Positions 1 to 64,000 of a stretch of 64,000 nt of DNA are shown one piece after another. The DNA is from Escherichia coli (GTDB lineage Bacteria > Pseudomonadota > Gammaproteobacteria > Enterobacterales > Enterobacteriaceae). A program made the translations under genes and the position numbers. Within the stretch, counting starts at the first letter, position 1; each line of letters opens with the position of its first letter. The stretch lies in NCBI RefSeq assembly GCF_011045215.1, contig NZ_CP049201.1; one strand, given 5' to 3'. The notes under the pieces were generated by a model. The model saw only the letters and a program-made list of their open reading frames with translations. It had not been told where the DNA came from and made no database searches.

Positions 1-229
1 GGCCGGGGTTTTCCGCTTTATTGACTACCAGCGCTTGCTGGAAGGGGAAGTGGGTTACACCTCAAACGAACCCGTTATGCTGTGTCTGATGTCGGCTATC
101 GAAACAGGGGTCATTTTCCTGATTAATGATGGTATTGACCGTGGTCTGTGGGATTTGCAGAACAAAGCAGAACGGCAGAATGACATTCTGGTGAAATACC
201 GCCATATGTCGGTTCCACCGGAATCCTGA
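1..229 (+). CDS. csgG: Curli secretion channel lipoprotein CsgG, C-terminal end (partial, runs off window start)
   Basis: Open frame to stop at 227-229; C-terminal peptide ...NDILVKYRHMSVPPES matches the CsgG C-terminus as recalled; convergent with ycdZ as in K-12 synteny. Confidence 0.8.
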   Translation, partial: AGVFRFIDYQRLLEGEVGYTSNEPVMLCLMSAIETGVIFLINDGIDRGLWDLQNKAERQNDILVKYRHMSVPPES

Positions 230-230
230 C

Positions 231-306
231 AGATAAAAAAGCCGGAATTATCATCCGGCATTTTACTGCTTAAGCGAAAGCGTGAGTGCCCCTCACGCTT
301 TATTTT
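231..306. terminator. Bidirectional rho-independent terminator region between convergent csgG and ycdZ
   Basis: Hairpin gccgga-N7-tccggc (241..259) flanked by A-run and T-run; second hairpin cgtgag/ctcacg (281..297) followed by tttattttt. Confidence 0.6.
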
Positions 307-784
307 TGATTTCCTGCTCACGGTGCGCCGTCTTTGCACTACGCGCCGCCAGCCACAGGCCGCTGTTTTTCATTGCGTAACCAAATATCAGCCCAAGCGC
401 CAGCGAAGGTAACACCAGTTTCCAGTCACCCTGCCCGGCAAACGTCGCGCATGCGCCTATAAACGTCCCCGGAACAAATGAAAGCAGCAGCTGTTTGGCC
501 TGAATACACATCAGAAACGCGACAATACCGGTTATGACATAACCGAGAATTTCCAAATGTGGCGTCAGTGCACTACCGTAAATAATGACCATCGCCCACA
601 CCACGCCACTAAGCAGGGTTGCAGCGGAGATCGCCAGCCCTTTCAGCCCACCTTGCGGGCAGGCAAAGTAGGCCGTACAGCCCAGGAAGCCCGCCCAGCT
701 TAGTAAGCCCAGGGAAACAGCCACCCATCCCCAGATACCGGAGAGAATGCCTGTTGTGATTGCAATAGAGAGAAGTATGTTCAT
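293..784 (-). CDS. ycdZ: Inner membrane protein YcdZ (DUF1097)
   Basis: 163-aa hydrophobic multi-TM product from internal ATG (MNILLSIAITTG...); position next to ycdY/ycdX matches K-12 synteny. Confidence 0.85.
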   Translation of the reverse strand: MNILLSIAITTGILSGIWGWVAVSLGLLSWAGFLGCTAYFACPQGGLKGLAISAATLLSGVVWAMVIIYGSALTPHLEILGYVITGIVAFLMCIQAKQLLLSFVPGTFIGACATFAGQGDWKLVLPSLALGLIFGYAMKNSGLWLAARSAKTAHREQEIKNKA

Positions 785-885
785 GCCGCGCATGATAGCA
801 GAAAACGCGGCCATGAATGAGATCGAGCACACATTTTATGCAACAACAAATTATCTGTTGCAGTTATGAGTGACGATGATCACAT

Positions 886-1440
886 TTACTCTTCAGAATC
901 TTCTTCCAGCTCGTCCCACATTGCACTAATGGCATCACGGGTTAGCGGTGCCATGGTGCGCCAGAAAGGCGTGGTTGCATGGGCCTCCACTTTGCCGAGG
1001 AACGCACCACACCAGGGTAACAGATACTCACTGAACAGTGTTTCCAGTGCTTCGCTCTCATCTTCCGTTGACTGATCTTCCAGCCAGGAAGCCGCAAGCA
1101 GCAATGTGCCGATGTGATCGGCTGGCGTATCCGCCAGTGGCATCCCTCGTTCGGAAAGAAAAGCGCGCACTTCCGCTTCCGTTGCGTCCTCAACCCATGC
1201 GCTACGATATGGCGGCACGGCACATTCATCGCCGATAAACAACGCATTGTAATCGGCAGAGACTTGCGCCATATCACAGCTTTTCTGTAAACGCGTCAGT
1301 AACTCATCCTGCTCCAGTGGCCAGTTCGCAGCCAGTTTCCCCTCACGAATCAGGGTAAACAGCGGCACCAGTAAAGGATCTTGCGGTTGGCGGTAATAGA
1401 GCGAACCCAGCACACGACAGAGGATAGAAAACTCGTTCAT
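886..1440 (-). CDS. ycdY: YcdY, TorD-like redox enzyme maturation chaperone (partner of YcdX)
   Basis: 184-aa ORF MNEFSILCRVLGSLYYRQPQDPLL...; immediately downstream of ycdX. Confidence 0.85.
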   Translation of the reverse strand: MNEFSILCRVLGSLYYRQPQDPLLVPLFTLIREGKLAANWPLEQDELLTRLQKSCDMAQVSADYNALFIGDECAVPPYRSAWVEDATEAEVRAFLSERGMPLADTPADHIGTLLLAASWLEDQSTEDESEALETLFSEYLLPWCGAFLGKVEAHATTPFWRTMAPLTRDAISAMWDELEEDSEE

Positions 1441-1463
1441 TAATATATTTCCATTACTAGTAA

Positions 1464-2201
1464 TTAAAGGTCTGCAAATTCCGCAATCGGTGCCATACCG
1501 CGAGATTCAAGGAAGTTCAGTAAGCGGCGCGGCGAAACATTCAAAATGCGCTCTGGCGGAAAATCTACCGCGTCGAGGATTTTAAGACACTCTTCAAATT
1601 CCCCCATGGTAAACGCGGTGTGAGAATCCGAGCCTAATGCCACCCAACCTCCAGCATCACGTACCGCTGCGGCTACCGCACGACAGTTGTCTTCACTGCC
1701 CTTACGTGAGTGTAAAAATGAAGAATTATTGATTTCCAGCGCCACCTGATGTTTCGCGGCTGCTTCAGCAACGGCTTTCACATCTATTTCATATTTGGGA
1801 TTTCCGGGATGGCTTATTATATGCACATTGCCGCTGGCGATAGTGGCGATCATCGCTTGTGTATTGGTCGCTTTGTCATGTGGTGCAAAAACCGGCTCAT
1901 GAAAACCGGCAATAATCAGATCCAGCGAGTCAAACATTTTACCGCTGCAATCAATTTCACCATCAACATTTTTAATGTTAGCTTCGATGCCGCGCAGGAT
2001 CCCTACCCCATCAACCACTCGCGGCCAGATACGCATGTTAATGAAGTGCCAGTGATGCGGAGCATCTTCCATATCCGGGCCATGATCGGTGATCGCAAAA
2101 AGTTTAATGCCCTTTTGTTTGGCCTGGGCAATGTAATCACTCAATGTGCTATATGCATGTGTGCTGGCAACGGTATGCATATGAAGGTCGACGGGATACA
2201 T
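1464..2201 (-). CDS. ycdX: YcdX, PHP-family zinc phosphatase
   Basis: 245-aa ORF with PHP-domain metal-binding histidines ([18 protein letters not shown]... ITDHGP). Confidence 0.9.
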
Positions 2202-2255
2202 AACTCTCTCCTGTATTCAATTCCCGCCAAGGATAGCAGGAATCCTGATGCTTTA

Positions 2256-3233
<978 letters not shown>

Positions 3234-3427
3234 TTATCGTTATGATCTACAAAGACCACCAGCATAACAAATCCGTGGTCGGTGGCAAAAAAAGCAGATT
3301 TCGCTTATTAAAACCACATATTGATTGAAGTTTGAATAAACGCGCGATTTTTTAAAAAAGTTTGTTGACCTCAGGTCATGATTTCCCTAAATTAGCGCCC
3401 GTTCCAGCAAGACAGGAACGACAATTT

Positions 3428-3515
3428 GGTGAGGTGTCCGAGTGGCTGAAGGAGCACGCCTGGAAAGTGTGTATACGGCAACGTATCGGGGGTTCGAATC
3501 CCCCCCTCACCGCCA
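3428..3515 (+). tRNA. serX: tRNA-Ser (anticodon GGA), serX
   Basis: 88-nt sequence GGTGAGGTGTCCGAGTGGCTGAAGGAGCACGCCTGGAAAGTGTGTATACGGCAACGTATCGGGGGTTCGAATCCCCCCCTCACCGCCA with long variable arm and CCA end; K-12 synteny between ghrA and ycdU. Confidence 0.95.
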
Positions 3516-3521
3516 GATTAT

Positions 3522-3556
3522 AAGCGCATGTTATTGTTTAACATGCGCTTTTTTAT
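3522..3556 (+). terminator. Rho-independent terminator downstream of serX (island-supplied sequence)
   Basis: Inverted repeat aagcgcatgtt / aacatgcgctt followed by T-run. Confidence 0.6.
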
Positions 3557-3664
3557 TTTCCCTTTCAGACAGTATGCCATCGGGTATGCCATCTGAAACC
3601 GGTTTATATGCCCCGCGATCATATCTTATCGGACAATTTCCGATCTTTGAGCATACTGGCAAAG

Positions 3665-4507
3665 CTATACTGCCAGCATATCAGGATAGTGTTTTGCGAT
3701 AATATCATTCAGTCTGTCAACCAGTTCTGGTTTTCTGAACGTGATATGCGCGGAGCCCTTCTTAAAGTATCTGATGCTGAACATCTCATCTTCATAGCTC
3801 TCTTTACCCTGAACAGACTGAATGTGATCATCCAGACGAAGGGTGATGTTTCCCCGGTTGTCGGGGATTGGTTTACCGCTGAACAGGTGCAACATTCTTT
3901 CCAGATCGGCGAGTCGATCTGCCTGTTGCCCGGTGATAAGGTGAAATCCCCACCGGTCCCACCTCACCAGGTTGTTGACGATAATTTTACTGCCAAATTT
4001 GCAGGGGCAATTGGTTTTGTAATTCCAGTTCAATCCTCTGAAGACGTTGATCACCCCTCGCTCAAACACCTCATCCTTATTCTGGTGCAGTTGTTCAAAT
4101 GTGCTCAGAATGTTCGCTTCGCTGATTTCCGGAAAATTATCGTACTCCAGTGACCGGTACCATGTATCACGGGCCTGCGTATCCATTAATGACAGCATCC
4201 CGGAACGTTGCATCAGGTCACGCCAGATTTCGCGATCAAGATTCCGGGTAATGGCTTTCATTGCTGTTTCGGGTTTCTCCATCAGCCAGCAACCGCAGCG
4301 AAAATCCTGTTTCATGGCCCAGTCCGGGGCAGTTTTACCTCCGATGCTTTCCGTCAGCACCGAGATTTCAGCCAGTTGTCGGATAAGTGTGTCGATTTGC
4401 AACAGTGTACTCTTTCGTACAGCCAGAATGTGGCGAATGCTGGTTGAGCAGATAACGTCCGTATGCCCGTTGACCACTTCCGGACGGGAGATTGTGATAT
4501 CTGACAT
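3665..4507 (-). CDS. Hypothetical protein, first island gene next to tRNA (possibly DUF4942-like)
   Basis: 280-aa ORF; occupies the position after the cbtA/yeeW block typical of CP4-like islands; family assignment from memory only. Confidence 0.5.
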   Translation of the reverse strand: MSDITISRPEVVNGHTDVICSTSIRHILAVRKSTLLQIDTLIRQLAEISVLTESIGGKTAPDWAMKQDFRCGCWLMEKPETAMKAITRNLDREIWRDLMQRSGMLSLMDTQARDTWYRSLEYDNFPEISEANILSTFEQLHQNKDEVFERGVINVFRGLNWNYKTNCPCKFGSKIIVNNLVRWDRWGFHLITGQQADRLADLERMLHLFSGKPIPDNRGNITLRLDDHIQSVQGKESYEDEMFSIRYFKKGSAHITFRKPELVDRLNDIIAKHYPDMLAV

Positions 4508-4591
4508 AATCGATATTCCTTTTTGCAGATAAATGAAAACGCCAGCCCTGTTCAGGCTGGCGTCAGAGGAATGAAGTCTGGTGAGTGAGCT

Positions 4592-4789
4592 TCACCGGTT
4601 CTGGTGCAGAAGCTGCAGATGACGCAGGGTACGGACATCCTCCCGGGCCTGTTCGATACAGGGCAACAGTGCTGCTGAATCCGTTTTATCCTCATCGTTG
4701 TCAAAGATAATTCCCGATCCGCAGTCGATATTGTCCTGCAGCCACGCAATCAGAATATCCAGCGCTGTTTCCGTGGTTAATGATTTCAT
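4592..4789 (-). CDS. Small hypothetical protein (65 aa from MKSLTTETALD...)
   Basis: Short ORF between DUF gene and yeeW-like gene, same strand. Confidence 0.4.
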   Translation of the reverse strand: MKSLTTETALDILIAWLQDNIDCGSGIIFDNDEDKTDSAALLPCIEQAREDVRTLRHLQLLHQNR

Positions 4790-4800
4790 GTTGTTTCTGG

Positions 4801-5289
4801 TTACCAGTCGAAAGTGGGTAAACCCGGCAGGCATTCAGCGCTGGCATCCAGATGAATGAGACTGACGCCATAACGTCGGGTAAGTGTGACAACCAGACGA
4901 CGGAACGTTTTTGACAGGCCCAGGCGCTTAAGCCGCAGAACCGGGTATGACCACGCATCGGTACGTAACAGATATCCGCTACCTGTGAAATGAATCCATT
5001 CTGATTCGCCGGTGTCATTCGTCTGATGTGACAGCGAGTACAGCCAGGCGTTGTCCTTTTCCGTGATATGTGCGGTACTGCAGCGTATGCCGGTAAGGGC
5101 AGCAAATGGTGGCGTGCAGTCTGCTGAGGTCCGGTCAGATTCATCAACAACACGAAGGGAGTAGCCGTTATCGCAGACCATGTTAATCAGTTCAGCGAGC
5201 TCAATACCATCAACGTCAACGACAATGCGCCCCATGTTCAGTGCCTGCACGTTAATGCTGTCGGCTTCCAGCGTCAGGGCCAGTTTCAT
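4801..5289 (-). CDS. YeeW-like protein (gene downstream of cbtA in CP4-44-type modules)
   Basis: 162-aa ORF overlapping the cbtA stop by 4 nt; position-based assignment. Confidence 0.55.
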   Translation of the reverse strand: MKLALTLEADSINVQALNMGRIVVDVDGIELAELINMVCDNGYSLRVVDESDRTSADCTPPFAALTGIRCSTAHITEKDNAWLYSLSHQTNDTGESEWIHFTGSGYLLRTDAWSYPVLRLKRLGLSKTFRRLVVTLTRRYGVSLIHLDASAECLPGLPTFDW

Positions 5290-5663
5290 TGTTTCGCCCC
5301 CGGATGTTTACCCAGGGTAATGTTATTTACCGTTCTGTAGTTGTCGCGTGTCATCAGGCCGGTTGCCCGGCGTGCCCGGAGGATATCAATACTGTTTATT
5401 AACTGAGAACGGGTACAGGCGCTGAATCCCGGCTGGTCGGTACGCACCAGTGCGTATTTTTCAACGAGAAAGTTCACCGCATTGCACAGTGAAATGCCTG
5501 CCTCAATATGCTGCTCAATCACACGTTCATCAGCGAACGGTGTGTCATTCAGTGTGAGACCGTAATGCTGGTCCAGCAGTCGGGTGAGCAGTGTCTGCCA
5601 GATGGTGACGGGAGACGGGCAGCGCGATGCCTCCCGTACGTGTGTGTCAGGTAATGTTTTCAT
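5286..5663 (-). CDS. cbtA: CbtA/YeeV-family toxin (cytoskeleton-inhibiting type IV TA toxin)
   Basis: Product from MKTLPDTHVREASRCPSPVTIWQTLLTRLLDQHYGLTLNDTPFADER... strongly resembles YeeV/YkfI/YpjF; directly downstream of cbeA. Confidence 0.85.
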   Translation of the reverse strand: MKTLPDTHVREASRCPSPVTIWQTLLTRLLDQHYGLTLNDTPFADERVIEQHIEAGISLCNAVNFLVEKYALVRTDQPGFSACTRSQLINSIDILRARRATGLMTRDNYRTVNNITLGKHPGAKQ

Positions 5664-5709
5664 CTTAAGTTCTCTGTAACTGGTAGTGCTAAAGGTGAGA
5701 TATTCGGGG

Positions 5710-6084
5710 TTATGAGGTGGTTGCGGGTGCCAGTGTCGAATAAACAGCCATATAAACGTAACCACAGCTGCCGAGGGTGTCGGCTTCGCAGGTCAGCCCT
5801 CTGGCATACAGCGTGACGGTATGCTGATGGCGGGGATTCAGTTCACCGCTGGTGAGCATGAGTTCCAGTTGTTTCATCAGCAGCGGAAAGGCCTGGTCCA
5901 GATGGTACGCATCCGCGTCGCTGAACCGGCCTCTGATACCGGCGCGGTCTGCAAGGTAATGCAACCGGTTACCCTCCTGCACCAGACGTGCTCCGAAACA
6001 AGGTGTCACGGTACAGGGCAGTCCCCACCAGGGGCGGCCGCGATTGTCGTCGGGATGAGTTGTCTCATGGAGTGTGTCTGACAC
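5710..6084 (-). CDS. cbeA: CbeA/YeeU-family antitoxin
   Basis: 124-aa ORF MSDTL...RPWWGLPCTVTPCFGARLVQEGNRLHYLADRAGIRG... matches YeeU/YafW/YfjZ family. Confidence 0.85.
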   Translation of the reverse strand: MSDTLHETTHPDDNRGRPWWGLPCTVTPCFGARLVQEGNRLHYLADRAGIRGRFSDADAYHLDQAFPLLMKQLELMLTSGELNPRHQHTVTLYARGLTCEADTLGSCGYVYMAVYSTLAPATTS

Positions 6085-6158
6085 AATAAAATCCTCACAA
6101 AAAATCAGTTAAGAATGGTCCGGTGGCAGCGATAATTCTGCTCATCATTTCTCCTGAC

Positions 6159-6380
6159 TCAGTTCAGAGTGACGCTCATCAGCCGGACATACGGGCCAAA
6201 ACTGTCCTTACGGCGTTCTGCAAACACGGCCAGCACACCGGGAATATCCTGCACTTCACGACCGGTATACGCCTCAGCACTGCCGTGCCAGCGGTATTTG
6301 CCGGTACAGAACGGAAAAAGACGGGATGCAGGATGTTGTTGGTGAATACGCATGGCTTCACCACGGGTGATAATTTTCAT
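6159..6380 (-). CDS. yeeT: YeeT-like DUF987 protein
   Basis: 73-aa ORF MKIITRGEAMRIHQQHPASRLFPFCTGKYRWHGSAEAYTGREVQD... near-identical to recalled YeeT. Confidence 0.85.
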   Translation of the reverse strand: MKIITRGEAMRIHQQHPASRLFPFCTGKYRWHGSAEAYTGREVQDIPGVLAVFAERRKDSFGPYVRLMSVTLN

Positions 6381-6448
6381 GGTGGGATACCTCTGAAGAC
6401 AGAAGATAAAAGTGAAAACAGGTGTGATGTGGTTGTGACGGTGACGGG

Positions 6449-6940
6449 TTAAAGCAGACCGTGTTCCGCAAAGGAGAAAACCTGGTTGCCTCCGACTATC
6501 AGATGGTCCGGCACCCGGATGTCCACCAGGGCCAGCGCCTGTACCAGACGTTCGGTGATAAGCCGGTCTGCCTTACTGGGTGTGACTTCACCGGACGGAT
6601 GATTGTGTGCCAGCACCACGGCTGCGGCATTGTGATACAGGGCGCGTTTAATCACTTCCCGGGGATGGACTTCCGTGCGGTTGATAGTGCCGGTGAAGAG
6701 GGTTTCACCGGCAATCAGCTGATTCTGGTTATTCAGATACAGCACCCGGAATTCTTCACGCTCCAGTCCCGCCATGTTCAGAATCAGCCATTCCCGTGCC
6801 GCATGCGTGGAGGTGAAGGCCACGCCGGGTTCATGAAGATGGCGGTCCAGGGTTTTCAGGGCCCGCTGAATGAGACTGCGCTCGCCGGGCGTCATCTCTC
6901 CGGGCAGAAAGGAAAGCTGTTGCATTGCCCCTGCCTCCAT
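6449..6940 (-). CDS. RadC-like JAB-domain protein (YeeS/YfjY/YkfG family)
   Basis: HNHPSG JAB/MPN metalloprotease-like motif; true start possibly the internal ATG 15 nt downstream (MQQLSFLPGEM...). Confidence 0.85.
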   Translation of the reverse strand: MEAGAMQQLSFLPGEMTPGERSLIQRALKTLDRHLHEPGVAFTSTHAAREWLILNMAGLEREEFRVLYLNNQNQLIAGETLFTGTINRTEVHPREVIKRALYHNAAAVVLAHNHPSGEVTPSKADRLITERLVQALALVDIRVPDHLIVGGNQVFSFAEHGLL

Positions 6941-7426
6941 TCAGTCGATGATGCGCATAATGGCGCTGCATTCCGGATGTTGCAGGGCGTAATCCCGCAA
7001 CCGATAATAATGGACCGTCATGGCATAACACTCCGTACGACAGGCATGATGACTGTACGTCATCAGACAGGCGGCAATGCCGGCGGCTTCCGGACTCATT
7101 TCAGCGCGGTTACCGTTCATGGCATTGAACAGTACCCATGTTTCGTCATCATCGTCATCCGGTTCGGGTGCCATAAATGCCCCGCCGTTGTTCAGGGTGT
7201 ACAGATTCCAGATACCACCGCAGTAGTCTTCGCACAGACGGTCCATCCAGCCGAAGACACGGGGTTCCAGGGTCACCCACTGTGGAATGAGGCCAAAGTG
7301 CTGCGGCCAGAAGCTGATGCGCTGTTCATCAGGGACGGGAGTGGCAACCAACTGAGACTGGTTATTCCCTGATGCAGTAGTTACGGAAACAGAAGGTGTG
7401 GTGGAGCTATGCGAAAAGGTTGTCAT
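6941..7426 (-). CDS. Antirestriction protein (KlcA/ArdB-like; YfjX/YafX family)
   Basis: 161-aa ORF with acidic DDDDDE patch; family placement between DUF932 and radC-like genes. Confidence 0.75.
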   Translation of the reverse strand: MTTFSHSSTTPSVSVTTASGNNQSQLVATPVPDEQRISFWPQHFGLIPQWVTLEPRVFGWMDRLCEDYCGGIWNLYTLNNGGAFMAPEPDDDDDETWVLFNAMNGNRAEMSPEAAGIAACLMTYSHHACRTECYAMTVHYYRLRDYALQHPECSAIMRIID

Positions 7427-7517
7427 GAGATGATTCCTTATAAAAAGTAAATGAATGGAAGAATGCCTGGGGATTGGTACAGACGTGAGTCAGGGCTGCA
7501 CTTTCAGGGAAACAGCA

Positions 7518-8336
7518 TTAGCGCATGCTCTCCAGCAGCGTTTCTGCCATCACCCACAATGCGCGATTGAGCTTAATGTCCGTGTCGATGCTGTGAATGG
7601 CACGGGTGTGGATACGTTTTCCTTTAGCGCTGCGACCGGAAATTCCGCCTTTCAGCATATTCTCCTGAATGGTCTGATAAGCACTCCACAGGTCCTTACC
7701 GTAATCCTCCCTGCGTCGTGGTGTCAGAATGTCGGCGGTGGTGACGGGCTGATGTTCGTCACCATAACGGTAAGTCAGTGCCGCCTGTGCCAGCGCCTGG
7801 TGTGCCGGTGGCGGCAGAATCAGCGACTGCATGGCATCACGCTTTTCCTCAATCCGGTCAAAAACGCCCACCACTTCGTAAGCCCCTTCAATAACTTTCT
7901 CCACCACGTCTCCCCGGTGCGGAACACGCACCTCTCCCAGAGACTGACCGCAGACGCACCCGTTCTGACAAACGAATCTGAAGTAACCCGGCAGCATCTG
8001 GTAGCTGGAGGTACCGTCATGGGAATTGAGCAGGATGATTTCCGGGACATGCTGTCCGTTTATCTCTCCGGCCCGCCGCAGACGCAGCATGTGTTTGGTA
8101 TACCCCCGGCGGCCCGGGTCACGTACGCGGGTCTGGCAGGCGAAGAAGGGCTGAAAGCCCTCCCGCTGCAGACTTTCCAGCACGGTGATGGTGGGGATAT
8201 ACGTATAGCGTTCACTGCGGGAGGTATGCCGGTCTTCCCCAAAAATACCGGGTACATAGTGCATCAGCTCTTCATGTGTCAGCGGACGGTCACGGCGTAT
8301 CTGGTTCGCATAACCAAAACGACTTGCTAATCGCAT
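7518..8336 (-). CDS. DUF932-family protein (YfjQ-like)
   Basis: 272-aa ORF; conserved island-module gene upstream of the antirestriction gene. Confidence 0.7.
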   Translation of the reverse strand: MRLASRFGYANQIRRDRPLTHEELMHYVPGIFGEDRHTSRSERYTYIPTITVLESLQREGFQPFFACQTRVRDPGRRGYTKHMLRLRRAGEINGQHVPEIILLNSHDGTSSYQMLPGYFRFVCQNGCVCGQSLGEVRVPHRGDVVEKVIEGAYEVVGVFDRIEEKRDAMQSLILPPPAHQALAQAALTYRYGDEHQPVTTADILTPRRREDYGKDLWSAYQTIQENMLKGGISGRSAKGKRIHTRAIHSIDTDIKLNRALWVMAETLLESMR

Positions 8337-8610
8337 GATCTGCTCCTTATGAATGATTAAGCGGTATAAATGAAAAAGCCGCAGCTCCCGGAGAAGACGC
8401 GGCCTGATGGATGATGTTTATTGTCTGAGGTACCCTTCACGGGCGGGCCACGCATTAAGCTGTTATGACAGCAACCGCCTGCCCGTATGAGAAAGATCCT
8501 TCAGCCAGGACATACTCTGTGTAACCCGGCATATCTGTTTTCTCCTGATAAATAAAAAGCCTCTGCCACGCGTTGTGACAGAGGCTGAAGCATGAAACTG
8601 ACTTCAGGGA

Positions 8611-9066
8611 TCAGTTAACGTTTTTTCCGGAAACGGTAATTAGCAGTGGATGGTAGTCCTGGGGATCGAAAACCGATAACGGCAGACTGACACGATGGCC
8701 GTTACTTTCTTCAGTTGCTTTAATGATTTCGGTTGTGGCGACATTTTCCACGCACTCCGTTTCCAGAAATGCGTCTGTGGTTCGCGTGGCATCACTGTCA
8801 CCAAAGGCTTCCGTTTCCATTTTTCTGGTCACCAGCCTCTGACCATATTTGTCTTTGAGTTGCAGAGTGATGGTGAGGGGGCCAAATCCTTCTCCGTTTC
8901 CGCCATTATCCAGCCGGAACTGGTAAGCACAAATATTTCCCGGGAGCCATATCGTATCTGTATTGCGTATACTGATGTAACGTTGATCCTGTGCCCGGAG
9001 TGGGGCAGACCACGTTAACCCCAGAATGACGCCGGTAATAATGCAGGTTTTGAACAGGTGAATCAT
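8611..9066 (-). CDS. Hypothetical secreted protein (signal peptide)
   Basis: 151-aa ORF with N-terminal hydrophobic signal MIHLFKTCIITGVILGLTWSAPLRA; strong GGAG-type RBS region upstream. Confidence 0.55.
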   Translation of the reverse strand: MIHLFKTCIITGVILGLTWSAPLRAQDQRYISIRNTDTIWLPGNICAYQFRLDNGGNGEGFGPLTITLQLKDKYGQRLVTRKMETEAFGDSDATRTTDAFLETECVENVATTEIIKATEESNGHRVSLPLSVFDPQDYHPLLITVSGKNVN

Positions 9067-9141
9067 GGTATTTACCTCTCTGAGTCATGACGATGACACT
9101 GACAAATCAGGTGATAAAACGTAAAAGGTGCAGAATACTCG

Positions 9142-11664
9142 TTATGCCGGTAACTCCGGGGGTAATGCTTCTTCCAGCCGGTTAACCATATTGCCGAGAT
9201 GGGATGCATCATATTCCATGACGGGGCGTTGCCTGATGATACTGACCACCAGTGGTTTGATTAACATATTGGTCGCGGCCCGTTGTTGTATACCGGCGGC
9301 GAAAATGATCTCCAGAGCATTCTGATCGATAACACGGGCCAGATTCGCGTTCAGATTTTCTGTTTCATGTCCGGTCAGCAGGAAACTGCCGGCAAGCCAT
9401 GTCACCTGTTCCTGAATCATTGCCAGAATTTTGACGCGATCTTCTTCAACCAGCGCTCCGGCAATTTTTCCTGATACAGCGGAGGCAATCATTCCCCCCA
9501 GAACACCGCCAACCACACGCCCTGTCAGTGCACCAAATGGTCCCAGTGGACTGAACAGTATCCCGCCCGCCACTGACCCGACAGCTCCACCTGCCACACC
9601 GGAAGATGCCACGGCAAGATTCCTGATGAACTGCGTACCGGAGATCCGTCCCCGCAACATTTTGATCATGTCAGGGCCGGTTGTGACAGCTACCAGTGCC
9701 AGAGATGTCACCAGCGTACCCTTCATCACTTTGTTCAGGGCACTGATATTTCCTGCACCGGTCCCCTTCTGAAGAGCCAGTCGGACAGTCGGGCTGGCAG
9801 TCGAAAAATCAATGTGCTTCAGCATACCCTGAACAACACTGAGCCGGTGGAGTTGCTGGGTTGTGACGTAGACAGCCAGTGTGCGGGTGAAGGTTTTTCC
9901 TGCCTGGACAGCAGCTGTCTGCAGAGCAGCATCGCGATCGCCGGTGCTGAGCCAGAAGACCGATGCCGTCAGGGCAAAACTGATCCCTCCGGCCGCCAGA
10001 CTGACAACCGAACCCTCGGCAATATCATAAGTGACCGATTCGATGGTCCCGAACCGGGTGATATTACGGGCCTGAGTATAAGTCAGATGTCCCCGACGAA
10101 TCAGCCGGGACGCTTCTGCGGGATCGATTACACCGGGTACTTTACCTTCGCGGATCTTATTCCTCATGGTTTCAACAGCGCCGGCATACTGATCACGGGG
10201 GACTTCCAGTTGCATGGGGCCATTATTTCCCATGTAACGATACTGTCCGTTTTGTCCGTCGAATGCCGCACCGACGCTACGGGCTGCAGTTGAACAATAT
10301 TTCGTCTGGATTTCTGTTCCGCTGACCAGTCTGTCTGCTCCATTTCTGGCATTATTATCACCGAGGATCCGTGCGTTTTTCAGACGGATTCTGTCGACAA
10401 TATGGTTTCCCCGTTCAGCGGCAAACCCATGTCCCTGCCCTCCGGAAGCAAACATTTTCTCATTTGTACTCCAGGTTTCCGGCAGTTTCATGAGAATCAG
10501 ACCATTCGCCGTTGCATCGGAAATAAAACTGTTGTAGGGGCGTTCATAAATTTCCTGACACAGTGTTTCTGTTTCGCGACAAAGAGAGGAGCAGTACCAT
10601 TCCGGATCCGGCTTATGATTTTCCGGGGCATGATGTACTTCTGTCAGCCCGCAGGAGGCACAGACACGAAGCTCATCCACGTGATGGAATGATACAAAAC
10701 GGCGACCTTCTGAAAAGGGATACCAGTCACCGCCGTCCAGGCAACGATCGAGAAAATCGTCATTCGCTTCCGGTGATAAATTCAGGCGGTTCCGGAAGAG
10801 TGTTTTCAGTTCATCAGGTGTGAATGACAGGTTCTCTTTCAACTGTTCGTTAAACCCTGCCATGTTTCTTTCATACCAGGCATTGTTCAGTAACCAGTTT
10901 CCGTCTGCCAGTTCAAATTCCCTCAGCTCTCCCCGGGAAATCCGTTGAGAAATAAGCGTCAGCCAGATGCGCTCCGTCAGTGAGTCAGGAAGGCTGTAAT
11001 CGTTTTGCAAACTGGTCAGCCACGATTTACTGTTGAGCACCGGTTGTTCTTCCAGTGTCTGGCTGATGGCACAGGTCAGTTTTTTCAGCGCCTGGATTTG
11101 GCTGGCCGCCCATAGCAGCGTCACTAATGCAGCCAGCCAGTACAACAACCCGCCCCACCACATCAGTGACGGTGAAATATCGTACTGTAACGCGATCAAT
11201 GGTGCGCATGCAGAACAAGCCATAAGGAAAAAGGCAGTATAAAAACAGCAGTAATATCCGTTAATTTCCTTGCTGATATCTTCTGGTGTGATCCCGTTCT
11301 GCTGAATGTTTTTGATCTGCAGGGGAACAGCCAGCAGACCACCGGCGAGAGCGGTGGTCAGAATAAATTTCACGGAGTCAAAGGTGTGAGACTCCAGCGC
11401 AATATGTTTACCATCAAGTCCCCACATGAAGCTGATGATCATTCCGGCAATCGTCAGAAATACGCCTGCCAGCCAGCGAATATGGAACAACCGGGTTATG
11501 CGTTCGGTGATATAGCCAGCCAGTAAGGCCGGGCCGAACAGACACAGCAATATGAGCCCTGCCAGCGCAGAAGCCGTGCTGATTAATGCTCTGAACAAAA
11601 GGCGAAGAATGGCAAATCCTGCGATCAGCAGGATCAGCGCGCCGACTATCTGTAACATAGTCAC
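9142..11664 (-). CDS. Large inner-membrane protein (YeeR-like by position), 840 aa
   Basis: N-terminal ~200 aa with multiple hydrophobic helices, central cysteine-containing soluble region, C-terminal glycine-rich hydrophobic segment; immediately downstream of the Ag43 gene. Confidence 0.6.
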   Translation of the reverse strand: MTMLQIVGALILLIAGFAILRLLFRALISTASALAGLILLCLFGPALLAGYITERITRLFHIRWLAGVFLTIAGMIISFMWGLDGKHIALESHTFDSVKFILTTALAGGLLAVPLQIKNIQQNGITPEDISKEINGYYCCFYTAFFLMACSACAPLIALQYDISPSLMWWGGLLYWLAALVTLLWAASQIQALKKLTCAISQTLEEQPVLNSKSWLTSLQNDYSLPDSLTERIWLTLISQRISRGELREFELADGNWLLNNAWYERNMAGFNEQLKENLSFTPDELKTLFRNRLNLSPEANDDFLDRCLDGGDWYPFSEGRRFVSFHHVDELRVCASCGLTEVHHAPENHKPDPEWYCSSLCRETETLCQEIYERPYNSFISDATANGLILMKLPETWSTNEKMFASGGQGHGFAAERGNHIVDRIRLKNARILGDNNARNGADRLVSGTEIQTKYCSTAARSVGAAFDGQNGQYRYMGNNGPMQLEVPRDQYAGAVETMRNKIREGKVPGVIDPAEASRLIRRGHLTYTQARNITRFGTIESVTYDIAEGSVVSLAAGGISFALTASVFWLSTGDRDAALQTAAVQAGKTFTRTLAVYVTTQQLHRLSVVQGMLKHIDFSTASPTVRLALQKGTGAGNISALNKVMKGTLVTSLALVAVTTGPDMIKMLRGRISGTQFIRNLAVASSGVAGGAVGSVAGGILFSPLGPFGALTGRVVGGVLGGMIASAVSGKIAGALVEEDRVKILAMIQEQVTWLAGSFLLTGHETENLNANLARVIDQNALEIIFAAGIQQRAATNMLIKPLVVSIIRQRPVMEYDASHLGNMVNRLEEALPPELPA

Positions 11665-11778
11665 TCCGTGATGAATATCATGTTATTGTTAATGCCAGCG
11701 AATGTGGCGTTGAATATCCGTTGCGCCGGTCCGGGTCCCGATCATGATGACCGGGACCACAGAGAGGCGATGGTTCTG

Positions 11779-14628
11779 TCAGAAGGTCACATTCAGCGTG
11801 GCCTGACCGTTATAGCCTTCGGCGCTGTTGCCGCTGACACTGTGGGCATAACCGGCCTGAACGCCCAGGGTGATATTTTCCCGGACACGGGCTTCCAGTC
11901 CGGCCTGCAGGTCCAGTGACGTGCCATTCCGGGACGGTGAAAACGTCATGTTACTGCCGGCGGCGGCTGTACCCATGCTCATGTCACCCCGGGAGCTGAA
12001 AGTGCGGATAACAGAAGGCTGTACCCACCAGTTCACCGGCAGTTCACTCACACGGTGTTTTGCACTGTCGCGCAGAGTGTCACGGGATGAGGTGCCTTCG
12101 CCAAAAGTCATATCGTTGTGGCTGCCCAGACGGAAGCCGGCACGCACATGTTGTGCACTGCCATGCCCGAACTTCACATAACCGGCGTTATCCTGGCCGT
12201 CATCCAGGGAGAGCCCCTGCCAGGTGTACTGCAGTTGTGGCTCCAGCATCAGGTTGTCAGTGATACTGAAGGGCAGACCGGTTTCCAGTGAGCCCAGCCA
12301 GCCCCAGCCCCGGGCGCGGAAGTCGTTATTGTCCGATGACGCTTTCATGCTGTGGCGGGTTCCCTGGGCCACAATGTCAGCCCACAGGCCGGAGGACGTG
12401 TGTACCAGATTCAGGTATCCGCCCAGGCTGCCGGCATCATCCCGGACCGTGCCGGCACGGGAGCCGTCATCATCCTTAACATCAACGGAAGAATGGCCAG
12501 CAGCACCATACACTCCTGTCGTCAGTGACATACCGGCAACCTCTGTTCTCAGCAGGTCACCCTCCAGACGGACGAGGCCATAGCTGCCGCTGCTTTCCGG
12601 CGTGGCCCCACGGGCAATACCACCGTTGTTATCGTGCCCGAGATGACCGCCCTGAATGCTGAGACGGACGCTGTTATTTTCACCGCTTACACCGGTCTGA
12701 TGGCTGCGGGAACCTGCCAGAATCCGGTCATAGTCCATTGCCTGTGTCAGCATGGAGGCATACAGGGGGACTTCAGCACGATAAGCATTTTCACTGCGCA
12801 GGTACCAGTCTTCATCGCTGTCACGGTTCAGGGTGTAGTTAAAGGCGCCGGCCTGAAGCGGGCGACTCAGGGCAAACGCACCTTCTTCTGTGGTAGCACC
12901 ATTCTGTGCATCCACAACCCGGATACCCTGTCCGGAGGTTGCCACCCCGAGGTTACTGTTTCCGACATTTGTAAACGCAAGCCAGGTTTTGCCGGTTGCC
13001 TGACCACCATTAATCACCAGCTGGTCAGAGGCATTACTGCCATCAAGGCTGACACGCATATTGATGGTGCCGCCCTGGCCGGTGAGGTTCGTGGTGGTTA
13101 GTTTATGGAACGTTACCGGGGAGTTACTTTTTGCAACAGCACGGCTCAGCGCGGCATCCGGTGTCGTCTGATTATCAAAGTGAATCTCTCCTGCGTTAAT
13201 AATATCGCCGGTACTGACCACATCACCATTCAGTACCATACTGGCGCCTTTACTGAGCTGTGTTCTGCCACTCAGACTTCCCCCGGCAGCCAGCGTCAGT
13301 GTTCCACGATGTCCGACAGTGGTGTTGCTGGCCAGTCCTCCGGCATTAACCGTAAAGCTGCCGCCATTTTCCAGCAGCAGGCCGCTGGCCTGACCGGATA
13401 TGCCATCAATACTGAACTTACCGCTGGCATTGGTCCCCTCAACAGTGGCACCACTGTCTGCAATCAGGGCACCACCGGATGTCATGGTGACATCTGTTGC
13501 CTTACCACCGGCAGACACTGCCAGGGTACCGCCGTCATCCACCAGTGTTTTCCAGGCTGAATGGCCCTCCAGTACATCCAGGCGACCGCCGGACTCCAGA
13601 ACAACGCCGTCAGCCTTACCGTTTTCCACTGTGAAATTCCCCAGGCGGTTTGTGCCGGTGACAGTTGCAGCAGTACTGGTAACCAGTGCACCGCCCGTGT
13701 TCTGGGTGACTGCAGTGGCTTCCCCGCCGGCATGTACCCTCAGTTCACCGTTCTGATTTATGGTGGTGTTACCGGCAGCGCCACCGGCCTTAACAACCTG
13801 CCAGCCCCCCTCGTTAATTACCGTGTTCAGCGCCAGTCCGTCCTTGTGCACATACTGGTAACCGCCATTCAGTGTGGTATTCAGGGCCCTTCCGTGTACC
13901 GACTGGTCACCACCTGCGTAAATGAGAGTGTCACGGGCTATCCCGGAAGATAAGATAATCTGCCGTCCATTTTTGTTGATGGTGGTGGATTCTGCTGTTC
14001 CCTGGACCTTCTGACCCGTGTACGAGTTGTCAGAATCCGGGCCGCCTTCTGCGCCGGTGTTGATGATGGTTCCTGTTGCCAGCCCGCCACTTTTAACGCT
14101 CTGGTAACCGTCGCGGTTGATAATTGTACCGGTGGCAACCCCGCCCTCATGAACCCACTGCTCGCCTCTGTTATTCAGCGTGGTGTTCACCGCCAGCCCG
14201 TTCAGGCTCTGTCCCCCGCCGTCACGAATAACCGTATCACTGGCTGTTCCCCCCTCCAGCACGACCTGACGACCATTTGTGGTGACAGTGGTGTTTCCGG
14301 CTATCCCGCCATTCTGTATCCATTGCCCACCGGTGTTTTCTTCACTGTCCGGCCCCAGTTCCAGCCCGGTACTGATGGTCATTCCGTTGGCCGTACCGAG
14401 GACAATCTGGTTGTCATGATTTGTCAGTGTTCCGCCGCTCATGGTTTCTCCCGCCTGTACAACCGTGTCAGCAGCCAGTGCCGGGACTGACGTGACAGCA
14501 GCAAGAGACAGCGCAACCGCCACACCGGTGCGTTTTCCCCGTGAGCGGGCCAGTTCGGAGGCCACCACCAGGGTGCCCGTAATGTGATTCCATACCAGCC
14601 TGTAGCTGGTGTTCAGATGTCGTTTCAT
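11779..14628 (-). CDS. flu: Antigen 43 / Cah-type self-associating autotransporter adhesin (949 aa)
   Basis: Extended signal peptide MKRHLNTSYRLVWNHITGTLVVASELARS..., repetitive passenger, C-terminal beta-barrel ending ...GYNGQATLNVTF; length equals the recalled Cah variant. Confidence 0.9.
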   Translation of the reverse strand: MKRHLNTSYRLVWNHITGTLVVASELARSRGKRTGVAVALSLAAVTSVPALAADTVVQAGETMSGGTLTNHDNQIVLGTANGMTISTGLELGPDSEENTGGQWIQNGGIAGNTTVTTNGRQVVLEGGTASDTVIRDGGGQSLNGLAVNTTLNNRGEQWVHEGGVATGTIINRDGYQSVKSGGLATGTIINTGAEGGPDSDNSYTGQKVQGTAESTTINKNGRQIILSSGIARDTLIYAGGDQSVHGRALNTTLNGGYQYVHKDGLALNTVINEGGWQVVKAGGAAGNTTINQNGELRVHAGGEATAVTQNTGGALVTSTAATVTGTNRLGNFTVENGKADGVVLESGGRLDVLEGHSAWKTLVDDGGTLAVSAGGKATDVTMTSGGALIADSGATVEGTNASGKFSIDGISGQASGLLLENGGSFTVNAGGLASNTTVGHRGTLTLAAGGSLSGRTQLSKGASMVLNGDVVSTGDIINAGEIHFDNQTTPDAALSRAVAKSNSPVTFHKLTTTNLTGQGGTINMRVSLDGSNASDQLVINGGQATGKTWLAFTNVGNSNLGVATSGQGIRVVDAQNGATTEEGAFALSRPLQAGAFNYTLNRDSDEDWYLRSENAYRAEVPLYASMLTQAMDYDRILAGSRSHQTGVSGENNSVRLSIQGGHLGHDNNGGIARGATPESSGSYGLVRLEGDLLRTEVAGMSLTTGVYGAAGHSSVDVKDDDGSRAGTVRDDAGSLGGYLNLVHTSSGLWADIVAQGTRHSMKASSDNNDFRARGWGWLGSLETGLPFSITDNLMLEPQLQYTWQGLSLDDGQDNAGYVKFGHGSAQHVRAGFRLGSHNDMTFGEGTSSRDTLRDSAKHRVSELPVNWWVQPSVIRTFSSRGDMSMGTAAAGSNMTFSPSRNGTSLDLQAGLEARVRENITLGVQAGYAHSVSGNSAEGYNGQATLNVTF

Positions 14629-14845
14629 CAGCTTTTCCTTACAGAGGGTGAATAAAAAAGCCGGTACCCACAAATGTGGATACCGGCAGGTACAAAACAG
14701 CATGGTCAGATAAAGTGGTTTTTCCCGGACATAAATGCTTCCCCTCTCTCATCCGCCAGAGAAGTATCAGTCCGTTGTGTGCAATTCCGTTCTGCATGAT
14801 GAAGAGATTCAGCTGCCTTTTCGCAGGCCATTAACCACTACAAAC

Positions 14846-14881
14846 GATCGATACTAACGATCGATACCTGTTTTATCGATC
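14846..14881 (-). promoter_or_regulatory. Three clustered GATC sites: agn43-type Dam/OxyR phase-variation switch
   Basis: aaacGATCGATactaacGATCGATacctgttttatcGATCGtttta about 220 bp upstream of the flu start; GATC at 14846, 14859, 14878. Confidence 0.75.
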
Positions 14882-14999
14882 GTTTTATTCTATTGATAGC
14901 AGGGCAGTCACGCAAGAGAAACAGGAGGGTATGAGGGGTTTGTATCATGTTTTCAGTTGGTTAACGCAATGTAATCAGGCATTTCCCCTGGCAGAGTGT

Positions 15000-15872
15000 T
15001 CAGAAGAAAATCCAGTTCCATACCGCACGGGCAACAGAGACCACCGTGTCACGAACAGCGCGCAGGGCCGTACGGACAACAGAGGCAACACAGACGCTCT
15101 CCGCTGTGTCAAATATCCGGTCCACCGCACCGGTAAACTGTTCACGGGCCTGAGAGCGGACAGATTCCGTGCGCAGCTCGTCCTGCAGTCGGGTCATCAG
15201 GGGACTGGCGGCATGGTCGGGAAGCGCTGTCATGAGCGCACTGACCAGCGTATCCAGTTCCCAGCCGGTGCGGGCCGATACGGCCACAACCGGATGTGCG
15301 GGCCGGAACAGACGGAATACCGCCTCCGTTTTTTCGCGAATGTTCCGTGCCTGTGCGGGAGAGGGCTGAATGCCGGCCATATCCCATTCATGGCAGGGCT
15401 CCGTTTTGTCGGCCTGCGTCACCACAAACAGCACCTGCTGATGTCCCCGGTGCAGGATGTGTCGCCAGAAATACTCATCCACAGACAAGGCACGGTCATC
15501 GGCTTTAATCAGCCACAGTACCAGGTCCAGTTCAGGCAGAATGTCACGGTACAGGGCTTCATACTCTGCATCCCTGTCCCGACTCTCGCCCACCCCGGGC
15601 AGGTCAGTAATAACCATGCTGTGACCGTGGCCACTCAGACGGAAGCGCCGCACTTCCCGGGTGCCGGCGTGAACATCACTGACCGGTGTGACCTCTCCCT
15701 GAAACAGGGCATTACAGAGTGAGGATTTACCGGCCCCGCTTTTCCCCATAATGCCAATCACGGGTTCGTGACTGGTGAGTTTGCGCAGATGTTCCAGGAT
15801 GTGACGGGAAAGTGAGTAAGGCAGGGAGGAGAGCGGTTTTTCAATTGCCTCAATGGCATCAGACGGATTCAT
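15000..15872 (-). CDS. YeeP/YkfA-family GTPase
   Basis: P-loop GIMGKSGAGKSS and G-domain motifs; 290 aa from MNPSDAIEAIEK...; upstream of the Ag43 gene as in CP4-44. Confidence 0.8.
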   Translation of the reverse strand: MNPSDAIEAIEKPLSSLPYSLSRHILEHLRKLTSHEPVIGIMGKSGAGKSSLCNALFQGEVTPVSDVHAGTREVRRFRLSGHGHSMVITDLPGVGESRDRDAEYEALYRDILPELDLVLWLIKADDRALSVDEYFWRHILHRGHQQVLFVVTQADKTEPCHEWDMAGIQPSPAQARNIREKTEAVFRLFRPAHPVVAVSARTGWELDTLVSALMTALPDHAASPLMTRLQDELRTESVRSQAREQFTGAVDRIFDTAESVCVASVVRTALRAVRDTVVSVARAVWNWIFF

Positions 15873-16087
15873 ACATGTATTCCCGGTGAAAAAAGACAAA
15901 ACCCCGCGCACCGGAAAAGTGGCGGGGGACTCACGGAGATAATATCTGCCTAAAATTATTTGGAATGCAGGTATATGCAGCTAATTTGTATCGGCTCATT
16001 AGTACAGAACTAAACCTCATCTGACAGTCCGCTCTGTGCCAAGAGCGGACTTTGCAAAATGGGGGTTATTTCAATCAAAACGTAACG

Positions 16088-17032
16088 TCACAACCAGCCG
16101 ACGCTCTCTCGCCATTTATAATTAGTAACTTTATCATTTTCGCTTATTTTTTTAGATATAGAGCGCGGCTCTCTTCCTAGATACTCAGATATTTCTATCG
16201 GGGACAAATCAAAATCGACAAGCATGACTCTAAGTTTTTCCATTTCCTTTAAAGTCCAAGGCTTGCCATAATTTTCATAAAGAGATACCTTATGCTCCCT
16301 GATAGTTCGCTTTCTCTGAGTTTCACTTTCCCTCTGAAAAATCTCGCTTTTAAATTGTGAACGGAACTCTTTACAGAAGTTGTTATCAGTTTTTTTGTTA
16401 TATAGATTGCTAAAAATAAGCTGGGATGCCGGGTCTAAATCAGGTGTGTTAATAATGAAAACTTTGACCTTTTCCATATAGGGATATTCAATTTTACCCA
16501 ATATGCTTAATTGCTTTATATTAAAAAAACCTCTCAAATCAAAAGATTTAATGAGCTTTGATTGGATTACACTTTCAATCCTGCTTGCATTTGAATAACA
16601 GTACTTTGCCATTGGAAGGGCCCATACTACCAGTTGAGGAATATATTTTTCTAATGCAATGCTCTGCCAATCAGTATCAAAGGTTTGGCTTTTTGCTAGC
16701 ATGTTTTTCGGCAAATCAGAATACATTGTGGTAGATGCCCATATCTTATAATCATTCGCCAAGGCTTGATAGTATTTTGTGTGGTTATGAATTTTATAAG
16801 CTGACATGAAGCGATAAACGTCTTCGTCGTGACCAGCGTCGTAAATTGTTCGATTTCCTCTAAGATAACCGTCGTAATGTTCGGTTATCCTTCTACCTAC
16901 ATTACAACTTACCCCAACGTAAACCACACGACTGAAAAGTCCTTTATGGACAATAAGATAAACTCCGCTACAGCCAGATTTCCTGGCCTCTGATAGAGAA
17001 CCTAAAAATCTCCATTCCATAATTAAATCCAT
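16088..17032 (-). CDS. GIY-YIG nuclease-domain protein, AT-rich, otherwise uncharacterised
   Basis: N-terminal GVYLIVHKGLFSRVVYVGVSCNVGRRITEHY resembles the GIY-YIG catalytic motif; low GC and Asn/Lys/Ile-rich; start uncertain (ATG at 17032 or 17020). Confidence 0.55.
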   Translation of the reverse strand: MDLIMEWRFLGSLSEARKSGCSGVYLIVHKGLFSRVVYVGVSCNVGRRITEHYDGYLRGNRTIYDAGHDEDVYRFMSAYKIHNHTKYYQALANDYKIWASTTMYSDLPKNMLAKSQTFDTDWQSIALEKYIPQLVVWALPMAKYCYSNASRIESVIQSKLIKSFDLRGFFNIKQLSILGKIEYPYMEKVKVFIINTPDLDPASQLIFSNLYNKKTDNNFCKEFRSQFKSEIFQRESETQRKRTIREHKVSLYENYGKPWTLKEMEKLRVMLVDFDLSPIEISEYLGREPRSISKKISENDKVTNYKWRESVGWL

Positions 17033-17494
17033 AATTATTGCTACTGTTTTTGTTTATCATTATTTTCGTGAAACTTCAACAATTTTATCCAAAAGCTAAG
17101 GGCAAAGACTTATATAATTATACTTGTCATCGTTAGCGATTATATAGAGTAGTGGCGCTGACCTGCTCCCTGGTGATTCACACAGAATGCTGTTAGTAAT
17201 GTCCGTTCCTCGCTCAAAGCAGACCATTCGCTCAGTTAACGCATCAGTGTCGTGCTAAAAGTAGACGTGGTTAACAACAATGTGAGTTAATCAACGGAGA
17301 GCAGGTCAACTCTAACCTGTATCAAAAAAACAAATGTGTCACAAAGATGCCGCATGCCTTAATTTGAGTATAATTGAGACGGAAGTAGACGGTTTATGGC
17401 TAAATATTGTTGATATATAGCTATTTGAAGAGTTGTAGCGCAAGTGTATAGCCCAAACTAATAACGCTACGCCCCTTACCTTTGACGCGTCTTA

Positions 17495-17803
17495 TCAAAG
17501 AGCGGCGATGATGCACAGCCCGCACGAGGCAATATTCGCACAAGAATCAGGTTCAGAAATAACCTGATCTGGCATGGTGGGGAGAGTATCACTGAGCAGG
17601 CTTTCGGTAAAATGCGGCGGGATGAGGTCGGCGTGGGTTGCAGCAGTACAATGTCGCCCGCAGAGGGTAAGCCACAGCGCGGGATCCTCGGTTTCTATCA
17701 GGGATTCGACGAAGTGGGCGCAGTTGTCGACCAAGGCGGTGAAATCCATAGTGACATTATAAGGAAACGAACAATAGATCGAGTAAATCGCAGTCAGGGA
17801 CAA
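17495..17803 (-). CDS. Hypothetical ORF (weak)
   Basis: 102-aa ORF in intergenic space; no recognisable motif. Confidence 0.2.
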   Translation of the reverse strand: MSLTAIYSIYCSFPYNVTMDFTALVDNCAHFVESLIETEDPALWLTLCGRHCTAATHADLIPPHFTESLLSDTLPTMPDQVISEPDSCANIASCGLCIIAAL

Positions 17804-18024
17804 GGATTGTAGTCATAGAGAAGTCTCCTGTAACGGTTTTCAGGAAGCTAATCCCGACGCCTGATTTTGCAGGCGCGGAAGGAGAAGATACTGCGGCCAT
17901 TAATCCGCCACAAGGCATTTACGTGCATAAATCGCGCAGTCAAATCCGACTCCCACTGTAGTTCTTGAACCTGATACCACATTTAGCTAATTTAGCTAAC
18001 TTATCTATTATACCAGTGGTTGCC

Positions 18025-18270
18025 ATGAATATGAATGAAGACGAGATTTATCGCCATATCCGGCAGGCACTTTCCAGTGCGCCTCGTAACCAGTACACCG
18101 TCGAGCTGCACCTGCAAATGATTAAATATGCCGACAAACTGGAACACATTACGGCAAAAGCCTTTTGCGAAGGCACTGGTCTGAACCAGAGCCTCGGTAC
18201 CGAATTCAGCAAAATGCGTAACTTAACCCATCGGTTAAAGGCCGCCGGTCTGAATACCGATCTGCTGTAA
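18025..18270 (+). CDS. Small hypothetical protein upstream of hsdM (81 aa from MNMNEDEIYRHIRQ...)
   Basis: Co-oriented ORF ending 40 nt before hsdM; function unknown. Confidence 0.4.
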   Translation: MNMNEDEIYRHIRQALSSAPRNQYTVELHLQMIKYADKLEHITAKAFCEGTGLNQSLGTEFSKMRNLTHRLKAAGLNTDLL

Positions 18271-18309
18271 CCGACTTACGGCACATTATCGCGCAAAACG
18301 AGATATTTA

Positions 18310-20748
18310 ATGGCTATCAAAAAAACCGAACTCTATTCTTCCCTGTGGGCAAGCTGCGACGAACTGCGTGGCGGGATGGACGCCAGCCAGTACAAAGACT
18401 ATGTACTGACCCTGCTGTTTATGAAGTACGTTTCCGATAAGTATAAAGGCGATCCTTACGGGATGATCGTGATACCCAAAGGAGCCAGCTTTGACGATAT
18501 GGTTGCGCTGAAAAATGACAAAGAGATCGGCGACAAAATCAACAAAATCATCCACAAGCTGGCGGAAGAGAACGGCCTGAAGGGCGTCATCGACGAAGCC
18601 GACTTTAACGACGAAGATAAGCTCGGCAAAGGCAAGGAAATGATTGACCGCCTGAGCAAGCTTGTCGGTATCTTTGAAGGGTTAAATCTCTCCAGCAACC
18701 GGGCCGAAGGCGACGATCTGCTGGGCGATGCCTATGAATATCTGATGCGTCACTTCGCAACCGAATCCGGTAAGAGTAAAGGGCAGTTTTACACTCCAGC
18801 GGAGGTGTCACGTATTCTGGCGAAGGTGATTGGTATTACTCCCGATACTCCGCAAGATGCAACGGTTTATGACCCAACCTGTGGCTCTGGTTCGCTGCTG
18901 TTGAAAGTGAATGATGAAGCCCGGCGCGGACTGTCGATTTTCGGCCAGGAGATGGATAACGCTACCAGTGCGCTGGCGCGGATGAACATGATTCTGCATA
19001 ACAATGCCACCGCGAAAATCTGGCAGGGCAATACGCTGAGCGATCCGCAGTGGAAAGAGGCGAACGGCAAACTGAAAGCCTTCGATTTTGCCGTGGCGAA
19101 CCCGCCTTTTTCCAATAAAAACTGGACCAACGGGCTGACGCCGAAAAAAGATCCGTTTGAACGCTTCGGCTGGGGTATTCCGCCGGAAAAAAACGGCGAT
19201 TATGCTTTTTTGTTGCATATCATTAAAAGCCTGAAAAGTACCGGCAAAGGCGCGGTGATCCTGCCCCACGGCGTACTGTTTCGCGGTAACGCCGAAGCGA
19301 ATATCCGTGAAAATCTAATCAAGCAGGGCTATATCAAAGGCGTTATTGGTTTGCCAGCCAACCTGTTTTACGGCACCGGCATCCCGGCGTGCATCATTGT
19401 GATTGATAAAGAGCACGCCCACAGCCGCAAAGGCATTTTTATGATCGACGCCAGCCGGGGCTTTATCAAAGATGGCAACAAGAACCGCCTGCGTAGCCGA
19501 GATATTCACCGCATTGTGGACGTGTTCAACCATCAGCGAACGGTACCTGGCTACAGCCGGATGGTGCCCTCCAGCGAGATCGCCGGAAATGATTACAACC
19601 TGAATATTCCTCGCTATATCGAGAGCGGCGAGCCGGAAGATTTACACGATCTGACCGCGCACTTACAGGGCGGTATTCCGGCACGCGATGTGGATGCTTT
19701 GCAAGATTACTGGCGGGTATTCCCTGCCCTGCGCAACGTGCTGTTTGCTGACGACCGTCCCGGTTACTGTCGGGCGCAGGTGAACGCGCAACAGGTGAAA
19801 CCGACCATTCTGGCGCATCAGGAGTTTAAGGATTTTGCCACCCGCAGCCTGCTACCGTTTAAAGCGTGGGTGAAAGAGGCAAGTCTGGAAGAGATTCGCA
19901 AAGGTGATAAACCCAAAGCGCTAATCCACGATATCAGCGAAATGCTATTGGCGCAGTACGCCAACAGTGAGTTGCTGAACAAATACAGCGTGTACCAGAT
20001 CCTGATGGATTACTGGACTGATGTCATGCAAGACGATGTGTATGCGATTATGCAGGATGGCTGGCAAGCCGCCGCGCAAATCCGCGAGCTTCAGCCGGTG
20101 AAAGGCAAAGATGGCAAAAACATCTGGAAAGAAACGCACGATTTCGAGTTTACCAAACGGCGCTACAAGGCCGATGTGCTGCCCCGTTCGCTGGTGGAAA
20201 TTCGCTGTTTCCCGGAACTGCTGGATGCGCTGAACCGCGCGCAGGAGCGCAGTGAAGAAGCCAGTCGTCAGCTAGTGGAATTCATCGAGGAGCAGGCAGG
20301 TGAAGAGGATCTGCTGGCCGAGGCGAAGAACGATAAAGATAAGGTGACGCAAAAGCTGGTGAATGCCCGTCTAGCACAGTTAAAGAAAACCACTGCCGGC
20401 CCAGATGAGCTGGCAGTGCTGAACCGCTGCCTGGCGCTAATTAAGGCCGAAGCCAGTGCGAAAAAAGCGCTGAAAGCCGCACAAGAAGCGCTGGATCGGG
20501 CGGTGTTTAAACATTATCCCACGCTGGATGAAGCAGCGATTAAAACGCTGGTAGTGCAGGATAAGTGGCTGGCAACGTTGCAGGCAGGGATCAAGGCGGA
20601 GATTGAGCGTATTACCCAGCAACTGGCGTCGCGCGTAAAGGAGCTGGAAGAGCGTTATGCTGAACCGTTGCTAGCGCTTGAAGCCTCCGTTGAGGCGTTG
20701 AGCGAGAAAGTGGCCGGGCATTTGCGGGCGATGGGGCTGGAGTGGTGA
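18310..20748 (+). CDS. hsdM: Type I restriction-modification methyltransferase subunit HsdM (long form, 812 aa)
   Basis: AdoMet motif DPTCGSGSLL and catalytic NPPF; long coiled-coil C-terminal extension; stop overlaps hsdS start. Confidence 0.9.
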   Translation: MAIKKTELYSSLWASCDELRGGMDASQYKDYVLTLLFMKYVSDKYKGDPYGMIVIPKGASFDDMVALKNDKEIGDKINKIIHKLAEENGLKGVIDEADFNDEDKLGKGKEMIDRLSKLVGIFEGLNLSSNRAEGDDLLGDAYEYLMRHFATESGKSKGQFYTPAEVSRILAKVIGITPDTPQDATVYDPTCGSGSLLLKVNDEARRGLSIFGQEMDNATSALARMNMILHNNATAKIWQGNTLSDPQWKEANGKLKAFDFAVANPPFSNKNWTNGLTPKKDPFERFGWGIPPEKNGDYAFLLHIIKSLKSTGKGAVILPHGVLFRGNAEANIRENLIKQGYIKGVIGLPANLFYGTGIPACIIVIDKEHAHSRKGIFMIDASRGFIKDGNKNRLRSRDIHRIVDVFNHQRTVPGYSRMVPSSEIAGNDYNLNIPRYIESGEPEDLHDLTAHLQGGIPARDVDALQDYWRVFPALRNVLFADDRPGYCRAQVNAQQVKPTILAHQEFKDFATRSLLPFKAWVKEASLEEIRKGDKPKALIHDISEMLLAQYANSELLNKYSVYQILMDYWTDVMQDDVYAIMQDGWQAAAQIRELQPVKGKDGKNIWKETHDFEFTKRRYKADVLPRSLVEIRCFPELLDALNRAQERSEEASRQLVEFIEEQAGEEDLLAEAKNDKDKVTQKLVNARLAQLKKTTAGPDELAVLNRCLALIKAEASAKKALKAAQEALDRAVFKHYPTLDEAAIKTLVVQDKWLATLQAGIKAEIERITQQLASRVKELEERYAEPLLALEASVEALSEKVAGHLRAMGLEW

Positions 20749-22088
20749 TGGTGGATTTAATGGTGAATGAGCAACGGTCGAGTACGGCGGGGAAAGATGT
20801 GCCTGCGGGGTATAAACTGACTGAGGTGGGCGTGATTCCTGAGGATTGGGATTGCGTACCATTTGGTAATCTGTTTAAAACAAACACAAAGAAAAAAAAA
20901 GTCAGCGATTATGAGCTAGTTTCATTTATTGGGATGCAGGATGTTAGTGAAGATGCACAATTAAAAAATAATACTCAACTTCCTTTTAAAGAAGTTAAAA
21001 GTGGTTTTACTTACTTTGAAAAAGGGGATGTTTTATTAGCTAAAATAACCCCTTGTTTTGAAAATGGAAAAGGATGTCATACCGCTGATTTACCTACTAA
21101 TGTAGGTTTTGGGAGTACGGAATTTCATGTATTAAGGGAAAATGAAGACTCCGATTCTCGCTTCATCTATTTTTGGACAACTGATAAAAAATTCAGAGCA
21201 TCACTGGAATCTGAAATGGTGGGAAGTGCGGGACACCGTCGTGTGCCGCTAGTTGCTATAGAAAAATATTTGATTCCATGTCCCCCAAATTTGCAAGAGC
21301 AAAGTGCTATTGCTGATTCATTATCTGATATTAATAATTTTATTCTAGCTCTAGAAAAGCTTATCGTTAAAAAACAAGCCATTAAAACCGCTACTATGCA
21401 GCAACTACTGACGGGTAAAACCCGTTTGCCACAGTTTGCGTTACGCAAAGATGGCTCTGCTAAGGGATATAAAAAGAGCGAGTTGGGGGCGATTCCTGAA
21501 GATTGGGTAGTCACAAGCATTGGACAATTTACTGACTGCTGTGCTGGTGGAACTCCGAGTACTAAAATTTCAGCATATTGGGGAGGAACTCATCCTTGGA
21601 TGAGTTCCGGCGAATTACACTTAAAACAAGTGTATGCTGTAGCCGATTATATAACCGACGAAGGGCTTGTTAACTCCAGTACAAAGTATGTGCCTAAAAA
21701 TTCTGTATTAGTCGGATTGGCAGGACAAGGAAAGACTCGAGGGACTGTAGCAATTAATCGCATTGAATTATGTACTAATCAGTCTATTGCTGCGATTTTC
21801 CCCAGCAAACATCATTCCACAGAATTCCTGTTCTATAACCTCGACAGTCGTTATGAGGAACTGAGAAGTTTATCTACTGGTGATGGGGGGCGTGGTGGGT
21901 TGAATCTTACTATTATCAGGAAATTACATCTTGCATTTCCGCCAAAAGAAGAACAAGCCGCCATCGCCGCCATCCTCTCCGATATGGACAAGGAAATCCA
22001 GATCCTGCAACAGCGTCTGGACAAAACCCGCCAGCTTAAGCAAGGGATGATGCAGGAACTGTTAACCGGGAAAATCCGCTTAATATAG
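20748..22088 (+). CDS. hsdS: Type I R-M specificity subunit HsdS
   Basis: Two target-recognition-domain architecture with conserved central and C-terminal repeats (LLTGKTRLP / LLTGKIRL); ATG overlaps hsdM TGA (ATGA). Confidence 0.85.
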   Translation: MVDLMVNEQRSSTAGKDVPAGYKLTEVGVIPEDWDCVPFGNLFKTNTKKKKVSDYELVSFIGMQDVSEDAQLKNNTQLPFKEVKSGFTYFEKGDVLLAKITPCFENGKGCHTADLPTNVGFGSTEFHVLRENEDSDSRFIYFWTTDKKFRASLESEMVGSAGHRRVPLVAIEKYLIPCPPNLQEQSAIADSLSDINNFILALEKLIVKKQAIKTATMQQLLTGKTRLPQFALRKDGSAKGYKKSELGAIPEDWVVTSIGQFTDCCAGGTPSTKISAYWGGTHPWMSSGELHLKQVYAVADYITDEGLVNSSTKYVPKNSVLVGLAGQGKTRGTVAINRIELCTNQSIAAIFPSKHHSTEFLFYNLDSRYEELRSLSTGDGGRGGLNLTIIRKLHLAFPPKEEQAAIAAILSDMDKEIQILQQRLDKTRQLKQGMMQELLTGKIRLI

Positions 22089-22100
22089 AAGGGAAAGCAC

Positions 22101-22757
22101 ATGGCTTATGATTACAGCGCCAGCCTCAACCCGCAAAAAGCTCTGATCTGGCGTATCGTCCATCGGGACAATATCCCGTGGATTCTGGATAACGGGCTGC
22201 ACTGCGGCAACAGTCTGGTGCAGGCGGAAAACTGGATCAATATCGGCAACCCGGAGCTGATCGGCAAGCGTGCCGGGCATCCGGTACCTGTCGGAACGGG
22301 CGGGACACTGCATGACTATGTGCCGTTTTATTTTACCCCCTTCTCGCCAATGCTGATGAACATCCACAGCGGGCGCGGCGGCATTAAGCAACGCCCCAAT
22401 GAGGAGATCGTTATTCTGGTCAGCAACTTGCGGAACGTGGCAGCACACGACGTGCCCTTCGTGTTTACCGACAGCCATGCTTACTATAACTGGACCAACT
22501 ACTACACCAGTCTGAATAGTCTGGACCAGATCGACTGGCCCATTTTGCAGGCACGGGACTTTCGCCGCGATCCAGACGATCCGGCTAAATTTGAACGCTA
22601 TCAGGCAGAGGCGCTAATCTGGCAACACTGCCCGATCTCTCTGCTGGATGGGATAATTTGTTACAGCGAAGAGGTCAGGTTACAATTAGAGCAATGGCTG
22701 TTTCAGCGTAATCTAACAATGTCCGTTCACACACGGGCTGGATGGTACTTCTCATGA
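22101..22757 (+). CDS. darT: DarT-like DNA ADP-ribosyltransferase toxin (DUF4433)
   Basis: 218-aa ORF immediately followed by a macrodomain gene with overlapping stop/start; family call from recalled DUF4433 features. Confidence 0.7.
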
Positions 22758-23821
22758 TCACATATACACAAGGCAATTTACTGGACGCACCGGTGGAAGC
22801 TCTGGTGAATACGGTTAATACCGTCGGTGTCATGGGGAAAGGCATCGCGTTGATGTTTAAAGAGCGCTTCCCCGAAAATATGAAAGTCTATGCCCTCGCT
22901 TGCAAACAAAAGCAGGTGATCACCGGCAAAATGTTCATTACCGAAACCGGGGAACTGATGGGACCGCGCTGGATTGTTAATTTTCCGACCAAACAGCACT
23001 GGCGCGCTGATTCCCGCATGGAGTGGATTGAAGATGGCTTGCAGGACTTACGCCGCTTTTTGATTGAAGAGAACGTGCAGTCCATCGCCATTCCACCACT
23101 GGGCGCAGGCAACGGTGGTTTGAACTGGCCGGACGTTCGGGCGCAGATTGAATCTGCCCTTGGCGACCTTCAGGACGTTGATATCCTGATTTACCAACCG
23201 ACTGAAAAATACCAGAACGTTGCCAAAAGCACTGGCGTAAAAAAGCTCACTCCCGCCAGAGCCGCCATCGCTGAACTGGTGCGTCGCTACTGGGTATTGG
23301 GGATGGAGTGCAGCCTACTGGAAATCCAGAAACTGGCCTGGCTGTTACAACGCGCCATTGAGCAGCATCAACAGGACGATATCCTCAAACTGCGGTTTGA
23401 AGCTCACTATTATGGCCCCTATGCGCCCAATCTGAACCATCTGCTTAATGCGCTGGACGGCACCTATCTAAAAGCCGAGAAACGCATCCCGGACAGCCAA
23501 CCGCTGGATGTGATCTGGTTTAACGATCAAAAAAAAGAACACGTTAATGCGTATCTGAACAACGAAGCCAGAGAGTGGCTACCTGCGCTGGAGCAGGTCA
23601 GCCAGTTAATTGACGGCTTTGAATCGCCGTTTGGTCTGGAGTTGCTGGCAACCGTAGACTGGTTGCTGAGCCGTGGCGAATGTCAACCAACGCTGGATTC
23701 CGTTAAGGAAGGACTGCACCAGTGGCCTGCGGGCGAACGCTGGGCCAGCCGTAAGTTGAGGCTGTTTGATAATAATAATCTGCAATTTGCCATTAACCGC
23801 GTAATGGAGTTCCATTGCTGA
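22754..23821 (+). CDS. darG: DarG-like macrodomain antitoxin
   Basis: N-terminal macrodomain signature ([36 protein letters not shown]) plus C-terminal extension; ATG overlaps darT TGA; alternative in-frame ATG at 22742. Confidence 0.75.
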
Positions 23822-23839
23822 GGGTTTAAGGAGCGCCTT

Positions 23840-26800
23840 TTGAGTACCGTGGGCCAGCGCGAACGCGCCACACAGCAGCGTCTGATTCAGTTTTTTGTTG
23901 AAGATTTAGGATACCGCCATCTGAGTCACCGCACCGGGTACACCGGGAACAGCAACATCGACACTAATATACTGAGCGCGTGGCTAAAACGGCGCGGCGT
24001 TAATGATACGTTGATCACCCGGGCGTTGCGGCAACTGGATTCCGCCGCCGCCCTGGGCGAAGGCAAAAAACTCTATTACGCCAATAAAGAGGTCTATCGC
24101 CTGCTGCGTTACGGCGTGAAAGACAAAGAAGGTGCAGGCGAGCAGAACCAAACCGTGTGGCTGATTGACTGGGCCAACCCACAAGCCAATGATTTCGCCA
24201 TCGCCGATGAGGTGACGGTCAAAGGCGAGTACTGCAAGCGCCCGGATCTGGTGCTGTACGTTAACGGCATTGCGCTGGGCGTGATTGAACTTAAGCGTTC
24301 GTCAGTGCACGTCAGCGAAGGTATCCGGCAGAATCTCGATAATCAAAAGAAAACCTTTATCCGCGATTTCTTCACCACTATGCAGTTAGTGATGGCAGGC
24401 AACGATACGCAGGGCCTGCGCTACGGCACCATCGAAACCCCGGAAAAATACTATCTGGAGTGGAAAGAAGATAATCCAGGCGACTATACACATAAACTCG
24501 ACTTTCATTTAAGTCGTCTGTGTAGCAAATCCAGGCTGTTGGATATCGTCCATAATTACATTGTCTTTGATGTCGGGGTGAAAAAACTCTGCCGCCATAA
24601 TCAGTTCTTCGGCGTCGAGGCGGCTAAGCAACATATTGCCCGTCGTGAAGGCGGTATTATCTGGCACACACAGGGATCGGGTAAAAGCCTGACGATGGTC
24701 TGGCTGGCGAAGTGGATCCGTGAAAATGTGCCAAACTCCCGCGTGTTGATTGTGACTGACCGCACCGAACTGGATGAACAGATCGAAAGCGTGTTTATGG
24801 GCGTGAATGAAGATATTTATCGCACCTCCAGCGGCAACGATCTTATCGCAACGCTCAATCATCCTAACCCGTGGCTTATTTGCTCGCTGGTGCATAAATT
24901 TGGTTGTCGCAGCGAAGCTGAAGACAATGCGGCTACCGACGCCTTTATCACCGAATTACAGCAGTCCCTGACGAAAACATTCCGCGCCAAAGGCGATCTG
25001 TTTGTTTTTGTGGACGAGTGCCACCGCACACAATCCGGCAAGCTGCATAACGCCATGACTGCCATTCTGCCGGACGCCCTGTTTATCGGTTTTACCGGCA
25101 CACCGCTGATGAAGAAAGATAAGAAGAAGTCGGTTGAGGTGTTCGGCCCTTATATCCATACCTATAAATTTGATGAAGCGGTGGCCGACGGTGTGGTGCT
25201 GGATCTGCGCTACGAGGCGCGCGATATTGACCAGTATCTGACATCAGAGAAAAAGGTCGATGACTGGTTTGAAGCCAAGACTCGCGGTTTGTCGAATTTA
25301 GCCAGGACCCAGCTTAAGCAAAAGTGGGGATCAATGCAGAAGCTGCTCTCCAGCAAGTCGCGGCTGGAGCAGATCGTTAACGACATTTTGCTGGATATGG
25401 ATACCCGTCCACGCCTGATGGACGGGCGCGGCAACGCCATGCTGGTATGCAGCAGTATCTATCAAGCCTGCAAGGTTTACGAGATGTTCAGCCAGACCGA
25501 GCTGGCAGGAAAAGTAGCGATTGTGACCAGCTATCGCCCCGATGCCGCCAGCATCAAAGGCGAAGAAACGGGCGAAGGGTTAACGGAGAAACTCTCTAAA
25601 CACGCCACCTATCGTAAAATGTTGGCTGACTATTTTGAACAAAGTGAAGAGAAGGCCGCCGCACGCATTACCGAGTTCGAGCGGGAAGTGAAACAACGTT
25701 TTATTGAAGAGCCGGGGCAAATGCGCCTGCTTATCGTGGTGGACAAGCTGTTGACTGGCTTTGACGCGCCGTCCGCCACCTATCTCTACATTGATAAAAC
25801 CATGACCGACCATACGCTGTTTCAGGCGATTTGTCGGGTGAACCGGCTGGACGGTGAGGATAAAGAGTATGGCTATATTATCGATTATAAAGATCTGTTC
25901 CGTTCGCTGGATAAAGCGATTACCGATTACACCACGGGCGCGTTTGATGATTACGATCGGGACGATGTGGCCGGGTTGCTGAAAGACAGGCTGGAGCAGG
26001 CGCAACTGGATCTCGACAGCGCGCTGGAGATGGTTCGCAGCTTATGTGAGCCCGTCAAAACCCCGCGCAGCCTGCAGGACTATCAGCACTATTTTTGCGG
26101 TAAATCAGGAGAGAATCAGACTTCGTTAAACGAAAAAGAGGCGCTGCGCCTGACATTTTACCAGTGCGTCGCCCGTCTGCTACGCGCTTATGCCAGCATC
26201 GCCAATGAAATGCCGGAAGCAGGCTACACTGCCGAAGAGGTAGAGAGCATTCGCGCCGAAGTCGCTGAATTCGAAAAACTGCGCTATGAGATTAAGCTGA
26301 CCAGCGGCGATCTTCTGGATATGAAGCGCTTTGAACCCGCTATGCGTCATTTACTGGATATGTATGTTCGCGCCGATGGTAGCGAAGTGCTGATGGATTT
26401 TGAAGAGTTAAGTCTGATTGAACTGATTGTCGAGAAAGGCTTGGCGGCGACCGTCGCCCTGCCGGATGATATCCGTAATAATCAGGATGCGATGGCGGAA
26501 ACCATCGAAAACAACGTGCGCAAAACCATCGTGGATGAAAACCCGGTTAACCCAAAATACTATGGACGCATGTCGCAGCTGCTGGATGAACTGATTACCC
26601 TTCGCCGACAAAATGCGCTCAATTATCAGCAGTATCTGGAACGTATCCGCGATTTGTGTAAACAGGTCATCCGCCCGGAGCAAACCGCCGGAGCGTGCTA
26701 CCCTGCCACCATGGATACACAAGCAAAGCGCGCCTTCTATGACAACTTCGGCCACGACGAGGTACTGGCGACCCGCATAGATACGACAATTCGCTATACC

Positions 26801-26935
26801 AAAAGGGCAGAGTGGATTGGCGATCGTTTTAAAGAACGGGAAATTGCCAACGCATTACGTGAAGAGACCGCCAGCTATAATATTGATATTGATGAGGTGA
26901 TAGCGCTTGCCCGTCAGCAGAAGGAATATCACTGA
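23840..26935 (+). CDS. hsdR: Type I restriction endonuclease subunit HsdR (1031 aa)
   Basis: SF2 helicase motifs (HTQGSGKSLTM Walker A, VFVDECHR DEAH-box); TTG start 7 nt after AAGGAG. Confidence 0.9.
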   Translation: MSTVGQRERATQQRLIQFFVEDLGYRHLSHRTGYTGNSNIDTNILSAWLKRRGVNDTLITRALRQLDSAAALGEGKKLYYANKEVYRLLRYGVKDKEGAGEQNQTVWLIDWANPQANDFAIADEVTVKGEYCKRPDLVLYVNGIALGVIELKRSSVHVSEGIRQNLDNQKKTFIRDFFTTMQLVMAGNDTQGLRYGTIETPEKYYLEWKEDNPGDYTHKLDFHLSRLCSKSRLLDIVHNYIVFDVGVKKLCRHNQFFGVEAAKQHIARREGGIIWHTQGSGKSLTMVWLAKWIRENVPNSRVLIVTDRTELDEQIESVFMGVNEDIYRTSSGNDLIATLNHPNPWLICSLVHKFGCRSEAEDNAATDAFITELQQSLTKTFRAKGDLFVFVDECHRTQSGKLHNAMTAILPDALFIGFTGTPLMKKDKKKSVEVFGPYIHTYKFDEAVADGVVLDLRYEARDIDQYLTSEKKVDDWFEAKTRGLSNLARTQLKQKWGSMQKLLSSKSRLEQIVNDILLDMDTRPRLMDGRGNAMLVCSSIYQACKVYEMFSQTELAGKVAIVTSYRPDAASIKGEETGEGLTEKLSKHATYRKMLADYFEQSEEKAAARITEFEREVKQRFIEEPGQMRLLIVVDKLLTGFDAPSATYLYIDKTMTDHTLFQAICRVNRLDGEDKEYGYIIDYKDLFRSLDKAITDYTTGAFDDYDRDDVAGLLKDRLEQAQLDLDSALEMVRSLCEPVKTPRSLQDYQHYFCGKSGENQTSLNEKEALRLTFYQCVARLLRAYASIANEMPEAGYTAEEVESIRAEVAEFEKLRYEIKLTSGDLLDMKRFEPAMRHLLDMYVRADGSEVLMDFEELSLIELIVEKGLAATVALPDDIRNNQDAMAETIENNVRKTIVDENPVNPKYYGRMSQLLDELITLRRQNALNYQQYLERIRDLCKQVIRPEQTAGACYPATMDTQAKRAFYDNFGHDEVLATRIDTTIRYTKRAEWIGDRFKEREIANALREETASYNIDIDEVIALARQQKEYH

Positions 26936-27651
26936 TGCCAATCATGCAAATAGGCTCGTTACACTTGCTGGTCAACCGTAAGGCGATTAAGAATCTGCAT
27001 ATCAGCGTGCTGCCGCCTGATGGCAAAGTCCGCGTTTCAGCGCCGGAACATATGACGGAGACGGCGATTCGTATGGCGGTTGCTTCACGCTTTCGCTGGA
27101 TCAGAAAACAGCAGCAGGATTTCGCCAGACAGCCTCGTCAATCAGAGAGGGAAATGGTCAGCGGAGAGTGCCACTATCTTTGGGGCCGAAGATATCGCCT
27201 ACTTGTGATTGAGCGTCACGGGCGTCACGAAGTAAAAGTTGCGGGAAATAATAAGCTCCAGCTTTATGTTCAACCGGGAACCCGTGATGAAAATAAGGCA
27301 TTGGCGTTAAGTGAATTTTATCGACATGAACTAAAACAGCAGGTGGCTAAGCTTCTACCTGAATGGCAAGACCGAATCGGTGTTCCCCTAACATTCTGGG
27401 GCATCAAAAAGATGAAAACCTTTTGGGGCACCTGTAACACTACAACAAAACGAATCTGGCTCAATCTGGAGCTAATTAAGAAGCCGCCGGAGTGTCTGGA
27501 GTATATTCTGGTGCATGAACTGGTTCATCTTCTGGAACGTCACCATAATGCTCGCTTCCGGTTGCATATGGATCGGTTTATTCCTGACTGGCGTGAGCGT
27601 CGGGATTTGTTAAATAATATGCCGTTAGCGTTTGAGGCATGGGAGTATTGA
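26935..27651 (+). CDS. M48/DUF45 (YgjP-like) zinc metallopeptidase-fold protein
   Basis: HEXXH motif (HELVHLLERHH); ATG overlaps hsdR stop. Confidence 0.75.
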   Translation: MPIMQIGSLHLLVNRKAIKNLHISVLPPDGKVRVSAPEHMTETAIRMAVASRFRWIRKQQQDFARQPRQSEREMVSGECHYLWGRRYRLLVIERHGRHEVKVAGNNKLQLYVQPGTRDENKALALSEFYRHELKQQVAKLLPEWQDRIGVPLTFWGIKKMKTFWGTCNTTTKRIWLNLELIKKPPECLEYILVHELVHLLERHHNARFRLHMDRFIPDWRERRDLLNNMPLAFEAWEY

Positions 27652-27907
27652 TTGAGCCTGTAACTGTTTTTTGTCCATAAATTAACCTTCATTTGATGCT
27701 GGATAGAACATATCAAAATCAGACAATTACACAAATCTATGTACAGGCTCAACTCCTGCCATGGAACGTAGTACTCACCAATAAGTAAGCATCAATACGG
27801 CGCTCCGTTAACGCTTACTAGCATGGTTATCTCCTTAAAAAATTGAGGCGACAACTATGCTGACACAGGGGGTTACTCACCGATCTCCTTCACGGTAATA
27901 CGCAGTT

Positions 27908-28024
27908 CTTCAGAACCCGCCTCCGATACCAGCCTGGCGGTCGCCCCGGCGCAAGCAAAATAAATCGACCATTGTCAGACTGCGATCGTTCGGATGCCCC
28001 GCCACCGACGCATCAGTATGAGTT
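27908..28024. repeat. Direct repeat copy A (~117 bp), partner at 36875..37003
   Basis: cttcagaacccgcctccgataccagcctggcg...gcaagcaaaataaatc.accattgtcagactgcgatc shared with copy B at ~88% identity by eye. Confidence 0.7.
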
Positions 28025-28258
28025 AACCGAAACGATACAAAATTGCCTGAGAATCATTACGCTGGCTGATGGAAGGCACACCAAAAGCCTCTGCACAGAA
28101 CGATGTTCGGCAACAACAGAAACATGATTGCGTTCATGGCAATAGTCATTCGTACCGTTACAGGCGGTATTGATTTATTACAGACAAGCGGTACATATAT
28201 GTACCGCTTGGTTAAGTAAAAAAACAGATATGAACGCTATTATGTTCATTCTACTTTA

Positions 28259-28816
28259 TTAAAAGCGATAACCCACGCCAATATTGAATCCATTAATGGA
28301 ATAATTATCGCCAAGTTTTGCTCTGGTTCCTTCATATCCGGCATTAATTGTAATATTACTTGTCGGATTGATCATTACCCCGGCAGCATAAGCAAAAGAT
28401 GTGGATTTTTTCGAAATATTTTCTCTGGCGAAATAACCATCAACGTTTGTCCATGCTGTTTTACCATCAGCTTTAACATGCGCCACGCCGCCAGCCGCAT
28501 ACAGTGACATATAATCGTTAATGCGCCATACGGGGCCGGTCAGTAAGGAATAATATTTTGCATCAACCTGGTTTTTAATTGAATCGCCATATGAATGATA
28601 TTCCTGATTACCATCCCCTTTCATCCAGGAGAAACTGCCCATAATACTGACCGGGGAGTCCCATTCATACCTGTACTGCAGGTTTACCCCTCTAATATTC
28701 TTGAAGTTCTGAATTTTACTCTGTGCATAACCGACAGAAAACGAATGGTTGTCAGCCAGCACGGAACCGCTTGCCACTGATAATATGATGGCTGAAAGAA
28801 CTGACAGTTTTTTCAT
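28259..28816 (-). CDS. Ail/Lom/OmpX-family outer-membrane beta-barrel protein
   Basis: Signal peptide MKKLSVLSAIILSVASGSVLA, alternating amphipathic strands, C-terminal ...NIGVGYRF aromatic terminus. Confidence 0.8.
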   Translation of the reverse strand: MKKLSVLSAIILSVASGSVLADNHSFSVGYAQSKIQNFKNIRGVNLQYRYEWDSPVSIMGSFSWMKGDGNQEYHSYGDSIKNQVDAKYYSLLTGPVWRINDYMSLYAAGGVAHVKADGKTAWTNVDGYFARENISKKSTSFAYAAGVMINPTSNITINAGYEGTRAKLGDNYSINGFNIGVGYRF

Positions 28817-29081
28817 TTTATTATCTCCATTGTTAATGAGAGTTATTTGATGAAATAATGATGCTAATATTTCTATCTGATGTCAATCACTCTGAGGGTG
28901 GTTGATACGTCAGAGGAACAACAGCTACATTAATATGCTATTTCAACCGGTTATCAGCATTAATTACAGCATACTTGTTCTGAATATCTCCGCATTCACG
29001 ATCAGCTTTACGACAGACAGTCATTTCTCTGTCAAAAGCATGTACCTCGTCGTAGCTGAGGTAGTTATTCTCAACAACATT

Positions 29082-29315
29082 TCAGAACCCCTTAACTTTC
29101 ATGATATGCAACAAACCAATACCCAAGCCTAAGATCCCCCCCCCATACACACTCATTTTTAACAGTCTAGAAAACTGAAAAACTTCAAATGATATTGGGG
29201 CATTCAAATAAAAATACATAAATATCTTCAGAAGAAGATAAAAAATCGAACCGACTATAAACAAACCAAATATGCATACAGTCATTAATAAGACAACAAT
29301 AAGAAGGTTCTTCAT
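29082..29315 (-). CDS. Orphan CdiI-like immunity protein (77 aa, two predicted TM helices)
   Basis: Small hydrophobic ORF overlapping the stop of the orphan cdiA-CT by 4 nt. Confidence 0.6.
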
Positions 29316-30343
29316 TTCCCAGCCTCCATTGCATCTTTCTTTTTCTGGATAATGGAGCTTCCAAACTCAGATGATAAACTACCACCCGCATTACCCACAG
29401 CACCAGGGATCTTACTCGGTACCATTTCTTTAGATAGACCTAACTGCCCTTTAACTTCAGTATATTTTAGTAGAGTCGGATCGAATTTAGGATTCCAGCC
29501 ACCGGTTATCCATTTACCGATTGTATTTGCAGCAGGCTTGACCACATAATTGCCAACCCCATATCCAAACCCGGCCCCCGCTCCATTTGTAATCGCCCCA
29601 GTAAGAGGATCATCTCCGTTTATGGCGTTGGTTAATGCTCCACCTGCCGCATTCCAGGCTATTGTCCCTTTCCAGCCCTGCCCCATGGTGATTACATTGA
29701 CCCATCCTGCAATGATTGCATTTTCAGGATCAACTGAACTATCTACCATGTAACCAATTCCTGCATTTGCACCTGTGCCAAGAGCCCACATGGCCTGAGC
29801 ACCGCCAGGTAAGAGAGCTACACTACCAGTGGCCAACGCTCCGGCATACGCTTTATTGACTGCTTCTCCTCGCTTACAGGCTTCACCGCCTGGGGCATCG
29901 TTACAGGAAAGTACATCTGCGCCATGCGTCTGAGCAGCTTTGCTCTGCTCGGACTCTGTGCCACCAACCAAGTTATTCTCAGCAATGTTCTTCCCAACAC
30001 CAGCCCCTGCAGCCGCGCCAGCCACATCGCCACTGGCAATGCCGCCAGCCATACCCGCTGACAGCGTTGCCAGCGTGCTTATCGTCTGCTTCTGCTCTTC
30101 ACTGAGGTCTGACTGTTTCACGCCCGGATACAGCATTCCGATCGCTCTGGCTGCCAGCTCTCCCGTTGCTGCGCCTGCTGCACCAGCAGCAACATTATTA
30201 CTCTGCATTGCCGCTACTGCACCGCCCAGAATGGCGTGAGCAATGGCCTTTACTGCCGGGTCTTTTTCTGTTGATTTCAGCAGGTATGCCAGTTCCGGAG
30301 CCGAAGCTCCCGCCAGTACTGCACCAACGTCACCACCTGCCAG
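29312..30343 (-). pseudogene. Orphan cdiA-CT fragment (pretoxin/VENN-like region plus glycine-rich C-terminal toxin domain), 5'-truncated
   Basis: Translation upstream of the annotated ATG continues as ...[53 protein letters not shown]..., homologous to the CdiA 37491..46565 pretoxin region ([13 protein letters not shown]...VENN); preceded by an in-frame stop at 30344. Confidence 0.75.
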
Positions 30344-31048
30344 CTATGGCTGGAGATGGTGGATGTTACCGATAATCAAGAAGCCTTAGATATAAGGCAA
30401 TGTTTTATCTTTCTTTCATACGAAAACCAGTGCTGCCATACTAGCCCTTTTCCTGTGACATCTAAGCGAGCTCATGTTTATCGGGAAGGGTGTTAGATCA
30501 TTGTTAATCATACACAGGTAATTATGCAGCGGTTATGCATAACTTCATTTCGAGCGTGTGATAACGCCAACACAATCACCAGAATTATAAAATAAAATCA
30601 CAAAACCTGAGAACATGTCACATTTTATCACATTAATAATTTTTCTTTATGATTTCATAACTATTTACAGCCTTTTATTAAGCCAAAAAAAGTTAAATTG
30701 CAATTATTGCATAATTATTCGCGCTACAGTTTTTTTACTTTTAAAATCATATAATATATAATCACCTTAAAACAGCAAACTCCACAAAATAATAACAAAT
30801 AGAAATATTTCCACCCAAATAATGATTATCTATTCATGAGCTGACATTATGAAATTAATCATTATTTGATGCAAATAACACAAATTAAAACAAACACCTT
30901 AATATCCATTCTTGTGTGAATCTCATCACAATAATGTTTATTTTACCGCCTAGTATGAACCACGAAATCAATTGAACTTAGCCGCCATGAAATTAAATAC
31001 ACAACATGGCGCATACCTTTTTATTCTGAAAAAATTAAAGGAATAATT

Positions 31049-32269
31049 ATGGAAAAGCATTACGTCGGTTCTGAAATTGGTCAATTGCGTAGTGTTATGC
31101 TGCACCGCCCAAATTTAAGTCTGAAACGTTTGACACCATCGAATTGTCAGGAACTGCTTTTCGATGATGTACTCTCGGTTGAACGGGCAGGTGAAGAGCA
31201 TGACATCTTCGCAAATACGCTGCGCGATCAGGGGGTGGAAGTCCTGCTGTTAACAGACCTCCTGACACAAACCCTTGATATTAAAGAAGCGAAAACCTGG
31301 CTACTGGAGACGCAAATTTCTGACTACCGCCTCGGACCTACCTTTGCGGGCGATGTGCGCAGCTGGCTGGCGGACATGCCGCACCGTGAACTGGCGCGAA
31401 GATTAAGCGGCGGATTAACTTACGGTGAAATTCCGGCTGCCATTAACAATATGGTGGTGGATACCCACACGTCTAATGACTTTATTATGAAGCCGCTACC
31501 GAATCATTTATTTACCCGCGATACCTCCTGCTGGATTTATAACGGTGTTTCTATTAACCCGATGGCCAAACCAGCCCGTCAACGTGAAACCAATAACCTC
31601 CGGGCAATATATCGCTGGCACCCGGCATTTGCCGACGGCGATTTTATTAAGTATTTCGGCGACGAAAATATTTATTACGACCACGCCACTTTGGAAGGTG
31701 GCGACGTATTAGTGATTGGTCGTGGGGCGGTATTGATCGGCATGTCTGAACGCACAACACCGCAGGGCGTGGAGTTCCTCGCCAACAGCCTGTTCAAACA
31801 TCGTCAGGCCGAGCGAGTGATCGCCGTTGAGCTGCCAAAACACCGCTCCTGTATGCACCTTGACACCGTCATGACCCACATCGACGTTGACACTTTCTCC
31901 GTTTACCCGGAAGTGGTGCGCAAAGACGCCCAGTGCTGGACGCTCACTTCGAACGGACGCGATGGCCTACAACGGACCCAGGAAACCGACCTGTTGCACG
32001 CCATCGAGAAAGCACTCGGTATTGACCAGGTACGCTTGATCACCACCGGCGGCGACGCCTTTGAAGCCGAACGTGAGCAGTGGAACGACGCCAATAACGT
32101 TCTGACCATCCGCCCCGGTGTGGTGATTGGTTACGAGCGCAACGTCTGGACTAACGAGAAATACGACAAAGCCGGCATCACCGTGCTGCCCATCCCGGGG
32201 GACGAATTGGGACGAGGCCGCGGCGGCGCACGCTGCATGAGCTGTCCGCTTGAACGCGACGGAATTTAA
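31049..32269 (+). CDS. arcA: Arginine deiminase
   Basis: 406-aa [31 protein letters not shown]... typical ADI N-terminus; RBS aaaggaataattATG. Confidence 0.9.
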
Positions 32270-32279
32270 AGGAGCCATC

Positions 32280-33191
32280 ATGGAACGAAAACCCACTTTG
32301 GTTGTGGCGTTGGGCGGCAACGCATTATTGAAGCGCGGCGAACCACTGGAAGCAGAAATCCAGCGCCAGAACATTGAGTTGGCCGCCCGTACCATCGCCG
32401 GGCTCACGGTGAATTGGCGCGTGGTGTTGGTTCACGGCAACGGTCCACAGATCGGGCTGCTGGCGCTGCAGAACAGCGCCTACGACAAAGTAACCCCTTA
32501 TCCACTGGACGTTCTTGGCGCCGAAAGCCAGGGGATGATCGGCTACATGCTCCAGCAGGCGCTGAAAAACAGCCTGCCACAGCGTGAGGTGAGCGTCCTG
32601 CTTACTCAGGTGGAAGTGGACGCTACTGACCCGGCGTTCAGCAACCCGACCAAATATATCGGACCGGTGTACAACGAAGACCTGGCAAAAACACTGGCAG
32701 CAGAAAAAGGTTGGGGGTTTAAGGCCGACGGCAGCTACTTCCGTCGCGTGGTGCCATCTCCACAGCCGAAACGCATTGTCGAGAGCGATGCTATTACGGC
32801 ACTGATCCAGCGCGACCATCTTGTTATCTGCAACGGCGGCGGTGGTGTGCCAGTTGTGGAAAAGGCTAACGGCTATCGCGGAATTGAGGCGGTGATCGAC
32901 AAAGACCTCTCTGCTGCCCTGCTGGCATACCAGATAGGGGCCGACGCACTACTGATTCTCACTGATGCCGACGCGGTTTACCTCGATTGGGGCAAACCGA
33001 CCCAGCGTCCGCTAGCGCAGGTGACGCCAGAACTGCTCAGAGGCATGCAGTTTGACACCGGATCGATGGGGCCGAAAGTGGCCGCCTGCTGCAAGTTTGT
33101 TGAAGCTTGCAACGGTATTGCCGGGATCGGCGCTCTGGTCGACGGGGCTGAGATTTTGGCGGGCAAGAAAGGCACATTGATTCGTAACTGA
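32280..33191 (+). CDS. arcC: Carbamate kinase
   Basis: MERKPTLVVALGGNALLKRGE... carbamate kinase N-terminal motif; six-frame ORF extends 10 codons upstream. Confidence 0.9.
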   Translation: MERKPTLVVALGGNALLKRGEPLEAEIQRQNIELAARTIAGLTVNWRVVLVHGNGPQIGLLALQNSAYDKVTPYPLDVLGAESQGMIGYMLQQALKNSLPQREVSVLLTQVEVDATDPAFSNPTKYIGPVYNEDLAKTLAAEKGWGFKADGSYFRRVVPSPQPKRIVESDAITALIQRDHLVICNGGGGVPVVEKANGYRGIEAVIDKDLSAALLAYQIGADALLILTDADAVYLDWGKPTQRPLAQVTPELLRGMQFDTGSMGPKVAACCKFVEACNGIAGIGALVDGAEILAGKKGTLIRN

Positions 33192-33275
33192 ATCCCCCTT
33201 CACCTAACCCTCTCCTCAAAGGGGAGATGGCAGAGTGAGGGCATCAGACAGTTAAAATTTAAAAAGGATTTCCTA

Positions 33276-34280
33276 ATGACCATCAATTTGAAAAAACGCA
33301 ACTTCCTTAAACTGCTGGACTACACCCCGGCAGAGATCCAGTACCTGATCGATCTCGCGATCAAACTGAAAGCGGCCAAAAAAGCCGGACGAGAAAAACA
33401 GACCTTGGTTGGCAAAAACATTGCCCTGATTTTTGAAAAAACCTCCACCCGTACCCGCTGTGCTTTCGAAGTGGCTGCGTTCGACCAGGGGGCGCAGGTG
33501 ACCTACCTCGGCCCAGGCGGATCGCAAATCGGCCATAAAGAGTCAATGAAAGACACCGCCCGTGTGCTGGGCCGTATGTATGACGGCATCGAATACCGTG
33601 GTTACGGTCAGGCCATCGTTGAGGAGTTGGGCAAATACGCGGGCGTACCGGTGTGGAACGGTCTGACCGACGAATTTCACCCAACCCAAATCCTCGCAGA
33701 TTTGATGACCATGCTGGAACATTCCCCGGGCAAAAAACTGTCGGAACTGAGCTTTGCCTACCTTGGCGACGCACGCAACAACATGGGTAACTCCCTGATG
33801 GTGGGGGCTGCCAAAATGGGGATGGATATCCGTCTTGTAGCCCCAAAATCCTTCTGGCCGGATGTGGTGCTTGTTGAACAGTGCCGTTCCATCGCGGAAG
33901 AGACGGGCGCACGTATCACCCTGACCGATGACGTGGAAGAAGGCGTGTGGGGAACGGATTTCCTCTACACCGATGTTTGGGTCTCCATGGGTGAACCGAA
34001 AGAGGCGTGGACCGAACGCGTCAGCCTGATGAAGCCTTATCAAATCAACGCTGACGTGATGAACGCCACCGGCAACCCGAACGTCAAGTTCATGCACTGC
34101 CTGCCAGCCTTCCACAATGAGCACACCAAAGTGGGCCGAGAAATTGAGATGGCATACGGCCTGAAGGGACTGGAGGTGACGGAAGAGGTCTTCGAATCCC
34201 CTAACTCTATCGTCTTTGATGAAGCAGAAAACCGCATGCATACCATTAAAGCGGTCATGGTGGCGACACTCGGCGACTAA
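33276..34280 (+). CDS. arcB: Ornithine carbamoyltransferase (catabolic)
   Basis: STRTR carbamoyl-phosphate binding motif and HCLP motif. Confidence 0.9.
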
Positions 34281-34327
34281 TCACCACCCGGTGCGTCGTA
34301 GGGTGCACCGGGTCTCAGGAGAACATC

Positions 34328-35731
34328 ATGGGTAAGTTCAAATTTCCCTCCGCATATACCATTCTCTTTTTTCTGATTGCCATCGTTGCCGTCCTGACGT
34401 GGATCATTCCAGCCGGGCAGTATCACATGGCAATGAACGAAGCTCTCGGCAAGGAGGTTCCTGTTGCCGGCACCTATGCACACGTAGAGGCCAATCCGCA
34501 GGGACTGATTTCAGTGCTGATGGCCCCAATTGCCGGGTTGTATGATCCAGACTCCGGTCAGGCTAGGGCGATAGACGTTGCGCTGTTTATTCTGATCATC
34601 GGAGGATTCCTCGGGATCGTCACCAAAACCGGGGCCATTGACGCCGGAATCGAGCGCGTCACCACCCGACTACGTGGTCGCGAAGAGTGGATGATCCCGA
34701 TCCTTATGGCGCTGTTTGCTGCTGGCGGTACAATTTACGGCATGGCCGAAGAATCCCTGCCGTTTTATACCCTGCTGGTGCCGGTGATGTTGGCAGCACG
34801 CTTCGACCCTGTGGTAGCCGCCTCCACCGTGCTGCTCGGCGCCGGGATCGGCACGCTCGGTTCCACCATTAACCCTTTCGCGACGGTGATCGCCGCCAAT
34901 GCAGCCGGGATCCCCTTCACCAACGGTATCACCTTGCGTGTGGTGGTGCTTGTCATCGGCTGGATAATCTGCGTGACATGGGTGATGCGCTATGCCCGGA
35001 AAGTTCGCAAGGAGCCGTCTCTCTCCATTATTGCGGATAAACAAGAGGAGAACCTCGCCCACTTCCTCGGCAATAAAAGCGAACAGGCTCTGGAGTTCAC
35101 CCCGGTACGCAAAATTATTCTGGTGATTTTCGCCCTTACCTTCGCGGTCATGATCTACGGCGTGGCGGTGCTGGGTTGGTGGATGGCGGAGATCTCAACG
35201 GTATTTCTGGCCAGCGCAATTATCATCGGCCTGATCGCCCGCATGAGCGAAGAGGAACTGACCTCTACCTTTATCAACGGCGCGCGAGATTTGCTGGGCG
35301 TTGCACTGATTATCGGTATCGCGCGCGGTATCGTAGTGATCATGGATAAAGGTATGATTACCCATACTATTTTGCACTACGCCGAGGGAATGGTTACTGG
35401 ATTATCGACAGTAGCATTCATCAACGTGATGTATTGGCTGGAAGTGGTGCTGTCGTTTCTTGTGCCTTCTTCGTCCGGTCTGGCCGTTCTGACGATGCCG
35501 ATCATGGCACCTCTTGCCGACTTCGCTAACGTCAACCGCGACCTGGTAGTTACGGCTTACCAGTCTGCGTCCGGTATCGTTAACCTGATCACTCCCACCT
35601 CTGCCGTTGTGATGGGCGGACTGGCTATCGCCCACGTGCCTTACGTGCGATATCTGAAATGGGTTGCGCCGCTGCTTGGGATATTAACAGTGGTAATTAT
35701 GGTGGCATTAAGTCTGGGGGCATTGTTGTAA
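34328..35731 (+). CDS. YfcC-family membrane transporter (putative arginine/ornithine antiporter of the ADI operon)
   Basis: 467-aa polytopic membrane protein, co-directional and immediately downstream of arcB. Confidence 0.7.
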   Translation: MGKFKFPSAYTILFFLIAIVAVLTWIIPAGQYHMAMNEALGKEVPVAGTYAHVEANPQGLISVLMAPIAGLYDPDSGQARAIDVALFILIIGGFLGIVTKTGAIDAGIERVTTRLRGREEWMIPILMALFAAGGTIYGMAEESLPFYTLLVPVMLAARFDPVVAASTVLLGAGIGTLGSTINPFATVIAANAAGIPFTNGITLRVVVLVIGWIICVTWVMRYARKVRKEPSLSIIADKQEENLAHFLGNKSEQALEFTPVRKIILVIFALTFAVMIYGVAVLGWWMAEISTVFLASAIIIGLIARMSEEELTSTFINGARDLLGVALIIGIARGIVVIMDKGMITHTILHYAEGMVTGLSTVAFINVMYWLEVVLSFLVPSSSGLAVLTMPIMAPLADFANVNRDLVVTAYQSASGIVNLITPTSAVVMGGLAIAHVPYVRYLKWVAPLLGILTVVIMVALSLGALL

Positions 35732-35811
35732 TTTGCCGGATGGCGCTGCCCCTATCCGGTCTACGGAATGGTGTGGTGTCACCGGTTATTTCGAGAACTG
35801 AATATAGGATT

Positions 35812-36291
35812 ATGATGGATTACGAAGATTTCTCTCCCAAAGAGCAACTACAGCTAACGGTCTGCCAACGTCTGATTGCAGAAAAGAGCTATTTTTCCCA
35901 AGAGGAGCTCCGCCGCGACTTACAGGAGCGTGGTTTTGAGACAATCAGCCAGTCCACCGTTTCTCGTCTGCTCAAGTTGTTAGGTGTCATAAAAATTCGA
36001 AATGCCAAAGGGCTAAAAGTCTATTCGCAGAATCCACAGTTGCGTCCGGCTCCTGATGCCGCGCGCACTGTGTCCGAAATGGTGGTGAGCGTTGAGCACA
36101 ATAGAGAATTTATCCTTATCCATACCGTTGCTGGATATGGCCGCGCAGTGGCACGTGTCCTTGATTATCACCAGTTGCCAGAAATTTTAGGCGTGGTGGC
36201 CGGAAGCAGTATCGTCTGGGTCGCTCCTCGGATGGTGAAGCGTGTCGCTCTGGTGCATAAGCAAATTAATTATTTACTAAGAACGTATTAA
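35812..36291 (+). CDS. argR: ArgR-family arginine-responsive repressor
   Basis: 159 aa from MMDYEDFSPKEQLQLTVCQRLIAEKSYFSQEELRRDLQERGFETISQSTVSRLLK... winged-helix N-terminus plus C-terminal oligomerisation domain. Confidence 0.8.
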   Translation: MMDYEDFSPKEQLQLTVCQRLIAEKSYFSQEELRRDLQERGFETISQSTVSRLLKLLGVIKIRNAKGLKVYSQNPQLRPAPDAARTVSEMVVSVEHNREFILIHTVAGYGRAVARVLDYHQLPEILGVVAGSSIVWVAPRMVKRVALVHKQINYLLRTY

Positions 36292-36538
36292 TATTCACAA
36301 ATGCCCGCTTGTATTGACTAATACATACATTAAATCGCTTCATTCGCAAAGCGAGTTTCCTATAATGCCTGATAATGTGCCAGGAGGGAGCATAGTCAAG
36401 CGTGTACGATATAACGTCTCACCGCGTCTGAAATCAGACACTGGCTTGGTGTTTTATTCCCGTTGCTTAATCTATTCCTTGGGTCCCTCATTTGAGGGGC
36501 TTTTTTTGCTCGGCATCAGGAGATAAACATGAATCCGT

Positions 36539-36688
36539 TTTATCAAAAAATAAATGCCCCTAGCCGCGAAGTGCTGGAGCTCGTTCTAAAAATCGCAGCA
36601 AAAATTGAAAACCATTCCTCAACCATCGCGGCGTTCGTATGCGCCGCCAATGATGCGCCCGAAAACGCGTCAATATGAGTTCGCCGGA
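36539..36688 (+). CDS. Small ORF (49 aa, MNPFYQKINAPSREVLELVLKIAAKIENHSS...) with strong RBS; speculative
   Basis: aggagataaacATG; its 3' end is the sequence that is repeated at 36946..37016 and 27975..28024. Confidence 0.25.
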
Positions 36689-36874
36689 ATATTACTCTGC
36701 TGTCGGGAGTTGAACGCCTGACGACAGGAAATGAGCCAGGCCAGCCACCACGCGGGCTGACAGCGAATCAGAACCTGAGTCAGCCCGGAGCCATTCCCGG
36801 GGCTGCACTTCATCACCTGCCACCAGTACCCGTGTCAGTACTTCGCGACCTGACGCAATTATCCGACTCAGTCC

Positions 36875-37003
36875 TTCAGAACCCGCCTCCGATACCAGCC
36901 TGGCGCTCGCCCCTGCGCAAGCAAAATAAATCAACCATTGTCAGACTGCGATCATTCGTATGCACCGCCGATGACGCGCCCGAAAACGCGTCAATATGAG
37001 TTC
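36875..37003. repeat. Direct repeat copy B, partner at 27908..28024; embedded in a block of sub-repeats (36655..37040)
   Basis: Same sequence as copy A; cgcccgaaaacgcgtcaatatgagttcgccggaatattac occurs at 36655 and 36975, with tatgagttcgccggaatattac again at 37021. Confidence 0.7.
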
Positions 37004-37064
37004 GCCGGAATATTACTCAATATGAGTTCGCCGGAATATTACGCCTAGCTGGGGGTTTTCTGTG

Positions 37065-37095
37065 CACAAAAAAATCCCGGCATAATGGCCGGGAT
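37065..37095 (-). terminator. Rho-independent terminator after cdiI (end of cdiBCAI operon)
   Basis: Hairpin atcccggc-ataatg-gccgggat preceded on plus strand by A-run (T-run on the transcribed minus strand). Confidence 0.6.
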
Positions 37096-37110
37096 TTGCG
37101 AGCTTTCCCA

Positions 37111-37485
37111 CTATTTCTTGATTCCTAAACGGAACATATCAGTTGGGAATAAAGGTTGTATTATCACTTCATCATTAAAAATGAATAATTTGGGCGATAA
37201 AGCTGTTACGTCATAGATATTTTCAGCGATTAATCTTAGATTTGACCTAAAAACTGGAATACTTGCATCATCTACAAAGACAAACATGTCATCGTTTTTT
37301 ACAGAGTTTGCACACAATAGCTCATCAAAACTCTCATAATCAGAATGCCAGATCTCTGACCAAGTAACACTTCCTTTCGCGAGAGGGTACTTATTTAAAA
37401 TGCCCAGAGCCTCCTGCTGAGCCAGCCCCTCTACTATATTAAAATCAGCACTCAGTGCTTCCCGACACTCATCAAATAAAGTCAT
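37111..37485 (-). CDS. cdiI: CdiI immunity protein cognate to the CdiA C-terminal toxin
   Basis: 124-aa ORF starting 6 nt after the cdiA stop; AT-rich relative to cdiA. Confidence 0.7.
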   Translation of the reverse strand: MTLFDECREALSADFNIVEGLAQQEALGILNKYPLAKGSVTWSEIWHSDYESFDELLCANSVKNDDMFVFVDDASIPVFRSNLRLIAENIYDVTALSPKLFIFNDEVIIQPLFPTDMFRLGIKK

Positions 37486-37490
37486 TTGCT

Positions 37491-40400
37491 CTACCTGTTT
37501 AGCTGTTTCAATATTGTTTCAAAAGACTTTTCATTGCCTTCAAAAGGTATGACTTGCTTCACCGCTTTTCCAGGGCCTTTACCCTGCGAGTAATCCCATA
37601 TATTGATGTGTGTGCCTTTTTCAGGATCATAATCAACACGCCAACCAACTTTTCCGTCGCTGGATTGCCGCCCTATGACTTTCCCATTACCAGCGCTGAC
37701 TTCCAAACGTCCGATAACTGGCTTAGAGTCCGCTCCTAAATTACCTACAAGATCCAATGCCTTGTTTCGAGCAGTTTCCCAGTTTTTCTCTGGCTTGAGG
37801 ATTTGTTCAATTTTAGGCTGGGAATTCCCTTTAACCTTACTAATTCCCCCAAATGCTGACGCCGCAGCGCTCGCGACTATTCCCGCCTGAACTTCATCCA
37901 AACCGTATTCTTCTTGGAGTGCTTCCGAGACTTTGTTGGTCGCGACAACCCCTTCAGCCTGCATTTGCTGCGCAAAAGTCGCCGTCAGATCGTAGACCAT
38001 TTTGATCGGGATATCTTCACCCAGAGCACGATCTATTGCCTGCTTCACCGCCAGACTGTCAGTCAGTACATCACCGTATTTCTGCTGGCAGGTTGCCGGG
38101 CTGGCTGCACAGTCACTGATCAGTTGCTTTTGCTGTGCCGTACTCAACTCTTCGTACTTTTTGATAATACCGCCGCAGTCACCGCCTTTCGCCTGACAGG
38201 ACTTCATTTCAGCGGACCAAGCATCTATCTGCTTACTGCTCAGATAGTTATTCTCAACAGTTGTCTTACCTGACTGTGCGCCGGCTACCGCTGAAGCCCC
38301 CGAGTCTCCCACCAGACCACCGGCCAGGCCGGCAGCAACCGTTGCCAGTGTCGAGACCGTCTGCTTCTCTGTCTCGCTCAGTTCACTCACCGGCTTACCG
38401 TACATCTGTGTGGCTATCATTCCCACCACCTCGCCGGTGGCTGCACCTGCAGCACCGGCAAGGGCATTCTTACCCTGTGCCAGAGACAGGGCGGCATTCA
38501 CTACTGCATGAGCTGCCACACGCCCCGCACCGTCCGGGGTGGTCTGTTTGATAATTTCAGCAATATACGGCGCTGCACCACCTGCCAGGGCTGCACTCAG
38601 ATTACCGCCGGCCAGTCCCTGTACCGCTGCCGTTGCGGCCTGTATCGCCTGCTGGTATTTGCCTCCCGTTCCAAAACCGGAGGCTGCCATACCGTTATTG
38701 TAGGCCCGCTGTGCCACATCCTGTTCCGTGTACGGTTTTCCTGCTGCCTCAAGCTCTGCGCGGGCCTGATTCAGTGCTGCCGGGTCCCGCTTCGCTTTCT
38801 CACCGGCTATCTGTCCTTCCGTTCTGGCAATATCTGCCACCTGGTTACCAATCTCACCAATGAGTTGCGCCTGCTGCAACCGCTGCTGCTCTTTTTCCCT
38901 GTCAAAGATGGGGGACAGCGTCTGGTTTGCATGCGCAACGTCACGGTTCAGGTCTGCCACATCCTGTTTCTGGCTCTGTGTATCCCGGATAGTGATATTC
39001 CCGGCAGACACAGCCGACTGCGTGGTACTGTCCGCATGGCCTTCATGATTTGCACCGACCAGCAGATTGTTTGCCATGTTCCCCAGGAAATTTCCGGCAA
39101 CACTGCCACCGGTACTGAGCCCTGCACTCTGATGTTCCGTTTTAAAGTCAGCCCGGTTTTCAGTGTCACTGAAGCCCAGTGTGCCGGTATCCAGCCTGTT
39201 TTTATCTGCCGTTGCCGTGGACGCAATCACCGCACCGTTCAGTTGCGTATGCTGTCCGGTGGTGACATCAAACCCGCCCCTGCCGGCAAAAATCCCCGTC
39301 TGCTCCTGTACACTGTCGTAGTTACTGTGCATTTTATCCCGGCTGAGGTTCACACTCGCCGAACCGCTCATGGACCCGAAAGTGAAGCTGCCTCCGGCGC
39401 TGGCATTCTGCTGCTTACTGTCATAACGGTCACTGTCCTGCTCACTGGTCAGTGTCAGATGACGACCGGCATCCACTTTCACCGTTTCACCGCCAGCCTG
39501 CGCGCCGGTAAGCGTGGTGTCCCGCCCGCTGATAATGGTCAGCCGGTTTCCCGCATCCACCGTGGTTTCTGTATGGGTGGTACCGTTGCCTTTTTCACTG
39601 CCCTTACCCTGGTTTGCGCTGGCTGACAGACTGAAACCAGGCCCTCCGGGCCCCACACCGATACCGACACCCACGCTGCCACCACTGGATGTGTTCTTTC
39701 CTTCCAGCTTTGACGTGTTTTCTGCTGATACCAGATTCACGTCACGGTTTGCCTGCAGCAGAACGTTGTTCCCGGCCTTTATCTGACCGCCCTGTATCGT
39801 CAGGTCACCATCCACGCCCTTCACGCCGGAGCCGGTGGCCTGAATACTGAGGTTATTACCTGCGGTCAGTGTACTGCCCTTCGCCACCGTCTGCTCTGAC
39901 TGCTGTTCTGATTTCGAAGACTGGCTGCCGTAAGAGAGGCTGATACCCACGGTATTGTTATTCTCTTTCTGGTTGCCCTGTGCTTCTGCCAGTCGTCCGG
40001 CCTGCACGGCCTGAGCCCCCGAGAGCGCGGCCTTCACCCCCTGCAGGGCTTCAAGCCGGCTGTTTCCGGCAGATTTCGCCGCCTGTACGGTCTCCACCGT
40101 CGTGTTCAGGGCGCTGCCCGCTGTGCCGGACAGGGCAAGCGTCAGACCGGAGGTTTTCTGCTCCACCGTATGTGTCTGCACATGCCGGTCAGTGGCGGCG
40201 GTAATGCTGACCTCCTTACCACTGAGTGCCATGTCCCTGCCGGCAATCAGGTCAGAGCCGTTGACGGTCAACCGGTTACCTGCCTGAAGGGAAACATCAC
40301 CGTGAACACTCCCCACCGTGCTGCCTTTCTGCGTGGTGTCTGTTGCGGTGTCCGTGACCTTCAGACTCTGGCTGCCCACGCTGAATCCCACACCTCCGGA

Positions 40401-43400
40401 GCTCATCAGTCCGGATTTTTTCTCCTGTTTCAGGTGTGTTTCACGGTTGCTTTCTGTCAGCGTTCCGATACTCAGGTTATTTCCGGCAGCCAGGGAGACA
40501 CGGTTATCCCCGGCCACACTGCTGCCCGTGACGTTCAGATTATGTCCGGCACCGATACTGACCGTATCCCCGTTCAGTTCACTGCCCGTCATGGTCCGGC
40601 GGTCAGTGACATCATGCGTGGTAGTGGTGGTTTTCGATAACATCCCGCTGTTGCCGGTCACTTTATGGTATTCATCCAGCGAGCGGGTATTCTGTGCACC
40701 GGTCAGCGTCACGTCATGACCCGCCATCAGGGCCAGGCCTTTCTGAGCTGACAGCGATGCCGCCTGTGACGTCATATCCCGTCCGGCGGTCAGCGTGACA
40801 TCACCGTTACCGGCAAGTGTGCTGCCCGTATTCTGTGTGACGCCCTGCGACAGACGATTATTTTTATCCCAGGTAATATTGTCCTGCGCGGATGTGGTCA
40901 CCGTGGAAAGCGTCATATCCCTGCCGGCACTGAGTTGTGTCAGGCTGTCCTTACCCTGATTCACCACCGTTGCCGCCGTCAGATTCATATCCCGTCCGGC
41001 CTGCAGCACCAGTCTTCCCTGGTCGTTCTGCACATACACGCCGGCCACACTGTCGATACTGGTACGTTCAAAATGGTTCTGCCCGGCGTCGCGCTGTGCC
41101 GTACGGGTGGTGGTGGTCAGACTGATATCCCGTCCGGCCATCGCCAGCAGGCTGTCCGTGGCCTGCAGCAGCCCGCCGGTACTGTTAATATCCGTCCGGG
41201 CCGTCAGGCTGACATTTGCTCCCTGAATGGTGCCGGCCTGGTTGTGAATGTTTTCTGCACTGAGCTGCACGGCCTGCTTCCCGGCCAGTTTACCGCTGTT
41301 AAACAGGTCACCATCCAGCTTCATCACCATGTCCCTGCCGGCAATCAGCGCACCGGCACTGTTCACATCACCGGGTTTTACACGGGCATACACCTGAGGT
41401 ACCTGAACCGTCTGCGTGCTGCCGTCCGGCAGTGTCACCGTGGTGTTAACCAGCCAGACAATATCACCGGTCAGTAACGCCATCTGCTCAGCAGTCAGCG
41501 CCACACCTGGTGTCAGGTTGTATTGCTTACCAAATGCAATACCCGCATCCATTAACGCCTTAAACTGCTCTTCATCATTACTGTATCCGTCCAGGTACCG
41601 TTGCCCGGTCAGAGCGACAACCTGCTCACGAATCAGACGCTGTTCGTAAAAACCATCCCCCAGGCGTTTGAGCATGTTATCCCCGTTCTGAGAAAACGCC
41701 TTCTGCATGTAATCACTGCCCAGCCACGTCTTCTGGTTCGTAAAACGCGGGTCCGTTTCAACCAGATATGGCACATTCACTGCCGGATTTGTTTTAAACA
41801 GGCTGCTGTCCGGCAGACGGGTATCCGGCCCGGCAACATGGATACTGCCCTGAGGTGCGCTGACTTCAAACTGCTGCCCCGGCAACAGAATGACCGGTTC
41901 ACCGGCTGACACCACCGGGCGAAGCGGTATCCGGTCAGTAACGGCTACTGTCGCATCCACATTTCCGGTCAGTCCTGTCTGTACATCCGTTCCCTGTGGC
42001 TTCAGGGGAGAAAGCGTGACCTGGCTGCCCTGAACCTGTCCGTGGCTGGTGAGCTCTCCCGGCTTCAGCGTGATGGTCTGAATGACGGGGGGCGGCTCGT
42101 AAGGGGAAATTCTTTCCCCCTGCCTGTCATTTTTATTTTTTCTTTTTATCCGGTAATAATATGTGGATGTCCCTTTATCAGTAACATGGCGCTCTCCGCT
42201 GACACTGACGTTTTCCACATCACCGGCCTGCATATCCAGCAGACCACCTGCAACCACCTGGCTCTTGTCATTAAGCAGTTTGTCTGCCACAACCGTCATG
42301 CCGGCACCGGACAGTATTTTCCCCGGGTCGGAGTCTTTTACCCGGGTTTCCTCCACGGTACGGGTGTATTCATATTTTGTGAACCGGTCGTTGTTATGTC
42401 CGGTATCATCCGGCGTGTTCAGGTTCAGCAGTCCATCAGAGGAGTTGTTATCAATGAACACCCCCTCATCTTTTGCATTCCAGCGGACATCTGACCCGCG
42501 ATGCTGATACTCAGTCACCTTTTCCGTGGAGACCACCACGCGCTCCGTGGTGAAATGGTCATTGACGTTATTGATTTGCCCGGCACTCAGTGTCAGGGAA
42601 CCGGCGGCTTCAATCGTGGCACTGTGATTATTCAGTACACCGGCTTTCCCCGTGGCGGCGCCATTCGCATCCAGCATGCCACCGATATGCATATCACCTG
42701 CACTGTAAATCAGGCTGTGCGTCCGGTTATTCAGGGTCTGTACCCCCAGGTCCACACGCTCACGTCCGGCCAGCGTCGCCGCCACGCCATTTTCATCCAG
42801 ATTATTAAATGTGGCAGCGCTGACACCAACAGCATCGCCGTAGATTCGCCCGGTACCGGAATTCGTCAGGGTGTTCGCCTGAAGATGCGTATATTTCCCG
42901 TCAATCAGCCCACGGTTCAGCAGTGTGTCCGTCACGTTAAGCCAGGTCTGCCCGGCACTGATTTCACCTTTCTCTGTGTTTTCAAGGCGGATGCTGTTCA
43001 GGTCAAGCCGGCTGCCTGCCAGCAGGCTGCCGGTATTAGAGACATCGCCATTAACGGAAAGCGTAAGGTTTCCGTTTGCAATGGTCTGACCACTGTTACT
43101 GAACGCTGTGTTACTTTTCAGCGTTATATCGCCCGGCGAAAGCAGTTTCCCGTCACCACCAAGCTGACCGACATCCACAGAGACTGACTGCCCGGCCTTA
43201 ACCACGCCGTCACGGTTCGAAAACGCCAGCTGACGGCCACTGACAGACAATGTCGCGCCGGAAGAGAGCACGCCATCATTATTACTGAGCGTCCTGTCTG
43301 CCATAACCGTAAGCGCCCTGTCTGCCAGAATACTGCCCTCCTGGTTATCAAGGTCCTGCGTCGTGATGTGTATTGTCTGCGCTTCCAGCCCCTGGCCGGT

Positions 43401-46400
43401 ATTCTGCGTGTGGCGATTGATAAACTGCAGGGCGTTCAGCGTAATGGCAGAACCACTGCGAATCAGACCAGAGACGTTGTCCACAACGCCCCGTACACTG
43501 TCGAACAGAATGTCGCCCACAGACTGTATCTGTCCGTGGCTGTTCTGCAGGCCTCCCGTATGCAGACGGAGTTCACCTTCACTGACCAGCCGGCCACCCT
43601 CACGGTTATCCAGCGAGGTGGTGCTCAGGTCAGCTGTCGTTTTCGCCCCCACGGTCCCGCCCCGGTTATCCATTGCTCCGGTACTGACAGTCAGTTCCTG
43701 CAGGCTGTTCAGCGTACCCCCTCTGTTATCCAGCGTCCGGCCTGCGCTATTAATGCTGATGCCTTTCCCCTGAATAAGACCGGACTGATTGTTCAGCGCC
43801 AGACTGTTCCGGCCGGGCAGACCGGTCGCCACAATCTGACCATTCGCCACCACCTGACCGGATGTATTGTTAACCACGCCTGCAGTCAGGGACAGCGCAT
43901 CTCCCGACAAAAGCACACCGGCAGTGCTGTCCAGTGTGCCGGCATTCAGCGTCATCGGGCCCTGACTGATAACCCCGCCCCGGTCACCACTGTTACGGTT
44001 GCTCAGTGTGTCAGCACGGAGATTCAGTGTGGCACCGCTCTGTATCAGACCACCTGCATCATTGCTGATATCCGTCGAGGAAAGGGTCAGTGACTGCTGT
44101 GCCACCAGTCTGCCGCCCTGATTATCAGAGCGGGTGACATCCAGCCTGCTGTTACCGTTGCTGACCACCGTCCCCTGCTGATTTTCCAGCACATTCAGGT
44201 GCGCATTCAGGTCCCCGCCGGCGGCAAGCGTCCCTTCCTGATTACTGACATCGCCACCACTCAGCAACATATCCGTCCCGGCCTTCAGTGCGCCTTTCTG
44301 GTTCATCAGCGTACCTGACGATATCTGTAATGACGCCTGACTCCCCAGCACGCCCTGACGGTTATCGAGCGTTCCGGCGTTCAGGGTCATATCCTTCTGA
44401 CCCGCCATAAATCCCTGCTGGTTATTCAGCATACCGGCCCGTACTGTCAGGGTACCGGCGCTGCTGATACCACCCCGTGTTTTCGTGTTCCGGTTACTGA
44501 GAACCCCGTCCTGTACATCCAGCGTCATGTCACTGCCGGACTGAATCAGACCATCATCAGAGACCAGTTCGCTGCCTGACACAGACAGCGTTTTCTGTGA
44601 AAGCAGTCTGCCGGACGTATTATCCAGCGCACCATCCAGCGTCACGGACAGCCCGTCAGACACCACCGTACCCTGGTGGTTATTCAGACTCCCTGCCGAA
44701 ATATCCAGCCTGCCGGCGGACTCCATTCGTCCCTCAGTATTGCTGACAGCCTGCTGTGTTTTTATCCTGCCCGTTCCGGCAGCAGCTGAAATCAGTCCGT
44801 TGTCGTTATTCAGTGCCTGTGTATTAATCAGGATGTCACGGCTGGCAATCAGACTTCCCTGCTGGTTATCCACGGCGCCGGTTGTCCTCACCTGCAGACT
44901 ACCTGACTGCGCCGCCTGCACTTTCCCCCTGCGATTATCAAGGCTCAGTGCATCCAGGCGCACCGCGCCATTTGCCGCAAGCAGCCCTTCCCGGTTATCC
45001 ACACCTCCCGGCAGGTTCAGTGAAAAATCCCCTGTTCCCGTCTGAATCAGTTTACCCCTGTGGTTTGACAGGCTCTGTGCTGATATCTGCAGTGTGTCGG
45101 CATTTATCGTGCCGTCATTATTGCTGAACTGCCCGGCAGTCCGGGCGGAAAGCGTACCGGCACTCAGTTGCGCATTTTGCGTGAACAGATTTCCGCTGCC
45201 TGCATCCAGCTCAGTATGTTGTCCCTGTATCCGGCTGTTGCTTAAATCCAGCCCCTGCCCCTTCAGTTGCATGTCCCCACCGGACAGAACCTGTCCGTGT
45301 GCCGCCAGTTCGCCGGTGGTACTGACAGTCAGGTTGCCCGCTGCCGCCAGACGTCCGTCATCTTTCACCCCGGCGGCCAGCAGACTCCGCTCACCGCCGG
45401 TCAGACGCGCTGTCTGAATCCGGGTGTTGCGACGTGATGCCACAGAGCCTGTATGGGTGAATACACCATCACTCTGTATCTGCGTATCCTGCCCCGCATA
45501 AACAGAACCACTGTTATGCAGCTCCCGGGTTGTCACCAGATGCACATCCGTTTTCGCACTGATACTGCCACTGTTTTCAATTCGTCCGTCAGCCGTCAGG
45601 GTAACCGCCCCTGCCTGCGCACCAATATGACCGGCGTTACGAACACCCACCCCCGTTTCCGTACCGACAAGGCGAATTTTTCCGGCATACATTCCACCAA
45701 GGCTGGACACATCCAGCGCCACCTGTGGCTGCGAAGAGGCATCAGCGGCTTTTTTCTCAGTCTGCCCGTGTGCAATATCCACATTGTTACGTCCGGTGGT
45801 CACTTTCAGGTCCTGCGCCCAGATACCCGCATTAATCTTCACAGACCGGGCAATGATATCGGTATAATCCGTGCGCGAGGCATCCATCCCTTTGCCCGTA
45901 ATCTGAATCTCACCACGTTCAACACTGAATCCGGTCAGACTGCCGTTTTTCATCTGAGGCTGCCCCGTGGTCAGCGTGGCCCGGTTCGCATTAATAAAAC
46001 CGCACCCGTCGCAACTGATGCCGGCCGGGTTCGCAATCACCACCTGCGCCTTTTTCCCGGCAACCTCAACAAAACCGTTCAACTGGCTGGGATTGCGACT
46101 GTTCACTTCATTAAGAATGATTCGGGCCTCTCCCTTCGCCAGCCACGGGTTACCGGCAACCATGCCGCCCAGTTGGGTCTGCACATTTTTATGCGAGTTA
46201 TTCAGAATGACACCCTGATGACTGACATCAAACTGACTGTAAGTATTGTGCGATACCCCACCTGCAGAAGGTGTCTGGATATTGACCTGAGGAATGCCGC
46301 TGGCTGTCTGCGTAATCGTGGGCTGCTGATGCCCCGGTGCGCCATGGTCTGCGACAATGCCTGCAGCACTGACAGAATGCACCATCCCCGAGGCCAGCCA

Positions 46401-46565
46401 CAGGGAGAATGCAAGCGATGTGACACGGCAGATACGTTGCCTGCGTGGATATCCTGTACGGGAGGAGGGTGATGCACCGGCGCGACCGGAACGGGCAATA
46501 TCTGCCACCACCATCAGCATTCCCCGGGCTTTGTTAAAAATAATGCGGTAACAATTTTTGTTCAT
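37491..46565 (-). CDS. cdiA: CdiA contact-dependent growth inhibition exoprotein (two-partner secretion TpsA), 3024 aa; CT toxin 37494..38246 after VENN at 38247..38258
   Basis: Extended signal peptide MNKNCYRIIFNKARGMLMVVADIA, TPS domain, long hemagglutinin-type repeats, VENN motif (TTVENNYLSSKQ) 251 codons before the stop. Confidence 0.9.
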   Translation of the reverse strand: MNKNCYRIIFNKARGMLMVVADIARSGRAGASPSSRTGYPRRQRICRVTSLAFSLWLASGMVHSVSAAGIVADHGAPGHQQPTITQTASGIPQVNIQTPSAGGVSHNTYSQFDVSHQGVILNNSHKNVQTQLGGMVAGNPWLAKGEARIILNEVNSRNPSQLNGFVEVAGKKAQVVIANPAGISCDGCGFINANRATLTTGQPQMKNGSLTGFSVERGEIQITGKGMDASRTDYTDIIARSVKINAGIWAQDLKVTTGRNNVDIAHGQTEKKAADASSQPQVALDVSSLGGMYAGKIRLVGTETGVGVRNAGHIGAQAGAVTLTADGRIENSGSISAKTDVHLVTTRELHNSGSVYAGQDTQIQSDGVFTHTGSVASRRNTRIQTARLTGGERSLLAAGVKDDGRLAAAGNLTVSTTGELAAHGQVLSGGDMQLKGQGLDLSNSRIQGQHTELDAGSGNLFTQNAQLSAGTLSARTAGQFSNNDGTINADTLQISAQSLSNHRGKLIQTGTGDFSLNLPGGVDNREGLLAANGAVRLDALSLDNRRGKVQAAQSGSLQVRTTGAVDNQQGSLIASRDILINTQALNNDNGLISAAAGTGRIKTQQAVSNTEGRMESAGRLDISAGSLNNHQGTVVSDGLSVTLDGALDNTSGRLLSQKTLSVSGSELVSDDGLIQSGSDMTLDVQDGVLSNRNTKTRGGISSAGTLTVRAGMLNNQQGFMAGQKDMTLNAGTLDNRQGVLGSQASLQISSGTLMNQKGALKAGTDMLLSGGDVSNQEGTLAAGGDLNAHLNVLENQQGTVVSNGNSRLDVTRSDNQGGRLVAQQSLTLSSTDISNDAGGLIQSGATLNLRADTLSNRNSGDRGGVISQGPMTLNAGTLDSTAGVLLSGDALSLTAGVVNNTSGQVVANGQIVATGLPGRNSLALNNQSGLIQGKGISINSAGRTLDNRGGTLNSLQELTVSTGAMDNRGGTVGAKTTADLSTTSLDNREGGRLVSEGELRLHTGGLQNSHGQIQSVGDILFDSVRGVVDNVSGLIRSGSAITLNALQFINRHTQNTGQGLEAQTIHITTQDLDNQEGSILADRALTVMADRTLSNNDGVLSSGATLSVSGRQLAFSNRDGVVKAGQSVSVDVGQLGGDGKLLSPGDITLKSNTAFSNSGQTIANGNLTLSVNGDVSNTGSLLAGSRLDLNSIRLENTEKGEISAGQTWLNVTDTLLNRGLIDGKYTHLQANTLTNSGTGRIYGDAVGVSAATFNNLDENGVAATLAGRERVDLGVQTLNNRTHSLIYSAGDMHIGGMLDANGAATGKAGVLNNHSATIEAAGSLTLSAGQINNVNDHFTTERVVVSTEKVTEYQHRGSDVRWNAKDEGVFIDNNSSDGLLNLNTPDDTGHNNDRFTKYEYTRTVEETRVKDSDPGKILSGAGMTVVADKLLNDKSQVVAGGLLDMQAGDVENVSVSGERHVTDKGTSTYYYRIKRKNKNDRQGERISPYEPPPVIQTITLKPGELTSHGQVQGSQVTLSPLKPQGTDVQTGLTGNVDATVAVTDRIPLRPVVSAGEPVILLPGQQFEVSAPQGSIHVAGPDTRLPDSSLFKTNPAVNVPYLVETDPRFTNQKTWLGSDYMQKAFSQNGDNMLKRLGDGFYEQRLIREQVVALTGQRYLDGYSNDEEQFKALMDAGIAFGKQYNLTPGVALTAEQMALLTGDIVWLVNTTVTLPDGSTQTVQVPQVYARVKPGDVNSAGALIAGRDMVMKLDGDLFNSGKLAGKQAVQLSAENIHNQAGTIQGANVSLTARTDINSTGGLLQATDSLLAMAGRDISLTTTTRTAQRDAGQNHFERTSIDSVAGVYVQNDQGRLVLQAGRDMNLTAATVVNQGKDSLTQLSAGRDMTLSTVTTSAQDNITWDKNNRLSQGVTQNTGSTLAGNGDVTLTAGRDMTSQAASLSAQKGLALMAGHDVTLTGAQNTRSLDEYHKVTGNSGMLSKTTTTTHDVTDRRTMTGSELNGDTVSIGAGHNLNVTGSSVAGDNRVSLAAGNNLSIGTLTESNRETHLKQEKKSGLMSSGGVGFSVGSQSLKVTDTATDTTQKGSTVGSVHGDVSLQAGNRLTVNGSDLIAGRDMALSGKEVSITAATDRHVQTHTVEQKTSGLTLALSGTAGSALNTTVETVQAAKSAGNSRLEALQGVKAALSGAQAVQAGRLAEAQGNQKENNNTVGISLSYGSQSSKSEQQSEQTVAKGSTLTAGNNLSIQATGSGVKGVDGDLTIQGGQIKAGNNVLLQANRDVNLVSAENTSKLEGKNTSSGGSVGVGIGVGPGGPGFSLSASANQGKGSEKGNGTTHTETTVDAGNRLTIISGRDTTLTGAQAGGETVKVDAGRHLTLTSEQDSDRYDSKQQNASAGGSFTFGSMSGSASVNLSRDKMHSNYDSVQEQTGIFAGRGGFDVTTGQHTQLNGAVIASTATADKNRLDTGTLGFSDTENRADFKTEHQSAGLSTGGSVAGNFLGNMANNLLVGANHEGHADSTTQSAVSAGNITIRDTQSQKQDVADLNRDVAHANQTLSPIFDREKEQQRLQQAQLIGEIGNQVADIARTEGQIAGEKAKRDPAALNQARAELEAAGKPYTEQDVAQRAYNNGMAASGFGTGGKYQQAIQAATAAVQGLAGGNLSAALAGGAAPYIAEIIKQTTPDGAGRVAAHAVVNAALSLAQGKNALAGAAGAATGEVVGMIATQMYGKPVSELSETEKQTVSTLATVAAGLAGGLVGDSGASAVAGAQSGKTTVENNYLSSKQIDAWSAEMKSCQAKGGDCGGIIKKYEELSTAQQKQLISDCAASPATCQQKYGDVLTDSLAVKQAIDRALGEDIPIKMVYDLTATFAQQMQAEGVVATNKVSEALQEEYGLDEVQAGIVASAAASAFGGISKVKGNSQPKIEQILKPEKNWETARNKALDLVGNLGADSKPVIGRLEVSAGNGKVIGRQSSDGKVGWRVDYDPEKGTHINIWDYSQGKGPGKAVKQVIPFEGNEKSFETILKQLNR

Positions 46566-46580
46566 TCTGATAAACCTGAC

Positions 46581-47108
46581 TTATCTCTCCGGCACATCCA
46601 CAGCAAGCGGGTGCTGCACACGCCACTGGCGCGCCTCTTCACGACTGACCTGTGCACCCCGGAAATTCATCACCCGCAACCCGGTCTGCTGCCCACGGTG
46701 GTACAGCGAACGCCAGCACAGACGGGGAAAAATATCCTGCCGGACAAGACGACTCATATCCGGGGTATGTCCAAAAGGGGCAATCCAGTCACAGACCCAC
46801 ATCCGGTCGCCGCTGTTCCAGTCCGACTGAGGCATGAGAATTGCCGGCTGCGTAAGATAACGCGCCTCTGCCTCCGGGCTGAGCCAGGCCTGGCTCATGA
46901 AGAAAACCGGTCGCCCCTGCTCTGTTGCCACCACATACTGTCGGTGCTTAATCACCGGCAGCAGCAGGTCCGGCAGGGTATGCAGTGGCGCATCACGATG
47001 CAGGGGGGAGTGCATCCACAACCAGACGGCCGCCCCCAGGACTTCCGCCTCATTGACCGGCTCACCGGAATACAGGGGACTCAGAACGTCATATTTCCCG
47101 TTACGCAT
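46581..47108 (-). CDS. cdiC: CdiC, HlyC/RtxC-family toxin-activating lysine acyltransferase
   Basis: 175-aa ORF between the TpsB and TpsA genes; size and position typical of RTX-activating acyltransferases. Confidence 0.7.
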   Translation of the reverse strand: MRNGKYDVLSPLYSGEPVNEAEVLGAAVWLWMHSPLHRDAPLHTLPDLLLPVIKHRQYVVATEQGRPVFFMSQAWLSPEAEARYLTQPAILMPQSDWNSGDRMWVCDWIAPFGHTPDMSRLVRQDIFPRLCWRSLYHRGQQTGLRVMNFRGAQVSREEARQWRVQHPLAVDVPER

Positions 47109-47117
47109 GAAACTTTC

Positions 47118-48857
47118 TCAGAAATCCCGGAACAGATTAAAACCGGCTGTCACATCACTCGTCATAAAACCCGCCGGCTTTGAAAACGGACGACCGATGA
47201 AAACGTCATAATCCGTACTGAACAGTTGCCCCCTCAGCCCCACAACACCACCAGCCAGATGACGTCCCACCAGGTATTCACTGCCGGCTCCCCCCACCTC
47301 GCCGTAATCCATTCCCAGATATAACTCCTGCTCCGGCAGTGGCGTACGCCAGGCCAGGTCGTTGCGGATATACCAGCCGTTACTGGCATTCAGCGTTCGC
47401 TCCCCGTCAAAACCACGAACCGTCCAGCGGTTACCGATGGCAAACTGTTCCTGTGGGGTCAGCGGGGTATTGCTCAGCTGGCGCTGATACCGGAAGGAAT
47501 AACTGAAGGGCTGCCCTGCAAGGGTAAAGGGCAGATTAAAGGATGCATTCAACTGCAGGATCTTACTGAGCGCCGTTGCCTCACCGAACGTTTCTTCCGG
47601 CGCCGGCTGTGCACCAAACCAGCGGGTTCCCCGTTGCCAGCTGACACCAGCATCCAGTGTGGCCTGAGAAATATAATGACGGTGCTGCAGCCCAAGTCGC
47701 CAGGCCGCTGTCTGCCGGCGCTGCACCTGGATTTCCGTATCATTAATGTAGTTACGCGACCTGCGGGCCTGAACATCGTAGGTCAGCACCGTTTTCTGCG
47801 TCCCGTTACGGTGCAGTACCCGGCTCAGCTGCATACCCAGATTCTGACTCTCGCCACTGTACTGGTAATCCTCAACCGCACCAGCTACCGTCTGATGGTA
47901 ATCGTAATCACTGGCGGTGACGGAAAACTGCCAGTAGCCGAAAGGCACAGAGTAATGGGCCGTGTAGTTTTTACTGCCCTTACCCCCGTAATGTGGAAAA
48001 TTACGGGTGGCAGAAACATACAGCAGGTCACTCAGGGAAAAAGGATTATCCAGAGAAAATGTTATACCACCGAGATAACGCCCTGTGCTGCGGGTACCTG
48101 AATCATCAAGCGAAAACCCCAGTCGCCAGTATTTGTCCTGTTTGCGGGTAATAAGAATGTCACTTTCCCCTGGCTGCTCACCGGGTACAATTTCCATATC
48201 AGCCTGCACACCCGGCAGTCGTTGCATATTCTCCAGCCCCTGCTCAATGTCCCGTAAATCCAGCAGAGAACCTTCGTGTGCCGGGAATGAGGAATACAAC
48301 TGAATATAGTCATCACTGTCCGGTGTCAGACGCACATGTCGCACAACACCGGGAATAACAACCAGCCGGAGGATACCGCTTTTTAAATCCTGCGAAGGTG
48401 CCAGAACACGGGTGGTGACATAACCATGATCGACCAGACGGTTCTGCAATGTACTCATCAGCAGATTAATTCCTTTCGCCCCCAGGCAATGCCCGACCGC
48501 CCCGTTGGCGATTTTTTGTAAAGGCAGCCAGTGTGGTAACGCATCAGCCCCCTCCAGTTCCGTCTGTTTAATCTGAAAACAGGGCGTTTCAACAGGAAAA
48601 TTAATCTTACGGGCAAAAGAGCCAGGTGCAGAAAGGCGAACATCAGGGGCTGAAGGCGTCAGTTGTTGCTCAAGGGCTTCCTGACGCTGCTGCTGAATGA
48701 TAAATGCATTATCTCCGCTACGCCGGACATCCGCGGCCTGAAGAGATAAAGGCGATAATAAAACAGACATCAGTGTCAGTGACAGCAAGGACGGACAGCG
48801 CCGGAATACGCTTTGTTCCTCAGCCCTCTCGTTCCTGCAACATAATTTTCCAGTCAA
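47118..48857 (-). CDS. cdiB: CdiB, TpsB/FhaC-family outer-membrane transporter
   Basis: 579-aa ORF with signal peptide ([12 protein letters not shown]), POTRA-like region and C-terminal beta-barrel ending in F; true start may be an internal ATG ~87 nt downstream. Confidence 0.85.
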
Positions 48858-49448
48858 ACGAAAAACCTTTTATTCATGTCATACCAACAATCACCAGCCT
48901 CCTGACGATACCTCCCACCATGTTTTGCGATGGTACGCTACCGCCCTTCCGGTATTTACCCGCATCAACCGGTACCAGAATGTTGAGTAATAAATTTGTC
49001 AACTCTGAATTGGTTTAATTTTGATCATTATAGAATGAAGATCTGAAAATTCTCAATATTGCAGACATATCGATCGATATGTAGTTATCACGTAGTTATT
49101 TATTCCAACTAATATCGCAAAAGCAGCATATTGCAAAACTTATAACCACGGAGAACAAAAAACGACAGAAAATTATTCCGTAAGATGCTTCAAATACAGC
49201 CAGTCAACACTGAAAAAAGTGATTTTTGATTAAAATCATTGAAGTTTATGCAGTACAGAATCTGAGCGGTTCTCAGCGAAAGTCAGAAGAAAGGGAGGTG
49301 AGGTAAAAGGCAGAAATCAGAGTGACAGGAATGCACAAAAAGCAAAAAAAAATCAACAAAACAATAAATTAACATACCCCGAAAAAGCATCCGCAACGTA
49401 CCGGGTAATAACAACAATATCGTGTAAAACAACATTGTTCCGGAAGTT

Positions 49449-49640
49449 ATGTCTGAAGATATCCCGTTACCCAAAGTCGGTCAGCGATACAGAGACGATC
49501 ATGGTGCGCTTGTCACCGTAACCAGTGTTGAGGAAACCCGGGTGGTATTTATGCGGGACGGCTATCCACATCCCTGTATGCGGCCAATGTACAACTTTCC
49601 AGGAAAATTCAAACCCGAACCCCGGGAAGAAACAGAATAA
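49449..49640 (+). CDS. Small hypothetical protein (63 aa)
   Basis: ORF only. Confidence 0.3.
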   Translation: MSEDIPLPKVGQRYRDDHGALVTVTSVEETRVVFMRDGYPHPCMRPMYNFPGKFKPEPREETE

Positions 49641-49692
49641 AACGAAATTCCTGCCGGCAATCACACTGCCTGATGGCAGCATAATCCACTTT

Positions 49693-49926
49693 TTAATTCT
49701 CATCCCCGAAGACAAGCCCAGAAAACCACTCCGGGTGTTCACTGTATGCCGTGTTCAGCGCATCCCAGGAAACGTTTATATAAAAGCTGTCCTGCAATCT
49801 GCGGGTAACAACTTCTGCCAGGCGATTCCGGTTATCCGCCAGTCCGGCATAACCTCTCTCTGCCAGCCACTCATTCAGTTCATGTTCCAGAGACAGATTG
49901 ATAATATCGTAATCGGACCTTGCCAT
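49693..49926 (-). CDS. Small hypothetical protein (77 aa)
   Basis: ORF only. Confidence 0.3.
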   Translation of the reverse strand: MARSDYDIINLSLEHELNEWLAERGYAGLADNRNRLAEVVTRRLQDSFYINVSWDALNTAYSEHPEWFSGLVFGDEN

Positions 49927-50012
49927 TCCCGTTTCCTTAGCACATGTTTTCAGGCACGGGTAAAAGTATAAAGAATGTCATACTGCTGCCAGAGCCCCCC
50001 CTGATGGTCGTA

Positions 50013-50636
50013 TCAGAGATGGTATGCCGGCACTTTGCGGGTTGTTCCCGTCAGGTTATCGTGCACCTCCACATTCGTTGTCACTACCGGCATTCCGCTC
50101 TGTCTTAATCTCAGGACATCAGCCGCAATACGCTGACTGCCAGACCAGAACAGCCCGTCCAGTGCGGTCACCAGTAAACCTGCTTCCAGCGCATACTTCA
50201 GCCGTTCACGGGACGCTTTCACTTCCCGGGCAACCTGCTGATATGGCAATGATGTGTTTTCATTCCCAACCACGCGACGAATACGGTGAGACAGATGATA
50301 CCGGAATGTATCCGGCACACCCGAAAGGCTGGCCTTCAGGCTGTACACGCAGCCAAACCGTTTATCGTTGAACACCACATTTTTCTGGCTGATGCCCCAT
50401 TCTTCACGCAGCGCGGCAATCAGTTGTGGTGTCCGGGTAAGCAGCAAGCGAAAAGGCAGCTCAAAACTGGTGACGTAATCCACATTCAGCAGTGCAATAC
50501 GCAGCCGTTCTTCTGGCCCGGCCCCTGTCTGCCGGCACTCATCCAGAACATCCTGCCACTGCCGACGAAGACGTGGAGATTCATTCAGTTCTGTAAAACA
50601 GTATTTATTCACCAGATAATCAATTCGTGTACGCAT
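50013..50636 (-). CDS. Hypothetical island protein (207 aa)
   Basis: ORF with reasonable coding potential; no motif recognised. Confidence 0.5.
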   Translation of the reverse strand: MRTRIDYLVNKYCFTELNESPRLRRQWQDVLDECRQTGAGPEERLRIALLNVDYVTSFELPFRLLLTRTPQLIAALREEWGISQKNVVFNDKRFGCVYSLKASLSGVPDTFRYHLSHRIRRVVGNENTSLPYQQVAREVKASRERLKYALEAGLLVTALDGLFWSGSQRIAADVLRLRQSGMPVVTTNVEVHDNLTGTTRKVPAYHL

Positions 50637-50895
50637 AATATAGATTCAGGAAACAATAAAAGCTGAATAAGCCCATATTTCATTGGGAAAACTGCAGTGT
50701 CAATACCAAAATGTTGCTCAAATCGTAGTAGAAGTATGGGATGTAGCGTTCAGGGTATTAAGAAACTTTTAGTTGACTACGATTGGTAAAATACATTAAT
50801 TTTTATTGCGGTTGCGTTTAATAGACTGCGGAGCGTGTTAACGCTCTAAATAAAAGTACTTAAGATGGCATAAATGTTACAAGACCAGGATAATT

Positions 50896-51291
50896 ATGGC
50901 TGAATTTACTGTAAGATCGAAGGATGAACTCGAAAAAGCTCAAAACAGCAGAGCTGAAATTATAATTATTGAAGGAGAGTTAGCAAATAAAATTAAAAAA
51001 GCAAAGGCTGTAACAAAAGTAAGTGGTGTTGTTATTGCTGCCATGATCGCAACTTGTGCTACTATTCCACTCACTGGTGGAGGTTCTGTTTTAGCTGTTA
51101 GTTCTTTAGCTGCATTATCCGGACTTGATATCGCTGTTATTATTGCTGCAGCATCCATTGGTATTGCTCTGGTTATTACTGTTTTCCGCGATTACGAAGA
51201 AATTGAATTTAGCAATGGAAAGATGATATTAAAGTTAAAACGTAAAAAAACTGAGTCTACAACTGACAAAAATGAGAAAAAGCAGAAGTGA
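50896..51291 (+). CDS. Small membrane protein with glycine-zipper-like hydrophobic core and lysine-rich tail (131 aa)
   Basis: Strong RBS region (ccaggataattATG); AT-rich. Confidence 0.5.
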   Translation: MAEFTVRSKDELEKAQNSRAEIIIIEGELANKIKKAKAVTKVSGVVIAAMIATCATIPLTGGGSVLAVSSLAALSGLDIAVIIAAASIGIALVITVFRDYEEIEFSNGKMILKLKRKKTESTTDKNEKKQK

Positions 51292-51598
51292 AAGGTCTGT
51301 GCATCGGAATATGAACATATTTTAGTAATATTTTAATAAATCGTAAAGCCTCTATATTCAGAACCACGAAATAGAGGTGTTTTAAACTGCAACTGTTATC
51401 TCAATTTTTATCGAGGCGCCATTAAAACAAATACCCCGTTCTGCTGTTTTCTGATTATGCCATGAGATTAAAAACACTAATTTTTGATTGAATTGTATAT
51501 ATACATTGTAATACAAGATTTAAATACATATTTCTTCTTTTTTATCTGTAATCTATTATTATCAATAATCACATGAACAATATCAGAGGCAACACATT

Positions 51599-52372
51599 AT
51601 GAATAAAGCTGAAGTTCTGGAAAAAGGTTATTGGATTGAAATCAGTATTGATGCATATGCACAAAAAGTTAAGGGTATATCACGAGATGACTACCCACCA
51701 TTACGTTGTATCTCATGCGAGAAACCTGTCCATGATAGCGGATTAGTCACTCCCAATCCTGATTATAGCCCCAGATTCTCTCATTCCGCTTCACCAGAAA
51801 ATAAAGAGTTCTGTCCCCTAAGCGCAAGATCTCAACGTTTTTCTGGTTTTTCAGGTAATGAACGCTCTGCTTCAGCAGAAATTGCAGTATCTCGCCGAAA
51901 TCAATTCATGCAATTTGATAACCTCTATCGGGCCTGGGTTGTTTGTAGAGCATTAAGGGGAGGTGAAGGGAAGCTTGATCAAAAATCATTCATTCGGATG
52001 GTCAGGATCGCGGATAGTTTTGGGATCTGGCATTATAGCTATATGCCTGACTGGGGAATCCCTCTTATGCTAATGTTAATGGATAACCACCCGACACCAA
52101 ATGGTAAATCAACTTTTTTCTATTCATTAAAAAAAGAACGTGTTCGAAAAGGTGTAAAATGGCAAGATCTAAATGTCAGACTTGAAGCACATTGGGTAAA
52201 TGGTGGTAACCGCATAGTTCCAAATAAAGATAAAAAAGCTTCATTCTTGCTCACCATTCCATTTGCTAAGTCTGTTATTGATGAAATACTGAGTAAAGAA
52301 AATCTGTCATGGTGCTCAAAAAACTCTCTACCAATATTGCATTCTTTTAGCATTAGAGCTTTAACCACTTAA
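51599..52372 (+). CDS. Hypothetical protein (257 aa), AT-rich
   Basis: ORF co-oriented with 50896..51291; no motif recognised. Confidence 0.5.
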   Translation: MNKAEVLEKGYWIEISIDAYAQKVKGISRDDYPPLRCISCEKPVHDSGLVTPNPDYSPRFSHSASPENKEFCPLSARSQRFSGFSGNERSASAEIAVSRRNQFMQFDNLYRAWVVCRALRGGEGKLDQKSFIRMVRIADSFGIWHYSYMPDWGIPLMLMLMDNHPTPNGKSTFFYSLKKERVRKGVKWQDLNVRLEAHWVNGGNRIVPNKDKKASFLLTIPFAKSVIDEILSKENLSWCSKNSLPILHSFSIRALTT

Positions 52373-52662
52373 TTGAGGAAGTAATGATACAAGCTACAGT
52401 ATTGGTGACGAATCTATAGACAAGGAGATAAAAACCAAATATCAGAATTATTTTTGATAGTGCTGGTAAAGAAGCGGTGTTTGATATCAGCATGTTTATC
52501 GGAAAAAAGCTTACCTGGAGCTTTGAAAAATTGCAAAGCAGGGCCTGACAATGAAGGCCCTAATACTGTACTAAATGTTAACTCAGTACCAAATCACAAG
52601 GAAAAGTATTTTTTCTGGTAAGATTCTATATACATAATAAATCACCTTATAGTTACAATAGG

Positions 52663-53166
52663 TCAAAAACCGCTGTAGCCAAAGTTACGCTGGCCTGATG
52701 CTTTAGTGTCGAGCTTCGTCAAATAATCCAGACGTACCAATAAGCGCTGGTACTGCTCAGGGAAATCAGGATCGTTAATATCCAGGATGTAACGCCCATT
52801 AGTAGGGAAATGAACTAATCCCTGGTGATCTTCCAGTTCCAACCCTAAGGCACTGTACCAGGCTCCGGTAATTAACCCTCTCAGGGTGTCAGAGCGCTCA
52901 TAGTCTCCCAGGTGGTAATAGGCGTCTTTGTTAAACAACAGGCAGACGTGATAATGACATTTAAAGGACTGCGTATATTCTTTCGCCCAGATAATACAAA
53001 CCGACGTTGCGTAGGTGCGTTTGCCTTGTTGTTTTTTACGGTGTTGATCTGCATTAATTTTCGCATTCAGCGAGTTACGGAAACGAGATATTTCTCCGGG
53101 GGTCAGGTTAGGAAAACAGGTAATGGTATCCCCGTTGTCAATCACAGGAGGGTAATGGAGATCCAC
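52663..53166 (-). CDS. YagK/YfjJ-family (inovirus Gp2-type) protein, short form
   Basis: CHYHVCLLFNKDAYYHLG resembles the conserved HYH-x-LF-x-x-DAY motif region of YfjJ-like proteins. Confidence 0.6.
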   Translation of the reverse strand: MDLHYPPVIDNGDTITCFPNLTPGEISRFRNSLNAKINADQHRKKQQGKRTYATSVCIIWAKEYTQSFKCHYHVCLLFNKDAYYHLGDYERSDTLRGLITGAWYSALGLELEDHQGLVHFPTNGRYILDINDPDFPEQYQRLLVRLDYLTKLDTKASGQRNFGYSGF

Positions 53167-53280
53167 CCGTATTGCTGTTATTCTGGAAGTATTTTTAATA
53201 TTCGTATTGATAGTTCTCAGAGATATATCACACTCTAGATATTTTAATTAAGTATCAGTTCGATATCGGCATATTGTACA

Positions 53281-53644
53281 CTACCTCTGGTAGATGATGA
53301 GATCAGATACAGGGATCAACTGACGGTGAGCGCAGTCCCCACATTTTATCCAGGGCTTACTGCATATTCCCAACAGCCATTCGTTAGCCAGGTAGACGAA
53401 TACCCTTTCCGCTGGTTTTGCTTTCCCATCGAAGGGCCCATACATCATCACGCCCGCGAAACAGTCGACAAAATAACGCAACTTTCTCATCCGTGGATAA
53501 TACGAAAACGCACTGCACAGGGCTCTGCGGTTTACGTCGCCATTCAATCCCATGAGCTTCAAGTAATGAGACCAGCCGGGTATTTTCTGCCCGCAGTACT
53601 GCTAGTTCATCGCTGTCAGATTTATAAACCATATGCGTTATCAC
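53281..53644 (-). pseudogene. Frameshifted 5' remnant of a larger gene
   Basis: Two overlapping minus-strand ORFs in different frames (53384..53644 and 53281..53562) that read like consecutive parts of one N-terminus; no continuation downstream. Confidence 0.4.
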
Positions 53645-53738
53645 TTGTACCTGTCTCCCGGCGGCACCACGACTGAAATTCGTGTGAAGGCAAATCCACG
53701 CGATAACTTACGATAGTTCGGACATAAGCCCCCATAAT

Positions 53739-54302
53739 TCAGTTATGTCGTGGTCGGCCGCGGTTACTTTTTTCGGGAAGCCTGCTACGCCCCAGAATAA
53801 TACCGTGTTCTTTCTGATCCTGTTTCGCCAGATAGCTAAGGGCGTAACGTAAGTCGTCTACCGCAGATTTATCACTATAGTGAATTACATGATCGATACG
53901 CACCGGGTATTTATCTTTAGCCCGGCACAGGTGAAAATAACCCTCCCCTTCCGTGATCCGCCTCCAGATATCTCCCAGTTGCCTGGATATCTGATAAGAG
54001 TTCTTGTGACGTTGTCCATCCAGATAGCCGATAAAATGAATATGAAGCCCTTTGTCTGGTGTATATTCCATTACCCAGTAATATCCCGCCAACATCGTCT
54101 GGGTTTCGCTAAGTAAGCGGTACATTTCCATACACATACTGTGCTTACAGGAAAGACCAAAACTGGGCGTGTCTTTCCTGTAAGCAAAATCAATTCTGAA
54201 AGGTAACAGTTTAGAAAAACGTTGAAACAGACCTTCCATGTGTTCATTCACATCTTTCAGAATCGCGAAATTCATTTCGTAATTGGGATTGGCATTATAC
54301 AT
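53739..54302 (-). CDS. YagK/YfjJ-family (inovirus Gp2-type) protein
   Basis: LPFRIDFAYRKD ... GLHIHFIGYLDG pattern as in YfjJ-like island proteins. Confidence 0.6.
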   Translation of the reverse strand: MYNANPNYEMNFAILKDVNEHMEGLFQRFSKLLPFRIDFAYRKDTPSFGLSCKHSMCMEMYRLLSETQTMLAGYYWVMEYTPDKGLHIHFIGYLDGQRHKNSYQISRQLGDIWRRITEGEGYFHLCRAKDKYPVRIDHVIHYSDKSAVDDLRYALSYLAKQDQKEHGIILGRSRLPEKSNRGRPRHN

Positions 54303-55240
54303 TTTATAGTCCTTACTTTATAAAACTGACAGGAAAGTGGAATTACATAAATACTGAGAGTACAGAAACGCCGTACCGCGGCATTAATAAAAGAGGTAAC
54401 CAGCAGCACAGACAACCTGATAAAACTGTTTCGTATTACCTCATTACAGTAATAGGGTAATGATTCAGAATACAGTAAGACTTTCTTAAACTGAGGACCA
54501 GAACGAATTACAATAAAAAACACACCTCATATAATTGAGTTTAAGAAAGCACCATTCAATTACTTACAGGATATAATCTGATCTTCACAAAAGTCAGTAC
54601 CGGGTAGCCACAGACAACATCGCTATTAATATTGCCGTACCATTAAGTAAAAACAGAGACTCTGCAGAGAGAGCCTACAGATATTTAACCTCACAATAAG
54701 AAGATTATTTCATACAGAAAATATTATATTTACCTATGCTTATAAACTGTAACGGAGCCATAACATACTCTAATAGTGTTCCGGTACGTAACCAGTGTTA
54801 AGTGCGTACAAGACAACATAACATAACAGATTTATGTTCCCAACATTACACCACATAATTCACCATACAGCTTCCCCCCATATGCTTCACTGCGTAGTGT
54901 ATGGAGATATATGTATTACACACATACAGAATACTTAGCATAGAGAGGAGTGACATTACGATAAAAGAGACAACATAACAGATCACATAACTCCCACTAA
55001 TAATACTAATTAACCTAAATTATTTATTGAACACGAAAACAATGAAGGCCCCACCTCACCTCAGACTAAAGCCGACAATATCCTGAGCAACACTCTATCC
55101 AATAGTAAATAGTGGTTACACCAGTTATATTTACTGACTGACCTGTACCAGAGTTTTCTAATACAACGCTGACATGGTAAAGACATTAGTCTCCTCCGCA
55201 AGTAGCAGAGGAGACTATATGTACTCAACGATTAAGTCGT

Positions 55241-56692
55241 TCAGAGGTCAAAGTTAGGTGCGACACACAACGTTTTTCCCTCAATAACCGGTACAACTCT
55301 GTTTTGTTCATACAGTAAATCCAGTAACCAGTTGATTTTATCCTTTTTCCGGAAACGGTTCGGGCCACGCTGTAAAATGTCATTTTTTTTCATACAGAGG
55401 ATCCCCTTCTCAATGCAATAGCTTTTTATCCAGTTGAAAAGTTCAAGCTCCTCTGGAATGAGTCGCACAGGTACGGTCAGGGCGGAGTTGTCAAAAGTTA
55501 ACGGATTAGACAACCGCACATACTCATTACCGTACCATATTGCTAATTCTCTCGCCATTTCTGCAGTGTAAGGGGAAATCTCCCCCTCTTCACCGCTCGA
55601 ATGGTAAATAAGTCCTGCCAGTCTTGCCATATACTCTGCATTTTTAGCAGCATATTCCCGGCAATGTCTTAAAGGCCCCAATCCCCCCAGCTTCGATTCC
55701 ACATCATTGTAATAATCCGTCCAGATTCTGGCAGCCTGAGGAGAAAAGTGAAGGCAACGTCGTTCACCACTCATCGCCAGACTTTCATCAATAAGCTCAT
55801 TGATCCTCTCTTCAAACAAATCCTGATACTGTGATGAATAATTATCTCCGGTTATTATCCTTGTCCCCTGCGTTGATGTTGGTTGACACATCAAAAACCT
55901 TGCATGATGTCCTGACGTTTTCACAAGTTCTTTTTTTCGCGTACAAAAACCTTTGTGGTAAACATCAGGCTGAATCATCACCGATATCGTCAGTCTTGGC
56001 TCCTTCAAATTAATTCCGGGAGATGATTTCCTGTCGATGAAAAGAGAACCTCCATCCCACAAAGTGTTAATAATTCCCAGTTTACTCATGGCCCGGCTGT
56101 CAAAAATTACCCCCCCTTCACTGGATACAAGAGCAAAAGAGCGATTGCTATCAGAGTAATATTTTAACATTCCCTCTATCGTTGTCTCATTAAAAATTGT
56201 TCGACGTATCTGCGGCGGAACAGGAGATTTATTCAGATGCGTTTCAAGCTCTGATTCTGTTGCCTTGTAATCTTTACCGGCACGAATCTCTTTATGAAAT
56301 TTTGATTCCAGCGCTTTTTGTTTTTGCTCCCATATTTCCTTTTCTGTACTGTAATTCTCAACCAGTTTCGCGTATTCTTCCGCCAGGGCTTCATCCCTGA
56401 GATAAAATGCTTTCATAAACACTTTATCCACGGTCGTTTTCCTTTCACCGGAATCAGCCAGAATCAGAGAGTAAAGATTAACAGGCCCATGTAAATTTCC
56501 AGGTCTGCACACGTCAATCTGATTCTGACAGGCAATTGAGATCGCTGTTAATGCGGATGTTGCCACCATAGCCAAAGGTGCCTGTGTATTTTTTTGAGTT
56601 TCAATTATTGCATTTCTCACCAGCGGTGGTAGTGCATATATCGGATAAGGATTTTCTGGTGCAAGTAAGCACATAAAAGCCTCTCTTTTCAT
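55241..56692 (-). CDS. DUF3987-family protein (YfjI-like), usual partner of AlpA in P4-type islands
   Basis: 483-aa ORF downstream of alpA; start codon uncertain. Confidence 0.65.
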   Translation of the reverse strand: MKREAFMCLLAPENPYPIYALPPLVRNAIIETQKNTQAPLAMVATSALTAISIACQNQIDVCRPGNLHGPVNLYSLILADSGERKTTVDKVFMKAFYLRDEALAEEYAKLVENYSTEKEIWEQKQKALESKFHKEIRAGKDYKATESELETHLNKSPVPPQIRRTIFNETTIEGMLKYYSDSNRSFALVSSEGGVIFDSRAMSKLGIINTLWDGGSLFIDRKSSPGINLKEPRLTISVMIQPDVYHKGFCTRKKELVKTSGHHARFLMCQPTSTQGTRIITGDNYSSQYQDLFEERINELIDESLAMSGERRCLHFSPQAARIWTDYYNDVESKLGGLGPLRHCREYAAKNAEYMARLAGLIYHSSGEEGEISPYTAEMARELAIWYGNEYVRLSNPLTFDNSALTVPVRLIPEELELFNWIKSYCIEKGILCMKKNDILQRGPNRFRKKDKINWLLDLLYEQNRVVPVIEGKTLCVAPNFDL

Positions 56693-56892
56693 TAATGGGT
56701 TAGTAAAATAGCAGCAACTCCCGCTACAATAGCGAAAATAGCTGCTATTCAGACCTGATGCTCTGAGAAATACTGAGCATTTGTAGATCTGATGTTTAAT
56801 AAACCGATAAGGTTAATTCAGTGCAGACTGTATTATTTACCACGAAATATCATTCATATTTCTCATTCTTAATACCTCCAGAAATTATTTCA

Positions 56893-57090
56893 CTAATACC
56901 TTTCCCCCGGTCTTTTCCCTTTCTCCAGAACCATAGTGTAAATATTAACGGCCCCACGTAAATTTCCGGGGCTGCATACGTCAACCTGATTCTGACAGGC
57001 AATTGACATCGCTGTTAATACTGACATTGCAACCAGAGTCAGAGGTACTTGTTTATTGTATTGAGCTTTAATTATTGCCTTCCCTATCAT
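56893..57090 (-). pseudogene. Duplicated 5' fragment of the DUF3987 gene
   Basis: 65-aa ORF ...LTLVAMSVLTAMSIACQNQVDVCSPGNLRGAVNIY... paralogous to residues ~35-80 of the 55241..56692 product. Confidence 0.6.
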
Positions 57091-57316
57091 TGATGGTCAC
57101 GTATATACTGAATACGGCATATCCGGTTTGATGTAAGACATAAATGCTTCCTTTTTCGTAATACGTTTCGGTTATAGCAGCAATTACCGCTACAATAGCG
57201 ACAATAGCTGCTCTTTCAACAATGAATGCTGGAAATTCTGTTTATCAATTAAACTTCTGGCTAAATTGTTCTTATGCTTCTTTTTCCTCCTGAGGTGATC
57301 ACGTGATGACAAAAAC

Positions 57317-57625
57317 TTATCTGCTCATGGTCATATCTGAAGAAAGCGTATGTCGCACTTCGTCATTAACACCTTTGACTGCTGATCTGGCAGGTACAGT
57401 ATGTAAAGTAAGCCATTCGTCAATAGCTGATGAACGCCAGCCCACAGAACCACTACCAAGACGTACCGGCCTGGGGAAGGTTGCATCGTAGTATTTCGAT
57501 AACGGATTCATTTTTTCGTAAATTGTCGAACGAGATATACCTAACAATTGGCTCAGTTCAGGCATCCGTAAGATGCGTGAAGGAGTCCAGCAGTATCCGG
57601 ATTGATCTGGCATTTTATCCCCCAT
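57317..57625 (-). CDS. alpA: AlpA-family phage-type transcriptional regulator (excisionase-like)
   Basis: LRMPELSQLLGISRSTIYEKMNPLSKYYDATFPRPVRLGSGSVGWRSSAIDEWL matches the AlpA HTH core; start uncertain (ORF extends to 57697). Confidence 0.75.
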   Translation of the reverse strand: MGDKMPDQSGYCWTPSRILRMPELSQLLGISRSTIYEKMNPLSKYYDATFPRPVRLGSGSVGWRSSAIDEWLTLHTVPARSAVKGVNDEVRHTLSSDMTMSR

Positions 57626-57836
57626 AGTGTGGTGAACTGTCGTTACAGTTTGTATTCCCCGGGTAAATTTGTCTGCGTAAAAAAATGGGCTGAGCAAAAA
57701 GACAATAAATAATTAAAAATCAATACGATAGAAAACAACAGCATTATTGTTATTTTACTTTCTCCTTATCACTGTCGATTCTCATTATCATTCATTGGTA
57801 AAAAAACAGCAAAAGAGGCCCTGGTAATGACTCCAG

Positions 57837-58229
57837 TCAGTAGTACAGTGTTTTCGATAAATGAACCAATGGCTTTTCGTGAATTTCCAGGGAGCGTGAA
57901 AAGCAAATCGTTTTCCGGGCTGGTCGTTTGATGTGAGTACGAAGTGTCAGATTGTTGCGCTCAATGCGCCGGGTAAATATCTTGCCGACAAGATGCTTAT
58001 CCTGTGGCATTTCTCTGGTATAACTGCTCCGGTTGTCTCTGGTTATCATGCCTGTGGAGAATGGCTTCAGGAGTTCCGGCAACTCACGACATGTTTCATC
58101 AGTGCGAGGACCAAAAGTGTAAGCCAGCACACCTCCAGATTTGGTGTTATACGCATACCAGTGCCACTGCTGACGAGCTTTGTTTTCGACAAAACTCCAT
58201 TGTTCATCAAGTTCGCAGATAAGCGCCAC
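57837..58229 (-). mobile_element. IS1-family transposase (InsB-like) remnant, diverged and truncated
   Basis: ICELDEQW...YAY...RIERNNLTLR resembles the IS1 InsB core; no intact InsA or terminal repeats identified. Confidence 0.45.
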
Positions 58230-58725
58230 ATCGGCACTGACGTCTGGAGATGTGGTTACTTTGCGTGGTGAGCGTTTTATAAAGTGAGAATGACGGTGTT
58301 GATATCCACCTTCAGCGTTCTGGAGCTATCGCGAACCCGACTCCGTTATGAACCATTTCAACAATTTGCTCTTTGATGCCTGGTTTTCGGGTTTCGTAGA
58401 TGTAATTCAGTTGAAATACACACATTTGCAGGATTAGCACTGGAAACGCTCATGATCTGAGGTGCTGTGATCATAATGGTACACTTTATAGGAATTACAG
58501 CGGGGAGAATGTACTGTAACTGTTGCCATATGGTCTCCAGATACCAATAGAATATCACATTAATCTATCGTCAGAAGGCATCACCGGGGCCTTCTGACAT
58601 AATCTGTTAATACGTGTACTATTACCCTGTTCAGAAAATATTGATTCAAAAATGAAAACCAGTTAACAGAAAAGCAAAATGATATAATGTTAAAATTTTA
58701 TATAGTGCAATAAAAGGAGAATGTT

Positions 58726-60543
58726 ATGTATAATTTTATCACTATAATGTATGATGTCTTTTCATGTTTTGGTGTTCTGGCTAAAAACCAGAATACCCGT
58801 GACATCCGAAATATTAAAAATTTTTCCTCACATCAACATTCACTGGGCGACATGTTTGATGAATTAATAAACATTATTGATAAAGAACAAGTATTGAGTA
58901 CAGAACAACGAAAAGTTATATTTAGGAGATATGAAGATCTCTATGTTAAGCTAATGCACTATTCTGTTTTTACAGACAAAACACATCAAATAATAAAACA
59001 AAAATATTTTAATGACATTGTACCAATGATTCTCGCACTCGACATCAGGAACACATATCGCCCGGATAATGAGATGGCATTTTACTATCATATTCATTCT
59101 TTTCTCACTCAGATACCGGATAATGAGGATGATATATATCATGCTGCAAGGACATATCTGCGAAATTACATTAAGTTATGTTTATCCGGATACACACCAG
59201 CGAATGCGCATTTCAAAGATATCTTTGATGGCGTATATGAATTCATTCGTAATATTCGCAAAAACAGTACACCAGGAAAAACAAAACTTACCGCAACTAT
59301 CAACACATGCAAAGAAACCTGTAAACATCTGCTTTATTTAAGTAATGAAGACAAGGAAAAAATAATTTCTGACTTAGATAAAATTCAAGTTGCATGTTAT
59401 TATCTCACCATATTACTGGCTTTCGAAAGACGAACTTCATTAACAAGCGCCCTGGCAACTTTATATAAAATGCTGATAAGCGAAAGAGAAGTTTCAGAAT
59501 ATGAATGCCAGTTATTATATTTAACCAACCCAATAGATGTAATGAATATACTGAACAAACACATATATTACTTTCCTAATGAGAACTCACCATTTTATAC
59601 ACTGAAAATTGACAGTGCATTATCGTGGGAGGCCATTGACGCAATACGAGACTATAGTATTTCTGATATTTATCTTTATCCTGAACAAAAAACAATAAAT
59701 TGTGTCGTTGAGATTGAAAACATTGTCTTTGGCGGTTACATTTATACATTGAACAACGGCGTCACATTACAAAACATAGAAAACACTTTAAAAGATTCTT
59801 CATGCCATTATGTCTTAAATGGCTATACAGAATTTGTTAACTGTTTGATACAACTTACTTCAGGAAAGACTGAAAGTGTTCATCGCACCATCAATAAACT
59901 GAACTATGAGAAATTACCTTTTGGATTTATCATTGCCGCGTTTGCTATACTAAAGATAGCATTTAAAATAAAATTCAGTAAAAATCATGTAAATATCCGA
60001 GCATTATTAAATGACATCAATTATTTTATGACTTATCAGGGCGAGTCCATTAACCTTATTTCACTGGATCACGAATACCCAGAGTCCTGTCTTCAAAATG
60101 ACACAAACACATATTTATTAGGAAGAGTAATATTTCTGTATAACTCAATGATTTATAAGTTCATAAACTGTCAGGAACATGAAACCAATAACATTCACTC
60201 AGCTATGATAAATAACCTATTACAGGAAGTTGATATAGCCCTTGGTAAAATAAATAACATTATAGACAGCAGAAATATATCAACCCCCCATGAACTAGCA
60301 AATATTCTTACCCGCGAAAAAATACTTACAACACGGGAAAAAAAAGGAAACCTGATAAGCCTGTTTGATGGATTCACTTTATTCCATTGTGTTGGAATGA
60401 TAACCTTTCTTATCCATTATCTCAGAACACCTGAAGAAAAAGTTGAAAATATATTTATGTTATATGGTGCAGATAAAAACAATAAACTACGCAGAAGACT
60501 GATTTATGACGCACTAGGAATAATTCAGTCTCAGCAGGAGTGA
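58726..60543 (+). CDS. Large hypothetical protein (605 aa), very AT-rich, no recognised domain
   Basis: Long uninterrupted ORF with Asn/Ile/Tyr/Lys-rich composition; convergent with the integrase gene. Confidence 0.6.
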   Translation: MYNFITIMYDVFSCFGVLAKNQNTRDIRNIKNFSSHQHSLGDMFDELINIIDKEQVLSTEQRKVIFRRYEDLYVKLMHYSVFTDKTHQIIKQKYFNDIVPMILALDIRNTYRPDNEMAFYYHIHSFLTQIPDNEDDIYHAARTYLRNYIKLCLSGYTPANAHFKDIFDGVYEFIRNIRKNSTPGKTKLTATINTCKETCKHLLYLSNEDKEKIISDLDKIQVACYYLTILLAFERRTSLTSALATLYKMLISEREVSEYECQLLYLTNPIDVMNILNKHIYYFPNENSPFYTLKIDSALSWEAIDAIRDYSISDIYLYPEQKTINCVVEIENIVFGGYIYTLNNGVTLQNIENTLKDSSCHYVLNGYTEFVNCLIQLTSGKTESVHRTINKLNYEKLPFGFIIAAFAILKIAFKIKFSKNHVNIRALLNDINYFMTYQGESINLISLDHEYPESCLQNDTNTYLLGRVIFLYNSMIYKFINCQEHETNNIHSAMINNLLQEVDIALGKINNIIDSRNISTPHELANILTREKILTTREKKGNLISLFDGFTLFHCVGMITFLIHYLRTPEEKVENIFMLYGADKNNKLRRRLIYDALGIIQSQQE

Positions 60544-60564
60544 AACGTTAAAACAGGCAAATTG

Positions 60565-60610
60565 TTTTTTATAAACAGGAGATTGTTGAGTAATCCCCTG
60601 TTTATAAAAA
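60565..60610. terminator. Bidirectional terminator between the 605-aa gene and int
   Basis: Perfect inverted repeat tttataaacagg ... cctgtttataaa with 17-nt spacer flanked by T/A runs. Confidence 0.6.
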
Positions 60611-60730
60611 TACGCTTTCCTGACGATCTGATAATTATCAGCTCAATACATTTGACATAAAAGCGGTTCCTTAATTACTACTGCCACGATCACATATCAA
60701 ATCATGATCGTACAATATACATTTTCACTA

Positions 60731-61933
60731 TTATTTATTCACAATTTGAGACATCACATAATCCGCCCATGCCTGCATCATCGGTACACGCTGCTCCAGT
60801 AGATCAGTGCGATGATATGCCGCCTCAACCTTATTTTTCAGCGTATGAGCGAGCGCCCTTTCCGCCAGATCCCGCGAATACCCCTGTTCACTACACCAGT
60901 CCCTGAATGTTGAGCGAAAACCATGTGCCGTGGCAACTCGCCCCGGAATGTCACTGACGGCTTTCTTTTTACGCAGAAAACTTGTCAACACCATATCGGA
61001 AAGGATCTGCTGCTTTCTGGGTGAAGGGAACACCAGTTCATCATGCAGGCCACGTATATTTTCCAGAATGTAAATAGCCTGCCGGGATAAAGGAACACGA
61101 TGCTGTAGCCTAGCTTTCATTCTTTCTGCAGGTATAGTCCATACCCGCTTATGAAAATCAATTTCAGCCCAGCGCATTCCCCTGGCTTCGCCCGAGCGAG
61201 TTGCTGTAAGTATCACCATTAATAACAGTGCGCGGGTAACATTATAAGGTTCATCACTATACACACTGGTCGCCACAAAAAGCGGTAACTGCCTCCAGGG
61301 CATTGCGGGTTGGTGTTCATCACGTCCTCTTGTCTGCTGAGGAAGCAAATGGTCAACCACATCAACAGGATTTGCCACACAAAAACCGTGCGCCCATCCC
61401 CACTGCATAACAACATGAATGCGCTGTTTAACCCGGCTTGCCGTTTCTGACAAGGTTAACCAGACTGGACGCAATGTTTCTGCCACGTCCGCAGCCGTAA
61501 TCGAATCCAGCGTTTTTGCTCCCAGTTGAGGAAACGCGTAATTCTCAAGCGTCGATAACCACTGCCTTACATGCTTTGGATTTTCCCATCCAGGAGACAG
61601 TTCTGCATGTACACGCCTGGCTGCATCGGCAAATGTTGGGATAACGACTTTCTCAGATTCAGCCTTTTTAATCTCCAGAGGATCATCACCTGCAGCAAGT
61701 TGCTCTCGCATTATCCGGGCAGTACGTGCAGCTTCAGCAATACTGACCTCTGGGTAAGTTCCCAATCCAGCATTACGTCTTTTTTGTGTCACCGGACTTA
61801 CATAACGAAAAACCCATTTCCCCCGCCCCTTTACTGAAGAAGGATGAAGGGTCAGTCCGGTAATTCCCCCATGGGGCAATGGTTTGTCATCAGGTTTGAT
61901 ATGTCTTGCTTTCGTATCCGTCAATACTGCCAT
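60731..61933 (-). CDS. P4-type tyrosine integrase
   Basis: 400-aa ORF with catalytic R...HxxR...Y core (ATAHGFRSTFRDW; C-terminal tyrosine region) adjacent to the tRNA-3'-end repeat. Confidence 0.9.
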   Translation of the reverse strand: MAVLTDTKARHIKPDDKPLPHGGITGLTLHPSSVKGRGKWVFRYVSPVTQKRRNAGLGTYPEVSIAEAARTARIMREQLAAGDDPLEIKKAESEKVVIPTFADAARRVHAELSPGWENPKHVRQWLSTLENYAFPQLGAKTLDSITAADVAETLRPVWLTLSETASRVKQRIHVVMQWGWAHGFCVANPVDVVDHLLPQQTRGRDEHQPAMPWRQLPLFVATSVYSDEPYNVTRALLLMVILTATRSGEARGMRWAEIDFHKRVWTIPAERMKARLQHRVPLSRQAIYILENIRGLHDELVFPSPRKQQILSDMVLTSFLRKKKAVSDIPGRVATAHGFRSTFRDWCSEQGYSRDLAERALAHTLKNKVEAAYHRTDLLEQRVPMMQAWADYVMSQIVNK

Positions 61934-62090
61934 ACGCTAATTCCCGTCACTCTGGTATGCCATCCAGTATGCCATTAGTCTCTCGCTTCACTAAGAATAC
62001 ATTAGATAATATCGGACAACAAAAAGTGTAATACATTGTTTATAATGAAATTATATAACACCCCTGGATTAAGTCAGATTTATTTCAGGC

Positions 62091-62107
62091 GGTCCCCCTC
62101 ACCGCCA
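62091..62107. repeat. Direct repeat of the serX 3' end (island distal att site)
   Basis: ggtccccctcaccgcca; ccccctcaccgcca matches serX 3' end at 3502..3515. Confidence 0.8.
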
Positions 62108-62149
62108 TATTTAAATAAATATCCTCCGGCATAGCCGGAGGTTTTTCAA

Positions 62150-62870
62150 ATGCGCCTATAAGGCTCTCTTACCAGCCGCGCCCTAACAGGCGCACACGAT
62201 CTGACATTTGCATCCAACTTCGTTACTTACGGCCCGTAAACGGGCTGCCCGGATAGGGAATCGATAACTGCTCTCCCATTTCATCCTCTTCAAGCTGGTG
62301 CTTTATGTAATCCTGTATCTTCGCCGTGTTCTTACCCACCGTATCGACGTAGTACCCTCTGCACCAGAACTCCCTGTTCCTGTATTTGAATTTCAAATCC
62401 CCAAACTGCTCATAAAGCATCAGACTGCTTTTCCCTTTCAGATATCCCATAAAGCCGGATACGCTCATTTTGGGCGGGATCTCCACAAGCATATGGATAT
62501 GATCTGCACAGCATTCAGCTTCAAGAATCCGTACGCTTTTCCACTCACACAGCTTTCTCAAAATACTGCCTATTGCTCTACGCTTCTCTCTGTAGAACAC
62601 TTGTCTTCGGTATTTTGGCGCAAAAACTATGTGATATTTACAGTTCCATCGGGTGTGCGCTAAGCTCTTTTCGTTCCCCATTGGGACCCCCTTTTGATTT
62701 CTTGTTTGACACTTGCAGTTGCCAGACCGCAAGGTGTTTTAACAAATCAAAAGGGGTTTTAATAACTGGCTCAAAGCTGAAAGCTTTCCGGAACCCCCAG
62801 CCTAGCTGGGGGTTTTCTGTGCACAAGAAGAGCCCGTACGAAAGTACGGGCTTTTTTTTCGTATATTGCA
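62150..62870 (-). mobile_element. IS200-family insertion sequence (approximate ends)
   Basis: Contains a Y1 HUH transposase gene and a hairpin agcccgtac-gaaa-gtacgggct followed by T-run at 62831..62861; ends estimated from typical ~0.7 kb size. Confidence 0.7.
62223..62681 (-). CDS. tnpA: IS200 transposase TnpA (HUH Y1 family)
   Basis: MGNEKSLAHTRWNCKYHIVFAPKYRRQ...ADHIHMLVEIPP... near-identical to recalled IS200 TnpA. Confidence 0.9.
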   Translation of the reverse strand: MGNEKSLAHTRWNCKYHIVFAPKYRRQVFYREKRRAIGSILRKLCEWKSVRILEAECCADHIHMLVEIPPKMSVSGFMGYLKGKSSLMLYEQFGDLKFKYRNREFWCRGYYVDTVGKNTAKIQDYIKHQLEEDEMGEQLSIPYPGSPFTGRK

Positions 62871-63010
62871 CACACCGGGTGCCCCCGCCCACGTCTGTTA
62901 GGGCGAGGGGAAATCGTGCACATCAACTGTCTGATTGCTCAGTCAACAATCAAAATGCGCAAGAGAGTACAGAACATATATGCGCTATCTGGTCACTTCC
63001 TGTAACTTCC

Positions 63011-63997
63011 TCACTTATTAAAATGCCCCCAACGGAAATACATGTCACATGCCATCATAAAATCGTTATGCCAGAGGAACCGACAATGGAAAAAATAGTA
63101 AATTAAGCACGGTACATAGCAGAGTAAAAAATAGGCTTCAAACCAAATCCGCCATTCCACAAGCGTTGCCAATACCGACACCAGCGTAATCCACATCACT
63201 TCAATAACCAGCAATATGAATAACCGAAGCCAAAGCGGCTTGGCAAAAAAGGTCGACAACGCATTTTCACTGGAGAAAAACAGATCGATTTCCTGCAAAA
63301 AAAGCCTGCCCAGAAAAGCGTACCGCTTGGAGAAGCGCAGAAAAAACAGATTAATCGCCAACACTACGCCACAAAGAATGAGCAATGCAATTATCGATTT
63401 AAACGTTAACCACTGCCCCTCTGTCACAAAAGAGTTACTGTTACGCAACGGGCTGATAGTAAGCAGGTTAACAACCGTTGAGATACAAACCGAAAGCAGC
63501 ACATAGCGAGTCAGACTTTTATATTTTACTTTTTTCGCTACTGAAATAGCGACCTGCTTGACATAACTGGTGCGGATCATCCGAAACAACAGAAAGATGA
63601 CCAACGGCCCAAGTAACGAAATCAGGAACAGCGCATATAACGAGGGTAGAAGCTGGTATAGCCCCCAACTCATTGCACTCAACATGATTAACGACAGAAA
63701 TCCTGCCACCAGAGGTTGTGTAAGAAATAATTCTATTTTGTGGTTCTGCTTTTTCTTAAACCACGAAAAATCGATATTCTTCGTGACGCATTTATAAGCC
63801 CAGTACGCCTTGAGATCAAAAATAAAATTATACAGCACCAGGGCCAGAATCCCACTAACTACACCAATATCCTCTGATGGAAAAGTAAACCCTGCATTTT
63901 TCCAATAAAAGCCTATCAGAATAAGTCCAATAGCATAAATGTATATCAGATTTCGTTTATCCTGAAAGCGAATAAAAGTTAAATAATCAGGAATCAT
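63011..63997 (-). CDS. ycdU: Inner membrane protein YcdU
   Basis: 328-aa multi-TM ORF; K-12 neighbour of serX on the side opposite ghrA. Confidence 0.75.
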
Positions 63998-64000
63998 TTG

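Follow-up and report, generated by a model that had tools for sequence, protein, structure and literature searches.

A 58.6-kb integrative genomic island of the serX/serW family with mosaic cargo in Escherichia coli

Genomic islands that occupy the serX or serW tRNA gene and carry the integrase and 14-bp repeat discussed here have been described since about 2001. The OI-43/OI-48 islands of Escherichia coli O157:H7 are about 87 kb in size, as compared with 58.6 kb for the island reported below. They are of the SpLE1 type, associated with tellurite resistance and adherence, and share with it the serW/serX target and an identical 14-bp repeat (PMC3064760). The SRL PAI of Shigella flexneri also targets serX (and serW as well). 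Its 14-bp repeats are the same, and its P4-family integrase is a close relative, a kinship that rests on the 99% figure given in the literature for the OI-43/48 integrase rather than on an alignment made here (PMC3064760, PMC7545054). The cargo of the SRL PAI (island sequence AF326777) is different, namely multidrug resistance (SRL) and ferric dicitrate uptake. The excision of the SRL PAI has been demonstrated experimentally (PMC3064760, PMC7545054): both it and OI-43/48 excise by recombination between the 14-bp repeats, at approximately 1e-3 to 1e-4 per cell (PMC3064760), and its precise deletion requires the int gene (PMC7545054). In extraintestinal E. coli (CFT073, UTI89, RS218), islands termed PAI-serX carry Ag43 together with S fimbriae and salmochelin (PMC7545054), the latter two having no counterpart in the present island. 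Finally, CP4-6 of K-12, located at thrW, runs from its tRNA through a CbtA-type toxin-antitoxin pair, DUF987, RadC, antirestriction, DUF932 and GTPase genes, and then through cargo to YagK and a P4-type integrase, which lies at the distal end on the opposite strand, as here. That said, CP4-6 differs in its tRNA target, in its integrase (intF) and in its cargo, is heavily disrupted by insertion sequences, and is an architectural analogue from another element family.

Our analysis concerns a 64,000-nucleotide window of E. coli DNA (NZ_CP049201.1), which had previously been read from its sequence alone. We hold it very probable that positions 3516-62107 constitute one site-specific integrative genomic island. 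It belongs to the serX/serW family that includes the SRL PAI and OI-43/OI-48, as the 3'-end target in an intact tRNA-Ser(GGA) gene, the 14-bp TGGCGGTGAGGGGG repeat and the distal P4-family integrase attest.

Target site, direct repeat and empty sites

The tRNA-Ser(GGA) gene, the only tRNA called by ARAGORN, is identical in sequence to K-12 serX and O157 serW. The island, 58,592 bp in size, begins immediately after it, in agreement with the sequence-only reading, which had proposed a mosaic island of about 58.6 kb at serX starting right behind an intact tRNA. The flanks are K-12-like, with ghrA-ycdX-ycdY-ycdZ on the left and ycdU (63011-63997, minus strand) on the right. The same reading had placed a direct repeat of 14-17 bp at the two ends, with a copy of the tRNA 3' end at 62091..62107. 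The copy is indeed there, but the exact match that the tRNA shares with the distal end extends over no more than the 14-bp CCCCCTCACCGCCA, such that the start at 62091 has to be moved to 62094. This sequence is the reverse complement of the repeat TGGCGGTGAGGGGG published for OI-43/48 and the SRL PAI (PMC3064760), and has no exact copies besides these two. When the 15-mer was searched with at most 2 mismatches, only the two island ends were found (0.18 expected), while the 20-mer tRNA end, with at most 3 mismatches, matched nothing other than the tRNA itself, from which it follows that the repeat is 14 bp long and not 17. Two further copies of the 14-mer with 2 mismatches, at 8868 and 47229, both lie within coding sequence and have no att-like context. 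On the distal side, the sequence native to the region downstream of serX, TATTTAAA, comes directly after the attR core CCCCCTCACCGCCA. At the tRNA side, a hairpin that starts 7 nt after the tRNA, and is kept in serX and serW islands, takes the place of the native serX terminator, which picks up again at 62827. Two points go beyond the earlier reading: the island has relatives in an already studied family (SRL PAI, OI-43/OI-48; PMC3064760), and an IS200C insertion is located just outside attR.

In K-12, the intervening island DNA is absent, as had been anticipated. The claim that serX and ycdU are adjacent there was inexact, however, since 735 bp of tandem repeats separate them. Downstream of serX, K-12 has three tandem copies of a unit of about 178 bp, each opening with the tRNA 3' end. 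Besides K-12, ten complete genomes have the exact empty-site junction, the neighbouring IS200C included. Conversely, of 5426 complete E. coli genomes, 1258 contain a segment comprising int and attR, meaning that occupancy is variable; E. coli Nissle 1917 has this segment at 99.7% nucleotide identity. The integrase gene is found in 1041 records at 99% or higher nucleotide identity, and among complete E. coli genomes about a quarter have it. Neither the 5426 complete genomes nor IMG/VR or metagenome contigs yielded a contiguous attP junction, an absence that is uninformative where the circular form is rare.

Conserved ends and swappable cargo

The island consists of two conserved backbone ends around swappable cargo (Table 1). 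Its GC content is 49.3% overall and as heterogeneous as had been suggested, with 2-kb windows spanning 0.35-0.58. The tRNA-side end comprises DUF4942, CbtA/YeeU, RadC, antirestriction, DUF932, YeeR, Ag43 and GTPase genes. Its end module is 92-97% identical at the nucleotide level to the RefSeq-annotated loci L001 and L006, and it corresponds to the CP4-6/CP4-44-type module, in which CbtA/YeeU and DUF987 are combined with RadC, antirestriction, DUF932 and a YeeP-type GTPase, often together with Ag43 and YeeR. The Ag43 leader (region up to 14883) contains three GATC sites, at 14846, 14859 and 14878, and Rfam matches an IS102 RNA at 14647-14883; at 15000..17032, there are weak PADLOC matches to the LeoBC/LeoA GTPases.

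Table 1. Features of the island and its immediate surroundings (positions in the window)
Feature	Coordinates	Strand	Basis
serX, tRNA-Ser(GGA), intact	3428..3515	+	ARAGORN; Rfam tRNA
attL core, left direct repeat (last 14 nt of serX)	3502-3515	+	repeat search
Island-borne terminator hairpin, 12-bp stem and T run	3522..3550	+	terminator scan; inverted repeat
Candidate arm-type set, attL side (P' arm): GTATGCCATCggGTATGCCAT, 35 nt, TATCGGACAA	3572..3637	+	motif comparison
CP4-44/CP4-6-like end module	3665..8336	-	annotation transfer from RefSeq loci L001, L006
DUF4942	3665-4507	-	annotation transfer
DUF5983	4801-5289	-	annotation transfer
CbtA-family toxin	5286-5660	-	annotation transfer
YeeU-family antitoxin	5710-6084	-	annotation transfer
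RadC/JAB	6449-6940	-	annotation transfer; NCBIfam
Antirestriction protein	6941-7426	-	annotation transfer
DUF932	7518-8336	-	annotation transfer
IrmA-family protein	8611-9066	-	annotation transfer
YeeR	9142-11664	-	annotation transfer
Ag43/Cah autotransporter adhesin	11779-14703	-	NCBIfam auto_Ag43, 1973 bits
YeeP/YkfA-type GTPase	15000-15911	-	annotation transfer
314-aa hypothetical protein	16088-17032	-	annotation transfer
Type I restriction-modification operon, DarTG nested inside	18310..27651	+	NCBIfam
hsdM	18310-20748	+	NCBIfam above curated cut-off
hsdS	20742-22088	+	weak NCBIfam match, 34 bits vs cut-off 662
darT	22101-22757	+	NCBIfam toxin_DarT above curated cut-off
darG	22742-23821	+	NCBIfam antitoxin_DarG above curated cut-off
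hsdR	23840-26935	+	NCBIfam above curated cut-off
M48 metallopeptidase	26935-27651	+	in restriction operon
Ail/Lom/OmpX-family outer membrane protein	28259-28816	-	NCBIfam
77-aa putative immunity ORF overlapping orphan toxin	29082-29315	-	position
Orphan CdiA C-terminal toxin fragment, PT-VENN domain	29312-30208	-	Pfam PT-VENN
Arginine deiminase operon	31049..36291	+	NCBIfam
arcA	31049-32269	+	NCBIfam
arcC	32250-33191	+	NCBIfam
Ornithine carbamoyltransferase	33276-34280	+	NCBIfam
YfcC-family antiporter	34328-35731	+	NCBIfam
ArgR-family repressor	within 35659-36291	+	NCBIfam
Contact-dependent inhibition locus cdiBCAI	37111..48857	-	Pfam; PDB matches; relatives' annotation
cdiI	37111-37485	-	match to PDB 5T86 chain I
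cdiA, 3024 aa	37491-46565	-	Pfam Fil_haemagg_2 and PT-VENN
cdiC, HlyC-type acyltransferase	46581-47108	-	Pfam HlyC
cdiB	47118-48857	-	relatives' annotation
Backbone module of small genes	49449..54302	mixed	NCBIfam; PHROGs
DUF4222	49449-49640	+	backbone module
77-aa ORF	49693-49926	-	backbone module
ECs1377-family protein	50013-50636	-	backbone module
131-aa unknown protein	50896-51291	+	backbone module
257-aa unknown protein	51599-52372	+	backbone module
Two Gp2/YagK-YfjJ-type proteins	52663-53166, 53739-54302	-	backbone module
Truncated TOTE primase remnant	53281-53644	-	backbone module
YfjI/DUF3987 helicase-like protein	55241-56692	-	PHROGs DNA helicase family
AlpA-type excisionase/regulator	within 57317-57697	-	PHROGs excisionase family
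IS1 transposase remnant	57837-58229	-	NCBIfam IS1
605-aa all-alpha orphan protein, conserved	58726..60543	+	conserved synteny; AlphaFold2
P4-type tyrosine integrase, 400 aa, intact, reads inward from attR	60731..61933	-	Pfam
Candidate arm-type set, attR side (P arm): GTATGCCATCcaGTATGCCAT, 35 nt, TATCGGACAA	61955..62020	+	motif comparison
attR core, right direct repeat, CCCCCTCACCGCCA	62094..62107	+	repeat search
IS200C insertion, between attR and ycdU, outside island	62116..62826 (approx.)	-	alignment with K-12 and DA33137; Rfam STnc490; annotation

The adhesin, toxin-antitoxin, defence, contact-dependent inhibition (CDI) and metabolic genes read earlier from the sequence were all recovered, by family models for Ag43, DarTG, the type I restriction-modification system, cdiBCAI with the orphan toxin and arginine deiminase, and by annotation transfer for CbtA/YeeU. 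The Ag43/Cah gene and the CbtA/YeeU-type module at the tRNA end are a likeness to OI-43/48, as seen in a related O157 serW island. However, ter, ure and iha are absent, and the cargo instead consists of type I restriction-modification genes with DarTG nested among them, genes for an Ail/Lom protein and an orphan CDI toxin, the arginine deiminase operon and cdiBCAI. The hsd/DarTG operon is shared with L001 and with the O157 locus L002, the neighbourhood of the Ail/Lom gene and the orphan toxin recurs in strain 08-00022, and the arginine deiminase operon is 99.4-100% identical to those of strains A19 and mip270_05. From its position, the 77-aa ORF overlapping the orphan toxin gene is a putative immunity gene. 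The CDI locus has CdiB, CdiA with haemagglutinin repeats and a VENN-delimited toxin, its cognate CdiI downstream and, in addition, CdiC; the CdiA C-terminal toxin matches PDB 5T86 chain A with E = 3e-67, and CdiI matches chain I with 8e-77. Not one of the complete E. coli genomes searched contains this exact mosaic. The cargo mix is new, the cargo genes are otherwise familiar, and the island is an ordinary member of a known family.

The int-side end carries the Gp2/YagK, YfjI, AlpA, 605-aa protein and int genes. Its small-gene module recurs in 13 genomes at 80% coverage or more and gave no PADLOC match; the YfjI, AlpA and IS1 remnant genes are found in O157 islands as well, and the serX island of O157 SS52 has the same int, 605-aa protein, IS1 remnant, AlpA, YfjI and Gp2 module beside ycdU. 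The gene of the 605-aa protein has a GC content of about 35% and is transcribed divergently from alpA, yfjI and the Gp2 genes. The protein has no match in Pfam, NCBIfam, PADLOC or PHROG, it accounts for 33 clusters among 1.8 billion representatives, its synteny is conserved, and its AlphaFold2 model (pLDDT 83.9) returned no informative match in fold comparison. As for the IS1 remnant, it lies between alpA and the 605-aa gene and int, where it might affect regulation, and the same remnant is found in the O157 SS52 serX island.

The island of O157:H7 strain FRIK804 (NZ_CP034384.1, approximately 1,095,500-1,152,700) matches the present one in gene order from tRNA to int, has near-identical attL and attR arms, and also contains the hsdMS-darTG-hsdR-M48 operon and the cdiB-cdiC-cdiA-cdiI locus. 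It differs in being at serW, where it adjoins clpA, in having a type I Zorya system in place of the window's DUF4222/ECs1377 module, in lacking the 9.4-kb segment with Ail/Lom, the orphan toxin and arginine deiminase, and in that the annotation shows both its cdiA and its cdiB as interrupted. Between serX and serW islands, the conservation of both ends reaches as far as the core, past which the sequences diverge into host flank.

Proposed recombination at the ends and alternative origins

The integrase next to the tRNA-end copy is intact and P4-type, as first read, and its placement at the far end of the island from the intact tRNA does parallel CP4-6. In particular, Pfam finds Arm-DNA-bind_3 (aa 4-92), Phage_int_M (101-191) and Phage_integrase (232-375), i.e. 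an N-terminal arm-binding and a C-terminal catalytic domain with the Arg / His-x-x-Arg / His / Tyr signature, for which TRSGE, HGFRSTFRDW and ALAH...AAY are candidate motifs picked out by eye in the translation. The protein is identical over 400/400 residues to that of the FRIK804 serW island, and over 397/400 to that of the SS52 serX island. Both island ends carry one in-register motif set, GTATGCCAT twice, 35 nt and TATCGGACAA, and the attR-side set lies upstream of int, starting 22 nt from its start codon. In the O157 serW island, the attL-side set is kept with one substitution and the attR-side set is identical, and the GTATGCCAT doublet persists even in an island whose int region is just 93.7% identical. 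The duplicated sets are probably integrase arm sites. No consensus IHF site was found near the att arms.

In the mechanism that we envisage, attP of the circular form would consist of the P arm, the core GGCGGT-CCCCCTCACCGCCA and the P' arm, and would recombine with the 3'-terminal 14 bp of the tRNA-Ser(GGA) gene, with the island's P4-type tyrosine integrase as the catalyst and its N-terminal arm-binding domain probably reading the GTATGCCAT doublets that flank the core. Integration would restore an intact tRNA, supply the island-borne terminator, duplicate the 14-bp core at both ends and set int at the ycdU-side end, facing inward. Excision would be the reversal of this reaction, probably aided by the AlpA-type protein, whose gene lies about 3.4 kb away from int. 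The anatomy of the island, its family kinship and the empty site are demonstrated, and from the anatomy we infer these steps, including the function of the arm sites, the role of AlpA and present-day mobility; transfer genes are absent from the island. A bolder proposal, which we consider tentative and distinctly unlikely, would go further. Namely, the int-side backbone might be a working excision-and-replication unit (AlpA, DUF3987, Gp2-type initiators and the 605-aa protein) rather than a passive carrier, with the 605-aa protein providing a new backbone function, such as that of a maintenance regulator or an anti-phage/exclusion factor, and with the arrangement of two GTATGCCAT, 35 nt and TATCGGACAA acting as a code that ties the integrase and its partners to attP.

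Could the element be something other than an integrative island? It could be what is left of a phage satellite of the P4-like or PICI-like kind after decay, a cryptic prophage in the CP4-6/CP4-57 sense that accreted cargo and would be induced and moved by a helper phage. Indeed, its int, AlpA, DUF3987/YfjI (scored as a DNA helicase) and Gp2/YagK (a weak replication-initiator match) resemble satellite or cryptic-prophage modules, and CP4-6, alike in layout, is annotated as a cryptic prophage in K-12. Yet capsid and other morphogenesis genes, packaging, Psu/Sid/Delta-like and cos-related genes were not found among the ORFs, and 58.6 kb is far above the roughly 10-15 kb of known phage satellites. 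A satellite past is possible, if on balance unlikely, and it would be compatible with the integrative-island explanation, as it bears on origin more than on present function. Conjugative movement of an IME or ICE remnant by means of helper machinery is very improbable. Conjugative elements typically have antirestriction, RadC/JAB and DUF932 genes in their leading regions, such as those encoded in the tRNA-side module, but genes for a relaxase, a coupling protein or type IV secretion were found neither in ORFs of at least 90 aa nor in the annotation of close relatives.

The very heterogeneous GC content, the best matches of different segments in different genomes, and the IS1 and IS200 remnants at some joints might also point to two or more elements integrated successively at serX and fused through loss of an internal att site and one integrase. 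We consider such a tandem composite highly improbable. Namely, the ORFs examined include no integrase other than int, there is no convincing internal att site, the internal cores being without arm context, and the cargo differences amount to internal swaps, for example type I Zorya in O157 versus the arginine deiminase insert here. What is more, the full order from the tRNA side to the int side recurs at serW in O157:H7, and CP4-6, with its different integrase, shares this layout at thrW, which indicates that the two ends belong to one element type. As for ancestral chromosome lost by K-12, with the 14-bp repeat being a native tRNA-end repeat downstream of serX, the tandem repeats after serX in K-12 do show how copies of the core could arise without integration. 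However, what precedes the distal core on its left is island DNA that has 5 C residues rather than 7 and is identical to attR of serW islands, not to the K-12 repeat unit. Together with the adjoining integrase, the patchy occupancy across E. coli and the presence of the same element at serW in other strains, this refutes vertical inheritance followed by deletion in K-12, to which we give next to no credence.

Implications for the island family

Taken alone, the island has little importance, since its family has long been described and roughly one in four complete E. coli genomes has such an island. It does highlight two small gaps in a very common element, namely the likely arm-type sites of the serX integrase and the conserved 605-aa orphan backbone protein. 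Its value, a modest one, is that of a clean example of one conserved integrative chassis exchanging cargo: here, a single chassis joins defence (type I restriction-modification and DarTG), competition (an intact cdiBCAI and an orphan toxin), adhesion (Ag43) and arginine deiminase metabolism, whereas a near-identical chassis at serW of O157:H7 bears Zorya instead.

Boundaries of the island and its integrase

The serX island is 58,592 bp long and, as the sequence-only reading had proposed, starts right after an intact serX and ends at a copy of the tRNA 3' end, as seen from the ARAGORN prediction and a 14-bp match. Namely, the tRNA-Ser(GGA) is the sole tRNA in the window and equals K-12 serX and O157:H7 serW at every base, and the tRNA region and the distal end share no exact match longer than the 14 bp CCCCCTCACCGCCA. 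A 15-mer scanned at up to two mismatches finds only these two regions in the window (0.18 expected), and a 20-mer of the tRNA end, at up to three mismatches, finds the tRNA itself and nothing else. Consequently, of the 14-17 bp proposed for the direct repeat, the lower figure holds at both ends and the upper does not, and any longer repeat, up to 20 bp, is likewise unsupported by these scans. The only candidates for internal att sites, two 14-mer copies with two mismatches each in irmA and cdiB, have no arm context and were dismissed as chance.

Next to the distal repeat, the predicted P4-type integrase is indeed found as an intact ORF of 400 aa with the corresponding architecture (Arm-DNA-bind_3, Phage_int_M and Phage_integrase). 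Both ends of the island carry a motif set consisting of GTATGCCATCnnGTATGCCAT, 35 nt and TATCGGACAA, in the same orientation, in register and without gaps, and outside these sets the sequences of the two arms are unrelated. In particular, the window has five copies of the 9-mer GTATGCCAT versus 0.77 expected, four of these copies being the two doublets, and the set on the P arm begins 22 nt upstream of the int start codon. Strain 21AH126 has the motifs in its serX island as well, O157 FRIK804 has them in its serW island with one substitution, and the GTATGCCAT doublet persists even in an island with just 93.7% identity across the int region. Judging from this arrangement, we infer that the motif sets are candidate arm-type sites for the integrase, placed on both sides of the core in the reconstructed attP, with TATCGGACAA perhaps a candidate site for an accessory protein. 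Near the att sites there is no IHF consensus, the four matches in the window being the chance expectation.

Coordinates of features in the window
Feature	Position (strand)	Remark
tRNA-Ser(GGA)	3428-3515 (+)	serX
14-bp core, attL	3502-3515	tRNA 3' end
Terminator hairpin	3522-3550	island-borne, directly after the tRNA
Motif set, attL side	3572-3637	candidate arm-type sites
GATC sites	14846-14881	three, upstream of the Ag43 gene
darT/darG	22101-23821	
ADI operon	31049-36291	arginine deiminase
40-50-bp repeats	36655-37042	two to three copies
IS200 remnant	37043-37069	27 nt
CdiA toxin and CdiI	37111-38258 (-)	
cdiB-Gp2 slot	48858-53738	
TOTE primase remnant	53281-53644 (-)	
IS1 remnant	57837-58229	
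605-aa protein gene	58726-60543 (+)	
int	60731-61933 (-)	
Motif set, attR side	61955-62020	candidate arm-type sites
14-bp core, attR	62094-62107	distal copy
IS200C	~62116-62826	8 bp after the attR core, before the native serX terminator
Rfam STnc490 leader	62691-62814	of IS200C
Native terminator, resumed	from 62827	on into ycdU

The serX locus with and without the island

On the left, the window is flanked by ycdZ-ycdY-ycdX-ghrA, and ycdU closes it on the right. The comparison with K-12 suggested earlier gives the anticipated empty site: serX runs there straight into the native terminator TATTTAAAGAAGAGCTCGTACGAAAGTACGGGCTTTTTTTT, without island DNA. Beyond serX, K-12 (NC_000913.3, 1,096,830-1,097,565) has about three tandem repeats of about 178 bp, each opening with the tRNA 3' end, which amounts to three extra copies of the 14-bp core. 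Such repeats are annotated as RtT sRNA in other genomes and are absent from the window (62827-63010 compared). They were rejected as the origin of the distal repeat, since the DNA to its left, ...TTTCAGGCGGT, with five C residues and not seven, belongs to the island and equals the matching end of serW islands and not the K-12 unit.

Past the distal 14-mer, the window continues with TATTTAAA and then with IS200C. A chimera of 400 bp up to the tRNA and 400 bp past the distal repeat is contiguous in 10 complete E. coli genomes, for example DA33137, where it aligns as one piece at 99% identity; by alignment, these are precise empty sites, with the neighbouring IS200C in common. Given IS200C at the same spot in ten island-free genomes, either the element is older than the arrival of the island, or the island has been lost precisely there. 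The attP junction, as it would occur in a circular form or a tandem array, has no contiguous match as a 400-bp chimera in 5426 complete E. coli genomes, and none as an exact 35-mer in IMG/VR or metagenome contigs, which we do not count as evidence against either form.

Mosaic cargo and its relatives

From the tRNA side, the genes are those for DUF4942, DUF5983, a CbtA-family toxin, a YeeU-family antitoxin, RadC/JAB, antirestriction, DUF932, IrmA, YeeR, Ag43, a GTPase and a hypothetical protein. Most of these names are transferred annotation, including the CbtA/YeeU toxin-antitoxin pair, and NCBIfam backs RadC and the adhesin Ag43 (1973 bits). The three GATC sites in the Ag43 leader are closely spaced and lie inside an Rfam IS102 RNA match; the Dam/OxyR phase-variation switch of flu is arranged in this way. 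The restriction operon reads hsdM-hsdS-darT-darG-hsdR-M48, and HsdM and HsdR (defence) as well as DarT and DarG (toxin-antitoxin) exceed the curated NCBIfam cut-offs. The DarT/DarG pair is embedded in this type I restriction-modification operon, with hsdS before it, hsdR after it and the M48 peptidase at the end; strain 21AH126 (serX island) and O157 (serW island) have this arrangement too.

An Ail/Lom-family outer membrane protein is followed by an orphan CdiA fragment with PT-VENN, overlapped by a 77-aa ORF. The metabolic cargo is a complete ADI operon, arcA-arcC-OTC-yfcC-argR, with a YfcC-type antiporter; it sits between the main cdiI and the orphan cdiA-CT module. The CDI locus itself is intact, in the order cdiB-cdiC-cdiA-cdiI, cdiC being an HlyC-type acyltransferase gene; the C-terminal toxin (last 106 of the 3024 aa of CdiA) and CdiI match the PDB 5T86 complex over almost their full length. 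In the annotation of the O157 and A19 relatives, by comparison, cdiA and cdiB are interrupted. The adhesin, toxin-antitoxin, defence, CDI and metabolic cargo named in the sequence-only reading is all there, and so is the heterogeneous GC content (0.35-0.58 in 2-kb windows, around an island mean of 49.3% that equals the left flank). At the ADI/cdiI joint, a 40-50-bp repeat (…GCGCCCGAAAACGCGTCAATATGAGTTCGCCGGAATATTAC) gives way, after its last copy, to a fragment equal to the IS200C right end (62800-62826), and this stretch is probably an IS scar at a cargo junction.

On the int side come DUF4222, an ECs1377-family protein, two unknown ORFs, two Gp2/YagK-type proteins, the TOTE primase remnant, YfjI/DUF3987, an AlpA-type excisionase/regulator, the IS1 remnant, the 605-aa orphan and int. 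From cdiB to the Gp2 gene there may be a variable defence slot, in which the two unknown ORFs encode 131 aa (a predicted membrane protein) and 257 aa. The TOTE remnant is a short N-terminal piece of a conflict-system primase-domain protein, the gene being full-length (>2.3 kb) at the corresponding position in the O157 SS52 serX island. Among the unknowns at 48.9-60.5 kb, PADLOC matched no known defence system.

The island chassis is also present at the paralogous tRNA gene serW. Namely, the serW island of O157:H7 FRIK804 lies between infA and clpA, matches the order seen here all the way from tRNA to int and encodes an integrase identical at 400 of 400 residues; however, it carries a type I Zorya system (19741-29570 of that locus, L002) in the DUF4222/ECs1377 slot and lacks the 9.4-kb segment with Ail/Lom, orphan toxin and ADI. 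The island adjoining ycdU in O157:H7 SS52 shares the int, 605-aa, IS1, AlpA, YfjI and Gp2 module (integrase 397/400). At coverage of at least 80%, the first 25 kb are common to 167 genomes, at serX, and the int and attR segment is found in 1258 of 5426; at identity of at least 99%, this segment is found in 1041 records, among them Nissle 1917, O157, O26 and O103. At least one att arm occurs in 1372 genomes, at a median of two places per genome. The ADI operon, at 99-100% identity, is present in 348 complete genomes and on about 300 plasmid records, often next to CDI genes, as in A19 and mip270_05 (there inside a ter island), and in strain 08-00022 the Ail/Lom, orphan and cdiBCAI genes are neighbours with no ADI operon among them. 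Neither the middle nor the right-hand 25-kb segment reaches 80% coverage in any complete E. coli genome, and the exact mosaic is therefore absent from that collection.

Origin and family of the island

The anatomy observed, with an intact tRNA, a duplicated core, the integrase at attR, paired motif sets, a terminator of its own and empty sites elsewhere, is that of an integrated genomic island, as had been claimed. The integrase, acting on arm sites and core, would have recombined attP with the tRNA 3' end, and excision would be the reverse reaction, helped by the AlpA-type protein, with predicted junctions GGCGGTCCCCCTCACCGCCA to GATTATAAGC in the excised attP and AATCCCCCCCTCACCGCCA to TATTTAAA in the restored attB. 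Cargo would be swapped internally through recombination and IS activity, of which IS1 and IS200 remnants and short repeats are seen. That the DNA is ancestral and was deleted in K-12 is refuted, and we give it practically no weight. Piecemeal growth by tandem accretion is very improbable, since both ends co-occur as one unit at O157 serW and, analogously, at K-12 thrW.

Relaxase, secretion-system and phage-morphogenesis genes were not seen among the ORFs of the island that were examined. A conjugatively mobilised element is, with no relaxase found, hardly more probable than accretion. An origin as a decayed satellite or cryptic prophage, with which the backbone genes are compatible, is the least unlikely of these alternatives, but it is still doubtful, as packaging genes are missing and the island is far too large. 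We favour integrase-mediated insertion, with passage between cells by a route which, since no transfer genes are encoded, the island itself does not explain.

In EDL933, the islands OI-43 and OI-48 are flanked by perfect 14-bp repeats, TGGCGGTGAGGGGG, that equal the last 14 bp of serW/serX and are shared, base for base, with the Shigella SRL PAI; their P4-family integrase is 99% identical to that of SRL, and in about 1e-3 to 1e-4 of cells the repeats recombine with each other and the islands are completely excised (Bielaszewska et al. 2011, PMC3064760). Precise deletion of the SRL PAI, whose sites are serX and serW, is integrase-dependent, and PAI-serX islands occur in CFT073, UTI89 and RS218, among others (review, PMC7545054). 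Read as its reverse complement, TGGCGGTGAGGGGG is the 14-bp repeat of the present island, which in site, repeat and integrase agrees with the SRL PAI, OI-43 and OI-48 family. The analogy with CP4-6-type islands, with the integrase distal to the intact tRNA, is also apt, since K-12 CP4-6 at thrW has the matching layout, with intF at its distal end.

The 605-aa protein is encoded by low-GC DNA, is all-alpha and has no match in Pfam, NCBIfam, PADLOC or PHROGs, and only 33 matching clusters among 1.8 billion representatives. Its AlphaFold2 model is confident, and Foldseek with this model returned uncharacterised homologues only. The gene is next to int in both O157:H7 serX/serW islands examined, is kept adjoining AlpA-DUF3987-YagK modules in several Enterobacterales, and is divergent from them in two other contig families, in one of which a P4-type integrase is near. 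All in all, the island is an ordinary addition to the well-known serX/serW family, only mildly novel in its candidate arm-site code and in this uncharacterised backbone protein.

What the first reader, a model, noticed from the sequence alone, without database searches (positions are those of the whole stretch)
3665..8336. tRNA-proximal CP4-44-like module with an apparently intact CbtA/CbeA toxin-antitoxin pair
The genes from 3665 to 8336 reproduce the conserved end-module of E. coli cryptic prophage-like islands. Unlike K-12, an antirestriction gene (6941..7426) is present and all ORFs appear intact, so the type IV TA system and antirestriction function may be active.
Basis: partly seen in the sequence, partly recalled or inferred. 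Interest (0 to 1): 0.35.

Follow-up and report, generated by a model that had tools for sequence, protein, structure and literature searches.

The report
Ordinary CbtA/CbeA island end module
This stretch is the well-known gene block found at one end of E. coli genomic islands inserted at tRNA genes (an anti-restriction gene, a RadC-like enzyme, the CbeA/CbtA toxin-antitoxin pair and companions); here it is complete and looks functional, but it is ordinary.

Summary
Nine intact minus-strand genes lie at the reported coordinates, 149 nt from tRNA-Ser(GGA) serX: DUF932, ArdB, RadC/JAB, DUF987, CbeA, CbtA, DUF5983, DUF957 and DUF4942. All match full-length homologues, and pairwise dN/dS is 0.04-0.37.

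The block is the tRNA-proximal end of a ~58.6-kb island. An 18-nt repeat of the serX 3' end bounds the island, and a P4-type integrase sits at the far end. The module is CP4-44-like: YeeS/YeeT are 98.6% and CbtA/CbeA 89-90% identical to K-12. K-12 CP4-44 is a deleted derivative of this layout.

The claim "unlike K-12" is wrong in general. K-12 carries ArdB homologues (yafX; yfjX, now lfgA) in CP4-6 and CP4-57, and both are experimentally active.

The same gene order was published for the Shigella SRL island. It recurs across Enterobacterales: RadC-CbeA-CbtA in 62-63 of 64 loci. CbtA-family pairs occur in 4930 of 5426 complete E. coli genomes.

Activity is plausible but untested: F65, the JAMM motif and ~99% identity to crystallised ArdB are all present. 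Only the allele is new (at most 97.5% nt identity). Verdict: already known, low interest.

One open point remains: the roles of the invariably linked RadC-like gene and of DUF5983, DUF957 and DUF4942.

The parts
3428..3515 (+). tRNA-Ser(GGA), serX. This is the integration target; its 3' end faces the module.
   Evidence: ARAGORN; Rfam tRNA 53.8 bits; K-12 serX locus
3502..3519 (.). attL core: the last bases of serX, CCCCCTCACCGCCAGATT. It is repeated at the far end of the island.
   Evidence: Direct-repeat family D10; alignment; K-12 empty site shows the native downstream sequence is at the distal copy
3665..4507 (-). DUF4942 protein, 280 aa. It stands alone, without the methyltransferase domain fused to it in some relatives. 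It has its own Shine-Dalgarno (ribosome-binding) sequence and lies downstream of a terminator hairpin.
4538..4564 (-). Intrinsic-terminator-like hairpin: 11-bp stem with 7 GC pairs, followed by a T-rich tail. It lies after DUF957.
   Evidence: sequence read
4592..4789 (-). 65-aa 'DUF957' protein (SRL orf55 / L0009 family). Its own ATG lies 11 nt after the DUF5983 stop.
   Evidence: 100% identical to WP_000839282.1; 502 relatives, mostly 65 aa; dN/dS 0.16-0.18; no hit in current Pfam or NCBIfam
4801..5289 (-). Full-length DUF5983 protein, 162 aa. K-12 YeeW is only its N-terminal fragment. Its start overlaps the cbtA stop by 4 nt (ATGA).
   Evidence: Pfam DUF5983_N + DUF5983; YeeW aligns to residues 5-59 only; C-terminus ...TFDW* conserved across genera; dN/dS 0.14-0.37
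5286..5663 (-). CbtA-family toxin, 125 aa. F65 is present; position 15 is Cys.
   Evidence: Pfam 1-112/112; 88.7% to K-12 CbtA; alignment; residues; role of F65 and R15 in PMC5624674
5710..6084 (-). CbeA/YeeU-family antitoxin, 124 aa. GTG start preceded by a GAGGA Shine-Dalgarno sequence.
   Evidence: Pfam E 1e-54; 89.7% to K-12 CbeA; PDB 2INW/2H28, E 4e-75 / 3e-71; start context
6159..6380 (-). DUF987 protein (YeeT family), 73 aa
   Evidence: Pfam E 5e-40; 98.6% to K-12 YeeT
6449..6925 (-). RadC-like JAB/JAMM protein (YeeS / YkfG / LfgB family), 158 aa, or 163 aa from the ATG at 6940. The JAMM motif HNHPSGEVTPSKAD is intact at residues 107-120.
   Evidence: Pfam RadC E 3e-45; 98.6% to YeeS, 77.9% to LfgB; motif; PDB 2QLC E 1e-25
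6941..7426 (-). ArdB/KlcA-family anti-restriction protein, 161 aa
   Evidence: Pfam E 2e-37; residues 24-161 differ at two positions from crystallised ArdB of CFT073, PDB 2WJ9; PHROG anti-restriction E 1e-62
7518..8336 (-). DUF932 protein (YfjQ/YafZ family), 272 aa
   Evidence: Pfam E 1e-51; 75-76% to YfjQ/YafZ; 61-64% homologues in at least 5000 plasmids, at the oriT-proximal end of an IncF leading region
8395..8531 (-). Remnant of a DUF905 (YkfF-family) gene with an internal deletion. It lies outside the finding and is the one decayed slot of the module.
   Evidence: Frame translations compared with YkfF and with the L002 pseudogene
8558..8586 (-). Intrinsic-terminator-like hairpin (12-bp stem, 7 GC pairs, T-run) after irmA. 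It marks the upstream limit of the module's transcription unit.
   Evidence: sequence
60731..61933 (-). P4-type tyrosine integrase of the island, at the end distal to serX
   Evidence: Pfam Arm-DNA-bind_3 + Phage_int_M + Phage_integrase
62094..62111 (.). attR core: a 17/18 repeat of the serX 3' end, followed by the native serX-downstream sequence

Best explanation
What it is. Region 3665-8336 is the conserved terminal module of a ~58.6-kb genomic island. The island has a P4-type integrase and is inserted into the 3' end of tRNA-Ser serX of an E. coli chromosome. It is the complete form of the block that survives in decayed form in K-12 CP4-44. The same block has been described in CP4-57, CP4-6, the Shigella SRL island and the LEE-flanking L0007-L0010 genes.

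Transcription (inferred). Eight co-oriented genes sit between two strong terminator hairpins: DUF932, ArdB, RadC/JAB, DUF987, CbeA, CbtA, DUF5983 and DUF957. They are probably transcribed as one or two units. ArdB to CbtA corresponds to the K-12 lfgABCDE operon. DUF4942 follows as a separate gene.

Mechanism (by homology, not shown here).
- CbtA binds FtsZ through the conserved F65 surface, and probably also MreB. This blocks division and elongation.
- CbeA neutralises CbtA without binding it, by bundling FtsZ and MreB polymers (type IV logic). Loss of the island or of antitoxin supply would therefore be harmful, which stabilises the element.
- ArdB alleviates type I restriction when the island enters a new host.
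- The RadC-like protein is an intact JAMM metalloenzyme. Its homologue LfgB acts as a protease.
- The roles of DUF932, DUF987, DUF5983, DUF957 and DUF4942 are unknown. All are maintained by purifying selection.
For: - Gene identities and integrity.
- Purifying selection on all nine genes, dN/dS 0.04-0.37.
- Island borders and integrase.
- The backbone is E. coli (99.7%).
- CP4-44 is collinear but carries deletions of window 6902-10137 and 4675-5140: with K-12 annotations.
- Same gene order at serX and serW in other E. coli.
- Same order published for SRL PAI orf46-56: PMC6980539.
- Synteny in 64 species-representative loci: CbeA 63, RadC 62, DUF932 46, DUF987 44, ArdB 40, DUF4942 28.
- Ten of 60 loci have a tRNA in the same relative position.
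- CbtA-family pairs occur in 4930 of 5426 complete genomes, median 3 copies.
- Functional determinants: F65 (PMC5624674); JAMM motif; ArdB ~99% identical to PDB 2WJ9 over the folded part.
- ArdB homologues are active in vivo: PMC2836571.
- Type IV mechanism and operon notes: PMC5371832.
- lfgABCDE operon and LfgB protease: PMC10846083.
- Terminators bracketing the eight genes, short gaps and the ATGA overlap.
Against: - No expression or activity data exist for this allele.
- The simple scan found no sigma-70 consensus promoter on the coding strand.
- Position 15 of CbtA is Cys. In K-12 CbtA the R15C change abolishes MreB binding. YpjF, YkfI and common CbtA alleles also carry C15, and C15R had no effect in them, so MreB targeting by this allele is uncertain.
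- The neighbouring DUF905 gene is decayed.
- In K-12 the upstream genes did not help neutralise YkfI, so treating the whole block as a single functional unit is not established.
Confidence: 0.85

Rival explanations
1. The block is an 'establishment / anti-defence' cassette. In logic it resembles the leading region of conjugative plasmids and is expressed on entry into a new host. On this reading the CbeA/CbtA pair is part of a larger multi-component system. RadC/JAB would control the antitoxin or toxin, DUF5983 would be translationally coupled to the toxin, and DUF4942 would be a methylase-accessory protein.
For: - DUF932 and an ArdB/KlcA-type anti-restriction gene, plus a DNA methylase, are leading-region genes next to oriT/traM in an IncF plasmid.
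- DUF932 homologues occur in at least 5000 plasmids, 88% of them predicted conjugative.
- The DUF4942 domain is fused to class I SAM methyltransferases in ~460-aa relatives.
- RadC domains are typical of polyvalent proteins of conjugative elements (PMC5512222).
- K-12 YfjX, CbeA, YfjZ and YagB are translocated through the F type IV secretion system, T4SS (PMC11288057).
- RadC is linked to CbeA-CbtA in 62 of 64 loci.
- cbtA and DUF5983 overlap by ATGA.
Against: - No relaxase, oriT or mating-pair genes were identified in the window. They were not searched for exhaustively.
- In K-12 the yafX-ykfG-ykfH genes did not change neutralisation of YkfI.
- DUF5983 is present in only 6 of 64 loci and DUF957 in 1 of 64, so they cannot be core components.
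- All of this is guilt by association.
Confidence: 0.25
2. The TA pair is an anti-phage abortive-infection defence carried on a defence-rich island. It is not an addiction or establishment function.
For: The same island carries a type I R-M system with an embedded DarT/DarG pair and a CDI (contact-dependent inhibition) locus. TA systems often defend against phage; this is general knowledge.
Against: None of the nine proteins matches PADLOC. No phage-defence phenotype for CbtA/CbeA was found in the papers read. The pair travels with an anti-restriction gene, which is an offensive trait rather than a defensive one.
Confidence: 0.08
3. The module is inert cargo: a decaying remnant that only looks intact.
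For: - K-12 copies are visibly decayed.
- The neighbouring DUF905 is a remnant.
- One related island has a frameshifted antitoxin.
- Transcription in K-12 is low.
Against: - All nine ORFs are full length.
- dN/dS is 0.04-0.37, including comparisons at dS above 1 with other genera.
- Gene order is conserved across Enterobacterales.
Confidence: 0.07

Closest known systems
E. coli K-12 cryptic prophage CP4-44 (yeeP-isrC-flu-yeeR-yeeS-yeeT-cbeA-cbtA-yeeW)
   Same: Collinear DNA. YeeS and YeeT are 98.6%, CbeA 89.7% and CbtA 88.7% identical. The cbtA/yeeW 4-nt overlap is the same, and IsrC/IS102 RNA lies upstream of Ag43 in both.
   Different: K-12 lacks window 6902-10137: the radC 5' end, ardB, DUF932, the DUF905 remnant, irmA and the yeeR 3' part. 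It also lacks 4675-5140 and DUF4942. YeeW is only the N-terminal third of DUF5983. CP4-44 is not next to serX.
K-12 CP4-57 lfgABCDE operon (yfjX-yfjY-ypjJ-yfjZ-ypjF) and the CP4-6 thrW-proximal block (yafZ...yafX-ykfG-ykfH-yafW-ykfI)
   Same: The gene order DUF932 ... ArdB-RadC-DUF987-antitoxin-toxin is the same. In CP4-6 the block abuts the 3' end of a tRNA exactly as here. ArdB activity, toxin/antitoxin activity and LfgB protease activity were shown for these copies.
   Different: Proteins are 60-83% identical. The toxins are shorter (109-113 aa). There is no DUF5983, DUF957 or DUF4942; only the ykfN fragment remains.
Shigella flexneri SRL pathogenicity island orf46-orf56, and the L0007-L0010 genes flanking the EDL933 LEE
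   Same: The published ORF table lists the same order: YeeP GTPase, Ag43, YfjQ, YfjX/KlcA, YeeS, YeeT, YeeU, YeeV, YeeW-like, DUF957, DUF4942 (PMC6980539). From my own knowledge, not checked here, the SRL island is also inserted at serX.
   Different: The cargo of the rest of the island differs: here a type I R-M system with DarTG and a cdiBCAI locus. Sequence identity to SRL was not measured here.
Leading region of IncF conjugative plasmids
   Same: It contains a DUF932 gene (64% aa identity), an ArdB/KlcA-type anti-restriction gene and a DNA methylase, adjacent to oriT/traM.
   Different: The plasmid region shown has no RadC, DUF987 or CbeA/CbtA. No ssb/psiB, oriT or tra genes were seen next to the island module. 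The resemblance is in gene content, not in demonstrated function.

Membership tests
CbtA/CbeA (YeeV/YeeU) type IV toxin-antitoxin family | Toxin with a full-length CbtA_toxin domain (PF06755) | tested here: met
   E 4.7e-63, profile 1-112/112; 88.7% identical to K-12 CbtA
CbtA/CbeA (YeeV/YeeU) type IV toxin-antitoxin family | CbeA_antitoxin (PF06154) gene immediately upstream on the same strand | tested here: met
   E 1.4e-54; 46-nt gap; matches YeeU structures 2INW and 2H28
CbtA/CbeA (YeeV/YeeU) type IV toxin-antitoxin family | FtsZ-interaction determinant F65 | tested here: met
   F at position 65; its role is shown in PMC5624674
CbtA/CbeA (YeeV/YeeU) type IV toxin-antitoxin family | MreB-interaction determinant R15 of K-12 CbtA | tested here: not met
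   Position 15 is Cys. YpjF, YkfI and RefSeq WP_000854914.1 also have C15. R15 is not conserved in the family, so this does not exclude membership.
CbtA/CbeA (YeeV/YeeU) type IV toxin-antitoxin family | Toxicity, rescue by the antitoxin, and antitoxin action on the target rather than on the toxin (the definition of type IV) | not testable with these tools
   Known only for the K-12 homologues
ArdB/KlcA anti-restriction proteins | Antirestrict domain (PF03230) and the ArdB fold | tested here: met
   E 2.4e-37; residues 24-161 differ at 2 positions from PDB 2WJ9 and match KlcA 2KMG at E 6e-20
ArdB/KlcA anti-restriction proteins | Alleviation of type I restriction in vivo | not testable with these tools
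   Shown for ArdB-CFT, YafX and YfjX in PMC2836571
RadC-like JAB/JAMM enzymes | RadC domain with the HxHx7Sx2D metal site | tested here: met
   PF04002 E 3e-45; HNHPSGEVTPSKAD at residues 107-120; PDB 2QLC
tRNA-integrated islands with a P4-type integrase (CP4-like) | Insertion at a tRNA 3' end, flanking direct repeats, and a tyrosine integrase at one end | tested here: met
   Here the integrase is at the end distal to the tRNA, as in CP4-6.
Conjugative leading-region / anti-defence cassette | Adjacency to oriT, with entry as the first transferred DNA and early expression | not tested
   Only shared gene content was seen. No oriT or relaxase search was done in the window.
Known anti-phage defence systems (PADLOC) | Match of any component to a defence-system model | tested here: not met
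   0 hits for all nine proteins

The most novel reading that the evidence does not exclude
The CbeA/CbtA pair may not be a self-contained two-gene TA system. It could be the core of a larger selected unit. The RadC-like JAMM enzyme is linked to it in 62 of 64 Enterobacterales loci and could act as the missing activation or regulation step. In the Escherichia/Serratia/Erwinia branch, a toxin-coupled DUF5983 (with or without DUF957) would add further control. Together with ArdB, DUF932 and DUF4942, the block would then act as an island establishment cassette analogous to plasmid leading regions.
Probability: 0.2. Interest if true: 0.5.

Novelty: already known. Interest (0 to 1): 0.12.

Why it matters
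As found, this matters little. It is a correct annotation of one of the most repeated accessory blocks in E. coli, with a new allele and a complete gene set.

Its practical value is as an intact template. K-12, where all functional work was done, has only truncated copies, so DUF5983, DUF957 and DUF4942 have never been studied. How type IV CbtA toxins are activated is still stated to be unknown (PMC5371832). The near-invariant RadC-CbeA-CbtA linkage measured here gives a concrete candidate to test.

Tried and rejected

2. DUF5983 function by structure. The alignment is shallow and the model poor (pLDDT 60). Foldseek gave nothing at E<=0.001. No inference was drawn.

3. Known defence systems. 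PADLOC gave no hits.

4. Non-coding RNAs. Rfam found only the tRNA within 3300-8700.

5. NCBIfam added nothing beyond RadC.

6. Programmed frameshift joining DUF5983 to the downstream ORF. This idea came from the preprint on AntiFam ANF00264. I rejected it as the simplest reading here. DUF5983 ends at the same conserved ...TFDW* in six genera. DUF957 has its own ATG 11-20 nt downstream and evolves under purifying selection. I could not check whether ANF00264 corresponds to DUF957 or to the DUF5983 N-terminal domain, because AntiFam is not available.

7. Long plus-strand ORFs antisense to the module have no family matches and were rejected as genes.

8. C15 in CbtA as a natural MreB-blind variant. 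I rejected this as notable, because C15 is the common state in YpjF, YkfI and other alleles, and C15R had no effect in them.

Full report
**Observation**

The window opens with E. coli backbone genes (ycdZ, ycdY, ycdX, ghrA) that are 99.7% identical to sequenced E. coli. They are followed by tRNA-Ser(GGA) serX at 3428..3515 on the plus strand.

Eight of the nine have full-length Pfam matches: DUF4942, DUF5983 (N and C domains), CbtA_toxin (1-112 of 112), CbeA_antitoxin, DUF987, RadC-like JAB, Antirestrict and DUF932.

The ninth, 4592..4789, is 65 aa and has no model in current Pfam or NCBIfam. It is 100% identical to a RefSeq protein that NCBI calls DUF957, and it has 502 relatives, mostly 65 aa long.

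Every protein aligns end to end with homologues of the same length. Pairwise dN/dS against E. coli, E. albertii, Serratia, Erwinia and Klebsiella copies is 0.04-0.37 for all nine genes. The long plus-strand ORFs that overlap them have no family match.

**Context**

An 18-nt copy of the serX 3' end (CCCCCTCACCGCCAGATT, 3502-3519) recurs with one mismatch at 62094-62111. Next to that distal copy lies a 400-aa tyrosine integrase with a P4-type arm-binding domain (60731..61933). Comparison with the empty K-12 serX site shows that the native serX-downstream sequence sits at the distal copy and that ycdU follows it.

The finding is thus the tRNA-proximal end of a ~58.6-kb integrated island. Moving inward from the module, the island carries:

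- IrmA, an 840-aa YeeR-like protein, Ag43 with IsrC/IS102 RNA, and a YeeP-like GTPase.
- A type I R-M system with an embedded DarT/DarG pair.
- A cdiB-cdiC-cdiA-cdiI locus.
- A DUF3987 protein and AlpA.

**Anatomy of the module**

Gaps between successive genes are 91, 15, 68, 74, 46, -4, 11 and 84 nt. The cbtA stop overlaps the DUF5983 start (ATGA), and the DUF957 ATG lies 11 nt after the DUF5983 stop.

Two strong terminator-like hairpins on the coding strand bracket the eight genes from DUF932 to DUF957. One is at 8586-8558, after irmA; the other is at 4564-4538, after DUF957. DUF4942 follows the second hairpin with its own Shine-Dalgarno sequence.

The simple scan found no sigma-70 consensus promoter on this strand. 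In K-12 the homologous ArdB-to-toxin genes are treated as one operon, lfgABCDE, with a promoter upstream of lfgA (PMC10846083). Wen et al. likewise considered yafX-ykfG-ykfH-yafW-ykfI co-transcribed (PMC5371832). The operon structure in this window is inferred, not shown.

**Comparison with K-12**

The module is CP4-44-like.

| Protein | K-12 CP4-44 | CP4-57 / CP4-6 |
|---|---|---|
| YeeS | 98.6% | RadC 78-83% |
| YeeT | 98.6% | DUF987 64-66% |
| CbeA | 89.7% | antitoxin 64-68% |
| CbtA | 88.7% | toxin 61-65% |

(All values.)

At the DNA level K-12 CP4-44 is collinear but lacks window 6902-10137. That ~3.2-kb deletion removes the radC 5' end, ardB, DUF932, irmA and the yeeR 3' part, and it fuses yeeR to yeeS. 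K-12 also lacks 4675-5140 and DUF4942. K-12 YeeW corresponds only to residues 5-59 of DUF5983.

CP4-57 (yfjX, now lfgA) and CP4-6 (yafX) carry ArdB homologues in the same slot, 67-69% identical to the window protein. Both were shown to alleviate type I restriction in vivo (PMC2836571). In CP4-6 the block also abuts a tRNA 3' end (thrW), just as here.

**How common and how old**

- A 5-kb query covering the module matches at 80% coverage or better in 3633 of 5426 complete E. coli genomes.
- The TA pair alone is found in 4930 genomes, with a median of 3 and a maximum of 13 copies.
- The same nine genes sit next to serX in O157-type strains and next to serW in others.
- The published ORF table of the Shigella SRL island lists the same order, orf46-56, with the L0007-L0010 equivalents (PMC6980539).

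Using CbtA as bait, 80 loci were recovered from one-genome-per-species collections. Among 64 loci with enough flank, genes present on the same strand were as follows:

| Gene | Loci (of 64) | Position relative to CbtA |
|---|---|---|
| CbeA | 63 | upstream |
| RadC | 62 | upstream |
| DUF932 | 46 | upstream |
| DUF987 | 44 | upstream |
| ArdB | 40 | upstream |
| DUF4942 | 28 | downstream |
| DUF5983 | 6 | downstream |
| DUF957 | 1 | downstream |

In 10 of 60 loci a tRNA gene (Met, Arg or Thr) lies just beyond the module in the same relative orientation.

This allele is a mosaic. Positions 3516-4789 are 98.8-100% identical to the serX and serW islands. The TA core and DUF932 are only 90-93% identical. 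The best match of the TA pair in any complete genome is 97.5%.

**Functional determinants**

- CbtA keeps F65, which is required for FtsZ binding in CbtA, YpjF and YkfI. It has C15, as do YpjF, YkfI and a common RefSeq allele. R15C abolishes MreB binding in K-12 CbtA, but R15 is not conserved and C15R had no effect in the paralogues. MreB targeting by this allele is therefore uncertain.
- CbeA matches the YeeU crystal structures.
- ArdB differs at two positions from crystallised ArdB of CFT073 over residues 24-161.
- The RadC-like protein has an intact HxHx7Sx2D site. Its K-12 homologue LfgB degraded MqsA in vitro. Others argue that RadC domains process nucleic acids (PMC5512222).

**Most likely mechanism**

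All of this rests on homology. CbtA blocks FtsZ, and probably MreB. CbeA counteracts it by bundling those polymers rather than by binding the toxin. This gives the island a stabilising function. ArdB protects island DNA from type I restriction on entry into a new host.

**A broader reading**

This reading is not excluded but rests only on association. DUF932 and an ArdB/KlcA-type gene, together with a DNA methylase, are leading-region genes beside oriT in IncF plasmids. DUF4942 is fused to SAM methyltransferases in some relatives. K-12 YfjX, CbeA, YfjZ and YagB are substrates of the F T4SS (PMC11288057). The block may therefore be an establishment cassette, with RadC as a regulator of the TA pair.

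**What led nowhere**

- Structure-based inference gave nothing for DUF4942: a good model but no PDB neighbour.
- It gave nothing for DUF5983 either, where the model was poor.
- PADLOC returned no hits.
- Rfam found nothing beyond the tRNA.
- A programmed-frameshift link between DUF5983 and the next ORF was considered, following the preprint on AntiFam ANF00264. It is not favoured, because the DUF5983 C-terminus is conserved to its stop in six genera and DUF957 has its own start.

**Verdict**

The system is already known and extremely common, so interest is low. The residual question is what the RadC-like gene and the DUF5983, DUF957 and DUF4942 genes do. These last three are missing from K-12.

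Noticed in passing
window 18310-27651 (+): A type I R-M locus (hsdM 18310-20748, hsdS 20742-22088, hsdR 23840-26935, M48 peptidase 26935-27651) has a DarT/DarG toxin-antitoxin pair inserted between hsdS and hsdR (22101-22757, 22742-23821). The same island therefore carries both an anti-type-I-restriction gene (ArdB) and its own type I system.
   Followed up: partly
window 37111-48857 (-), and 29312-30208 (-): A contact-dependent inhibition locus: CdiB (47118-48857), an HlyC-family acyltransferase (46581-47108, CdiC-like), a 3024-aa CdiA (37491-46565) and CdiI (37111-37485). A separate ORF with a PT-VENN pre-toxin motif (29312-30208) looks like an orphan CdiA-CT.
   Followed up: partly
window about 8395-8531 (-): A DUF905 (YkfF-family) gene between DUF932 and irmA is an internally deleted remnant. 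A 25-aa N-terminal ORF is followed by the out-of-frame C-terminal end. The same slot is frameshifted in strain 300033 and decayed in E. albertii.
   Followed up: yes
loci L006-L085: RadC-like JAB is present upstream of CbeA-CbtA in 62 of 64 species-representative loci. It is far more constant than ArdB (40), DUF987 (44) or DUF932 (46). I found no paper that tests a functional link between the JAB enzyme and this TA pair.
   Followed up: partly
window 4790-4800; L006, L007, L008: The spacer between the DUF5983 stop and the DUF957 ATG is 11, 17 or 20 nt in different copies. All are 2 mod 3, so the two frames keep the same offset. With three observations this could be chance.
   Followed up: no
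window 4592-4789 and 5125-5289 (-): Current Pfam has no model for the 'DUF957' protein. A 2026 preprint argues that AntiFam entry ANF00264, found next to DUF5983 and cbtA, is a real protein. I could not determine whether that entry is DUF957 or the DUF5983 N-terminal (YeeW-like) domain.
   Followed up: partly
L007, L008, L036, L069, L079: Short contigs binned as Collinsella, Lachnospiraceae, Clostridiales and Arthrobacter carry CbtA copies of enterobacterial type. In L007, L008, L069 and L079 the copies are 88-97% identical to the window's CbtA at the amino-acid level. The L036 copy is only 53% identical but sits in an otherwise typical module. These are most likely binning or assembly contamination rather than true host range.
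   Followed up: no
window 14647-14883 (-): An IS102/IsrC RNA match (74 bits) lies directly upstream of the Ag43 gene (11779-14703), as in K-12 CP4-44.
   Followed up: no
window 62691-62814 (-); 37043-37097 and 62800-62854: A full-length STnc490 Hfq-binding sRNA match (146 bits) lies just outside the distal island border. A 55-nt element at its edge is repeated inside the island (80% identity) and occurs three times between serX and ycdU in K-12.
   Followed up: no
window 56458-57215: Two diverged direct repeats (233 nt at 75% identity and 74 nt at 74% identity, spacing ~466 nt) lie between the DUF3987 gene and the AlpA-like gene near the integrase end of the island. They are unexplained.
   Followed up: no
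window 3516-4789 versus 4801-8336: Identity to other serX and serW islands drops from 98.8-100% in the tRNA-proximal 1.3 kb to 90-95% in the rest of the module. This suggests recombination between paralogous modules.
   Followed up: partly

Follow-up and report, generated by a model that had tools for sequence, protein, structure and literature searches.

The locus lies on the minus strand of the window, the whole 64-kb stretch of Escherichia coli DNA analyzed here, and centers on a 371-bp intergenic region at 14629..14999. The open reading frame map places this region between the stop of a GTPase gene and the start codon of an Ag43 gene. Its two ends, the end of the GTPase CDS and the start of the Ag43/Cah CDS, are exact in 5 other annotated E. 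coli genomes. The preliminary description had taken 14629-14999 as a switch interval upstream of an Ag43/Cah gene. The interval coincides exactly with the distance from GTPase stop to Ag43 start, with gene and switch both on the minus strand, and the gene identity is borne out by a full-length match to the Ag43/Cah equivalog NF033177 (1973 bits versus a cutoff of 1200, covering 1-948 of 948). The agn43/cah gene (11779..14628, minus strand), which codes for the self-aggregation adhesin Ag43, is intact, encodes 949 aa, and contains the Pfam ESPR, AIDA, AC_1 and Autotransporter (beta-domain) matches. A YeeP-like GTPase gene (15000..15911, minus strand; Pfam MMR_HSR1) is the conserved neighbor upstream of the switch and is annotated elsewhere as 'GTPase family protein'. 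Downstream of agn43 are the probable second and third genes of an operon: a yeeR-like intact ORF of 840 aa (9142..11664, minus strand), whose homologue in RIVM_C029670 is annotated as 'YeeR family protein', and irmA (8611..9066, minus strand; Pfam PF18673 IrmA, 132 bits), which encodes the interleukin-receptor mimic protein. No terminator-like site was found on the minus strand from agn43 to irmA. A strong one is located just past irmA (8558..8586, minus strand), where a terminator-like hairpin with a 12-bp stem containing 7 GC pairs is followed by TTTTATTTAT and marks the probable operon end.

The core flank of the window, ghrA-ycdZ, has 99.7% identity to E. coli genomes, and on this basis the window was assigned to the species. 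Strain RIVM_C029670 has a closely similar island with the customary set of CbtA/YeeU, RadC, antirestriction, DUF932, IrmA, YeeR, Ag43 and GTPase genes. On the plus strand of the window there is also a type I restriction-modification locus (18310-27651) with hsdM (18310-20748), hsdS and hsdR. Comparison with the annotated RIVM_C029670 island places a darT/darG toxin-antitoxin pair between hsdS and hsdR, with an M48 peptidase gene after them. The uropathogenic agn43-yeeR-irmA operons of CFT073 (PAI-serX and PAI-pheV) and EC958 have the gene order, the intact IrmA and the lack of an internal terminator seen in the window, and are likewise inserted at the tRNA-Ser(GGA) adjoining ycdZ (PMC4807369). 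In the uropathogenic strains CFT073, EC958 and 83972 the three genes are co-transcribed and OxyR-repressed, with RT-PCR evidence for a single agn43-yeeR-irmA transcript from EC958 only (PMC4807369). The operon in the window is predicted from its gene order, whereas co-transcription and OxyR repression are known from the uropathogenic strains (PMC4807369). Since the same intact gene order is present, YeeR and the secreted cytokine-receptor mimic IrmA are probably under the control of the switch as well, and the transcription unit that it drives is probably agn43-yeeR-irmA (14628..8611).

The regulatory features were positioned within the 371-bp region on the minus strand. The probable -10 hexamer, TAGAAT, was assigned by homology at 14887..14892. 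The probable -35 hexamer, TTGCGT (14910..14915), was assigned by position and homology; it matches the consensus at three of six bases and is separated from the -10 by a 17-nt spacer. A generic sigma-70 consensus scan of 14500-15100 reported no promoter, and it was because of this blank scan and the 3/6 match of the -35 that the promoter was placed by homology. The promoter-proximal GATC-I (14878..14881) begins 5 nt downstream of the TAGAAT box within AACGATCGATA (14884..14874). GATC-II (14859..14862) is 19 nt past GATC-I, which is the K-12 spacing, and lies within TATCGATCGTT (14866..14856). GATC-III (14846..14849) is 13 nt past GATC-II, also within TATCGATCGTT (14853..14843). A single 11-mer therefore houses all three sites, as AACGATCGATA on the plus strand at 14843 and 14856 and as its reverse complement TATCGATCGTT at 14874. 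The predicted OxyR operator (14843..14893), drawn by homology to the K-12 block, covers the -10, the transcript start and the three GATCs. It overlaps the homology-assigned promoter as well as the transcript start, and 14883 is the first position matched by the Rfam IsrC model. The 5' leader transcript, an IS102/IsrC-type RNA (14647..14883; Rfam RF00124), contains an intrinsic terminator (14651..14687) and is followed by the Shine-Dalgarno AAGGA and the ATG start codon of agn43 (14626..14640), which were recognized from sequence and alignment.

The preliminary description had reported three GATCs within 36 bp, each in a CGATCGAT context, about 220 bp upstream of the autotransporter start. The three sites are present at 14846-14849, 14859-14862 and 14878-14881, and the context of each can be read on one or other strand. 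The distance from the agn43 ATG (14628) is 217 nt to the nearest GATC and about 250 nt to the farthest. The estimate of the distance was thus correct, but the sites are not merely upstream of the gene: they begin 5 nt past the -10 and overlap the transcript start. The transcription start of EC958 is 228 bp before the ATG (PMC4807369). Given equal leader length, this start would correspond to about 14856 in the window, past GATC-II but short of GATC-III and downstream of the expected start. It would then differ from the K-12-type start at about 14881, and its mapping onto this leader is uncertain.

Pairwise alignment of the region with the K-12 flu upstream region gave about 76% identity overall. 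The two switches have in common a TAGAAT -10 with GATC-I 5 nt past it, a GATC spacing of 19 + 13 nt, palindromic ATCGATCG contexts at the GATCs, a leader terminator, a ribosome-binding site and the same kinds of neighbor, with a YeeP-type GTPase gene on the upstream side and an Ag43-family gene on the downstream side. The K-12 GATCs are at locus positions 2318/2337/2350, compared with 14881/14862/14849 on the minus strand of the window, which is the same 19/13 spacing. The preliminary description had named this alignment as a check on the switch, and the -10, the GATC spacing, the terminator and the ribosome-binding site all coincide. There are also differences, and the two belong to different allele classes. 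The K-12 -35 is TTGTCC rather than TTGCGT, its GATC-I is CGATCA rather than CGATCG, and the 7-nt spacer after GATC-I contains a CTAT half-site in K-12 that the window allele does not have. The leader in the window is about 40 nt longer than the K-12 leader, with indels of about 40 nt in the leader interior. The product of the window gene is Cah-sized at 949 aa, whereas the K-12 protein has 1039 aa. In the K-12 MG1655 annotation, the ncRNA isrC is located directly before flu.

Seven alleles were aligned: the window, NGF1 agn43, Nissle 1917, LHM10-1, MB06231, O157-type cah and K-12. The GATCs and their spacing are invariant in all seven, as are their immediate flanks apart from the CGATCA of K-12 GATC-I where the window has CGATCG. 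The Shine-Dalgarno and ATG are also invariant. Six of the alleles have TAGAAT as the -10 and one has TAGAAC. Variation is seen in the stretch separating GATC-II from GATC-III and over much of the leader. This combination of fixed GATC elements and varying spacers is, on the alignment, the signature of purifying selection. Of 5426 complete E. coli genomes, 4017 (~74%) contain the intergenic region, in up to seven copies. Most copies are 95-99% identical to the window region, and these are present in 2913 genomes, making this the commonest allele class in E. coli. The element is a textbook agn43 switch, intact and ordinary, that belongs to the commonest allele class, and the finding is already known.

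The leader of ~250 nt was analyzed by Rfam search, terminator scan and RNA folding. RF00124 (IS102/IsrC) matched with 74.4 bits versus a gathering score of 46 (E = 1.1e-11) over model positions 1-206 of 206. The resemblance to the IS102/IsrC RNA is a full-length one that includes the 5' GATC hairpin and the 3' terminator, and the difference is about 35 extra nucleotides in the interior of the window sequence relative to the family model. The intrinsic terminator consists of a G+C-rich hairpin (14687..14660) with the 12-bp stem GCCGGTATCCAC/GTGGGTACCGGC, and is followed by the run TTTTTTATT, AAGGA and ATG. The terminator stem is invariant in all seven alleles, and the sole variable terminator base is in the loop. 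Given this terminator, part of the ON-state transcription would end as an IsrC-type RNA ahead of the gene. A 2014 study reportedly described control at the agn43 leader RNA (cited in PMC12266141). The details of the operator footprint and of leader termination follow secondary citations. A 52-aa ORF that begins with ATG (14797..14639, minus strand) crosses the terminator hairpin and stops at a TAA overlapping the Shine-Dalgarno. It is probably not a gene: the frame is intact in four of the seven alleles and is frame-shifted or start-less in MB06231, O157 cah and K-12.

The established model for agn43 starts with OxyR bound to the unmethylated operator, where it represses transcription, and OxyR no longer binds once Dam has methylated the three GATCs (PMC3764049, PMC2909390, PMC4872104, PMC13337833). 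Competition between Dam and OxyR after replication results in heritable ON/OFF states that switch at ~10^-3 per generation; a dam mutation locks cells OFF and an oxyR mutation locks them ON (PMC3764049, PMC2909390, PMC4872104, PMC13337833). OxyR recognition was evaluated in the window with the tetramer consensus ATAGnTnnnAnCTAT-N7-ATAGnTnnnAnCTAT, which spans 37 bp and was scored over 20 positions. The best match, 13/20, is at 14857-14893, and this score occurs at only 20 of the ~128,000 window position-strands (top 0.02%). In the register in which K-12 scores 14/20, the window allele has 10/20 by hand count. These consensus scores are suggestive but short of decisive. Both dam and oxyR are outside the 64-kb window. 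They are core E. coli genes, and host Dam and OxyR are assumed from the E. coli identity of the DNA.

The Dam/OxyR mechanism is ascribed to the window element because of its homology to the K-12 region. The preliminary description had proposed a Dam/OxyR arrangement, and the proposal agrees with the homology to K-12, the same -10, GATC spacing, terminator and ribosome-binding site, and the RF00124 match. In the predicted sequence of events, a weak sigma-70 promoter (TTGCGT, 17-nt spacer, TAGAAT) would start transcription from GATC-I or just before it, and the three GATCs would lie inside one OxyR operator. While the GATCs are unmethylated, OxyR would stay bound, block transcription and shield the sites from Dam, which would constitute the heritable OFF state. 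Should Dam reach the sites before OxyR, while they are hemimethylated after replication, OxyR would be excluded and the promoter would be ON. Transcripts would then reach the intrinsic terminator 20 nt ahead of the ribosome-binding site. Those that terminate would be released as a roughly 235-nt IsrC-type RNA, and those that read through would encode Ag43 and probably also YeeR and IrmA. The preliminary description is without two of these layers, namely the leader terminator with its IsrC RNA and the probably co-transcribed yeeR and irmA. ON/OFF switching in this strain, which it had considered likely, would follow by homology.

Several other readings of the GATC sites were weighed. The spacing of the sites was dropped as an argument for the switch since three GATCs in 36 bp are not significant alone. 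In 300 first-order Markov simulations of 64 kb, such clusters arose at a mean of 1.0 per window, with at least one in 61% of the simulations. The window contains a second cluster of four GATCs in 28 bp (33335-33362), located in the N-terminal coding part of an ORF (33276-34280, plus strand) that is carbamoyltransferase-like by eye, and this is taken to be a chance cluster of the kind the simulations predict. An expectation of about one cluster per 64 kb, and a second one that sits in coding sequence, are what would be seen if the three GATCs at 14846-14881 had no regulatory meaning. Yet these sites are homologous to a defined K-12 element with identical spacing, and they are invariant across alleles and across genera. 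They are also isolated: the 5.8 kb from 11744 to 17565 has no GATC other than the three switch sites, and the neighboring GATCs are at 11740 and 17566. It is the 11-mer repeated three times, the homology to K-12 flu and the isolation from other GATCs that lift this cluster above chance, and an accidental origin is extremely unlikely. The switch might instead be kept in sequence but inactive, with a degenerate first OxyR half-site that binds OxyR poorly, so that the operon would be constitutive or governed mainly by the leader terminator. The drop from 14/20 in K-12 to 10/20 in this allele by hand count in the K-12 register is in line with such a loss, as is the strong, invariant terminator between promoter and gene. 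The allele class is, however, the commonest in E. coli, with 2913 genomes at 95-99% identity, and the persistence of three invariant GATCs amid varying neighbors argues for continued selection. Nissle 1917, closely related to CFT073 and 83972, has the allele class of the window in the alignment. Moreover, the operon is derepressed in oxyR mutants of CFT073, EC958 and 83972 (PMC4807369). An inactive switch is considered very unlikely.

The leader raises the question of which product the GATCs regulate. If the stand-alone small RNA (IsrC/IS102) were the main product, the GATCs would regulate the RNA and not the adhesin. The Rfam match above the gathering score, the annotation of isrC as an ncRNA in K-12 and the strong terminator ahead of the ribosome-binding site fit this arrangement, and an engineering screen recorded a phenotype when IsrC was repressed (PMC10783499). 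The regulatory mechanism of IsrC is called undisclosed in the same work (PMC10783499), and the leader interior is very different from that of K-12 (~40-nt indels), unlike a conserved trans-acting RNA. The promoter is common to the RNA and the mRNA, so the RNA complements the switch model and does not replace it. Regulation of the RNA to the exclusion of the adhesin is accordingly rated highly improbable. The preferred reading is that the 371 bp comprise promoter, operator and leader of a minus-strand agn43-type operon under a Dam/OxyR switch, and on the features described above this is very probably correct. The anatomy, homology, conservation and gene integrity of the element are direct observations of this analysis. 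Binding by OxyR, competition with Dam, bimodal expression and co-transcription are attributed to it from published work on homologues.

The element was compared with other Dam-dependent switches. The OxyR/Dam-controlled gtr and opvAB loci of Salmonella and the Lrp/Dam-controlled pap locus generate heritable ON/OFF states through Dam acting against a DNA-binding protein (PMC2909390, PMC4856963). gtr and opvAB contain four GATCs, paired two by two within alternative OxyR half-sites that lie upstream of the promoter (PMC2909390). The window differs in that all three GATCs belong to a single operator at the transcript start, and in the agn43-type arrangement OxyR has a repressor role only. The pap switch depends on Lrp, two GATC boxes 102 bp apart and a PapI-like co-regulator (PMC2909390). 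The window is unlike pap in these respects, and no further GATC occurs for 2.7-3.1 kb on either side of the three-GATC block, which does not correspond to the pap architecture. By its sequence layout, the window element is of the agn43 type and has neither the pap nor the gtr/opvAB design.

The distribution of the switch core beyond E. coli was examined by scanning 100,044 species genomes (one per species) with the pattern CGATC-N13-TCGATCG-N6-TCGATCG, which returned 18 loci. Homologous loci among the 18 came from three Citrobacter species only, and no Escherichia representative was returned. The cores are located at 5100-5160 in the C. braakii ATCC 51113 locus, 935-985 in C. amalonaticus and 7170-7215 in C. 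werkmanii. The other loci, in cyanobacteria, actinomycetes and others, are presumed to be chance matches, of which about two are expected. The GATC spacing is 19 + 13 nt in all three Citrobacter, and a TAGAAT -10 is present in C. braakii and C. amalonaticus only. The sequence common to E. coli and Citrobacter is limited to roughly 55 bp comprising the -10 box and the three GATCs. No Ag43 gene accompanies the core in Citrobacter. In C. braakii the switch comes after the same YeeP-type GTPase gene as in the window. Its cargo is two uncharacterized genes for secreted proteins of 154 and 157 aa, neither with a Pfam match, and the island module of DUF932, antirestriction, RadC and CbtA genes comes next. 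In E. coli strain TC24 a homologue of the 154-aa gene lacks a GATC switch upstream. The ~55-bp switch core appears to behave as a portable cassette, with small secreted-protein genes in place of Ag43 in the C. braakii and C. amalonaticus islands. The agn43 gene itself is reportedly 99.6% confined to Escherichia (PMC10058404). The phage collection yielded no match to the switch core. In the plasmid collection 13 records matched, many of which are megabase-sized and presumably mis-filed chromosomes, and they provided no new context.

The isolation of the switch extends to the genes around it. The Ag43 coding sequence has 0 GATC versus 5.9 ± 2.0 expected from 1000 synonymous-codon shuffles, none of which (0/1000) reached zero. 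Synonymous-codon shuffling gave the same picture for K-12 flu (locus 2351-5719; 0 GATC versus 8.6 expected) and for the Ag43 allele of RIVM_C029670 (locus 21781-24627; 0 versus 6.1 expected). Both genes upstream of the switch, the GTPase gene and a hypothetical gene, are GATC-free, and the GATC count of yeeR is normal (19 versus 15.7 expected). In Ag43 TCGA is absent and CCGG is enriched (z about +5), and a strong CCGG excess is also found in cdiA.

The cdiA gene belongs to a cdiBA-type two-partner secretion locus at 37491-48857 on the minus strand (CdiB, 48857..47118; CdiA, 46565..37491). CdiA is a 3024-aa protein with a TPS domain, haemagglutinin repeats and PT-VENN at aa 2726-2776. The conserved 8.3-kb body of cdiA (38238-46565) has 0 GATC versus 28 expected (z = -7.3), and the GATC-free stretch measures 9.4 kb (38118-47559). 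The six GATCs of cdiA are all past VENN in the C-terminal toxin module. Window positions 4716-8337, the DUF932 segment of the island, are GATC-free too. The AT-rich intergenic region upstream of cdiB contains three GATCs in 53 bp, at 49023, 49040 and 49072. One of them is held in a perfect 18-bp palindrome, ACATATCGATCGATATGT. Two GATCs flank a TATAAT box in the block TTCAGATC-N13-GATC, and this block is invariant in four ~80%-identical versions from CFT073, an O157 strain, ETEC1716 and the window. With its GATC-free gene body and these conserved upstream GATCs, the cdiBA operon has a layout like that of agn43. The region upstream of cdiB may be a second Dam-sensitive promoter.

A GATC desert as a feature specific to the switch was weakened by three comparisons. 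GATC is likewise absent from the body of cdiA, far from the switch, and from the DUF932 segment; Ag43 and cdiA have a common compositional signature (CCGG enriched, with TCGA absent in Ag43); and in C. werkmanii two GATCs lie near the switch, at distances of 55 and 93 bp. It is unlikely that isolation from other GATCs is what allows the switch to work at all. Because of the CCGG excess in Ag43 and cdiA and the absence of TCGA from Ag43, a compositional or historical origin of the GATC depletion is at least as likely as a functional one.

The element adds nothing to the biology of phase variation, as it is a standard one present in ~74% of complete E. coli genomes. The gain is for the annotator: by homology, expression of the island-borne Ag43/Cah is very probably bimodal and not uniform, yeeR and irmA probably switch along with agn43, and the GATCs at 14846-14881 are the sites of interest for methylation. 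A broader survey might pay off in two areas, the GATC deserts and the switch cassette with its different cargo genes in Citrobacter. If selection keeps the deserts, for example so that processive Dam or SeqA is kept from a promoter whose methylation has to be settled locally, they would point to a wider class of Dam-gated surface-protein operons.

Follow-up and report, generated by a model that had tools for sequence, protein, structure and literature searches.

Single genes that encode GIY-YIG nucleases have precedents in bacterial defence, namely PD-T4-3/CMoRE, PD-Lambda-1 and Uzume (PMC12923530; bioRxiv 10.1101/2024.10.26.620412). CMoRE, which is the same system as PD-T4-3, is a single-gene GIY-YIG type IV restriction enzyme; its defining features are a third tyrosine in the motif (GIYxY-YIG) and a C-terminal domain that senses modification (PMC12923530). 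Restriction by CMoRE is directed at phage DNA that carries 5hmC or glucosyl-5hmC. The Ssn GIY-YIG nucleases are single-domain proteins of about 94-150 aa (family cd10448); their genes are flanked by hairpin repeats that Ssn cleaves, and these repeats co-occur with the gene genome-wide (PMC11893778). Odn, from Vibrio phage ICP1, is reported to be a nuclease joined to a sequence-specific DNA-binding domain that provides immunity against a rival element (PMC8263062).

We have analyzed a gene found in 64,000 nucleotides of Escherichia coli DNA (GCF_011045215.1 NZ_CP049201.1), a stretch referred to here as the window. Its product is predicted to combine a GIY-YIG nuclease domain with a SANT/Myb-like DNA-binding domain. 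Like CMoRE, the gene lies on E. coli accessory DNA and needs no methyltransferase. However, the motif is GVYLI rather than GIYxY, with Ile or Leu at the position of the third tyrosine across the family, and the C-terminal domain is predicted to be Myb-like, in place of the modification-sensing domain of CMoRE. The PADLOC model for PD-T4-3 gave no match at E <= 1, and that for PD-Lambda-1 gave none either. Like the defence systems or candidates Uzume (UzuA), PD-Lambda-1 and PDC-S14, this is a single gene with a GIY-YIG motif, and at 301-320 aa PDC-S14 is about as long; alignment with PDC-S14 and UzuA covers no more than ~30-55 residues at the motif, with E values of 6e-6 to 0.0075, and falls at a different profile position. 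No homology to PADLOC models was detected outside the ~40-residue GIY-YIG motif.

The predicted order of a catalytic domain, a linker and a separate DNA-binding domain is shared with homing enzymes of the I-TevI type. In contrast to I-TevI, I-BmoI and the T4 Seg proteins, the nuclease domain here would contain an insertion of ~75 aa, and whereas the modular homing enzymes bind DNA via a zinc finger, a minor-groove helix or a NUMOD helix-turn-helix, a SANT/Myb-like domain is predicted in this protein. Genes for such homing enzymes lie in group I introns, or stand free at a fixed site between conserved phage or organelle genes, whereas the gene described here is found neither in an intron nor in a phage genome, and has no fixed insertion site. 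Odn is similar in concept, being a nuclease fused to a sequence-specific DNA-binding domain and used as immunity against a rival mobile element, but is phage-encoded. The binding domain of Odn is reportedly related to the replication initiator of its target. In its predicted combination of domains, and in the insertion, the family differs from each of the named GIY-YIG enzymes of defence and homing with which we compared it. The family already bears the label 'GIY-YIG nuclease family protein' in databases, but is uncharacterised. Literature searches, by RefSeq accession and by domain combination, retrieved no paper on either.

An AT-rich standalone gene in an E. coli island

The gene and its surroundings are defined by the following features.

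16088-17032, minus strand: protein-coding gene, 314 aa (ORF list, RefSeq annotation, 72 homologue clusters, dN/dS)
17033-17236, minus strand: non-coding 5' segment of the mobile unit, presumably with the promoter (homology limit and sequence)
16027-17236, minus strand: whole mobile unit of ~1.2 kb (blastn of the window against L015, L016, L021, L023, L024-L027 and L030)

A preliminary description of the locus had reported a 314-aa ORF with a GIY-YIG motif, located between a yeeP-like gene and hsdM, and all of this was correct. The protein begins with MDLIMEWRFLG and the motif in the ORF reads GVYLIVH...VVYVGVS...GRRITEH. The true product may be 310 aa long, because most homologues in a 25-member sequence alignment begin at the equivalent of M5 (window position 17020). 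The left neighbour is the yeeP-like GTPase gene (15000-15911) and the right neighbour is hsdM (18310-20748), followed by hsdS, darT, darG and hsdR in that order, which places a type I restriction-modification (R-M) system and DarTG no more than 1.3 kb from the GIY-YIG gene. The GC content of the ORF (0.364) is far below that of the yeeP-like gene (0.581) and hsdM (0.530), as had been claimed, and the value for the whole window is 0.492.

RefSeq records that contain the same 1.6 kb stretch name the product either 'hypothetical protein' (WP_032171640.1) or 'GIY-YIG nuclease family protein'. In these records the stretch is part of an integrative island at a tRNA-Ser gene, in the order cbtA/cbeA, yeeS/yeeT, Ag43, GTPase, GIY-YIG gene, hsdM, hsdS, darT, darG, hsdR. 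The 5' non-coding part of the unit is AT-rich and contains two TATAAT hexamers (17144-17139 and 17122-17117), and a consensus scan found no full sigma-70 match on the gene strand. Most other contexts of the gene lack the type I system to which the nearby hsdM belongs. In contrast to type II R-M systems of the Eco29kI type, no conserved methyltransferase adjoined the gene in the 25 contexts compared.

Domain organization of the protein

The ORF could be divided into three parts on the basis of a structural model and the family alignment.

16508-16975, minus strand: GIY-YIG nuclease core, residues ~20-175
16280-16351, minus strand: long charged alpha-helix, residues 228-251, linking the nuclease and the DNA-binding domain (model and alignment)
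16091-16267, minus strand: C-terminal SANT/Myb-like three-helix DNA-binding domain, residues 256-314

Searches with the single sequence against Pfam, NCBIfam, PHROGs, PADLOC and PDB gave motif-level or chance matches only, with no sequence match among solved structures. The Pfam GIY-YIG model (PF01541, clan CL0418) matched the query weakly (E 0.017, residues 22-62), and reached E <= 1e-3 in 16 of 25 family members; Myb_DNA-bind_6 gave a weak match in 4 of the 25. The relatives found in AFDB50 are all uncharacterised 'GIY-YIG domain-containing' proteins. Fusion partners were uninformative: P0099 carries DUF5677 and P0074 an N-terminal extension.

An AlphaFold model built from the alignment was confident (pLDDT 92, pTM 0.83). 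The model opens with two extra N-terminal strands, followed by the GIY strand (23-30), the YIG strand (34-42) and the Arg/His helix (45-57). After the insertion of ~75 residues follow a strand (134-140), a helix carrying E153 (146-164), the long helix (228-251) and three short helices (261-302). The model thus comprises a nuclease module (1 to ~215), the helix and the Myb-like domain (256-314). Comparison with known structures gave the matches listed below.

N-terminal part, GrxS16 GIY-YIG domain: score 6.2, 91 residues
N-terminal part, Eco29kI: score 5.8, 100 residues
N-terminal part, I-TevI catalytic domain: score 5.7, 79 aligned residues (92-residue chain)
C-terminal part, Bdp1 SANT domain: score 7.4, 63 residues
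C-terminal part, Reb1: score 7.3, 95 residues
C-terminal part, GcrA DNA-binding domain: score 7.3, 44 residues
C-terminal part, several Myb proteins: scores 6-6.7

The model therefore predicts a GIY-YIG alpha/beta fold, the finding on which the preliminary description had staked its proposal of a nuclease, and the core elements occur in the order strand 1 (GVY, Y25), strand 2 (YVG, Y38-G40), helix 1 (R48, H52), insertion (residues ~58-133), strand 3 (134-140), the E153 helix and N171. Across the 25 members, which extend down to 38% identity, Y25, Y38-V39-G40, R48, H52, E153 and N171 are invariant. Alignment with I-TevI by hhalign, using a sequence checked against PDB entries 1mk0 and 1ln0, paired Y25 with Y6, Y38 with Y17, R48 with R27 and H52 with H31, and ended before E153 and N171. 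Their invariance and the succession of strands and helices make these two residues the putative counterparts of E75 and N90 of I-TevI; E153 lies in the helix that follows strand 3, and both residues have the order and spacing expected for the metal-binding Glu and downstream Asn of GIY-YIG domains. The fold and the invariant set of catalytic residues support the nuclease domain as first proposed, and suggest that the protein would be active as a nuclease.

The claim that the motif is followed by ~230 residues with no recognisable domain did not hold. The nuclease fold is predicted to run to residue ~175, and is followed by the linker helix, which is variable in sequence in the alignment, and by residues 256-314, which are predicted to form a Myb-like DNA-binding domain. 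Invariant positions in this C-terminal region are G256, W259, E265, L267, R268, F274, R287, I296 and W307.

Distribution of the family and selection on the gene

A word-indexed search of 5.8 billion proteins identified 72 homologue clusters, nearly all of full length (309-317 aa), from Enterobacterales, Aeromonas, Vibrio, Photobacterium, Pseudoalteromonas, Thalassotalea and Undibacterium (Gamma- and Betaproteobacteria); the main cluster comprises about 1,400 sequences. An exhaustive HMMER search of 1.84 billion representatives returned only 62 matches, many of ~200-230 aa and spanning only residues 5-210. Among species-representative genomes, 16 of 100,044 encode the family. The gene is present at an identity of at least 99% in 288 of 5,426 complete E. 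coli genomes (~5%), with only 57 of the 288 carriers having the arrangement seen in the window. Pairwise dN/dS against homologues, calculated only for pairs with unsaturated dS, was 0.07-0.17. This is a genuine gene under strong purifying selection, and its GC content is 33-41% in every host. Decay of the gene is also fairly frequent, with an IS903B insertion, internal stops and truncated forms.

Myb/SANT domains are typical of regulators, and the gene is tolerated at plain chromosomal sites with no visible immunity partner. These observations would fit a protein with a leftover GIY-YIG-like fold that serves in housekeeping repair or recombination, or regulates through DNA binding without catalysis. 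We consider this highly improbable, since none of the six canonical catalytic positions varies within the family, and the distribution is rare and patchy both across species and within E. coli. A housekeeping role is further argued against because of the low GC content in every host and the carriage of the gene on mobile elements.

A solo mobile unit in unrelated contexts

The unit of ~1.2 kb recurs in unrelated contexts at 90-99% identity. Pairwise blastn of loci from different genomes, even of two Kosakonia species, showed only 1.0-1.25 kb around the gene in common, and more than 12 unrelated contexts had nothing in common except the unit itself. When ORFs within 7 kb of the gene were clustered over 25 contexts, no conserved neighbour other than integrases was found, in agreement with the initial view of a standalone gene.

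The proposal that the gene is mobile cargo was also borne out. In E. coli it was found in a Rac/Qin-like prophage, in a slot directly after the DUF977 replication-region gene (L021), and in another CP4-like island, where it has internal stops (L023). Plasmid contexts were an IncFIA plasmid, a Serratia plasmid and a Photobacterium conjugative plasmid. Elsewhere the gene occurred in a Brenneria ICE, in a Salmonella mobilisable island, downstream of guaA in Aeromonas and in a variable region of Undibacterium. Housekeeping surroundings, which the preliminary description had named as a finding that would count against it, were rare, with plain chromosome in only two of ~20 contexts (Kosakonia cowanii and Citrobacter youngae, neither with defence genes nearby).

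The homologue of Vibrio parahaemolyticus, which is 61% identical, is a single-gene cassette of a chromosomal integron (L010). Repeats of the attC type at 9479-9607 and 10554-10684 bracket the gene, and 12 copies of the repeat are present in 9.5 kb. The existence of such a one-gene cassette argues that no partner is needed for function. We conclude that the gene is mobile and has no partner gene.

Palindromes at the edges of the unit

Two palindromic sequences lie at the ends of the unit in the window.

16027-16050: palA, a perfect 24-nt palindrome, GTCCGCTCT-GTGCCA-AGAGCGGAC, 37 nt past the stop codon
17201-17224: degenerate palB-type 24-mer, GTCCGTTCCTCGCTCAAAGCAGAC, at the 5' edge of the unit

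palA has a single match in the 64-kb window, as compared with 0.01 expected, and forms the 3' edge of the unit, with homology breakpoints at 16027 in L021, L023, L024, L025 and L026. On the 5' side, homology to other contexts stops at 17216-17241, by the palB-type 24-mer. Such sharp hairpin edges are seen among copies with 90-99% DNA identity. Pairs of the form palB-spacer-palA, 42 nt from start to start, part adjacent cargo genes in E. coli, Citrobacter, Salmonella diarizonae and Serratia.

The 3' hairpin was ruled out as an attC site since it lacks the RYYYAAC and GTTRRRY cores, so that the integron cassette arrangement fits the V. parahaemolyticus homologue but not the copy in the window. 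It was also ruled out as a canonical intrinsic terminator, as there is no T-run on the gene strand.

In loci that lack the gene, palA is found at the edge of the slot, either upstream of yeeP (L043, L044) or after DUF977 (L045, L046), and was present in all four such loci sampled. The stretch upstream of yeeP with the palA-bearing junction was matched in 1,648 E. coli genomes, as against 288 with the gene, and the palB-palA pair in 276 Enterobacterales plasmid records, as against 4 with the gene. A hairpin element specific to the GIY-YIG gene was thus ruled out, the element being far commoner than the gene. Elsewhere, the same palindromes bound PD-T7-1, HEC-08 and a 256-aa ORF. Diverged homologues lack flanking hairpins, which ruled out the hairpins as a family-wide trait. 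Because other cargo genes have the same edges and diverged homologues are without them, the hairpins look, at the level of sequence, like generic cargo junctions rather than targets specific to the GIY-YIG nuclease. They may be recombinase sites, REP-like elements, or simply hairpins prone to recombination.

The palB-palA pair was also seen between two cargo genes in the tail-fibre/sheath region of a P2-like phage, and beside an AbiU-like AIPR gene on an Enterobacter plasmid. The same slots contain a short tyrosine recombinase of 202 aa, consisting of the catalytic domain only, which 848 of 5,426 E. coli genomes encode. Genes found near it include HEC-08, DRT type 1, PDC-S71, PD-T7-1 and dynamin-like genes.

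The coincidence of sharp unit edges with 24-nt palindromes raises the question of homing. A selfish, free-standing homing-like gene would cut 'empty' junctions, for example at the palA/palB hairpin, and repair would copy the unit of ~1.2 kb in. The I-TevI-type architecture would suit such a life cycle, as would the abundance of palA-bearing 'empty' junctions, the many unrelated contexts, two plain chromosomal sites included, that share only the unit, and the existence of pseudogenised copies. However, an intact palindrome still lies beside the gene, so a carrier would be cut by its own nuclease, and the presence of the same elements around PD-T7-1, HEC-08 and the 256-aa ORF shows that these edges are generic, while the diverged homologues have no hairpins that could serve as such targets. 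A phage-borne homing family was ruled out, as a search of 50,697 phage genomes gave no homologue and the gene was found on only 7 of 2.9 million viral contigs, six of them encoding a product 99-100% identical to the E. coli protein. TIGR01453, which describes intron-type GIY-YIG endonucleases, scored 15.1 bits, below its cutoff of 56.05. Strong purifying selection extends across distant genera, and the Vibrio copy, as an integron cassette, is mobilised by attC and not by homing. Taken together, homing is a reading that we take seriously but regard as unlikely.

A second possibility suggested by the hairpins is that of an Ssn-like nuclease, which would recognise the flanking GTCCGC...GCGGAC hairpins, possibly in ssDNA, and modulate recombination, transformation or cassette exchange. 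The likeness to Ssn, whose nucleases cleave the hairpin repeats that flank them (PMC11893778), lies in the position of a GIY-YIG nuclease gene between hairpin-forming repeats: in the E. coli-type lineage the gene sits between palA and palB-type hairpins, and extra copies of the hairpin are found nearby in Citrobacter, Salmonella diarizonae and Serratia. In contrast to the Ssn repeats, those seen here are far more widespread than the gene, both in plasmid records and at palA-bearing junctions in many E. coli genomes without it, bound other cargo too, and are missing from around diverged homologues. The protein, at 314 aa and with a predicted Myb-like second domain, also differs from the small single-domain Ssn proteins. 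We therefore find an Ssn-like function very doubtful.

Defence genes in the same slots

The suggestion that the gene is possibly defensive was examined through its neighbours. In the E. coli prophage slot, the cassette adjoining the gene is PD-T7-1 (PADLOC E 7e-157), which was among the systems validated in an E. coli pangenome screen (PMC9519451). In the island of clone D i2, HEC-08 (E 1e-173) replaces the gene between the yeeP-side palindrome and a short integrase. The gene adjoins a type I HsdR in Enterobacter sp. Bisph1, AbiH in Aeromonas, and a Ppl-like ATPase on the Serratia plasmid, where PifA is two genes off. Thoeris is present on the same element as the gene in the Salmonella mobilisable island, and the cargo of the Brenneria ICE includes TerB, a BrxC-like ATPase and a DEAD helicase. 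PADLOC gave no match for the immediate neighbours at seven further loci. The association with defence genes is clear but not universal, and comes from a small raw count of contexts. By association, the PD-T7-1/HEC-08 slots, HsdR, AbiH, the Ppl-like ATPase with PifA, and Thoeris support the suggestion that the gene may be defensive.

Discussion

The reading that we favour, in what is an evenly balanced judgement, is that the gene encodes a tethered, sequence-directed and partner-free endonuclease, which is carried as cargo and acts against phage or rival mobile DNA. A single polypeptide would bring together an enlarged GIY-YIG module, a long helix and a C-terminal SANT/Myb-type domain. If the analogy with modular GIY-YIG enzymes such as I-TevI applies, binding of the Myb-like domain to a specific DNA sequence or feature would hold the protein in place, with cleavage by the nuclease domain close to that site. 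As an autonomous cargo module of ~1.2 kb, the gene would help its carrier by cutting incoming DNA of phages or rival elements. The product would then be a single-gene defence or exclusion nuclease, with the host spared because the recognised sequence or modification is absent from its DNA. The sequence itself gives no sign of how self DNA would be spared, which counts against this reading, as do the fairly frequent decay of the gene, the lack of PADLOC matches beyond the GIY-YIG motif, and the two plain chromosomal contexts. Nuclease activity, tethered cutting, foreign DNA as the target and protection of the host are all features that we infer for the protein.

A more far-reaching proposal, to which we assign a rather low probability, is that the gene is the founder of a single-gene defence family (GIY-YIG, insertion and Myb/SANT) that rides a previously undescribed platform for the exchange of hairpin-bounded cassettes. 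In such a platform, a two-hairpin element of ~66 nt (palB-spacer-palA) would bound cargo genes, with the short 202-aa tyrosine recombinase as a possible agent of their exchange among lambdoid prophages, CP4-like islands, plasmids and P2-like phages.

Should the tethered endonuclease prove to protect against phage or rival mobile DNA, the bacterial immune repertoire would gain a nuclease family that is compact and needs no partner. Neither the libraries nor the papers searched contained a named defence or homing family with this combination of GIY-YIG and Myb/SANT domains, and a tethered cutter of this kind could interest enzyme engineers. The carriage of the gene by ~5% of complete E. coli genomes, clinical lineages included, means that it could bear on phage susceptibility. 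The pairing of hairpin-bounded cargo with a short tyrosine recombinase may account in part for the movement of single defence genes among unrelated mobile elements, and, if the cassette platform exists as proposed, further defence genes in Enterobacterales could be sought by the hairpin signature of these slots.

Modularity and decay of the GIY-YIG gene

The N-terminal nuclease module (residues 5-210) of the GIY-YIG protein occurs alone in many homologues of ~200-230 aa, and in one protein (P0099, 515 aa) it is fused to DUF5677, which takes the place of the Myb-like domain. These sequence arrangements indicate that the recognition domain of the GIY-YIG protein appears to be exchangeable. The gene has decayed in some strains: it is split by an IS903B insertion in E. 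coli 300444 (L002 6189-8199) and carries internal stops in JNEC-KY171 (L023 10001-10945), and the protein is truncated to ~200 aa in Klebsiella pneumoniae (P0040, P0042).

Genes and RNA-like matches beside the GIY-YIG unit

The spacer separating the GIY-YIG unit from the HTH-like gene that precedes hsdM showed two Rfam matches at window 17815-17889 (minus strand), a short distance upstream of a small ORF (17495-17803, minus strand). Both fell below threshold, one to isrK (42.3 bits against a gathering score of 50, E = 3.5e-7) and the other to the c4 antisense-RNA target a1b1 (40.9 against 46.7 bits, E = 2.6e-8). A DarTG toxin-antitoxin pair splits the type I R-M operon (window 18310-26935), whose hsdS has a low GC content (0.41).

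Operon genes, in order (window coordinates)
18310-20748, hsdM
20742-22088, hsdS
22101-22757, darT
22742-23821, darG
23840-26935, hsdR

The two-hairpin element

An intergenic element of ~66 nt with two hairpins borders the cargo genes of lambdoid prophages and CP4-like islands, and also those of a P2-like phage and of plasmids (276 Enterobacterales records). In this element, palB (GTCCGCTC-CTCGCTCA-GAGCGGAC) is followed by a spacer starting CTTCAGCTCAGTGA and then by palA (GTCCGCTCT-GTGCCA-AGAGCGGAC). Homology between contexts breaks off at this element, which may be a recombinase site, a REP-like repeat or another kind of sequence.

Occurrences of the two-hairpin element
Window 16027-16050 and 17201-17224, palindromes
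L021 (E. coli prophage) 11114-11179
L023 (CP4-like island) 9898-9963
L026 (Citrobacter youngae) 9718-9783 and 7128-7194
L043 (locus without the GIY-YIG gene) 4156-4179 and 7368-7391, palindromes

The Citrobacter youngae chromosome contains ten palA/palB-like 24-mers in 21 kb, most of them inside ~8 kb (L026 6510-14164). Of the copies compared with gene calls, the majority lay in the gaps separating small accessory genes, namely GNAT acetyltransferases, LysE, an ars operon and an abhydrolase. This pattern suggests that the repeat is also abundant in some chromosomes, beyond mobile elements.

A short tyrosine recombinase

The variable slots bounded by the two-hairpin element also house a tyrosine recombinase of 202 aa, which consists of the catalytic domain only and is the size of an invertase. 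It was found in 848 of 5,426 E. coli genomes and is absent from the window.

Loci of the 202-aa recombinase
L021 13154-13762
L023 11129-11779
L043 5721-6323
L024 7072-7678
L054-L057 4007-4609

Its flanking genes include HEC-08, DRT type 1, PDC-S71, PD-T7-1 and dynamin-like genes and the GIY-YIG gene, and its presence may point to a defence hotspot.
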